From NCBI GenBank assembly GCA_053919585.1, contig CM132785.1: a stretch of 64,000 nt of DNA, one strand, 5' to 3'. Below the pieces are notes generated by a model. It searched no databases. It saw only the letters and a list, made by a program, of their open reading frames with translations, and was not told where the DNA came from. The DNA comes from Euprymna scolopes (taxonomy: Eukaryota). Position numbers and translations under genes: made by a program. Below are positions 1-64,000 of this stretch, one piece after another (within the stretch, counting starts at the first letter, position 1; each line of letters begins with the position of its first letter).

Positions 1-420
1 TTTGGTNNNNNNNNNNNNNNNNNNNNNNNNNNNNNNNNNNNNNNNNNNNNNNNNNNNNNNNNNNNNNNNNNNNNNNNNNNNNNNNNNNNNNNNNNNNNNN
101 NNNNNNNNNNNNNNNNNNNNNNNNNNNNNNNNNNNNNNNAAAAATAGTATAGATCAAGATGAATTGCTAGTACACTCAATTCATTCAAAGAAATATTCCT
201 CACCAGTTATACATCGTATTTTAACCCGCTGTAACATTGTAAAACAAAGTGCATGGTTTTACATTGTTGTAAAGCAATTACATACTTACTATACGTAAAA
301 CTTAATACAATTTTCATACATAAATGCTGCAATACACAAACCTTACTAAAAGCTAGAAATATAATGAATAGCATTGGAAGCCGAAATAAATCGAGAGAAA
401 TGGTTTAAAAACAAACTAAC

Positions 421-597
421 CTCTGTCAGGTCTGTTTAATAGGGAGTCCATATTGTCTCGAATAAATTCGATATCTGACCACAGTTCAGAATGACCAAGT
501 GACAAACATTCATCAACGCTTTGTTCTAGGGCATGACGATCGTTTTGTCTTACATTGGCCATCAGTTTTTCACGCTGTTTTTCGACATTCTTACAAC
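421..597 (-). CDS. Repeat exon, divergent Cys-type (177 nt)
   Basis: TAG|GT..G|GTTAGT; [59 protein letters not shown]. Confidence 0.85.
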
Positions 598-1008
598 CTA
601 TCAACCAAATAAAATTCTAAGTAACAGAAAAAAAATGTGGTATAGATAACAGCCCTATAAAGCTAAAAGAGAATTGACAAGTCTAATATCTTGTTCAGCT
701 TTTAAGATTTTATTGGTACAACATCGGGTAATTCTATTATTATAGAGCTATTACTTCAAAGTTATTATTTTAAAATGTGTGCAGTACTTTTCAAAATAAT
801 AATAAAAATTGCAACAGAAAATGCTTTTTTTTAATGGATTAACGATATCAAAAGAAACGTTTAAGAACCTTTCAAAAATATTTAGAACATCATATATTAT
901 AACTTCTAATTTGATGAGTAAATCTTAAATCTATTTGATGGGTTATATGCATTCTTATTACGCTAGCCGTAGATATTTATTAATATAGACATATGCTAAG
1001 GAATTCCT

Positions 1009-1077
<69 letters not shown>

Positions 1078-1983
1078 GACGGAGAGGGAGGGAAAGAAAG
1101 AGAGGGGGGAGACTAAAGGAAAAAATATTTTAGAATCTATATTTGTTAAAATCAGGCGGTTTCCTCTCAGTCTCGAGAAACAGTGGATACAACCTGTAAC
1201 GATGTTTGTGCAGGACTTGTTTTATTAATGAACGGTTGCACAATCTTCAACCACATCTCTCTTGAACAAGCATTGCTATAGTCTAGTGATAAGGAGATGT
1301 CAAAGGAGAACGGCAACAATATCAGGATAAGTAGAGAACCTTCTCACATACAACACTTGATATTCTTAAATGGTCGCACATTTAGTACTTGACTCCAGTG
1401 ACCTAACAGGAACCCATATGTAAACGGAATCATATCGTATTCAAATAACAAATACAACATTAGATTTATTAATCCTATGCATCCTATGCGTAGATGTAAG
1501 GCAAATTATACACAAAATAAAATTACAATAAAATCATAGCTGTTTAAGCGTAAACAGTTTCTTTGCTCACAACGTAATCAGTAGGAACTTGAATAAAGTG
1601 TATTTTGCGTTCACAAAAGCCATACAGAAGAATAAAATTAAAATTCAGCCATCGTCTTATCACGCATATACGTATAAGCCCGTATAGGTCAGCAGGAAGA
1701 AGCGCATCATATTAACAATGGATATATTATTTTGCTTAAAAGATTAGAAGAATTACCGCGAGATACAAAGATTGCTTATATAAAAATTACTTATAACGAT
1801 GCACCCATAATTCTGATAAAATCTAGACTTGAGAGGAATTATTTATTTTAAACGAGGTGTAGTTATGCTACCGAAAAGTAGGTTATTGACGTCTTAAGAA
1901 TTTCAATTATTTTTTGCACGTAATATTTATATACGTTGGATGTATCATCAAATGTATTTCAAGATATATACTTATATATAAAC

Positions 1984-2023
<40 letters not shown>

Positions 2024-3886
2024 AATACGTATCCACGGACATGTGTTTCACTGTTAATAGGCTCATTATGAGATGCAACTCCCCAAGTCTCATGAGAGCT
2101 AATTTACCAGTAATAAAATTATCGCTAAAAATAACANNNNNNNNNNNNNNNNNNNNNNNNNNNNNNNNNNNNNNNNNNNNNNNNNNNNNNNNNNNNNNNN
2201 NNNNNNNNNNNNNNNNNNNNNNNNNNNNNNNNNNNNNNNNNNNNNNNNNNNNNNNNNNNNNNNNNNNNNNNNNNNNNNNNNNNNNNNNNNNNNNNNNNNN
2301 NNNNNNNNNNNNNNNTTGCAAGTTAATAAAGTCGATAAATACCAGCTCGGTATAAATGTAGTTATCAATATAGCTAGTACATATGTGGGTTGCTTGCTTT
2401 ACATTGACAATTCGGAGCTTTAGCTTTTGTGATCTCTTAAAACAACTTCGACATTTAAATAATAAGCGAAACAAGCCATATATCTAATTTTCTGCATCGA
2501 ATACTAAGTAATAAATAAATATTTATAACTTTGCTACATTTTTCCAATACAGAGTTGGATAAATTCTTATTCAAGCTCGATAAAAGAGTCTGCATTAGGC
2601 GAGAGAATCAAAAGATGAATTATTTGCAGAAACTGATCCCAAAAGACATGGGTAATAAAGCGACAGAGTTAGAAGCCGATAAAACAATACTAGCTTAAAG
2701 TGTAACTCTGATAGTTGCGAAAACGTTTAGCACTGTTCAATACTCCGATCAAACAATGTTTAAATGTGTTATTTTTATAGATCGGAAAACGCCTTCAAGC
2801 GATAGAAATCCTGCAAAATAGAAGCTATAAATTGTAAAGAATTGAAAAAGGGAGAAGTCAAGTATGTTTTCTTTAACATGAAAGACTAGTAAAAGCAAAT
2901 CTATCAAATGAGCTGCAATACTGGGGGCAATTTTCAGAAAACAAACTGACCTCCCTTTCCTCCACCTAAAGATTCCAACGTGTCCCGGGCTTCAGAAATT
3001 TGGAAATATAGTTCTGGATATCCAGCTGATTCACATTCCGTAATGACACGTTCAAGATTGACTCGACTCTTCTCTTTGATGGCTGATTGAAGAGCTTCGT
3101 AAAGAGACTCTGGAGATTGAACATCTGAACAAGACAATTGTTACGAATTTAATTCAAAATAGAGGAAAGTTACTTTTTGCAAATTATTCTTAAGCGGCGA
3201 AATTAAAGCAGATGAGATAAAGTAGACGTTTCAAAATTTGAATTATGAACTTAATAGTGTCAATATATTGCTGACTATTACTTTCAAATTAAAAGTATTT
3301 ACATAACGATTGTCAAACATTAAAAAAAATTATAAGTGTAATTATTAAAAACCATTGACAATAAGTAAAATAAAATTTATACAGGTTTTACAAGGCTTTT
3401 TCATTTTCTATAATATTTAATATATTCATTTTTAGTTGATAATTTGATCATTCAAATAAAACGGTCTTACAAACGTTGTAAGCTGAAAACTTTGTTGAAA
3501 CAGATGCATTCTTGAAAGTATTGCAAGTGTATTCCCTGAAAACTTTGTTGAAACAGATGCATGTTGCATCGTTGTTTTAATTGACAAAACAATCGAATTC
3601 AGTTATTAAGGTGGGTTCTATAATTCTTTTCTACCACTTATTTTTTTTTTTTTTTTGCAAAAGTATTTGAAGTATTTTGCTGAGCAACCTTCATTTTTAT
3701 TTATGCAAGCGGTTTTTGCTACATATGCGATACATTGTTCATCTGTAGCTTTATTATTATATGCTTACTCAACCCAATAACTTTTACATTCTAACAAGTT
3801 GGCATGAAGAAGCTTAGGTTAATAGGCTCTACCGAAAACATGTATGTATATATACATCCAAAAACATTTGTATATATCAAGCATTA

Positions 3887-3950
<64 letters not shown>

Positions 3951-6900
3951 GCGTATGTGTTTATTTGGGCGTATATATGTTTTATAAAAATATATAAATT
4001 CTTTAATAGTCTACAAAATGCACAAGATATATCAATAAAAACCAGTTGTTTATTCGTGTTTATAAATATATTGCTTGGTTCTAAACAAATATTAAAACTG
4101 TTTATGAGGTTTTATTGATTCGTTTGTTTCAAAGTAAGAGACGTTAATAAATGGTGTCTTTTTACAGTAAAAGCAGTTTTTGCAAGCAACATAATTTTTA
4201 GATAAAACGTTATTGCCAACCTCCTTGTCTTCCTTCCAGCTTATTAAGGGTTGTTCTGGCCTGTTGTATATCTGAGTCGAGATCCTTAAGGCCAGCGGAA
4301 ATGCAGGAATTTATGATTTGCCGCAGAATTCTCGGGTCTTCTCTATTAACCGCTTCTGTTAGGTGATCGCGCAGAATATCAGCTGACTTACAACCTGCAG
4401 ACGTCGTAATTCAACGGACAAAATAAAATATAACTTTCAATATTGCTATACATACAAGTATTCATTGCTATGCAATATAGACTAGTTTCTAAATTTAAAA
4501 TATTTATATATTAAATTTCTTGTCAGAATCGTTTGTGATGTTTCCTGGCGTGAAAATTTAATCTAAAAAACGATATGAAGTAGCTCAAAAACTATATATT
4601 TTTAAAGATTATGACAAGCTTGACATATTTGCATTAAAATTGATATCAAATAGAAAAAATACACCTTTAAACTTTCGTAATATTAAGTGTTATTATTTTT
4701 ATTTTTTTCTTGAGTTATATAAAACTGACATATTTCTAAGATGAACGTTAGTTACTATAAATCTGGGAAAGAATAAAACGAAAAGATGTTGTTTTAGTGA
4801 GTTACAAAAAACTGCTTTATTCTAAACAATTAAAATATTTATAAACATATTTATTTCACAGCATCTTTCATTTGCCTTACTTCTTTTGTTCTAAATAATG
4901 TTTTATACAACTTAAGATAAAATAAAAAGAATAACACTTAATATTAGGATATTTTAAAGGGGTAATTTTTTTCTATTTTATATTTTCACACTGGCATATT
5001 TCTAAGAAAGAAGAGCTCATTAGTATAAAACTTGAAACGAAGAATGAAAGGCAAATATTTTGTGGATCATATAAAATTAATTTATTCTAAATAATTAAAA
5101 TATTTATAAAAATATCTTTGCCACAACATAATTCTTTTGTTTTAAAGAAATTATTTTAATATAATTCATTGAAAGACTTTACTTTGCTTCTTTTAGTTTG
5201 GCCTCTTCTTCGTTCCAAACTTTATATCGACTATAAAAATGCCAAAATGTGTCGGCTGATTTCCTTATTTCAAAAGATGTATTTTTCCTCATATTTCATA
5301 CGTTATGCTAAATTTATTAGATGAGAAAGAAAAAATCAGTTCAATACTAAAAATAATGACAAATACAAGATACAACATATTTTTATATTCCTATCTAGTT
5401 TCCTCTACACGAGAGCAAAGTTAACTACAAAACCGGTTCTTAATGTGGAAACTCCAGCTTCCCAAAAGAGGGACATTCTGGATTGGAACAAAAAATAAAA
5501 ACTGCGTTAATCTGGATAGACTTCACATTCAGTGAATAGATAAAGTATAGCATCAGAACAAATTTTACACTTTGCTCCTAACCAAAAGGCCAAGGAAGTA
5601 TATTGCTGATGTTAGTTCACACTCCACATGTGTTACTTGTTGGATTTACTTTGTTTATTTAGATTGTTCTATCCATATTGTCTTCAGATTTTTTACTATT
5701 ATTTTTCATTAAGTGATTTTAGATATTAGATTAGCATTTTTAACTTCCTCTTTATGATTTTTATTACTCATCATGGCGCATTAGGTAAATATATAAATAT
5801 GCGCAGATATGTATCACTACATTTAATCTGCGTTTACTGTTTACAGAAATTCTGTGTAATGGGATAATTTATCCAAAAATATATGAAAATATAATGTATT
5901 ATGATATCTCTCAAGATAAGAACAATTTCTCCCGGAGAATCAAAACCTATTTATATGAAACTTATCTACTTCCATATTAAACTCGCGAACTTGAGCTTAC
6001 AACATCTGTTGTGGTATTATGTAAGACATTAAGTTTCGGAATTTTTTTTCTAGATAAGTAATTTTATTATTTATATTATTTGAACTGCTGTTCTCATATT
6101 CAATGTGATTAGTCTTATGTATATTTTGACCTTTTTAAGGTGTGTCTTGTTGAACTTAACAATCTTTATGTTGAACTCTGTACAGAATTTCCCACTGAAC
6201 ACGGGGACACACTGTTCTTATTCCTTCAGCCATAAAGATATAAATATGTGCACATGAACACGTGGCGCAACGGATAAAAGTCGTAATGAAAAACAGTTCT
6301 AAGTGACATTTATTAGTAGGTTGAAGGTTCAATCCCCATTACGGGTGATATTAACTAAAAATAAAGTAAAAATGTTTTACTAAAATAATTTGCCGAACTT
6401 GGCTGAGGAAACATGAACATAATATCCGTGTGGATTAAATAAAGTTTTCATTCTGTAATTTAGTATGGATTTCTGACTTCGACATAAAGATTAGACAAAA
6501 GGAATATAAAAATGATTGGAAGTTACATCGACCAACTAATATACGAGATGAGAACAGTAGTCTGAATAATCCAAATAATACTAAGACTGGTAGACTTTCA
6601 TTCCAAACCTGCAACTTATAACAATTCTATATGCTATCAAATATGCTATAACAATTCTGAATGGTAATCAAATATGTAACCAAATGACTTTTAAAAAACA
6701 ACAAAACGAATTTTTTCTAAAAGTGATTCATTTAGAAGCTCACTTATTGCTTTGTAATTAATATGTGAATATTTTTGAAATTTCAATTAATATTTCAATG
6801 CATGGAGATATATAGTTGTTTCTATTAATGGAGGTAAATAGAAAATATGACGATACAATGACTAAACTTGTGCGTATAAATAAAGCTGACCTTTGTCGGT

Positions 6901-9900
6901 TTCGCCCAATTCTTTAATAACTTCTCGTGCCTCGCGTACATCATTCCCTATTTCGGGATACTCAGAAACTTCACATTCGTAGATGCACTTGTTCAGATCC
7001 TCTGCGTTCTTTGTGTCTATAGCTTTTCTAATTTGTTCACGAAGGTTCAATGAAGATTTATAAACCATGTCGATATCTAGATTGTCAATCAATAAAAAGG
7101 AAGGAAATAACAAAATATGTTAATTCTATGAGAAATCAAAGCTTACACTTTTTAATTCGATAGTAATATAATGATGAGTCAGCCAATAGAATGTCAATTT
7201 TTTATATTTTAAAAAGAATACACAAATTTCAATCAACAATCTGAGCCTTTTCCCCGTGCCATTATGGTGTATAGTGTTTTGTGTTTTTGTTTCATTTCCT
7301 CATAACAAACATAATTCAAGAATATCTTTCAATTTTTTGGTCGTTCTGCAAGTGCTATAATCTTTTTTCTTGATGGTTACATTTAAATAAACATAGCATG
7401 GCTTATTTTAAAATGCCATATATTTTAAAATTCCAAAATGTAATTTCAAAAAGATTCATCTGACAGTCCAATGAATTGTATACATGATTCGACATATAAA
7501 TAATTCTCTCGGCCCAGAACATATCTATATATAATAATAACATCTAATCATCAATATGGAAACAAATAGACGAATAACGTGCATAATGCATCCCCTAATG
7601 ACTAAATAAAAGTAAAACTAAATCTTTGGTCATAAGTCCAAACTTCTATGTTTCTTACAGTGCTTCCTACATTAACTTTACTTTCTTTTTATATTAATGT
7701 CTTTTTTTACTGGTTTCAACTTGTCTGACTTGCGTATATAGACTTTATAGTAAGACTTCAAAATAAGAACAGGTGCTACCAGATTAGGAAGATACCTTCC
7801 TGGCATAAAATGAATCATTGCTTTTTTTCTTTTTTTTTTGCACAACTCAATCATGTTCTGCAAAGCCCAAAACAAAAAGAACAATCCCCTCTACAAAACA
7901 TGCAAAACAAATACCATAAATAAATATTTGAAGATATAAAAATGATTATATTTTGCTTTAAATAACCCGAAAATGATTTATATGCCGTAAAAATTAACAA
8001 CTAAATAAAACCAAACAAAACAAGAATCTTATAAAGCAATAAAACAGTTTGATATAAGTTTTTATAACATATACGATAACTTTTATTGTACGTGATTTAA
8101 TTGAGTTATAAAATATATTAATTTTACTTTTATAAAATTCATAATGATTTGATAATTAATTAAGACTTGATTATCACAAGATACTTCAGCGTATGCCAGC
8201 AAGTATTATGACTAAGAAAAAAGTAAGAGAATGTAGATATTTGGCTTATTTTAACTTGTTTATCTGTTGGGTGCGCGGTGCCAAATCTTAACGTCATACA
8301 TTTCAGTCAGAATTCCTTGAATACGATATACAGTCTCATATTTTACTGAGAACTGGTAATGTAATTACCGAATCATGTTGCCTAATTAAGAGTCGAGGCA
8401 TTTATTTTGAATTCAACGTGGGCTTGTATCAACTTCTCCAAGTTCGACTGTTTTTAAGTGTGCTTTATGGCACACTTAAAACAGTTCGACTGTTTGTAAG
8501 TGTTCTTTATAGCACACTTACAAACAGGTCGACTGCTTTCAAGTGTGATTTATAGCACACTTAACATAAATACAGGTACTTTGTTGGAAAAGAAACTGTT
8601 ATTGAATATTCTTCCTATTTATATGAGTGCAAATAAACATACTATTAATTATTAGAGAGCAAACTATAGTACCTTGCTTTTACTAAGAGAACATTTTGTA
8701 ATATTGTTACGAATGATGTAAGTAGTCATAGAAACGTTCGTTTCTGTTCATATTCAATAAGGTTATAAGTCTAAGGTTTTTAAATTGGTGTTATAATTAT
8801 ATAAAGTGCTTACAGTAATATAAATAAAACATTTTTGATGAATAAACGTAAAAATTATGATAATACATACATCAACAGAACAAGTTAAAAAAGTTCCGTA
8901 TGAATACCATTTCATATTACAAATTATAAAAGCAGAATCACAGCTTAAAAAACAGAATTATCGAAAGGTGTATTTACCTTCTCAATAGATTTCTAAGATT
9001 ACCGAGGAAGATATAAACGGAGAAACAGGTTTTGTATCAACTTCCCGAGTAAAACGTTGACGAAAGAACCTATCATTGATATGATTCTACTCCACCCTTC
9101 CTTGCGAACTGCGCCAATAAAATCTATGGTTGGTTGCGATGTATAACAGATAGTGAGATAATATCTCGTATCATGTTAGTTTGGCTGCGTCTTACCCATA
9201 AAATAAGGAATGGCGGCACGTAATAAAAATTGGCGTTGAAATCGTTAATTATATACGAAATAACTTTCCGTCGTATCAGTGCAAATATAGCGAGTAAAAA
9301 AGGCGTTTATATATGTACAGTTGTTTTGTATTTTTCTTTATACTGGATATATAACTGAATTGCGTAAATAGTTTTTTATATTATAAGATAATATTATAAG
9401 ATGAATACAGCGCGATTATTGGCACTCAATGTAACTAGTATATCTGTTATATGAGAGTTATAATATTAATATTATACATTTTTAGGAAGACTTTTTCCAT
9501 TATAGAGTAGATGCGTGAACGCATTTCGGTCAGTCTTCTTACATTTTGTACATATAAATATATGGAAAAAAATAAAGATATAAATATGCGGTTTATTTAT
9601 GGATAAAGATATATAGATTATGTTTTAAGATTTGGGTAACTTACATGTAAAAGTAGACGTATGTAAATATGTGTATATACATACATTTTGTATGTACATA
9701 TTTATATATTTGTATATTTCTACTGTTTTCATGTTTATATATATATGTGTGTGTGTATGTGTGTGTGTGCGTATTATAAATATATTATAAATTTATGTAT
9801 GTATATAAATATAAATGCTTCATACATAATTACCATAGTAGATTAAATATTTATAGTAAATTATATTTAATATGTGTGTATACCTATATAATTCTTAACA

Positions 9901-12146
9901 CTGTGAAATTAGAAGAAACAGCATATATAATAGTTAATATCCGTGCTTTTGTGTATATATTTGCGCATATATTATCTTAGATAATCTTAGATAAATCAAG
10001 TATATATATATAGAGAGAGATTTAATTCAACTTGCATGTAAAACACCATTTCCAGGAGCAAATGTGATTATCATAGCATGTTCTGCAGCACATGCTTTGA
10101 TAAACTGATTGAGCCGGAAACCACGTGTTATAATGCAAATTCAATTACATCTTTTAACTCGATATATTTTTACATGAATTTACCCTTTATATTCAGCACC
10201 TTTCTCCCATTAATAAATTACATTTATAATTGTATTGATAATAGATGCACATATCAATTAAATTTCACATTCCTATATATGTTTATATAGAGATTTTGCA
10301 GAAAAAATATGTACATACAAATAAATATATAAAATATATATTCTAATTAATAAAGATACATATATATATATATATATATATATATGTTAGGCTAGAATTG
10401 ATTTTAGTTGAAATAAATAAAAAAATATATTTATGTTTATAATTTGTGTTGAGCTTATTCTTCATAAAGACATATATATTATACTATATTAGTGTTCTTG
10501 CCATTATAGACGTTTATATATGTATGCCTGAGATGCGTTTTATTAATATGTACAGTTTAGGACGTGGACCATAATTATTGTGAAATAATCAATGAATGTG
10601 TATATTGTGGTTTTCATTTGACGTTCCGCCTCCTTTATTATGTATGGAGAATGTCTATATGTGGTTTGACATTGTTATGAGTTCCATCGCTGTATTCATT
10701 ATAATATATTGTAAAAAAAAAGTAAATATTCTCAACGTTATACAAAGTTTTACACGGAATCAATGGACTTTAAATAATAATGACAAATTATTAGTAAACA
10801 GTAAATGGGGTTAGTATATATATATTCTTTTTTTTTTCAAAATCAATTAAACAAGAACGAAGACATAGCAATGTATGAATGTCTTTTCCTTTTAATGTAG
10901 AGAATCAAATATCGTTTTCTTCTGTTTTTTTAATGTTTCAAGAAACATTATAAACGAGGACTGAAATATGATTGAAATTTATACAAATGCTGCGACAATA
11001 TGTAGCAATAATATCGTGTTTTCATAGCTGAAAATTAGAAAGTTTTCGCGCAAATAATATAATCACAGGATAATCTTTTTAAAATAGTAATAAAAATCAT
11101 AGTAATTATATTTGATTAAGACGATGTTTACTGGAGCAATAAGAAAAGTTTTCTATTAGATTTGAGATTTACATTAATCTAAGAATCATAAAATTGACTT
11201 GTACTGAATGTGTTTAGTCGAAAGTAAAAATCTCAGAATTCTTCTAAAAACATTTCGCATAACACTTGAAAGTTATAAAAATGTGTATCAATTTTTATAT
11301 TTTAAAACAGTTCAATGGAGAATTTATCTCCTTACGAGAAGGTTAGATATACAGTCAGGTGTGCTTTTGAGAACCCAGTTCACTAGGATAAAGGCAGTAG
11401 TGCCGATAAAATAGACTTGAGCAACACTGTCGGTATACTCAGTAGGGGTGCATCAGGCGATTAGTAATAAACTAATCCCTTCTCAGGTAGAAGGCGAAGC
11501 CTGACAGTTGACATCCTAGGTGTGAACAGAACTACACATTAGCCTGCCAGTAACAAAAGCACTGTTGCAATTCTACGATACAACATGCAAGTTTAATGAA
11601 GAATAAATTTTGAATAAAATGCTTAAATAATTTGCATATATATAAAAAAATTCTGTACAATTTTCAGTAGAATTTTCAATAAAATTGCATAAGTTCTTTC
11701 GATTATAGAACCTGTTTTATCATTGCTATTACGTTAAGACAACACGCGTAAGATTTATTGTAAAACCTTCTTCCGGACTCTGTAAAAAGGGCGGTGTCTC
11801 TTTTAGTGTGTGGTAGTAACAACTGAAATATTCAGACAATTCTTTATATAAAATATTAAAGCTATTTTCGAACAAAATTGTTGCTGCAGATGAGTCAAAA
11901 TTGTGTTGACCTGTGAAAAATATTACAGATTTTAACTATCTACACTTTTTCAGCTTATATCTTTTTGCAGTGGAATTCGCTTTACTTGCCCAGATAGCTC
12001 GATCTTAGTCGAATCAAATCTGGTCACAAGTATACATTGCGTAATTGCGTATCTGCATATACGTAAATACATGCAGAAAAGATAAGACCAAAGGAGACAA
12101 AGTAATTTATATATTAATCTGATAATTCTATACTTTGGCATTCGAA

Positions 12147-12208
<62 letters not shown>

Positions 12209-12543
12209 CACATATCACTCATACAAACGTATATATATATATACGCATATATATAAATATATATATATATATATATTTATATGTATATATGGTATTAAAA
12301 TGTATTATGGCAAGTAAGCTGTACACAAACGGTTATTTACTTATCTAAGGTAAACATCAGGCTAATTGCCTTGTGATTCCACGGAGAAACATCGAAAAAC
12401 ATATACAGTATAACTCATTGTCATAAGTATATTTTCATAACACTGCTAAGCTCTACTAACGTATTGTACTAAAAGTACTGCTGAAGTAAATATTGAATAT
12501 ATATATATACACGGAATGTATTATTTTATTTTATAATATATTA

Positions 12544-12591
<48 letters not shown>

Positions 12592-12656
12592 ACATGAAAG
12601 AATAATTATACATGTGTGCGTGCGTTTGTGTATGTGTGTGCGTTTCCTCACATTGA

Positions 12657-12736
<80 letters not shown>

Positions 12737-14328
12737 AAAATAGTACACCTGTAAATTATGATTTTATCTTAATTTTTATTTCGGGCAGTCGTCTGCTCTT
12801 TATCAAAACTCTTTTTACTTTAAATTGAACTTTTTATAAACATGTACACATCAGACACGTTTACGTGATTTATTTCATTGCGGCATTACCTTCGTATCTT
12901 ACGTCTTTCTTTAGATGAAGAAAAACAAAACAAAAATGGAAATATCACATTATTTTGACGAAGACCTGTTCGAAATATTAAAACGATACTAACACCTAGC
13001 ATGTAGACGCTTTCATGTATATAGTAGTTTCTTTTTCATTTAAAAAAAAAATGTGAGGAAATTCATTATTTTTAGACGAGAAGAACATTCACACGTGTGG
13101 ATGCGTACGTGTGGATGCGTACGTGTGTGTGTGTGAGAGAGAGGGAGAGAGAGAGAAAGAGAGAGAGAGAGAAAGAGAGAGATGGGTATAACGAGAGAGT
13201 GCAACAATTTGAAGCTAAAACGCTACTGAACTTAAAGAATGTGAAAACGATATTCATTATGGAAGCGAAACGTTTAACAAAATTCGGTTAGATAATCAGA
13301 GATATCGCAGGGAACTGTGAAAGGAGCGCTAGAACAATCTTTCTCTTTTGCAACAGCTTGTAATCATCTCATATTCCAACTGGCAGAGATATTTACCGTC
13401 TCGACTGGGACTACCACACCCTGCCGAGTTGCGCATCTTATGTAGGACAGATGAGCACCAACTTCCTACACAGAAGTATCAAATTTCTGGCGACTATATA
13501 TATATATATTTAGAATTTTGCTATTTCTTATATATACTTATATTATAAAATAATTTATTACACATATATTTTTTCTTTCAGTATTTACTCCAACTATGTT
13601 GGCTAGAGCATAGTAGGGGTGTAAAACGCACTTATGGCAATAAAGCTACGCGGAAACGTTTATGTTTTATTATCGATAAAAATCATCAGGCGTAATACAT
13701 TTAGTCCGATGATTTCACGGGGTAATGAAGCACATATATTTCGCTGTAGCTAAAATATTTTAAGTAGATGTTTTGCAGTATTTACTCCAATAATGCTCAA
13801 TGCGTTAGCAGAGCTCAGTTGTCATATAACAATATACTTATGACAGGTAAGCTTAACGTAATAGTATATGTTTCGTTACAGAAAAGGAATTACCAGGTTA
13901 AATGCATTCAGCCCGATCATTTTCCCAGGGAATGAAACAAAGGTTTCGGGGTAGCCTGCTTGCCATAAGTATATTTTGTATTATACATTTATATATGTGT
14001 GCGTGTGTTTAATTTAGTATTATGTTCATATACATGTATGTAAAAATGTTATAAAATAGTAGATTATTCATTTTCACTATTTACTTCAACAGTGCTAAAT
14101 ATCTGAGTAGAACCTAGTAATATGAAATCATACTTATGGCAAGTAAACTACACAGAAACGTTACGTTTCATTCCCGGAGGAAATCATACTATACACACAT
14201 ACAGACACACGCACGCACACTCACTCACGCACGCACATTACTAAATATGTATATATACATATTTCGTCTTAAAGCGCTTGTTTTTGTAGCAACACTGAAT
14301 AGTTGTGATACGGTGAAACAGTTCCTAG

Positions 14329-14400
<72 letters not shown>

Positions 14401-16956
14401 TCTACATCTGGTTAAACATGTTGATGTTTCAACATTGTTACTTTCAAACCATGTGTTTTCTTTTCGCTTTGATGCACTACCATAAAAGGTCATATAAAAT
14501 TATAACCTTTCAAATATGAATACACACAAAAATGTTTGGAATAGTTCCGTTATTCCTGGAATGTTACCAAGATATGTGTAAATATTCGTACCATAGTTAA
14601 AACTTTCAAGATACATCGTCTATGCATCCATGATCGTTTTAAAAGTTGGTTAACTGCAGCGATTAAACTGTATCGCTTGACCATTAATAGAAATTCTCCA
14701 GATAATTAATTATTTAGAGCTGAAATAAAATGAGTGGCTGGATGCTATGAACATGTACTGAAATAAATAGCATTTAAACAACAAAGTTTACAGCTGAAAT
14801 AAAAATATTGCATCAACAATTCTTAAGTCTATACAAAATCAAACATTTAAATAATTATAATCTGAAATTAAACTAACACCTGAAATGAAGAATCCTGTGG
14901 ATAAAACGTGCAGTATATTTTAGATTATCTCCCATATTGACAATTGTCAAATGGGAAATAGTTAGTCAAACAAGTATAACATGCAAATATTTCATGCAAA
15001 AGTTGTTATTCGTCGTCTTTCTTTTTTACTTCTATCTGAAAAAGTATTGCATTTTTTTTTTTTGCTGAAAATTAAAAACATTTATAATACGATAAAAATA
15101 ATTTACAATATTTTTAATTATCATGCCATGCGTTTTTTTTTTTTTTTCATTTTCAATTTTTTCATACCTTTTTTTTTTTTCATTTTTTTTAAATTAAAAT
15201 TCATTTTAATTTGTAAGTGCAATTAATCTATCATGCATGATATGGCGAGCTGAAAAAGAGTTTATTTTTTCAATATTTTTTTTCATTTTTAATTATTTCT
15301 ATTCTTTTTTTATTTTATTTTTTTCGTTTTCTTTTTTTTCATTTTCTTTTTTTCATTTTCTTTTTTTTTTTTCAGACTAGAATGAATATGTACAGCGCAA
15401 GAGAATGCCGCTATACCTGTTTACCTATCTAATCTAAATAGAAGAAAAAATATGATAACGCTAAGAGAGTACTTACCGCCGCGGCCTCCTCCCAGTTTAT
15501 CAAGAGAATCCTTCGCTTTGCGCAGGTCGTAAGCGAGTTCCGGTAAACCGGCGTGTTCCGCCTCTTCAATTGCGCGTTGTAACGCTGCTTTATCGTTTTG
15601 CTTAATAGCAGTCTTCAGTTGGTCGCGTAAGACATCAGAAGATTTATCAACTGAAACAGGAAGGGAAACAATAACATTAATACTTATAGATTGGTTAATC
15701 AAGATAGAAATACCAAAAAAGCTACCAGATTGGTCACGTGTTTGATTGATACTTTACCCTGCCATACGAAGCCGCGCGTTTACTTTCCTTGTCGATGATG
15801 AGAAATGTTTTTAAAAAATGCTCTAAGGTGATTTCACTCACTTAGAGAAAATCCTTTATCGCGTCTATTGGTGCAGACTGGTGTAATTTCGAAGTATTCC
15901 TTCTCTTAAATTAATTACCGTGCCAGGTATATTCTATTATTTAGCCCATAACTGGAGGAGGATGATAGATTATTGCATACCTTCCTCCAAAAATTATAAC
16001 GTCATTAATTAAAATAGAGAGATGGGTTATAATTTTATAAAATAATGACGTCATCTATCAAACGACAAAGGGAATCAGAGGTGAAATATAACCGTCATGG
16101 TGTTTTATCTGAGTGACCCTAATGATCACGCGTCCTGTACCAGAAATATTGTCTACACCTTTGGCGATAAATAGTTTTGTTGAGTATGACGCAGAACTTA
16201 ATATAGCGACACATTCGGATCCGCTGTCTGCGTCACTTCTTCAACAATTATAGAATACTACTAAATTACTATTGCTCTTTATATCATGTTTGTCACCGTG
16301 CACACGGAACGACAAAATCATTTTGTGATGTCATCCATTAAAGCAGTTCCCTCAACAAATACGTGAATCTAGTCTACCATACTATTGTACCCATAACTGG
16401 AAAGAGGATAAAGTGTTTAATACCTTTCCTTTAAAAATAGTCACGTCATCGATTAAAATAGACCGATGAGTGATAATCATGCGTAGTTGATGACGTCACA
16501 AAATCCATCAAACCACAGAAATAGTGATGTGGAAAATATCCTTTATAACGTTTTATCTGGCTGACGCTAAAAATCACGGGTTGTCTATTAGAAAAACTGT
16601 CTATACCACTGGGAGATATATTGTTTCATACCTTTCCCAAAAATATTAGTGAAGATTTTACGAAACTACAAAAAGGGTACGTCGCAGTCGAGCATAGTAC
16701 TATAACCCTGTGGGTCTTTATATTTTGTTTGTCACCGTGCACACTAGACAAAAACATTGTTTTCTATTGCCAGACATTAAAGCAGATTGATAAGAATAAC
16801 GATGCACATTGTATAATGCAGTGATAACGTCATCCATTAATATTGAGAGATTGGCGATAAGCGTGCACAGTGTATGACGTCAAATAATAAAGCATCACTT
16901 CTCGTCTACTAGAAGAGCCATATAGACACATGGGGTGTAGTATATTATTAAGACTG

Positions 16957-17027
<71 letters not shown>

Positions 17028-17614
17028 GTAGTTTTTTGTTGTTGATTTTTTAAACAATATTGAGGTTAGCGTCTTCACCTTGAAGATCGGATTTTTTTTG
17101 TTTTTTTGTTTTTTAGAAATTGTCCATTTTTTTATTTTGGACGTAAACAAATAATATTTTTATTTATTTATTTTTAAAACAGTAATCTACGTACATGCAT
17201 GTTTCGGGGCCCTACCCTAAAGATGCATGTANNNNNNNNNNNNNNNNNNNNNNNNNNNNNNNNNNNNNNNNNNNNNNNNNNNNNNNNNNNNNNNNNNNNN
17301 NNNNNNNNNNNNNNNNNNNNNNNNNNNNNNNNNNNNNNNNNNNNNNNNNNNNNNNNNNNNNNNNNNGGTTATAATAATCAATCGGGAGGGAGAAGAGACG
17401 ATAGAGAAAAAAGGTACGGAGAACGTTAGTTCAGTATATTATCAAGATATTCAAAAACAAAATACCTTGATTTCACAATCAATCACTATTAATATTGATA
17501 TATTGTCATATAATAAAACACGTATATATATATATATATATATCATTATGTCATTATATGTGCATGTGTTTGATTGTGTTATAGTGCATCAATACTAATA
17601 GTGATTGATTACAA

Positions 17615-17683
<69 letters not shown>

Positions 17684-19855
17684 TTTGCAGGAAACAAAAT
17701 GTCAGTAAACTGGCCGACAAAACATTTGAAAAGTATAGTTGGAATTGTCCGGTAAGGACATCTCAGGCGATTAGAATACACTACTCCCTTTTCAAAAAGA
17801 AGATAAAGTCTAGGATATGTTTTTACTTTATGTTATGTGAAGAGAAAATTATATTAAAAACAAAGAAATTATGGCACTAATTTCAAGAAAAGGGGTGTTA
17901 TCTTCCTACCTCCATTTTCGTCGTGTCTGCCATCCAGAATCTCCTTTGAACATTGGACATCGGCGTCCAATTCTGTCACACCCATAGCTATGCATTCACT
18001 AATAGCGCTTTCGATAGCATCAATGTCGGCACGTCTTATGAAATCTCTCAGGTTGGCGCGCAGAGCACTAGTTTACAAAATCAAACAAATTGTATCATTG
18101 CCGTCGGGTTTATAGGCACGGTGGACAACATGCACTTCGTTCAATCCAGAGATATGCGATTCTGTCAATCAGATTTTCGCCATTAGTACGAAAACCCGGG
18201 TATGTTAAGATGCAAGGGAAAATATACAATTCCTTTGGCAGAACTCTTTACCCATGAAAAACAGTGCATGGATAATTCGACAAGTCAAAAATAATATTTG
18301 CAGGTTAAACATTCCTGCCAAATTTATACATATAATAACTACATTACTTTATTTCATTTTGAAATCATGTGATATTTACGTATGGCCCAAATAACTTATA
18401 ATGTTTAACCTTCTCTCCTGAGCACTATCTCTGTCTAATAATTCTTATCTAACAGTGACAATGTAAGTAGAGGTGTTAGAATATAGATTTTGTTAAGTGA
18501 CGACATTTGTAAATGTGTTAGAGAGAAAGACATAAGAGGTTAGTGTCGGGATGTATCCAGAAGAAGAGGGAATAAAAAGAAAAGGTGCGAAATCGGAACA
18601 AATGAATAGAGGTAGATAGGACACTGAGTGAAGACGTGTGTGTCATTGTCACTGTTCGTTCATTATTATTAGACCGATTTGTGAGAAGGAAGAATATAGA
18701 CACGTAAGTATTATAAGTTATATGGGCATTTCGTTACTAAGAAAATTATTATTTATGCCAGATAGATTGGACATATTTCCATAAATGTAATCTTTACCTG
18801 AAACTACGAATACAGTAGAACTCGGGGATACGGTGGCTCTAGGATACGTTTTTTTCAGGTTACGATGTGGAATAGGATGTTTTTCGGGTCCTTGGTTACG
18901 GTATTTGCCCCGCCTTAATGTGTTATTTATAATGTTAATGTGTATTATATACTGTATTTTGTTACTGATTTTAATGCCGTATCCCGGTGTTCCACTATAT
19001 TGTAAAACTTTTTGTAGTACTTAAAATTAATATCGATTGGAATTACGAGATATATTTTATACAAAGATAATTTAAATNNNNNNNNNNNNNNNNNNNNNNN
19101 NNNNNNNNNNNNNNNNNNNNNNNNNNNNNNNNNNNNNNNNNNNNNNNNNNNNNNNNNNNNNNNNNNNNNNNNNNNNNNNNNNNNNNNNNNNNNNNNNNNN
19201 NNNNNNNNNNNNNNAAGTTAGATTCGAACATTATCAAAGATGAGTATATTTACAATAGATGAAAGGGAAATGAGAGAGGAAGCCTCTTTAAGTCATGACA
19301 ATTCAAAACTAAATGCTTCTCATCAGAAAGGGAGAAATAAGGGGTTCCCTCTGGCTTCATTTTCCTTTCACTTATTATAATTACTCTCATCCTTATTGAC
19401 ATAATAATGTAATGAAGTGCGAATGTAATTTTAATTCTCTCTCTTTATCTTTTATTATGAACTGTTTCTCTTACTCGGGAAGAGTTTCATCTATGCAGAC
19501 ACGTTGTCCCTTTCTCCCCGAANNNNNNNNNNNNNNNNNNNNNNNNNNNNNNNNNNNNNNNNNNNNNNNNNNNNNNNNNNNNNNNNNNNNNNNNNNNNNN
19601 NNNNNNNNNNNNNNNNNNNNNNNNNNNNNNNNNNNNNNNNNNNNNNNNNNNNNNNNNNNNNNNNNNNNNNNNNNNNNNNNNNNNNNNNNNNNNNNNNNNN
19701 NNNNNNNNNATATTAAGAACATGAACTCAAAACCAATATTTTTTCAAAGGTGAGTATAGTTTTTTATAAATAAAATTAAATAAACATTAGGAAGAGTCTA
19801 CGCGAACCGACAAACGTTTCGAATTGAAGTCAACACGAGATTCTGTCCAAATGTA

Positions 19856-19917
<62 letters not shown>

Positions 19918-20928
19918 TGTGTGTGTGTGTATGATTTGAAAAATGTGGATAATTCGTTTACTGTTAAGTTATTTTGAAATAAAATATAAATCTCTTGAAT
20001 TTTCTTGGATATTAATTATTATAAAGTTATATAATTAAAAAGAATATCCACATAAGGACACTCATAAACGTTATTTAATTGCTAAATATTGAGCTCATAA
20101 TTGAAATTTGATCCCTTTTGTATACATCTGAGCAAGTTCAATATATTTATATTATCATAATTTCTTACCTATATGCATATATATATATGTAATTATATGT
20201 GCATTGCTATAATATTTATTGTAAATATACATGCATGTGTAGGTATAGATAGTAAAAGTTAATCAGCATGAAAAAATATAGAGAGCAAATAATAATTGAA
20301 CAGAAAGCCAAGCTTCTTTAGATTCGATATTTTGTTTCACTTAAGAAAATTTGTCAACAATTACATTATTTGAATAGATTACGATCAGATATCTCTACAT
20401 ACTTATCCACTATCTTACCTCTTCAACAAATTAGATTTAATAAAACAACAAACTTCCCACCAACTACAAACGCCCTAACCATTACCAACCCCGATTCCCT
20501 CCCACACTTATTTATCTCTTTACTTTAACCAACCCACCTTTTTTACTTGCCTGTCACTAAAACCTTTTTGCATATATAATCTGACTCTATTTAATAAATG
20601 CTATTCTTGACAAAGTTTTATAACTGAAACAAAATATCGAATTTGAAGAAGTGTAATACCTTTATTGGCTTTATCTGTACTTGACTGTGTATGTGTGTAA
20701 TTATAAATATGTGCATTGCTTATGTGTATATTGGTTGACTTATACGTTTTATGCGTGCGTATGTGTGTTTGGTAATAAGATTTATGATATGAAGCACTAA
20801 AATTAAAAATAGTTATGCTTCCATATAACCACACTGGTAAATTGTAGGCGATGAACCAGGTGTCTAGGAGTTACTATGATATTCATTTTTTCGCCTACGT
20901 TTGTGTTTTAATTTTTCTATTTTTATGA

Positions 20929-20988
<60 letters not shown>

Positions 20989-21450
20989 GGTAGCTTGCGT
21001 TAAGCATTCTTGTTCAGTAAGTTTATAGGTATTTCATAAGACTGTTTAGAATACGAAAAAGAAAGGACAGTTATAGAAGAAACGAACAAAAGGATGAAGC
21101 TATCAAATATATAGTGTCCAATTACTTTTTATCGTATTTTCTGTCCCATTCCGTTTTTTTTTTTTTCGAATTACAAAAAGTCTTACATGTATATACTACT
21201 CAAGCAACATGCCTTCTGTCAGTTTAGATGACATTCATATTATTACAATTAAAAAAGATAGAAAATTATCTGCCGTAAATTTCTTAATTTTCCAAACTGA
21301 CAAAATGATTATTCGTCAACAGTTGTAGAGCATAAGTGTTTGTTAGTCAATTAGATTACCAGTACAAAATGTCGTATTCTACTATGACTACTATTATAAA
21401 CACTTATCACTATGACTACTATTATAAGCAATCATCACTACTACTACTAC

Positions 21451-21516
<66 letters not shown>

Positions 21517-22717
21517 AGCAAAACCAGCAGCAACTAGTGTTTGAATTTATACATGGGAATCAGACAAAGGCGCAGTATATAAGAATAAATCTCATGAAAA
21601 CGCTAAGGTTTTGAGGAGATTGAATATTCGTTGATATACAATATAAATAATGCATCTTTATCTGATTAAACATAAGTAACTACAAACATTGTAATGTAAA
21701 CATTAAAATATTTTAGTTATCACAAAAGTATTTAGTGTCACGTTAGTACAGTTTTTATGGACAATTGTAGAATTAACTTTCTGCTGACATCTAAATGTGT
21801 TCCATGATGGAAATAAACAAACGATTTTCAGCATACTTTTTCTTTAATCCCATGATAAAAGAATCATTTTACCGAAATGTTTACTAAGTATATCGTGTCA
21901 AAATAAATGTCCAATTTAAGACATTTTCTTTTATTATTGTAACACAAAATAGTTCTGTTACATTATATAAGTCCTGATTACTTAGAAATTAATATACGAA
22001 ATGATTTTGGAGTGCAGATAAGCATACAATTATGTAGAGACACACGCACTAATTATTAATAATTTAAGTTAATGTTGAAATATGTTACAGCATCAACCTT
22101 TTACAATTTTTAAAATTTTATTAACTAATAGTTCTTGAAATCACAATTCAAACTTATATAGCATGTGCAGTGCAATTGTACTATTACTAATTCTGTATTT
22201 CATGCAAAGAAAAGTCTATTTTTGTAAAGTATAGAATTAAACTATTTCATAAAACTGACCTTTTGTTAATTTTTTTTTACAGAAATAAAATACTATACGA
22301 TGCATCATTAAATAAAATTTTATAAAGAAGGTTTTCACCACGTTGAACAAAATGTGATGGAGAAATATGCAACTACGACAACTAAAATACAAGCGTCATG
22401 CAACAAATTCTACATATAACCACACACATACACACACACACACAAAACACACATACATACACACATATATGTGTGCGCATGAGGTTAGTAAAATATAACC
22501 CCAACAGTGCTCAATTATTTGGAAATTTTCAAAAACAGGAGCGTGCTATTTATGTACATATGTGTAGCAGAAGATCAAAAATAACATTAATATCGTCGGT
22601 TTCAAATCCAAAGATCTCCTATGACGGATTTTCTGTCATTTCGACATAGGTGACCAAATATTTCCTCCCTTAGTTTGGATTTGAAAGGTACCGATGTTTT
22701 CTGATCTTCTATAACGC

Positions 22718-22793
<76 letters not shown>

Positions 22794-25700
22794 ACTAGAT
22801 GGACATCATTTATAAAAATAAAAATATTTAAAGTGTTAGCATTTCTTTTGTTGCACATTTTTTAGTCGTTCTTACTTTGGCATTTAATAAATGAAAAATA
22901 TTTAATTGACAAAAACATCGATTATATGAGCCAGTGGAAAACGCATACGATTTTTTTTTTATTTAATGTAAATACAAATTAATCTATGTGAACAAGTGAT
23001 TAAATTTTCATAGTGACTGGTGGTCATCTGATTAGATGGTGAACCTTTTTAAAGGAACCTTATTTAAATAGAGATGCGAGAGAATTATATTTTATTTTGG
23101 TTAGGGTTTTTTTTCATGCTTATCTCATGTTAAGGTTTGTCTCATGTTAAGGTTTGTTTTATGGGGTGTTTTTTTCAAGTTATTTTTAATATGATTATCT
23201 TATATTTATAAGTTTTTTATTCGTTTGTCTATTTTACGTTATATAATAATTTATTAGTAGTATAATGGAATAGTATTTTTAGTTAAATTTATTTGTATTG
23301 GATTTATTTATTTTTATTTATTTAACTTACTTAATTATTTATTTGTTTGAAGTGAAATATTTTCTTTATATATATCTATTTATTATGTAGCCTTAAATAT
23401 TTTAAGATTTTTCCAGATTATTTTAGCAAATCACCAGTCAGCATGAGAATTTAATATCGTATCCTCATAGATTGTGATTATATTTACATTGTTTACTTCT
23501 TTGTTATCGTTAGGAACAACCGTTGCATCGTTGTAATCTCTTGATTGGTTGCTTTTTAAAAATGTTCGATAACTTATTGATGTTCTATTAAAGACTAGTG
23601 GTTATAACAACTCGAGAAAGGAAATCTACGTCATTCAAAAAATATCATCAGATAAAATTGTATTTATATACTATTTTGTTTTTTAATATTGAACAATTTT
23701 CCTCGAAACAATGCATAACTATTTATATAAGTATATACACATGCATTAACATGTGTACATTTACAAATATGCATGAAGTGCGCATATTTACATGTAAAAA
23801 TATGTATAAATGACGTGTAATTTTGAGGAGAGAAAAATGCCATGACTGGCGTGAAGCAAAATAAAAGTTCTTATCTAAGAACTTTAATTTTCTCTTCTCA
23901 AAATTTGAAAAGGGCTGGAACCCTTTTACTTTTTGTATTTTAATTTTTTTCTTGTCTTTTGAAATCAAAGATGATTAAAACGGTCTGCACATCGTAGCAA
24001 GATATGACTTACATAAAGAAATAAAGAATAATATATATATATGTATATATATATGCATATATATATATATTTGTTACACGTGTACTTTAAGAGTGTTTAA
24101 TCCGGATAGTTATAGTAACAGTATGAAAACATACTGATGACAATCGGATTACTCAGATGATGTTGTATTTCGGTTTAAGAGACTACGTTAGGTTAAAAAT
24201 CCGTGTCAGTCTTAAGTACTTAATGAGGTTTCACATACCGAAACACAACTAATCTGTGTACCTTGCATGTGCTTAGTATATATTTATAACACTATATATA
24301 TGCATACATATATATTTTTTAATTCATATTTCTTCATATTAATAGAAGAAAAAAATCTGAAATATACTGTCCGAACACGAACCATAAACACACGTAAATT
24401 AGCCCTGTTTCTTTTTTTAACATATTGATATCTTTAGCTGCAAAAAAAAACATGCGTCACTTTTGAGAGTCTTTTTATTATAATGCATGACAGAATTATG
24501 TAAATATAAGCAGTTGCGTCTATATAGTTTAGCATTCACACTAAGAGCTGCAGTTATGAATTTTCCATAAAAACATTCTTCGGCTAACCTCCTCGACCAC
24601 CTCCAAGATTTTCCAGAGTATCCCTGGCTTTCCGGAGATCCGAACCTAGCTCTGGATACCCGGCTATCTCTGCTTCTGTTATGGCGGCATCTAAAGCGTC
24701 CTTGTCCTTCTTTCTTGTCGCCATTTTTATTTGGTCACGCAATACTTCAGGGCTTTTGACTTCTAGTAATTAGGAAATGAAGGTAAAAATAATATAAACA
24801 GGTTTTCTTGAAATCCGTTTGAAAGGGAAATGAAAGGAATCATATAGGTAAAAGGTGATATTATTGGAAAAGATGTAAATTCAACTTTATTGGCTATTTA
24901 TGTTTAATAACCGAGTATTGCTTGCTTAAATATAATTGAATAATAAAAAGAGATTTTACTCAAGACATAGTTGCTAAACAACAGAGATTTTGAATGTATA
25001 ACTTGCATTTGTTATATTAATGCCATAAAATGCGCAATAAAGCCAAGTATCAGGAAACAAGGCAAATAATCTAGAAACGTATGTGTAGGTTGATACCAAG
25101 TAATGACTAATAGATTAGTATGAAGGGAAATTAATAAGTATACGTATATATGCATATATTATTTGTAAGAAATGTTGCACATTTTAGATGCCATCGTTTA
25201 ACCTGCTATATAGGTGTTCTCTGTTCCAAATCATATTTCAGGAAAATATTTTATAGTTAATTGTAAGCCAAGTTAAACGATAAAGTCCAATCTTTCTCAT
25301 AATTAATCTACTCTGAAATTATTTCCTTTTTTATCTTTTATAATATAACTCCAAAAAAGTTGAACTCGGTGTGGCTAACCTCCTGTTCCGCCTCGAATAA
25401 TATCCGATGTACGCCTGGCCTTCTGTATATCATCATCAAGTTCCGGAAGTCCAGCAGCCACGCATTCGCTGATGGCTTTGTCCAAACTTGTTTTGTCTTT
25501 TCTTCTAATCGCATCTTTCAGTTTATCACGTAAAACTTCCGGAGACTTAGAGCCTGGTAAATAATCAATAGACTATTAGATATTGCGAATAAAAAACATT
25601 ATATATATATTTTCTAATGAATAAACACTGGGGATATTTTTAGAATAGAATTAATTCGATATTTAAGTAATATTAAAATACATTTCGATCTTAATAACAT

Positions 25701-28434
25701 TAATAACATTTAATTACATGACGTTTTTTTTACGGTTAGTTACCATTTATTACTCTCTTCTCGATAATTGTGAGATGATTTATCAATAAAATAAAATTAT
25801 TTTCCACTTTGTTTCATTCAACCCATTTAGTGGCATTGAGAAATGATCGATGGATAATGATCATTTAATGGCAATGAGAAATGATCGATGGTTAACGCGA
25901 AAGTGAAAAGAAAATTTATGATTCACAATTATTTTATGTATTTTAATAATATATATTATATGAGAATGTATATATTCAAAAGGTAATCCTATAGTAATGG
26001 AATAAAAATAAAATTAAAATAGCTGTCTTATTAAAGGCTATATTTTATACACATTTGTATATCATATAAAACATATATATTTTATCTCTTTTAAACCGAG
26101 TTTAAATGAGGAGATACAGACAAACTTATTTAGAACATAGATCTGGATCACATAACCATCCAAACACATAGATATTATTAAAAGGTCCAGATATAATAAC
26201 AGATTCAGACATAATAAAAGACTCGAACAAAACACAAGTTCAAATAAATAGATATCTTAAGAACGAGAATAAGATATCTACTCACACATAAAAATGTCTT
26301 ACACGTAAACATACTAGTTAGATAGCAGGTTTTAAATGATACGATACACAGGCAAACAGATAAATGTACAGATTCATAATATCAATCTGAAACATATACT
26401 TTCATTCGAACTCATGAACTCAAAGACCCAGACATAATAAAAAATACAAGTCCAAACAAATAAATATATTAGGTACGGACATAATTAGATACTCACTCTT
26501 GGACAAAAATATACTAGTCATATAGATATGCACATATAAAATAGAAAGATAGTATATAATATAACCATATTGAAATAGATTTACACATAGAAGTACAAGT
26601 AGATACGATACTATCGAGAGATTAATAAAACATTTGTATTTGTTTTTAATAATTAGTTTTCATTCTGACCTCCTCGTCCACCTCCCAGACTCTCAAGAGT
26701 TTCTCTGGCTTTTCGAAGGTCGTGGCCAAGTTCTGGATACTCGGCGTCTTCGGCTTCGTCAATTAATCTTTCAAGCTCGGTCTTATCTCGTTGTCTGGAC
26801 GCTCTTCTTAGTTGGTCACGGAGAGTATCGGGAGAAATTGATTCTGATTGCAACAAAACAGCATTAAAATTAGACTTGGTTTTCAGTTTCACGACAACAT
26901 ATTTAATTATAATAAAAATGAAACATGGACTCTTATGTGGAGTAAAGTTGCATCAGAGAATTAGTGTTCTTTTTAGATTTAAAAGCATGAAAGTAAAAAA
27001 AATTGATTCTGACCTTTAAACTTTAATTGAAACCAGTGATTAACTTCAAATCAAATTTTCTTCATTTCTATTATTTGAATTGGTCACAACATTCCGGCTG
27101 ATGTAACCTCTGACCTTTTTTTAATTAAATCTTGACAAACTAATCACTCTTTTTGTAGAACTAAGGAATCTCTCAGGGATTTCAAATGGAAGTTGTTGTT
27201 TTTTTTTTATTTAATCAACAGGGGTATTTTGATCTCATTCTTTCAGCTATGACACAATAGAAATTATAAATCATTCGTAATTGTATTCTTAGCATAATCA
27301 GTATTGGGGATGGGACGTTCAACTGTTTCTCAGAACTGATTATTACTTAACACATATACCCATTGAGCAAAAAAGGCCGGAGGTTACAGTAATCAGAATA
27401 ATTTAAATAACAGAAATCCTCATTCCTCATCTTACAAATTCTAAAATATAGATTTTCGAATGTATAAAAACTTAATTTTAAATAATAAAATTGAACAGGG
27501 TAGTTCCCTTTATTCGTGTATTCTTCTTCAAAAGTAATAGAATACAAATGTCAAAGTTCACATGGAAGTGTTATTCTTAGTCTTTTTAAACCAATAAAGA
27601 AAAATTATTATTTATGTTTTTATAAATTTTATAAAAAGACGAGAATATTTGTCTTCAGCTGATAATTTGCAAAAAATAAATTTATATTTTATGAATAAAA
27701 TGAATACATAATAATAATAGTTAACAAAATATTTTCGATTATATAATAAAAATTAAATTTATAATATGTAATTAAATTGCATAATATGCACTTCAATTTC
27801 CAGCACGTATTTTAATAAATTTAGACACGAGAAGCAATCACTGCTTGAATGACTGCAAAAAACGAAGCTGACCTCTTCTAAATCCGTTTTCAGTTTCATC
27901 AAGTGATCCCCTGGCTATTTCAATTTCTGAGTCCAATTCTGGCATCCCAGCTGCAACGCACTCATCGATAACCTTTTGCAAGTCATCTTTGCTTCCTTTA
28001 CGCAAAGTTTCTCGGAGTTTTTCACGCAGAATCTCAGGTGTTTTACTTCCTGACAATCGAAACAAAAGTGATATTGAATAAATATGAAGATTTTTTACGA
28101 GAAGAAAACCATTTTCACTTCGCCATGCGTAAAAATAGCATCAATTAATCCGGTTAAGTATTTGTGCGTATCACAACAGTTGGTATTTATATTCCGAAGT
28201 ACAGCCATTGATTTAAGTTGTTCAGTTTGTCTTGTTTTGATTTCCAAATAACACAATATTTATTGCAGTTAATTTCAGATTAATGTGATTTTAATGCACT
28301 ATTCATTTAGACATCGCCACCAAGCTTTATTATGCGGTATGCATGTACAAATCTCTTCAGAGTTTATGCATTGATTTTGAATAAGTATTACTGCATCATA
28401 TGAAATAAATAGAATATAAAAAATCGGTAAGGTT

Positions 28435-28483
<49 letters not shown>

Positions 28484-28675
28484 TTCATTGTATTTACATA
28501 GGNNNNNNNNNNNNNNNNNNNNNNNNNNNNNNNNNNNNNNNNNNNNNNNNNNNNNNNNNNNNNNNNNNNNNNNNNNNNNNNNNNNNNNNNNNNNNNNNNN
28601 NNNNNNNNNNNNNNNNNNNNNNNNNNNNNNCTCTTAGTTAAATTCATGAATTTTTGCAATAATTTTTTCTCATTA

Positions 28676-28725
<50 letters not shown>

Positions 28726-30158
28726 TACATATATATATATATATATATGCTGTGAATGAAAAACGAGCACTTATTGCAAAATACATGAATTTATTTAAGA
28801 GTAACAGCTTAATTTTTATAGAATTCCTATTTGAGAACAATCTGGATGATTGGGTAGATATGTAAGTTCAATAATAAATTTAAGCCTGATTTTTCTATAT
28901 TCGTATCATTATAATGAATAATCTCTTTGCGAGAGAGACAGACAGACAGACAGAGTAATATATCGTATTTAATTCAATTAATAATGTGTTGATTCGGTTG
29001 ATGAAGTGCATTTGGTCGTCTATATTAATTATACGGGTGGGTATCTTTTGAGCGTATATTCGTTTGTCAGCACACTTGTTAAAACTTGAAATTACATGTG
29101 TTCAACATTCAATGGAGTTTTACTATCGATATTTAGTAAGGTTTTATATCACACCTAGTTATAGATGTTAGTTGCACTATGAAAATATAGCAATGATTAC
29201 ATATATTGACTCTCCATTCAGAAAACATGAATACATTTACAAACTATTATTAGTCTTACATGAAACCATATTATGTAATAATTAAAGGCCTAATTTGCTT
29301 TATTCATGGGGCTTGGTGACAACAGTTTTCTGCGATTAAATCAAAATGGAATGGAGCAGATTTTCATCCCTTCGTGGGTGTATTTATAAAAGGTTAAATT
29401 TTAAATTTGGACTCAGCATCCCTTTTTCCTGAACACCATCTCATTCTAATAATACTAATGATAATATATGCAAGAGTCTCAAATTTAATATATAAAGTTA
29501 ATGAACTCGTGCCTAAGCACCTTAGTATGTGTTGAATAGAAAACTAGATAAAAGGGTGAGTGTTGAGAAGTATCTTATTAAATGAGAGGGGAGAAGAATA
29601 ACTTGCAAAGAGAGAACGATCTTAATATAAAGTACACGTATATCCATTGCTGACTTAGTGTTATCAGAATGAGGCAATGTTCACGACAACTAGATATATG
29701 TACATATAATAGGTTATTAACTAAACTAAAGAAATTTGATTAGCATAAATAAATTCCTATGTGGTTATGTATTAATTGAGTAAAATCTAAGGCAAAGCCG
29801 TCAAGCAAAACTTGGACTTTCTTGCTTATTTACTAAAAGTTTCTCTGCGCTTTAGACAATAAAAACAAAGAGTGATTAAACGTTACTAAGCTACTAATAG
29901 CAAATCCAACATTTTATGATTGAAACATGAGTATCACAACTCATTACATCATAAAGAATAACATAACATGTCATATACATGCAAAATGAAACAGAGAACC
30001 AAATGAACCAAATGATCGTGCATTATAAAAACCCTGTTAAATTATCAAATATATAGTAAATGTTTGGCTACATATCTACTATTTCTGAAGTACCATTTGT
30101 ACCCAATTATTAAGTTGGTTAGGAAAATATTTAAAACAATGTTAAACAAACACACACA

Positions 30159-30213
<55 letters not shown>

Positions 30214-32911
30214 GTGTGTGTGTCTCTACTGTGTGCGTGTGTGTGTTTTAACATTGTGAATCTATAGAATAAGAGAATGGCCAAATAAAATACATAAATA
30301 AAACGTATTAACACAGATACATTAGTTTGTTCCATTGATACATATTTTATCTTGAATGGTCAAGTCTTAATCAATCTCTATAGTACTTTATTCATATCAA
30401 GTCAGCTTTTACACAGAGAACGAAGAAAGATTAAGTTGGAAGATCGAAGACGTGAGAGCGATGATCAGTAGTGTGAAAACGTGAAAGTAATTATTATTAT
30501 ATTAAACAAGTGTATGATTGGAACAGAAGCAAATGTGAAAGAAAGTATGTTGGTTTGTCATACAGTACCGAATGTGATGAGTTTTTGTTCGTTTAGTATT
30601 TGGGAATAATGATGGGAGATATTCCTAAAAGGTCGATCCTTATACTATTTTTTTAGTTTTGTTAATTAACTCTATTAGACATCTAAGTTTGTTGTTATGT
30701 GCATGTTTAACTATAACCGATTTTTCTATACTGAAATTATGATTATTGATTAACATTTCTGTGATCACTGTACTCATAGTGTCACTTTACTTCATGGCCT
30801 AGCTGTGCCAGTGAATTCTTTTTGAGAGAACATTTGATCTCTTAGTTATAAACATTGTTGCAGTCGGTAGAGGAGTGTGTAAATGCTGTGATGTGTTGAT
30901 TTGGTAAAGCCGGTGTTTTATATATTTGTTAAGTATATTTTAGTATTAAGTCAAATGGATTACATAGTTCTAAAGTCACACTGGAGTGAAGTTGAATAAA
31001 ACTAGTTGTTGTGTGAGTTGAGATCCGCAGCCCTGACACCTCACTGACGAAGATGATATTAAAAGCCTCCCAAAGATCGTCAAAGTACCTATAACATTTC
31101 ATTCGTCACGCAAGTAAAATAAAACACCCGCATTCACCACAATACCTAATGAAAATCCACCATTACCTCTCCATCTTAAACCTTTCTACTCACACAACAA
31201 CTACATATTCCACGATATGCAAATATAATGCACCTCATTTAATCTCAAAAATATACTTAACTAAGCATCAAAATATAGACCGCATCCCATTAATACATTC
31301 CAGCATTTACACAATCTTATGTTACAACTGCTGCAAAATTTACATTGAAAAGATAAGATCTCCTTTGCAGAAGGACTTATGCGTACAAAAGGGCTTTAAA
31401 GGACACCATGTGTTCATTCGTTACAAATATGTCATCCAACACACACAACATGGGAGTTAGAAGCATAATCGATTTCAATGCTATTGATAAACAAGCAATG
31501 TAAATATTCTTTCATATATCTCCCATTTTCACCCAAAAGATATAAACGGAAAAGAAACTCACTCTATTTGATACTCTCTTCTCACTCGTTTTCTGTATAA
31601 AACCTTCTATCTGAATAAAGTTTTCTTTAGATGACGTAGTCTTAACAATTAAAGTAGGAATATCAGAGTCAAATCTTTAAACATGTTTCTGTGTTAATAA
31701 TTTTAATTTGTTTGTTCCTGCCTTATCATTTCACCTCTTAACACTAATTAGTCTATATATAATATTGGAATTAGTTCTCAACAGTATATTACGTATCTCA
31801 CTGCTTTCAATTGTTGATTGTTATGCCATGAAATAAATCGTAAAATTTAGTCTTCGGAGTTAGGATTGAACAAAGATACTAACAAAAGTCAAACACGTAC
31901 GAAATTCGAACGTGTGCCTCAGAAGGATATACTGGTGCTGCCCTAAAGAATTGACAAACGACTCAGCTTTCACAAACTATTCGATTCGTTAGTCCAGTGG
32001 TTACGACACCTGTAACAGGTAGTTCCTGTTTCTGAGACACAGGTTCAAATCCTGTACGAATCTGATTTTTCTCTTGTGGGTTTTCTTTGTTTACTGGACT
32101 AACAAAAACGTTCTAGATAATATTATATACGCAAACACCAGTGTCAGCAACAAAATGGCGACGAGATACATAATATAGTTTAAATAAAAGATACCGATAC
32201 AAAACTAAAAATTCAAAAGGCATCGCAGCAAGTGCATGCAATACACGATAGCAAACAACACACATTAAAAGGCTAACCTCCGCGTCCACCTCCCAGATTT
32301 TCTAATGTGTCCCTGGCTTTTCGAAGCTCAGTGGCCACTTCTGGATATCCGGCTGCTTCTGCGTCAGCAATGGCTTTTTCTAAGGAAGCAATGTCTTTTC
32401 TTCGAACAGCTTTTTTCAGTTGGTCGGAGATGACATCCGGCGATTTTACCTCTGATGATCGAAACAAAGTTCAGTCAAAAGGGAAAGTTAATACGTAAAT
32501 ACTAACTAAGCAATGAATTATTAAAGACCGAAATTATCTTTTTTATATTCATTTCTTTATATGTATATACATATATTGATTTTAAAAGCGTTACTTTGTA
32601 ATCCAATGGAATTTTTTCAAACATTACGAAATTAACACATTACATCTAGAGATCAACAAATTAAGTAAAATTGCACTAGGTGAACATATGAAAACGTGGA
32701 CATAAATTTAAATACAAAATATACAATGTCCAAATACATACATACAAAATGAGAAAACGCCTACGCATATATGTGTATATACGTCGTTAAGGTCATAATA
32801 TTTAGTATATGATGAGAAATATGAGGTGAGGTTTAACGTTAAGAATTAACTGAGTTATTTGTTTTTCTTTATAACATTACGCATTTTACAGAATTACATT
32901 GCAGAAAATAC

Positions 32912-32970
<59 letters not shown>

Positions 32971-33332
32971 CTGTCATTCGGAATTGAACCGAATTAAAAC
33001 ACTATAAATTTGACAAATAAATGTTCCTATATCGTATCAGATAGAGATATATAAATAATAATTGATAATAAATCTCCTTTACTTTACTGCATTTTCATGG
33101 AATCACGGGACATAAATTAATTTATACCAGTCAGGTACACTCTCGCTAGTCGATGATATTATGGAACTGCAATTAAGTGTTAAACTAAGAATACTTTATA
33201 ATCAATTACTATTAATAAATATGTATTTATCATAATAATATATAAATAGACTTCTACAAATATCTTTCTCAAATACACTCAACCCAGTTTGTCTATGCAA
33301 AGAAGTCAATATATAGCTTTATAACGATAATA

Positions 33333-33371
<39 letters not shown>

Positions 33372-33425
33372 GTACATCAAATAAGTGTTTAGATAATGTA
33401 CATTTATCAGTATTTATTAATGCTC

Positions 33426-33479
<54 letters not shown>

Positions 33480-34208
33480 TACATCTATTTCCAAAGTCAT
33501 ACTATGTTTTAGCAGTTTAACATGGAAGAATGAATATGAAAATGCCTTGATGGCTAACCTCCGGTACCGCCACCCAATATATCCGATAATCGTCTTGCTT
33601 TCTGAATAGAGTCTCGCAGTTCGGGCATACCCGCTGCAACAGATTCTCGGATTGCTCTATCCAGTGCATCCTTGTCGTTTTGCCTCATCGCTTCTTCGAG
33701 ATTTTGTTGTAAAATGTCGGGAGTTTTACTTCCTGCGACAAAAATAAATATTCTAATCAATTTACGGAAAAAATTGGTCTGATTTAAAAGCATTATTTTA
33801 CTTAGTAGTTCTGATATTAATTGAATATTTTAATNNNNNNNNNNNNNNNNNNNNNNNNNNNNNNNNNNNNNNNNNNNNNNNNNNNNNNNNNNNNNNNNNN
33901 NNNNNNNNNNNNNNNNNNNNNNNNNNNNNNNNNNNNNNNNNNNNNNNNNNNNNNNNNNNNNNNNNNNNNNNNCTTAATTTTGATTAAAACCCAAAACTAT
34001 TTAATTGAAAATGCAATTGAAATGTTTGATAAAATTCTTTGCAGTATGATATTTTTATCATACTAAATAAATATATTGCTCTGTTTGTTATTGATCCCTG
34101 TTATAGAAACGCACTAAGATTTATGGGTTTGGTTATCCAATCTCTATGACATAATAGCCAGAACATATTCATATTAATTAAACATTTAAAAGTTTAAATT
34201 AAGTTGAA

Positions 34209-34254
<46 letters not shown>

Positions 34255-34816
34255 ACGATGAATTTGTCAAAGAATATATCTTTAAGAAAATTTCTCAATT
34301 TTTTTATTTAATTATTGATGTAATTTCAATTTATGTAATATCTGATTATTTTTTTTACATACTGCGTTGCATGATATCGCTACAATACAGAAATATACAA
34401 GTATTCGGTCCATTTCCCAAGATTTAAAAGACTTATAATAATTTCATTTAAAAGGGTATTTCCTGAAGAATTAAGCTCTATACAAATTCTTTGAGTGAAA
34501 ATGAAAAATTAATTCTACTTAGCAAGTATTTCTAATTGTGTTTCAGTAAATAAATTTTATTCTAACCTCCACGTCCACCACCCAAACTTTCCAAAGTGTC
34601 CCTGGCTTTAGACAATTCGGTGCCAAGTTCTGGATAGCCTTCTTGTTCAGCTTCGTCGATTAATTTCTCAAGAGCGGCCCTGTCTCTTAATCTGGAAGCA
34701 CGTCGTAGTTGATCGCGTAATGTATCGGGAGTCTTCGATTCTGTTTATGATTGGAAATAATCATAAATAAAAACGGACAAAATATTATTGAATGTAGAAG
34801 TAAATATAAATAAATG

Positions 34817-34877
<61 letters not shown>

Positions 34878-37800
34878 GTGTAGTCAAACTCAAGTGTTTG
34901 TTCAATAGATATTAGATGATGTTTTAACGTACAATCCCAGAGTAATTATAAATTATAATATTTTCTGATGAAAACAGCATCCCATTTAAAGAAAATTGTT
35001 TTCCTACCTAACTTAAGATTCATTAAGTCTATAAAATTCAAACATTCTAATCATGAATGATCTATGAGGAAATTGTTGTTAATCTATTTAATTAAAACCA
35101 ATTTTCGTGATATGAGACTTTTTTGTTAGAAACAGGTTCAATCTATATATGTATATATATATGGTGTGCGTCTTTGTATGTCTGTGTGTGCAGTTGTGTA
35201 CTTGTGATATGCAATGTAAATACGTATGCTTTAGTGCTAGGATAAGTAATCCTGCTGTCTAAGCAATTAACGGTGGATGTAACTAACAAATTACTTGGCA
35301 GTCAATATCCACTCTGTGAATAGAATATTAGATCTTTACAGTGTTTATAATTTTGTGTTGCTACAATGATTATGAAGTAACATTTAACCAAATGTCAAAA
35401 ACATGGCAAAAAGAAAGGAGTCGAGGAGGAAACGCACAAAATAACTTTTCATATAATCCATAATTGTTAAATGAATATATATATATCTAATATACTAAAA
35501 CGTATCAAATTGGAAAATGACGAATTCAAAATGAAATTTATGAGGCAAGATTGACAAGTATTAATCTTAAATTGTAAATTATTCTTTTCGTGGTAAAGTT
35601 TATGTTGATATATACTTTATCAGCAAAATCTATAGAGGTTATAAGTATAGTAACAATTCACTGAAAATATGTTATAGCTAAAAAATCCAACAGGCACTGG
35701 TCTCTTGAAAGCAATATAAATTTAGCTTTATTATTTAATAAACGTAAAATGTATATTATTATAAGAAGCTCTTTTATTTATTAGATTATATATTTAGACA
35801 ATTCATGATATTTAAGTGTTGTATTTGTTTTGTTCTTTTCTGTCAATTTTTGGTTAATTAAAAATAATCCTTTTTATTAATGCATTATGTATTTTTATTG
35901 CAAATCACAATGTTTGTGAGATTGTTTAACTGTTCACTCAATCTATCTTCGGAGTAAAATAGCTTTAGGCGAATACATATATTTATCACATAGTAATCTT
36001 TAACGAATTGAACAAAGTTTTTTGCCGTACAAATGTGTTGCTTTACTTATAGTAGACTTAAAACATATCTACAATTAATATGGGATTTAGTAAGCATGCT
36101 ATTTTATGTAGGAAATATTTTAGACACATTTTAAATATAATTTAAAATAGAAATTTATAAAAATATACATGGTAAAAACATATTTAACTTGTTCCATATG
36201 AAGGTCATACAGTCAGGATTAAGGTTTTTTAACCTTATAGATACTATAGAAAGACATTCTGCTAAAGGTTCTCCTCAATGCATGATCAACAAAAAGAATG
36301 CATAAAGTATAATTATCTTGTGTCTGATCAAAGTAATTAAACATTAAGCCTGTATGTCATATCCTAATTATTTTATATACAATGATTTTTAAGTAAACAT
36401 TCTGATAATTCTATACAATATATTTTTGGTTAAACAGTTAATTATATGATTTCAAATCTTCGATCGAAATAATTTCCCTATAAAATAACTTTTCATACCA
36501 TCGATTCTGCGATTAATACCTAAGGAAATGTCTATGACTTTCTCTGATATTAAATTCCTAATTTTTCTTGATCTCAAAAAACATAAAGATTATGTAAGAC
36601 ATTCTAGAGAGACACCATTACCAACCCTATTAAACGGTTTAATGTTTCGGTCACAAGTGTTTTACCCTGTAAATGAACTCTTAAATTATATCATATTATC
36701 GGGAAAAAACATGGTACTTTAATAATGGTGGTAATTATAATGATGACAATATGCGTCATATTTGACAAACAGCCTTAACTGATACGCATTTCGAAGCATT
36801 TATAAATTTGATTATAGACATGCATATGATTTGGTATGTATGAAGAAGGTATGAATAAAGGATTAACCTCGTCTGGAACCCGGTTTGGAATCTTGATCAT
36901 CCAATGACTTTCTGGCACGGTAAATATCCGCATCCAATTCCGGCATTCCTGCTGCAACAGCTTCGTCCAAAACAGATTCGAGTTCGTCTTTGTCTCCTTT
37001 ACGAACGGCGTCTCTTAGTTTTATCCTCATTGCGTCAGGAGTTTTGCTTCCTGAGGAACGAAACAATACAGCATGGTTGAGTCAGATAGGATGATGGCAA
37101 TAAAATGAATACGAAGGTCACGGCGCAGCAGCATGCAATACGCCAAACATGCAAAATGTTATTGAATACCAGTTTATATTCATGACAAGCATTTCGACCG
37201 TTAATTTACGGCTTTTGCAGATCCTTATGAAAAAGAAAATGTGGTTTACGAGAAAAGCGGTATCAGTAAAAATTTGCCGCAATATAATGTCTTTTTCTGA
37301 AACAAAATATAAAAAAATATATAAAACAATAAAAATAAATAAGAAAGTAGATCAGTAAATCTTCCAACAACCTTCATATATATTGTTTTTGTATCATCGT
37401 TTTTAACAAGTTTGAATCAAGTAAATTAGATAACCATAATGCTAGTCACAAATAAAACTAATTGCACTTTACATTTGTAGAAGTGCATAGTAAACGTCAA
37501 TGTTATGATAATCGTCTAAAAACAAATAATCTCCAGAGCCAGCATTCAATTAGTTTATTTAAGTTGACCTTAAATATAGCTTAGATATTCTCTACTTCCA
37601 TATAAAAGAAAGATGTGTATCAGATGTTAAAGATAAACATATTATAAAACATATTAAAACAGGTATTAAGTCATGGGCAGACCTGAAAAAAGGGAATATG
37701 CGTTGAGTAAATATAGTGTATGTCTATCTTTTAAATGAGAAGCTTTCTGGATTTCTGTGCGTAATTCAGACGGTCATTGACGGTGAAGGTAAACATTCCC

Positions 37801-40800
37801 GCATCTAGTCGAAAATATAGTATGCAGCAATTCAGGGCGTTGGTTAAGTAAGCATGTCCAGAGATAATTTTAAACCATACCCGAAGTTGAATATTATAAC
37901 TGAAATAAAATACATATAAAAAGAAAATAATCACTATAATACTGGCTTACCTTTTACTGAAGTATTTGCTTGACAATGATGTAATGAACTGTCCTAAACG
38001 CTAAATTAAAATGAAGAACCGGTCATAATAGACAGGCGGTTACTGCATATGCGCAGACTACATTCTTTTCTTTTCATTTGCGACTATTGTTCATTAAACA
38101 ATGGTTATTTTTAACGCGTGCATACAATATAGGATTCTGAACGCATTCCTTATGGTGATAATGACCATGCAGATATTGGTTTTAAATAATATATTACTAT
38201 AATATTTCTAAATATATATATTCACATACATATATCCGGAAATATATAGAAATGCATATGCGATCCTTCAATTCCACACTGACGCAATACCAAAACTAAA
38301 AATTGGAATTTACGAAAAAGAATAGGGTAGTATATTATATTTTTGAATAATTAACCTACCCTTGGTATTATAATTGGAAGTTTAAACTGGTCAATATGAA
38401 CATGCATCGGTGTTGAATACCCTGGTATCACTATGAAAATGCACTGACGATTAGCCACTAGAACAGCAATAAAATAAATTATTTCTTTAAGAAAATTGTT
38501 GTTTTTCTATAGGTTTACATGTAAATAGCCTTATGTAAAGCAGCATTTGTCTGAATAATACACCATATTGAGCATGCGGAAAAAAGTATCATTTGTTATC
38601 GTATTTTTTTAGTCTAGAGAAAATCGATTGTTAAAAAGCATCTTAAGCATTCGAAATATTTCTCTAAAACCACATAAACTATAAATGCACTCAATTAGCG
38701 AACTTGAAAACAAGATAAATAGGCACATATATCTTGAAATGTAGAGACTGGACGTCTATGAAGTACCAGGAAACACAGCCAGTAATCACATCATGACTTA
38801 AACTAATCGTAAAATCTTGAGGATAATAACANNNNNNNNNNNNNNNNNNNNNNNNNNNNNNNNNNNNNNNNNNNNNNNNNNNNNNNNNNNNNNNNNNNNN
38901 NNNNNNNNNNNNNNNNNNNNNNNNNNNNNNNNNNNNNNNNNNNNNNNNNNNNNNNNNNNNNNNNNNNNNNNNNNNNNNNNNNNNTTAAAATTATCTGTGC
39001 AATCAATGCNNNNNNNNNNNNNNNNNNNNNNNNNNNNNNNNNNNNNNNNNNNNNNNNNNNNNNNNNNNNNNNNNNNNNNNNNNNNNNNNNNNNNNNNNNN
39101 NNNNNNNNNNNNNNNNNNNNNNNNNNNNNNNNNNNNNNNNNNNNNNNNNNNNNNNTATTTAATGTTTAGCTTTCATATTAAAACGACACTACTAGAATAC
39201 GCCTAAACATTGTAAACATTATAGAATTGAGAAAATAATAGCTATCATAACATACTACGATCACGATATCATATGTAAAGACATATAAGAGAATTGAGCA
39301 TAAACTATATAAATTAAAATGCAAATTCATAATATAAAATTATGCATTAAAATATAATTGAAAGCTAGTAGAATGAGTGCTTTATATTGCATATAGAAGT
39401 ACTGGTACCGTTTGTGACCTAAGCTGATTATGTAAACAACCGGAAGATAACGAAGTGCTCAGCCAAACAGATTGCGAGATAGCAGCCGACAATTTTCAAT
39501 TGTGAATTGAGTAAACCTAAAATTCGTAAGCCGTAATATTAATAAAAAATCATTAAAATTTTAGAAAATACAAAAACAAAATTTACAGAAACCTTAACAC
39601 CAATTTCTATTTAATAGAGTTGTTTCGTTTTGATTTTGACGCCAGATCGTTTTTATCTAGAATATTCCGGTTGTTTACGCAAACAGCCTTTAGATACTAA
39701 CGTAAAGTTAGAGCCGTCCTCTAGATAATCTAGCCCTACCCAAGTTCTACATGACTGATATTGTCTCACTATCATTTAACTCTTATCCTGAAGTGGTCTC
39801 TGGGCCTTCATAAGTGACGCCCTTCTCTGTAAAAAACATTTAAAAATCATGTTATATTCTGTGCCACTTTCTATATAGATTATGAGAAAAACAGCTTCTA
39901 AGTGCACGTTCATCAATTTATGCTTGTGAACTGACTTTGCAAATAGTTATGTGATTAGAACTGTAATCTAAACTGGAAACTACATTAAAACAAAACAACA
40001 CCATGCAAATAACTATCTACTCTATTAATGGCTAACCTCCACGTCCCCCTCCGAGTATTTCCAAAGCGTCCCTGGCTTTAGCCAAATCGGATCCCAATTC
40101 TGGATAACCAGCTGCTTCAGCATCCGCAATAGCTTGCTCTAAACTCTCAATGTCCTGTGACTTAATGGCCTCAGTCAGTTCATCACGAAGGTCACCAGCA
40201 GATACAATATCTAACAATAGCGATAAAAATAAACTTTTAATAATAACAGGCAAAAGAATACTAGCACAGTGATATAGTCTATAATAATAGGTAAAAATAA
40301 TAGGTAAAAAATTGGTAGAAACGTGCAAAATATAAGTGTATCTGATGAATATAATAATATGAATTATACGGGAAAAATATTACCTCATGTACCATACAGT
40401 TTATTGAGTAATAAAAATATAGAAAGTGTACATGTTCCAGCAATGTATTGATTACAATAGTGTCTATATTGTCTTTTTAAAATAATAGTCTATTTTATAA
40501 ACACGTGATTCAATTATAAGGTTTTTATATTAGTTTAACTTGAGAACGAAACAAAAATAAATAAAATAGGGCATTCAGTTATAAACATATATTCATATAA
40601 TTTTTTGTAAATTCTTCTGTACTCGAATTCAGTCGAAAATCACTAGTGAATGGTTTATAGATTTTTATTAGAAGATTGGTTTGAATTTTTGTATAACAAA
40701 AAACATTAAGTTTTAAAAACATTTTTATGAAAAGACAACGGAAATATTAAAATTCCAATCAAATAATGTATTTTCTCTTTGGTTAATGGGACGAAGCAAA

Positions 40801-41645
40801 TTACTAATTAATAAACTGTTCCTCTTCGAAAGTCTCCTACTGTCCTTTAAAAGTAGTTATGATGTCACAATGAATGATTACTGTTTGACATTTCCCAGAT
40901 GTGGTTGAAACAGAAAATAGTATTTCTCTGTATAGAATACATCAGTTCGAAATTTTTCGTATACAAATATTTAATTCAAAGTAATGTAATAAATTAATCT
41001 AAAACAGATAAATAGCTTGTATATACAGTTTATAAGACAAAATCCCAAATTGAAATAAGGTAATACGTGATATTTAAAATGACATATAACTTGTAAAATA
41101 TACAATTGTGTAAAAACCTTCTATATTTTAAATGTCTCTGCTATTATACATGTGAAATAATTTACGTGATTTATTACTCATTGTTGATGAAATATAATTT
41201 AAGTATGTACACAAGAAACCGCTGGGACATTATTTTTCAAAAAGCAGTAAAAATAATCAAACTTTGAGTTTATTCTAATATCAAAACATATTAGAATTAA
41301 AACTTTGATATATGTGATATTAACTTATTTTAACTTTAAGATGAGAAACACTTTGCATGTATTTGAATTTACTGATCCAGAATAATAATTTATCCCAAAA
41401 TAAATGAAACGTGGTTTTGCTAACCTCCTGTACCACCTCCTAACATATCCGAAAACCTTCTGGACTTTTGGATAGCGTCCTCTAGTTCAGGTAAACCGGC
41501 AGACACGCATTCTCTGATTGCTCGATCGAGAGCACGTTTGTCTTTATTTTTCATGGCGTCTTCAAGTTTCTTAACCAAAGCATCCGGGGACTTAGAACCT
41601 GATAACCAAACAGCGTAAAATAAGTTATTATGTTAACTAAGAACA

Positions 41646-41701
<56 letters not shown>

Positions 41702-44560
41702 GCAAAATATATGTAGGTATTAAATGGCAAATATTAAATTACTGCATACACGAATGTCATAGATTTCATGTGAAATGTTGACTTAGTTATTTCAATTAAA
41801 AAATAATTTTGAATTATAGTCATGTGTTAGATGTATTCTTAAAAGAAATATTTTAATTACTGTTTTATACTAGTTTTTTTCTTTAGTGGACTTCTTGCTT
41901 TTAATCAAACATTCTAGTTTCAGGTTCTTTCATTTTTACATTCTAATTCTACAAGTATTATCATCAACGACATAATATATACCCTATAATAAAATGTGGG
42001 CACTCATTTTGTATATTGTAGATATTTGTTTCGTCGATATATTTATAGTATGTTAGACAGCTTTCAAATTTAATTTATATAATACCAGTATAATATAGTA
42101 TCAGTGATAATAAAGTTCTGATTGTCATAGTAAAATGTTTTAGAAGATAATGGCATTTTAAAATATTTTGCAGTTAAATAATCAGTGATAAATTGAAGTT
42201 GTGTTCCCAAGTCGAACTCTGTGCATAGAATTTTCTTACATGGTATTTAATAATACGTGACGCCACTGACCAAACTGGTCGGTTTAAGGATTGAATAAAT
42301 TAAGTACATAAGTTAAGTATATGTGATGTTATTCATATTCATTCCTAGCAATCCTCTATTTGTAATGAGGGTAAAGTAAGATGGTAGTTAGAACATAATT
42401 ACCAGGTGGTGAATTAATAAGAAATCTTTAAAAATCATTAGAAAATAATATCCAACGATATTCCACTATAACTAGCAAAGGCCACGTTACTTTATGCATG
42501 AACTACATCAATAAAACTATGGACTCCTTACTGTTTAATTTCAAGGCATTATTCGCAATTTTGCGTTGACCAAACTAAGTATTTCTACGAACTAGTACGT
42601 TGTGACGAAAAGCAAGAATTCGATAAAAGCATATTATTTTATGGGCAATTTTAAGAACATTAGAAACCACATCTAGTCAAGTACGAATTTCTAACCTCCT
42701 CCTTTTCCGCCCAAACTTTGAAGAGATTTTCTGGCATCCTGGAGATCTGAAGCTATTTCTGGATATCCCGCCGCTTCGGCATCGCTTATTAACCTCTCAA
42801 GCTCTCTCTTGTCTTTAGTGCGGGAAGCTCTTCGGATTTCTTCACGAAGTCTTTCTGGAGTCACTGATCGCGATCCTATGGGACACAGTAAAACTCAAGG
42901 TAATGAACATCTATAAATATTTTAGGTAGATGTACTCTTTTATATGAAACAAATATTTGAAAACGTTGCAAGGCAGTTATACTTATTGCATTAAGGAAGT
43001 ATTATTAAACAAAAAGCATAACATATTTTAAATATGTCAATCCTTCTCTCCTTCATCATGTCTGGGAAATATCATAATAACTCAAATATAAAAACAAATT
43101 TTCGGTAACACTTGTCTGAGTTAATCAGAATTAACAACATTGGAGTAACCATCATTTCTTCATATAAGATACCTTTATCTATATACTTTAGGAAATAAAA
43201 ACTGAACGATCAGGCCAACCTATAACTCGTATATATCTTATATGGTATAGTAGTATAGAGGTTGCTGAAGAAATATCTCACTAAACATTTCGTGCACTTA
43301 TTTTCTTTATATTCTTGTTAATGCCTATGAAAATGGTTCAAGAAAAATAGATATTATTTTCAGAAAGAAATCTAGATTCAACACAATTTATATATCCGAC
43401 AAAGGTAATGGTGAATTATAATTATAATCCAGACTGGTGAAGTATAACTCTCAAAATAATTATAAAATACGAAATTATTATAAAATACTCATGAAATAGT
43501 CATAAATATTTATGAAATAAACAAATGTAGCTATAATTTGTCAAACTCAAAAATATATAGTTAATGGTAAGTGTTATATATTTCTTGAATGGATAGTGTT
43601 TTAGTTTTAAAATTTTCTATTTTTAGTGTATTTACAGAGTTTTAGCATATATATCAGAGTTTTTCAGGTAATACAATGCATTCCACATTTAGAAATTTAT
43701 ATATTTAAAAAATGCTTGCGAATAGAACAGCTAAAATAGCTCGTGCAAACAGCAAAACATATATCTGCCTGACAATGTATTGTAATAATAGGTATACTAA
43801 TCAGGAAAAACAATAGAAATTAATAACAAATTTAGCCTTAATAAAATTATAGCTTCAATGTTTAATTATTTACAATGTGATTAAAATGTGTTTCAATATG
43901 AAATCAGAATATGGCTAAGGATTTGTCCATCTTCTTTTAGGGGTCAATTCATAAAGGTAACATGGTGCAATATATGGATTCAATATTGATGGTAACTGTA
44001 TTTACTAAAGTATAACCATATGATTCGATTTAATTCCATTAAGCAATATGTACGAAATAATCGACTGATGGCATTGATGTTGAGTGCCATAACGTTATTT
44101 CAATATACGTAACAAACATCAAAGTAGCATTAAATAGTAAAGTATAACAAGTGTGTGAATGTATCCTGACCTCGACGAATGCGATCATCTAGTTGTTCCT
44201 GATCGTCAAGAGATTTTCTGGCTCTGTGAATATCGGCGTCCAGTTCCGGCATGCCGGCGGCAATACACTCATCAAGAACAGCCTCCAGAGTGTCCTTGTC
44301 TCCTTTTCTCATGGCTTCCCTCAGTTTGTCCTTTAGGATGTCGGGAGTTTTACTTCCTGACAACGGAGACATCATTTGTATCAGATGAATGGAAGTCAAT
44401 AAGATGACTAGCGTGCGATAGCAAGCGCATGCGTAAACTACACGTTTATATGATTGTTGGTTAGTTTCGGAGTTGTAACTTCGAAACTATTCATATTATA
44501 GATGCTTTGATAAACAAAAACTATTCTAAAATGGAGAGATAATGATCAAATAAACAACGC

Positions 44561-44612
<52 letters not shown>

Positions 44613-45156
44613 TATTATGATAAAAAGAGATATATAGATAGAAAACCGATTGAAAGCAAAAACCGTCTAAAAATAATTGTTAAACGTATAATTCATGCAA
44701 AATAAGTAACTCAGAGGGTTAATATTTTGCAATATCAAGTTTTATATTGGTTTACCCATCATCGATAAAATAAAACTTAAAATATATTTATAAACTATTA
44801 TATGTAACAGGTAATGGTATGCATATGTAATGCAGCATATATATTACATTATTACATGACCATCATCAAGAAACATTACAAAATAATTTAATATAGTTTT
44901 GATATAGTCGAAAAAAAAAGATCTCAAATATGTAGTTTACATAAAATATGTAAAAAGGTATATAAAGTAAGCAAATCATACATATTTTAATGGATTGCCT
45001 GTGAATATCAAAGTAAGATTTGGGTATATATTTAAGGTCAAAGCCAAATAAATAAACATAACTACTAATATGAACTGAGAGAAATAAACAAGTAAAAAGT
45101 AATTTAATTACAGAACATAGAGAAGTAGATGAAGAAATTTAAAGGAGAAAGATAAC

Positions 45157-45208
<52 letters not shown>

Positions 45209-48200
45209 AATCACAGGCAGACAGGAAAATATATTTTACGTATTTGTGATCGAATAATAGACTTATGAAAGAAAGTTACGGTGGCTAAATGGTTAAAATA
45301 AACTGACAACTTGGGTGTGACATGTTCAAGTCCATCTCGTTCAACAGAAACACTTCCACTTATGTTGGAAACCATATGTAGTGCCTCCATAAGTACCCGA
45401 TGTCCTTCTAGAAGGAATTTTAACAAGAAAGATGTCGGGAAAACGATTTAATGACTAAAATAATCATCAGATTTATTTGAAATCGATGAATGAGTGATGG
45501 CCAACAATAAAAACAACAAAATAAACTAATGCAAAATTTAAGAAGAATAGAGAATGATGTGTGGTTAGGGAAGCATACGGACGGAATTAGAAGAGGAAAG
45601 AGAAAGAGCGGCATGTGTCTATGGGAGATAGATATTTATGTTAGAAATATAGCTAACATATATGAACAGTTTTATTTTTATATTAAATATGTATAATTAT
45701 TTAAAAAGCAAAATTTACTAAACTACAAACTAGAATAAAATTCTTGGTTACATGCAAAGGAAAATAAAATAAATTATCTACATTCAATGCTAACCTCCTC
45801 GTCCCCCTCCTAGTTTATCCAAGGTATCCCTGGCTTTCCGTAGTTTGGAGCCTAATTCTGGGTAACCAGCGGCTTCGGCGGCCTCAATAGCTTTCTCCAA
45901 TTTATCTATGTCTTTCGATCTAATAGCGTCAGTCAGTTCATCGTGAAGTTCCTCCTGGGACATGATATCTAATAAGCGTAACAAATATATTAAAAAAAAG
46001 TTTTTACTATATATTCACGATTAATTTTAAATCTGTAATCTATAAATAAATTATAAAAAGAAACTTAATAGAATAACAGTTTTGACAAAAACGTTATTTA
46101 ATTAAATCATCCGCATAATACTAGTTACAAAATTAAGAATATTAACAAAACAATACGTTTAATAATCTGCATCATGTTTCTTCATTGTTATTATTTTTAC
46201 AGATATGCAAGAAACAGGTTAATAATCAAGTTATAATCGTGTTTATACTAGAAATACTAAAACAAGTTTCCATATTCTTTAATTGGTTAGGAATAATTCC
46301 ATTACAAAAATAGTAGTAGCAAACCTCCTTCGCCTCCTCCTAAAATGTGAGAAACTTTTCTGGCTTTTTGTAATGTGTCATCAAGTCCTGGCAATCCTGA
46401 TGCGACACATTCTCTGATTGCTTTGTCCAGAGCGCGTTTGTCTTTTCTTTTTATTGCATCTTTGAGTTTCTTAGCCAACGCCTCGGGAGATTTAGTCCCT
46501 GATAACAAAACAAGGCAACACATCAGACCTCTGAATCTCTTATAGATACTTTGTTTAAGCGCTAAGATTTTCTACTTTTACTTATTCAAAATATCACACG
46601 TGTGATTAGTGTGCTTTAAAGTTTAATGAGTATTGAAATAATAAATATATAATATTCAATATGCGATGATTAATTACAAATATATACAACTTTAACAAAA
46701 ATAAAAGTTTTAGAATCCGCAACGAACATATACAATGATTACTTGAAAGTAATGTTCTCCTTACTGAAATCTCAATTTCTCTTAGCTCAACTCATCCTTT
46801 TTACCTATTTAAATATTTCCTCAGAAGTTAGTTACAGTGGAAAGTGCTATAATTACAGATATATGGTCGATCATGGAACCACATAGTATAATATCTGTTT
46901 TAACAAGTGGGTTTATTTCAGAATAAATACGTTGAATCATCACCGGATTCTCAAATTTGTTTAGCAAAATATTACCACGTATGTATAAGTAGACATAAAT
47001 GAATTATATATCTAAGGCAAACAATCATTAGAATTCTTTAAAATACTTTGAATCACATACTCTATATTCTAGCAAATAGACAAATAAAACAGTAAATATA
47101 TAATATTGAATGTTATGCATACAGCGTGAATGATTGGTTTCGTCCTGGCAAACGTTTTAATTTTGTAAAAGATCAAGGCAACTAATTTTCTGACGAGGAC
47201 TACTATAAAGAAAACAGTTAAAATCAAGAAGAGGATCTACAGACTACAAAACGCAAAACGCACATCTAAACATGCAGTAATCGGCTAACCTCCTCGTCCG
47301 CCTCCAAGTGACTCTAAAGATTTTCTTGCTTCACGAAGGTCAGAACCAAGTTCCGGATATCCGGCAGTTTCAGCCTCATCAATTAATCTTTCAAGATCTT
47401 CCTTGTCTTTAGACCTTGAAGCTCTCCTCATTTGGTCACGTAGTGTATCCGGTGACAAAGAACGAGATCCTGGTTCATCCCAAGAATAATAGTATAAGAT
47501 ACGTGCAAAAGCCAGACATTTAAAAATAGATGCAATATTATAAAATAAAATCTAAATAAATCGACACAAAATATGAGTTATAACAAATAAATATATTGAT
47601 TCAACTATGTACTTAATTTGATATAAATCTCGCAATTACTACTATAGTTAAAGTAGTTTAAAGATTATTATCTGACAGTTTTCCCAAAACATTCTTTCCT
47701 TAAACTTATTTTGAGAGAAAACAGTATTGTATGACCTCTGTTGAGAATCAAAATATAATCTTATGTCAGTAACATCTCATAATGCTATATAATGCTAGGT
47801 CAGTAACATATGCCAATAGCATATGTATGTAACATCTAAATAGCTGATACTGCATCACTAAAACGTTTTTATATTTCCAATTTTGCTTGAGTTAAGCACT
47901 AAATTAAAAATGCAACAAAATTCCTTATGAAATATTATATTATAAATAAACCTGCTAATAACTACATATACAATTTCTTTTCAAAAACTGTGTATTCACT
48001 ACTTGTCAATTTTTAAAAAACACATTACAATATTAATCTCCGAAATTATTTTTAAAATGGTTTATTAAATATTCATCTATATGTTAAAATAATGAATGAA
48101 CACAGAAATCATTTGATTATATCTAACCTCTGCGAGTCTGTTCGCACAGTTTTTCTCTTTCGTCAAGAGATTTTCTGGCTCTGCGAATATCGCCGTCCAG

Positions 48201-49684
48201 TTCTGGCATGCCAGCCGCAACGCATTCGTCAAGAACAGCTTCTAGAGTGTCTTTGTCTCCTTTTCTCATTGCGTCCCTCAGTTTGCTCTTCAAGACGTCG
48301 GGGGTTTTACTTCCTATAGAGACAAATACTGAGCATCGTAGAAAAGTTGTTTGTTACGTTCGATACTGAAGCATCATTCACCTTAGGACAAACAATTCAC
48401 ACGTGTTCATTAGCGTCGTATTGGTGTTCGATCAATATAGTTAATGTTACCACAACTATAGAAGACAAACGCCGTTTAATACTGATAAAAAATTTATAAA
48501 GTAAAATTAATGTCGTGTTGAATAAGCTGTTTAGTATGATTAAAAGCTTCATTAGAAGTAGTTACTGAGCATAGTTTAATCAATTTATATGATGGTTCTT
48601 ACGAAATGTGAGAGAAAAAATAATTAGTTCCATTTCATTAGATAATGGTCAGTAAAAGATAAAATATTGGCAATTTTAAAATTATTATCAATAGGGAAAA
48701 ACTATATTTCAAATATATAATAAAGCAATAGACTTGAAAACTGCGCGCATTAAAAACTTCATCATTAAAAATAAATCAATAATCAGATAACCAAATCGTT
48801 ATTTAAACTAACTACTACGGTTTATAAAACCATGCAGGGTCTAGTACACATCTATCTAAATGCAGGCTAACCTCTTCGTCCTCCGGCAAGTTTATCCAAA
48901 GTGTCTCTTGCTTTACGCATTTTTGAGGCTAGCTCAGGATATCCAGCTTCTTCGGCGTCTTCAATCGCTTTCTCCAATTTATCGATATCTTTAGATTTTA
49001 TGGCTTCATTTAAATCATCATATATTTTGTCAGCAGATGGAATTTCTAAATGAAGATAATAAGTCCACATTTAAAACACATATTTCAATAGTAAATAGTC
49101 TACGATATTTACTAATATCTTCATAACCAGTCATATATGTGTTAGTATTACTTCACGATACAGTTCAATATTGAATATAAAAACAGTGAACACTTTACAA
49201 ATAAGATATCCATTTTACATGAAATTAGCTGCATGCAATGAAAAGTTCTCAAACGGAATTTTAAAGTAGGCTTGGTGAAGAATTTTATCCGTTTCACAAA
49301 TAGTGAAATTATAAATATATCGAGAATGGTTTTGCAGTAATTTTATAATATAATTAGTGAATATAAATACATCAAATCAGTTATACATTTTAAATTCAGG
49401 TGTAAAAGATTCACGATTTTACACTTTAAGGAAATCTCGAACATATAGCATCGTTAACGGACAAATGGATATTTACATAAGGTAACCATAAAATCATGAC
49501 ATTATGTGTTATAAAATGTTCCAAAGGAATACATATATATTATTTTATTCAATTTAGGAAAATAAAATAACAATTGCATTTTGACTACTTAAATTGAATA
49601 AGATAATATCTTGCTCTTTTTCTTCAGTACTATCAACAACCTCGTTAAATTTGATATTTTTAACTTTTGGTATATTTTAAGCTG

Positions 49685-49732
<48 letters not shown>

Positions 49733-52046
49733 TTGATTAATTGAAGTACATATGCATTTTAAAATTGATATGAATTTTAATTTTAGATATGTAGTGTTTA
49801 TATATCGCTGATGCATGTTGTTTTTAATTGACATATGTTAGAAATTACATAATTGGTTACACAATTCAGTTGTTTAATCTAATGGTATCTATTTTACGAA
49901 AATTTTATAGGTTAAAAATATGCCAGATCTAACCTCCTTTTCCTCCTGAAAGAATATCTGAAAACTTCCTGGCTTTGTGTACAGCGTCGTCTAATTCTGG
50001 CAAGCCTGACGCGACACATTCTTTGATTGCTCTATCGAGAGCACGTTTGTCTTTTCTTCGGATAGCATCTTCGAGTTTTTTAATCAAAGCATCGGGAGAT
50101 TTAGTTCCTGGGTGCCAAAACAAGAATAAAGAACAATGACTTCATCTCAAACATAAACACAATTAAGTCTAATGTGAATTGTGAAATGCTGATACAAGAA
50201 TAATAGTTCCATATAACATGAATAAGGAATAATTGTAATTTTCAAGAAATCGAAATTCTCTAATCTACAATTGAGAATAAACCACACATCTAGACATGCA
50301 GGAAAAAGCTAACCTCCTCGTCCACCTCCAAGACTTTCTAATGATTTTCTTGCTTCACGAAGATCAGAACCAAGTTCCGGATATCCGGCTTCCTCGGCCT
50401 CATCAATTATTATTTGAAGACCTTCTTTGTCTTTAGGTCTTGAAGCTCTTCTAATTTGATCACGTAATGTATCAGGTGACAAAGACCGAGAACCTACGAA
50501 TCATAATAAATAAATATACTAGAAATAACATTACTAAGTGACAACAGGTAGTCGAATCAAATATAATAATACTAAAAAAAACTATATACAAAAACGTGTA
50601 TATGCATAATGTACGATTGATAAGATAATTATATAAGATTGTAGAGATTAGAGATAGAGCGAGGGAGAATTTATAAGTTGAAATTCCGATCAAAATTAAT
50701 GTAATTGATATAATTAAATATATTTAAATGAACTTATCTTTATCTGAGAGGGTGTAATAATAATGTAATGCCTACGCATATTAAAGCAACTGTGTAAGGG
50801 ATATAGTCGTTAATCTCATAAAAGCTATACATTCATTTATATCCATAATTATTAATTTTATTTGAACAATCACAGAACGTTATAGTAATATATGTCAGTA
50901 GTGTACCTGTACTATACCAGTAGTATAAAACCAGTAGCCGCAGTATAAAAGTAAAAATACAATTACATCGAACGTAAGTACCCTTTTTAAAATGATTGCT
51001 TACAAAGAGGTAGTAAGACAGGTGAAACAGACTTTCTAAAATATCCCTCTCGTATAAAAGGTTAGATAATCAAGAGTGCATTTAGAAAACAAAAAGGAGT
51101 ATCATAAACAGATTTATAATAGTTCATTGTTATTATTATAAGCAATTATGTCAGCATTATGCCTAACCTCTTCGTTGGGGTTCATCGAGATTTTCTTGAT
51201 CCTCAAGAGACTTTCTTGCTCTGTTGATATCTGCGTCAAGTTCTGGCATACCAGCCGCGACGCACTCATCAAGTACAGCTTCGAGAGTGTCCTTGTCACC
51301 TGTTCTCATTGCTTCTCTCAGTTTGTCCTTCAAAACATCGGGTGTTTTACTTCCTGGGAACGGAGATTACATACTTCGTCAGAATTAAAAACAAAAACTA
51401 ATAGCCGCGGTTTAAGAACGGCATGCCATCCAGGCGCATGCGTACAACTTATTAGCTTTGTGAAGATTTATAAACCCCCTTCTACTTGAGGAGTTAACTA
51501 CAATAAACTAGTAAAGTACAATCTCGGTACTGCTTGATATTTTGTTGTAATATAATAATGAAACGTTGTGTGTTCCATACATTTGTTTCTGACCGTAGAA
51601 AAGCTAAAAATGTAAGAGTTTACATTAATGGGTTCATTTTATTTCTAAAATAGTCTGATAGATGTTATAAGTTAATTAATTTTCAGTTAATAGTATTTTG
51701 ATTGTGATAGTTTATTTTAAATTCTGTGATGAGTAACTAAACTAGTTTTCAATGAACAACCGCTTATTATATAAAATTAAACCTATTCAGAACTCTTATT
51801 TACAAGTAATTATAAGATAACGTTAAAAGTGTAAGGTTTTTATAATCTGAAATATCAAGTAAAACTTAGTTAATGTTAGGTTTATGAACCAAATGTTATG
51901 ATAAAAATATGTACTTCAGTTCTTAGTAACTATTGCTACAACTAATTAAAAAGCAGAATAAGAGGGAATATACCGATGAGTTAATAGAATGATATATTTC
52001 CGTTCGTTTTTAAACAGAGCATTCGACAAGCATATGTAAGCTGTTT

Positions 52047-52117
<71 letters not shown>

Positions 52118-53311
52118 TATATTGCAGTGATAAAAAGCTTATACTGTGGAGAAAAACGACCCGGTTTCAATTTCAGTTTGAAGCAATAGCATGGCTAATC
52201 ATACTGAAGCCTTGTAAGATTGCTAAAACTAATATATGTATTAAAGTAAGACACTGAAATCTCTACTTCAGTAAAACAGATAAAAAGTTAAGCTTATAAA
52301 ATAAATTGCACGGATAATTTTTTAGAGTAATTTTCTTACAAAACAAACAATTATTAAATAAATGCTCAGCGTAACAAATAGAAATAAACAATCGCATCAA
52401 AGTATATAAAATATGCGGAAATGCACTACAGACTAAAAGTTAACATCATGCCAAAACTAAGAAAAATCTTCACTAGATTCCAACCTCTTCGTCCTCCTCC
52501 GAGTTTTTCCAATGTGTCTCTTGCTTTACGCAGCCGAGAACCTAATTCTGGATACCCAGCTTCTTCAGCGTCTTCAATGGCTTTAGCCAATTTGTCAATA
52601 TCTTTAGATTTTATGGCGTCGGTCAGTTCATCATATATTTCGTCAGCAGAAGGTACATCTAAGGGGAAATAATTTTTGTATTTAGACGTTTTATATTTAT
52701 TTGCAGATTATCAAACTATTTTCACTTAATCACGAGAAATGTATAGCATTTATTTCTCTTTTTTTTTCTAAAGGTTTAAAAATTGACCTTCAAAATTTCT
52801 CAAAGTATTTAATCAGTTTAATATACTTTGAGAGGGTATTATCGTCTTATTTTAGATGTTCAGGTGCATTTTACTATAGTTAACAATGACAGTTCGTTTT
52901 TTACATATATGCACGATCTGTGTATGTAAGTTTATTGCTAGTACAAACAGTGTTACGAGATTTAAGAAAACCTGTAACATACTCTCCACTACATTTTAGA
53001 TAATAGTGGCATTTGAGTACATCTATGCAGAAGGTGATACATAACCCCTCAAAAACAAAATTATTCAAAATTAATATATATGAGAATTAGCCGAGGTTAA
53101 CAATACTTCGAATTAAAGTAACATGTAACACAACAGATTATGAATTGGAATTAACCAATATCCATTAAATTATGTGTTCTTACAACGCCGATAAGTATAA
53201 AAAATACTGCGATTGAAATTATGTAAGTATGTACTTTAGTAATAAATATAAATGAATTTAAGGAAATTTTGTTTGTATTTTATTTCAAAATATAATTAGT
53301 TCTCTGATAGA

Positions 53312-53381
<70 letters not shown>

Positions 53382-54408
53382 TGACAAACATTATATCAGA
53401 TTCGAACCTCTGCGTCCCCCTCCGAGGTTTCCAGTGTGTCTCGTGCTTTACGCAGCNNNNNNNNNNNNNNNNNNNNNNNNNNNNNNNNNNNNNNNNNNNN
53501 NNNNNNNNNNNNNNNNNNNNNNNNNNNNNNNNNNNNNNNNNNNNNNNNNNNNNNNNNNNNNNNNNNNNNNNNNNNNNNNNNNNNATATAATAAATGAGTA
53601 ATGCTTTCTTACAATGAAATCAGTATGCATAATGGCTAAGTTATGATTAAATCTAACCTCCTTTTCCTCCTGAAAGAATATCTGAAAACTTCCTGGCTTT
53701 GTGTACAGCGTCGTCTAATTCTGGTAAGCCTGACGCAACACATTCTTTGATTGCTCTATCGAGAGCACGTTTGTCTTTTCTTCGGATAGCATCTTCGAGT
53801 TTTTTAATCAAAGCATCGGGAGATTTAGTTCCTGGGTGCCAAAACAAGAATAATGAACAATGACTTCATCTCAAACATAAACACAATTGAGTTTAATGTG
53901 AATTGTGAAATGCTGATACAAGAATAATAGTTCCATATAACATGAATCAGGAATAATTGTAATTTTCAAGAAATCGAAATTCTCTAATCTACAATTGAGA
54001 ATAAACCACACATCTAGACATGCAGGAAAAAGCTAACCTCCTCGTCCACCTCCAAAACTTTCTAATGATTTTCTTGCTTCACGAAGATCAGAACCAAGTT
54101 CCGGATATCCGGCTTCCTCGGCCTCATCAATTAATGTTTGTAGAGCTTCTTTGTCTTTAGCTTTTGAGGCTCTTCTAATTTGATCACGTAATGTGTCAGG
54201 TGACAAAGAACGAGAACCTACGAGTCATAAAAAATAAATATACTTACAGTTACAATAAATAAATAAACATATTGAAACAGAACAATAAAGGTACTAAAGA
54301 GGGCAGCAGCTTGTTTTTTTAATATAATAATTCTAAACAATAAGGTATAACTCATGCTTAAAAAGAGAATTCTATAATATCATTTAATGTGATAGATAAG
54401 TTCTTAAA

Positions 54409-54445
<37 letters not shown>

Positions 54446-54643
54446 TAGATAGATAACTAAGACAAGAGTATAATATCTATTTATATGTGTTACAGGATAT
54501 CACACATTGATGCCGTCGGTTTCAAATTTCTGTTTAAATAAGGGATTAATAGATCAACATAATCTAATAGATATTGGTCCCTTTTGTTATGATTAGAAAT
54601 CGACGGTTCTCATGTTGTCCTGATTTTCTGTGGCATATATATA

Positions 54644-54708
<65 letters not shown>

Positions 54709-56250
54709 CTCCACATTTCAGAGCATCACGTTGGTGAGAGAAAATTATTCCAAATTATCATTTACGTATAGTTTCTTCCGTTCTAATGTATTGGAGGAAA
54801 AATAAGCTTATAAATGAGTATTACAATGATCTTGATAAATAAATAATCATTAAACCGAATGTATTATTAAGTCGAATTTTTTGTTTATGTACATAATTTG
54901 CGTCATTATTAGACAATCAAAACATGACATCGTAATATTTATTTTTATAACCTTTGAATTTAAATAATTTAATTGTTGTCTGATCCAGCAGACTCAAATG
55001 CAATTGTAGCAAAGTAATTCGTTTTACAGTGACTCCCGTATACAGAATGCTCAACGATGGTTCGGCGGTTTATGACATTGACTGGGAGCCTGGACGTGCT
55101 AGGTCCTACTCCAGTTCGTGCTACAGAAACACTTGTATCAAATCCACACCTGACCTTGTGCCTAACCTCCTAGAGAGGATTTAAATAAATACATAAGATA
55201 ATAAAACAATAGGGTCATATCACTTTCATTCGAATAGTTATAATATTCAGAATTTATACTAAATTGAAAAAATATGATAAAATACAGAAAACTGTGATTA
55301 ACAAATTGTAAATAATATACCATTAAAACTTAAGGTGTACTATTATTATTCCTAACCTCTTCGTTGTTTTTCATCCAGTCGTTTCTGGTCATCAAGAGAC
55401 TTCCTTGCGCTGTTGATATCAGCGTCCAGTTCTGGCATACCAGCCGCGATGCACTCATCAAGTACAGTTTCGAGAGCATCCTGGTCTCCTGCTCTCATGG
55501 CTTCTCTCAATTTATCCTTCAGAACATCGGGAGTTTTACTTCCTGACAACGGAGATGACATACTTCATCAGAAACGAAAAAGCCACGAGCCGTGGGTTTA
55601 GAGCGACGTGCAACCAAGGCGCATGCGTATATGAAGTACTGAGTGATCAGCTTTTGGCAGTGAGTCAGACTAGCATTTGTTTCTGGGAATGAATTGAAGT
55701 AACACGTGTTGATCTAATTTAATAGATTCTATTATTTTCGAAATAATTTCAATTCAAAACACATTCTTTCTTTCTATAATCCGTAACTAAATTGTCTCTA
55801 GCAAAAACAGCTGCGTTTTTTATTATCAAAAATAATATTTCAGATTAATCATCAAATATGGGTAAAATAGTTCGTATCTCATCATCTGAAATCTTTAGTA
55901 AAATAATTAGATGTTTGGCTTTCTTTGCGAAGCATCAAAATGGAATTATATAGTTGAATCTATATCAGTAGAAATTAGAAGTGAACATCACTGATACTGA
56001 TGTATCGTCTGCAAACTAATATAAAAAGCAATAATATCAATCGCATTTATTATTCTTTAAAATACTACTTTAAAAATCTAATATTATATTTGCATTTGAC
56101 ATAAATAGGGATTATTTCCCTACTCGTCGTGTAATGGTTGTAATTGGTGAGAATGCTCAAAATTGAATTAAAGATGACTCCTACACCGGAGATCTTAAAG
56201 GTGAGATTGATTTGAACATCATCACACTGAAGGTTTCGCAAGGATAGAAC

Positions 56251-56315
<65 letters not shown>

Positions 56316-59300
56316 TAATAATTAAATATGTATCATTAAGAAATAATATATTTGTGTGTCTTTCTTTGTATTTGTATTTTCACGGTTTTGTATTTTACAA
56401 ACAAGCCGCTTACACATAGCAATTTACGCACGGACACACACATACCCATAAAGTTTGCCCAAAATAATCATAAATAAAAAATAATGCAACTATTTTGAAG
56501 GTCTACAAAAGTTATTTCCATGAGAATTTCCTAGAAATAAGTAAAATACAACAGTTTTCTTTATTTACGTCCTTTATAAAAGGTTATAAGCACATGGGAA
56601 ACTTAACAGCAAAATATATATCATTCTTATACAAATATTGCTATTCTGTAGGTATAAAACTGTATGAAGCTCAAACAAGTATTTTAATCTTACTATTTTG
56701 TTTATAAAAATGTATAATGTTATTTTAAGGAGAGATATACACACCAAAATCCATAACTGGGTTCAGATAATTTTAAAAAAACGTTAAAATTTTAACCTTG
56801 GGTTTACAAGAATGTCAAACCAGATTTTTATTATTTGCAGTGAATAGGAAAAGAGTTTTAGAATACTTATACTATTAGTTTTAAAGTATGATTTACTTAC
56901 AAAAAGCAATTATGAAATAAAATTTCAGCGTAAAAATGGAATCTAAAAACAAAAGAAAAAACTATTCTACAGACTAATAGGAAACGCCATGCAAACATTA
57001 TATCAGATTCGAACCTCTGCGTCCCCCTCCGAGTTTTTCCAATGTATCTCGTGCTTTACGCAGCCGGGAACCTAACTCTGGATATCCAGCTTCTTCAGCG
57101 TCTTCAATAGCTTTCGCCAATTTGTCAATATCTTTAGATTTAATAGCGTCGGTCAGTTCGTCATATATTTCGTCAGCAGAAGGTACATCTAAAAGAAGGT
57201 AATTTCATTATTAAGATAAATTTCAGTTCAATAAGTTCATTTATTTTAATAAAATATAATACTCGCTTCTTTAAAACCAAATTGATAATATTTATATTGC
57301 TTGTGTGTTCAAATTTCGATAACATAAGTTTCTAATTTGTCAGTGTTCGGTATATTTTAAGGGCTACAAATACTTTTTAATATGGCGTAAATCTTAATTT
57401 ACATTGATATTGTTTCATGTGTATTTAGCAATACGTTATTATGTTAGTTATTTATTTACATATGTACCTGATCTATATATTTCAAATGTATAGTTTGAAA
57501 AGCTTATAATCCCGCTGGCATCGTTGTTTTAACAGTTAGTTCAAATAGACTTTACATTATAGCTACAGACAGGATTAATAAGAAAAACTGCTTTCAAAAT
57601 GTCCCGTTTTACGAAAATGGACATACAAACATAAGAAACTGTTTGAGGTATTAATACCAAAAGTTAAGCTAACATGCTAAACAAGTGGCTATAAGCAACC
57701 CTAATAAATATGCATTGGCTTATATTAAACTTACAAATATAAATACAAATACTTCATAATAGTTCTTTATGAATAAATATAGCTTAACTAAAAGTATATT
57801 TACTGTTGTTTATTGTTTTAATTATTGTATATGTTATCTTATTAAATATAATCGATTAAAACTTGCTTCGTATTGAAATAGAAAATTTATGTAACAAGTT
57901 AAATATGATTGTGTCTAACCTCCTTTCCTTCCTGACAGAATATCTGAATACTCCCTGGCTTTTTGTACAGCGTCGTCTAATTCTGGCAAGCCTGACGCAA
58001 CACATTCTTTGATTGCTCTATCTAAAGCACGCTTGTCTTTCCTTCGGATAGCATCTTCGAGTTTTTTAATCAAAGCATCAGGAGATTTAGTTCCTGAGAA
58101 CCAAAACAAAATCAAAGAATAATGATTTCAGCAAAACCCTAGTAAATTATAGAATGCTCGTATTAGAACATTTCTCATTAAATCCGAATAAAGAAAAAAT
58201 GTAATTTCCAGAAATCGAAATATAAAATATATTGTTATAAGTAAACCACACATCTAGACATGCAGAAAAGGCTAACCTCCTCGTCCGCCTCCAAGATTTT
58301 CTAATGATTTTCTTGCTTCGCAAAGATCAGGGCCAAGTTCCGGGTATTCGGAAGCTTCGGCTTCATCAATTAATCTTTCAAGACCAGTTTTGTCTTTTGA
58401 TCTTGAAGCTCTTCTCATTTGGTCACGAAGCGTGTCAGGTGACAGTGAACGAGAACCTATCAGTCAAANNNNNNNNNNNNNNNNNNNNNNNNNNNNNNNN
58501 NNNNNNNNNNNNNNNNNNNNNNNNNNNNNNNNNNNNNNNNNNNNNNNNNNNNNNNNNNNNNNNNNNNNNNNNNNNNNNNNNNNNNNNNNNNNNNNNNNNN
58601 NNNNNNNNNNNNNNNNNNNNNNNNNNNNNNNNNNNAGAAAATTATGTATTTTTATTTTGAGCTCGAATTTCTACGAGAAATAAATAAAGAGCACCACGCT
58701 CTTGACTCGTCACACAATCTCCCAAGCAAACCAAAAGTACTTGGGTCCACAATGACCATATTAAATTCATTGAGCAGTTCAAGCCAGAAATATAAACACA
58801 TATCAAGCAAATTGAAATGATCACAAAAGAATTAAGAATTTCAAATATTAAAATTCGTGCACTGATTACTCTTTAGAGTGACAATTAGAATAGGAATGTT
58901 GAATTTTAATTGTAATATAATATAAATCTACTTCAAGGAATTTGTTACCAGGCAATTCAATGAATATGATAACAATAAGGTGTCAAACCTTTTCGTTGAC
59001 GTTCGTCCAGTTTTTCTTGATCATCAAGAGATTTTCTGGCTCTGTGAATATCAGCGTCCAGTTCTGGCATGCCAGAAGCGATGCATTCATCAAGAACAGA
59101 TTCTAGAGCATCACTGTCTCCCTGTCTCATTGCTTGCCTCAGTTTTTCTTTCAAGACATCTGGAGTTTTACATCCTGACAACGGAGACGTCAGACATTGT
59201 CGTGAACATAATTGAGTCAATGGCTCAGAGCAGCGTGCAATGAAAGCGCATGCGGACTAAACAAAAAGGGAACACTTTTGTATGTATTTTTCCTACGAAT

Positions 59301-64000: not shown

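Follow-up and report, generated by a model that had tools for sequence, protein, structure and literature searches.

An array of 37 frame-compatible single-module exons in Euprymna scolopes, spliced one after another for the most part and probably belonging to a giant KY-like gene

The stretch of 64,000 nucleotides analysed here, referred to below as the window, is taken from contig CM132785.1 of the Euprymna scolopes assembly GCA_053919585.1 and is AT-rich (26-33% GC). A profile built from nine minus-strand open reading frames of the window that carry a recurring motif of about 58 residues has been run on both strands. It has 40 repeat matches with E below 1, all of them on the minus strand, while the plus strand gives E values of 0.57 or worse. 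For 37 of the 40 matches we have identified phase 1 splice sites on both sides, namely a GT donor and an AG acceptor preceded by a pyrimidine-rich tract. These intact exons lie on the minus strand between 421 and 63897, are 171-186 nt long and are all multiples of 3 in length (174 nt in 21 exons, 186 nt in seven, 180 nt in five, 177 nt in two, and 183 nt and 171 nt in one each); together they encode 2188 residues. Exon numbers run from 1 to 40, and 12, 26 and 35 are absent from the list of intact exons. A first-pass annotation made from the letters alone had proposed 37 homologous phase 1-1 exons over 421-63897, and the same count and range are reached by the profile and the splice sites.

The exons fall into four classes, referred to as K, S, T and V, which follow each other in the fixed order K-S-T-V eight times (exons 1 to 34) and are succeeded by five divergent and widely spaced exons (36 to 40). 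The K exons are exons 1 (63712-63897, phase 1-1), 5 (58989-59174), 9 (55357-55542), 14 (51168-51353), 18 (48128-48313) and 22 (44171-44356), each of 186 nt, together with exon 27 (36868-37050, 183 nt) and exon 31 (27873-28049, 177 nt). The S class comprises exons 6 (58277-58456), 10 (54038-54217), 15 (50314-50493), 19 (47290-47469) and 23 (42696-42875) of 180 nt and exons 2 (62902-63075), 28 (34567-34740) and 32 (26670-26843) of 174 nt. All eight T exons have 174 nt, namely exons 3 (61926-62099), 7 (57920-58093), 11 (53658-53831), 16 (49934-50107), 20 (46325-46498), 24 (41425-41598), 29 (33559-33732) and 33 (25380-25553). The V exons 4 (61071-61244), 8 (57015-57188), 13 (52485-52658), 17 (48872-49045), 21 (45795-45968), 25 (40037-40210) and 30 (32278-32451) are likewise of 174 nt, and for exon 34 (24589-24762) two acceptors are available, both in phase 1, of which that at 24762 gives 174 nt and that at 24759 gives 171 nt. 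The divergent exons are exon 36 (15477-15650, 174 nt), which is closest to V and S, exon 37 (6891-7076, 186 nt), the T-like exon 38 (4221-4394, 174 nt), the V-like exon 39 (2951-3124, 174 nt) and the K-like exon 40 (421-597, 177 nt).

The array has the architecture known from titin and nebulin, with one module per exon and symmetric phase 1-1 in 37 of 37 exons. The final base of every exon is G, so that any junction forms a GNN codon and never a stop; the proposal that any subset of the exons can be joined in frame is thus upheld. The phase 1-1 symmetry does not count as evidence of alternative splicing, since tandem exon duplication requires such symmetry anyway. The usual donor G/GTTAG following a phase 1 exon reads GGT-TAG if the intron is retained, as in the donor at 44165-44170 on the minus strand, and this in-frame stop accounts for open frames that end at the exon ends. 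We have considered the in-frame TAG at +3 to +5 of these donors as a cause of the T at +3; this is possible, but selection for it would be weak, as a stop is soon reached in an AT-rich intron in any case. On the plus strand, open frames of 75-91 codons are also found opposite K-class exons (44159-44407, 48092-48319, 58980-59243 and 63658-63933). Their recurrence is explained by the paralogy of the exons, and these antisense frames over K exons have no sign of being genes.

Three further copies of the repeat are damaged and stand outside the 37, all on the minus strand. The fragment at 53417-53455 belongs to the V class, is cut by the assembly gap 53457-53584, runs out of frame at its end and is frameshifted after 'DTLE' relative to exon 8; the intact V exon 13 comes next. 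This broken V copy ahead of an intact V, at the gap, is the only place where the K-S-T-V order is disturbed. The fragment is a duplicate that has been damaged or else reflects low sequence quality where a contig ends; the gap, which is probably longer than estimated, could conceivably hide extra exons. A large assembly duplication has been rejected as the source of the V-V irregularity at 52.5-53.5 kb, as the 97% identity is confined to a 594-nt S-T block. The second damaged copy (37675-37773) is a degenerate S-like relic without usable splice sites. The third (17908-18066) is K-like, and its only good acceptor is in phase 2, so that its inclusion would break the frame; use of a cryptic phase-1 AG located 22 nt deeper in the copy would yield an exon of 135 nt that keeps the frame.

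The window contains 12 runs of N and none of them lies inside the 37 exons, 11 being intronic or flanking and one (53457-53584) cutting the extra V fragment. Each exon has its own splice sites, and the reading frames are therefore independent of continuity across the gaps. Exon 5 sits on a 785-bp piece between the gaps 58469-58635 and 59421-59572, the former of which stops 12 nt short of the acceptor of exon 6. RNA contigs join exons 4 to 5 and 5 to 6, and the order and orientation across these two gaps are hence right. The remaining gaps have no RNA contig bridging them, yet the K-S-T-V order is continuous across them apart from 53457-53584.

Sequence identity is 71% within a class and 40% between classes. 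In the maximum-likelihood tree the S and T exons form single groups and the K and V exons nearly so, and the class labels need 6 changes as against 22.6 when shuffled. The ordered four-exon period noted previously is accordingly well founded. Older copies (exons 27 to 34) branch first in each class, which indicates block duplication of the whole four-exon unit. Comparisons within classes give a dN/dS of about 0.14 at a median dS above 1, and the proteins encoded by exons 8 and 13 are the same in spite of a dS of 0.37. The exons of the array are coding and under purifying selection. The array would thus have grown by repeated tandem duplication of the K-S-T-V unit, with the copies kept by purifying selection.

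A pair of S-T blocks, each with a short intron (183-206 nt) between the two exons, is 97% identical (49927-50520 and 53651-54244). A third such block (57904-58466) is 81-82% identical to this pair, and the flanks have diverged. Judged from the sequence comparison, this suggests recent local duplication or gene conversion confined to the S-T block.

Evidence on splicing has been drawn from assembled RNA contigs of public runs belonging to four studies; such contigs drop rare forms and carry no counts. The public RNA runs contain 13-21% of the words of a 6-kb stretch, in agreement with an exon share of about 21% calculated for it. Twelve predicted introns have been confirmed to the base. Six of them, in the region 44100-50100, are found at the exact predicted bases in contigs of runs X10 and X12 and are all of GT..AG type on the minus strand, and six further ones in the region 57900-63900 are exact in contigs of X10, X11, X12 and X19. 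In the latter region the junction of exon 1 to exon 2, both junctions of exons 2 and 3 and that of exon 6 with exon 7 are exact. In X12 a 1654-nt contig contains about ten exons in unbroken succession, from 16 to 25, and their order is the same in X10. The letters of the junction of exon 15 with exon 16 and the junction of exon 16 with exon 17 are found in RNA, exons 17 to 22 are represented in RNA contigs, 182 contig letters lie between exons 22 and 24, where exon 23 is expected, and 30 contig letters match exon 24 exactly. An RNA contig also extends upstream of exon 1 and past the edge of the window. Runs X5 and X6 hold unspliced fragments only and add nothing on splicing.

Spliced RNA of the array is therefore present in several studies, and a lack of spliced transcription, which had been named as one of two outcomes that would overturn the earlier reading, does not apply. 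In the main mRNA the exons of the window are spliced one after another. About ten consecutive exons on a single contig mean that the main mRNA includes most exons, and they exclude a system in which one exon is picked from the array. Among the 12 donors examined, 11 have only the neighbouring exon as partner.

The one exception is the donor of exon 4, which all the alternative junctions found have in common and which joins exon 5, 6 or 9, keeping the frame in each of the three forms. The junction to exon 5 is found in run X10. The junction to exon 6, in which K exon 5 is skipped, is seen in X10 (32 letters of exon 4 ahead of exon 6), in X19 (147 letters of exon 4 and then 22 of exon 6) and in X12 (exon 4 and then 12 letters of exon 6), and the letters that flank it occur nowhere in the window outside exons 4 and 6. 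The junction to exon 9, in which exons 5 to 8 and hence one whole K-S-T-V unit are skipped, is seen in run X11 only, where 27 letters agree with exon 9 throughout, with exon 14 except at 2 positions and with exon 5 except at 5. X10 contains both the 4-to-5 and the 4-to-6 junction, and X12 both 5-to-6 and 4-to-6. A single-base difference from the window is present in exon 4 in X11 and in exon 6 in X10. A search of a protein collection with exons 4 and 6 for open reading frames that span the junction has returned only single-exon frames of at most 89% identity. The 4-to-6 and 4-to-9 junctions, seen in contigs beside 4-to-5, may represent length isoforms, with deletion haplotypes as another possible source. 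Limited in-frame cassette skipping at the donor of exon 4, as real exon skipping, is nevertheless the likelier account. The earlier preference for cassette skipping over a pick-one choice agrees both with the consecutive exons on one contig and with the three in-frame partners of this donor.

The donors of the array deviate from the canonical form in a uniform way. Position +3 is T in 31 of the 37 exons, C in 5 and A in 1; the usual form is GTTAG, and the sole canonical donor (GCG/GTAAGT) is that of exon 36. The uniformly weak donors of the first-pass annotation are hence confirmed, with a pyrimidine at +3 in 36 of 37. The donor of exon 5 (AAG/GTTTGA) has a 5/9 match and is among the five poorest. 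In Octopus bimaculoides an A at +3 is found in three exons of the KY-domain region and in the first module exon, a comparison of four sites in addition to exon 36, and the pyrimidine at +3 is on this ground a property of the array in the window. It has been kept in exon copies that are otherwise saturated at silent sites.

The introns carry class-specific motifs of the type bound by RBFOX proteins. In an unbiased count TGCATG is the top enriched hexamer at +7 to +60, with 12 sites as against 20 in 53.6 kb of other intron sequence, which is about 17-fold. It is found downstream of five of the eight S exons (+13 in exons 2, 10, 15 and 19 and +12 in exon 6), of six of the eight V exons (+35 in exons 4 and 17, +21 in exon 8, +38 in exon 21, +29 in exon 25 and +37 in exon 30), of one of the eight K exons (exon 27, at +43) and of none of the eight T exons. 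Upstream, GCATG lies at -73 to -102 in seven of the eight K exons, mostly as CGCAUG rather than UGCAUG. Examples are CGCATGC at -84 of exon 9 and -76 of exon 22, CGCATGG at -79 of exon 31, GCATG at -88 and -73 of exon 14, and TGCATG at -102 and -86 of exon 27. The upstream motif is part of a conserved intronic block, ACGCATGCGC..GCACG, which lies about 80 nt upstream of seven of the eight K exons, for instance ahead of exon 5 at 59233-59263 on the minus strand. A consensus RNA fold of this block upstream of the K exons has given no structure. Intron identity around the motifs is 57-60%, as compared with 54-58% for shuffled sequence; the introns being no more alike than shuffled sequence, the motifs must have been kept by selection. 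The chance of finding a motif in six or seven of eight exons is of the order of 1e-9, a rough figure derived from background frequencies. A second conserved word, TAGATGTG, follows TGCATG behind six of the eight S exons, for instance at 62867-62901 on the minus strand, and behind exon 17, and it may form part of a composite intronic element.

The element (U)GCAUG is the binding site of RBFOX proteins and tends to enhance an exon from downstream and to repress it from upstream. As in RBFOX-regulated cassette exons, the motif in the window lies within about 100 nt of the exon, is conserved amid a randomised intron, and is placed behind the exons of two classes and ahead of those of a third. Unlike in those exons, the upstream element of the window is mostly CGCAUG and is placed inside a longer conserved block. 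Class-specific elements, as proposed before, are thus recovered, in the form of TGCATG behind S and V exons and GCATG ahead of K exons, and the RBFOX role is an interpretation of their sequence. The upstream motif characterises the class of K exon 5, which is the exon skipped on its own. Taken together, the pyrimidine kept at +3 of the donors and the conserved GCAUG elements, which differ between classes, point to an exon recognition that relies on RBFOX-type enhancers and silencers in the introns, and control of this type would allow regulated skipping. A splicing code of the super-repeat, with activating GCAUG behind the S and V exons, repressing GCAUG ahead of the K exons and weak donors, through which an RBFOX-type factor could trim single modules or whole units, is put forward as a tentative proposal that we consider possible but not likely. 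Were it true, it would tune the length of a titin-sized KY-like protein by tissue.

Each exon encodes one module of about 58 residues together with a Gly-rich (GGGRGG) or charged linker, with the frame split in a G/NN codon. A single module has been modelled by AlphaFold as three helices with a pLDDT of 83. A stretch of four modules of the Octopus vulgaris protein is modelled as separate bundles with low-confidence linkers (pTM 0.28), and the chain of modules is accordingly of beads-on-a-string type in the predicted models. Pfam scans of five exon open reading frames have nothing above threshold, a Foldseek search against the PDB and Swiss-Prot models has no match with E below 1, and only unnamed protist clusters are found in the ESM Atlas. 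No homology to Ig, FN3 or nebulin repeats has been detected in the Pfam, PDB sequence and fold searches. The search of PDB sequences with the profile finds de novo designed helical proteins only; these have been set aside as a reflection of the idealised helical sequence and not of homology.

A profile search of 1.8 billion proteins has 267 matches, mostly single-exon open reading frames, and the named ones are Octopus proteins. Residues 787-842 of one of them (P0116) are matched by the profile of the 37 exons with E = 5.9e-13. P0116 and a second Octopus protein, P0157, comprise a transglutaminase-like core (PF01841), three Ig-like_KY stretches (PF23265) and a charged coiled region, followed by the modules. 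P0157 has about 16 modules of the same four classes, and the exons of the window are 55-69% identical to the class-matched modules. In O. bimaculoides (CM046607.1) a distance of 8.7 kb separates the KY exons from the first module exon, which lies downstream of them, and further on there is a 5242-residue model. A nucleotide comparison of the window with the two O. bimaculoides loci has no match, and within the window only module exons and no KY domain have been found. Arrays of a shorter helical repeat are also present in proteins of dinoflagellates, Rhodelphis and other protists (P0007, P0008, P0084, P0110, P0144 and P0145), with a pattern similar to the module, 'L..A....D...L..AI.EAEAAGL'. 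These profile matches are not claimed as homologues, the shared feature being a shorter and generic helical motif.

The occurrence of the same module behind the KY domains of Octopus KY-like proteins makes a very long KY-like cytoskeletal tail the most likely product of the array. On the minus strand the window would cover an inner part, towards the 5' end, of a single giant protein-coding gene, whose product is most likely a beads-on-a-string tail of a KY-like cytoskeletal protein; both the link to a KY N-terminus and the function are inferred from sequence. At the donor of exon 4 the in-frame alternatives would drop one K exon or a whole K-S-T-V unit. We regard it as probable that the window is part of such a giant KY-like modular gene, with exons spliced mostly consecutively and some in-frame skipping at exon 4.

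Three other accounts of how the exons are used have been weighed against this one. Regulated combinatorial splicing, with numerous cassettes used in tissue-dependent combinations under an RBFOX-type code and a product that varies widely in length and composition, is in our opinion rather unlikely. It gains from the freedom to join any subset of exons in frame without a stop, from the suboptimal +3 position of 36 of the 37 donors, from conserved and class-specific GCAUG elements at positions that enhance or repress exons in other animals, and from the three partners of exon 4. The contigs in the 57.9-63.9 kb region are short and end at exon ends, as branching of the assembly graph would produce, and an RBFOX homologue has been reported in the transcriptome of O. 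vulgaris (PMC5736919). About ten consecutive exons on one contig, with the same order in a second run, and the neighbour-only partners of 11 of the 12 donors argue against it, and the symmetric phase is a by-product of exon duplication. Of the regulated combinatorial array as first proposed, the transcription of the exons, their splicing as predicted, their in-frame interchangeability and one donor with three partners have therefore stood, while the general combinatorial system has not, since about ten exons are consecutive on a contig and so are all the other junctions. An array of the Dscam1 kind, in which the mRNA receives a single exon of the cluster, would have tandem, homologous and frame-compatible exons just as the window does, but neighbouring exons are joined at 12 RNA junctions and about ten share one contig; it is refuted and retains a negligible probability. 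Purely constitutive splicing is doubtful as an explanation though of some weight. It would attribute the 4-to-6 and 4-to-9 junctions to haplotypes that lack exon 5 or exons 5 to 8, or to near-identical units outside the window. Such haplotypes are consistent with the two gaps that enclose the 785-bp piece bearing exon 5, a situation to be expected at a heterozygous indel; the 4-to-9 contig and one 4-to-6 contig are each one base off the window, and tandem arrays with blocks of 81-97% identity are prone to unequal exchange. Units outside the window are plausible inasmuch as the gene continues past its edge. Two different deletion alleles at the same donor, common across four studies, would however be needed, whereas X10 carries 4-to-5 together with 4-to-6 and X12 carries 5-to-6 together with 4-to-6. 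On either side of the junctions the letters occur nowhere else in the window than in exons 4, 6 and 9, and in the 4-to-9 contig the portion from exon 4 is not a hybrid of the V exons 4 and 8. Introns of the same class are no more alike than shuffled sequence, which makes homologous exchange between them unlikely.

A further view, that the array is a non-functional relic such as decaying pseudogenes, a satellite or the remains of a mobile element, could draw on the three damaged copies and on a module without a Pfam family. It is refuted by the dN/dS of about 0.14 at dS above 1, by intact splice sites in 37 of 37 exons and by the spliced RNA, and can hardly be entertained.

Within the KY/hillarin family the resemblance lies in the Octopus KY-like proteins, which have the same module after their KY domains; to our knowledge the vertebrate KY protein has a few hundred residues and no such array of modules. 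Titin and nebulin genes are known for symmetric module exons, block-duplicated super-repeats and a protein length that is altered by in-frame skipping. The array in the window shares with them one module per symmetric exon, super-repeats duplicated as blocks, a very long product and in-frame skipping that would change its length. It differs in that the module is not an Ig, FN3, PEVK or 35-residue nebulin repeat and the family is KY-like, in that skipping is found at one donor only, and in that the candidate regulator is a GCAUG-binding factor and not RBM20. The exon clusters of Dscam1 are similar as tandem, homologous and frame-compatible exons, but the exons of the window are used consecutively and not one per cluster. 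The rods of spectrin and dystrophin are also long proteins built from tandem three-helix units; the units of the window are about half as long, are joined by flexible Gly-rich linkers and have no fixed packing (pTM 0.28 in the model), and no sequence or fold match has been found.

In the literature searched no published description of the gene or of an array of hundreds of such modules has been found. The new elements of the present analysis are the validation by RNA, the analysis of donors and motifs, the alternative junctions and the four-exon region. If the reading is true, cephalopods have a protein of the titin size class that is built of an unnamed three-helix module on a KY-type head. 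The RNA-proven exons, the map of motifs, the weak donors and the first in-frame skip would then serve as a test case for very long repeat genes outside vertebrates and insects. Current octopus gene models are fragmentary ('uncharacterized protein', 'kyphoscoliosis peptidase-like, partial'), and the exon coordinates given here could help to repair them.

Two elements of a different kind have been identified on the plus strand within the introns. A tRNA-like sequence at 31983-32063, in the intron between exons 30 and 31, is assigned by ARAGORN to tRNA-Cys with the anticodon ACA and has a score of 44.8 bits with the Rfam tRNA model; a tRNA gene and the head of a SINE are both possible identities. 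In intron 4, at about 60630-60704, a short element with a tRNA-type B box (GTTCGAATCC) has a word depth in the RNA contigs of three runs that is far above that of the neighbouring exons, and it is probably an abundant SINE.
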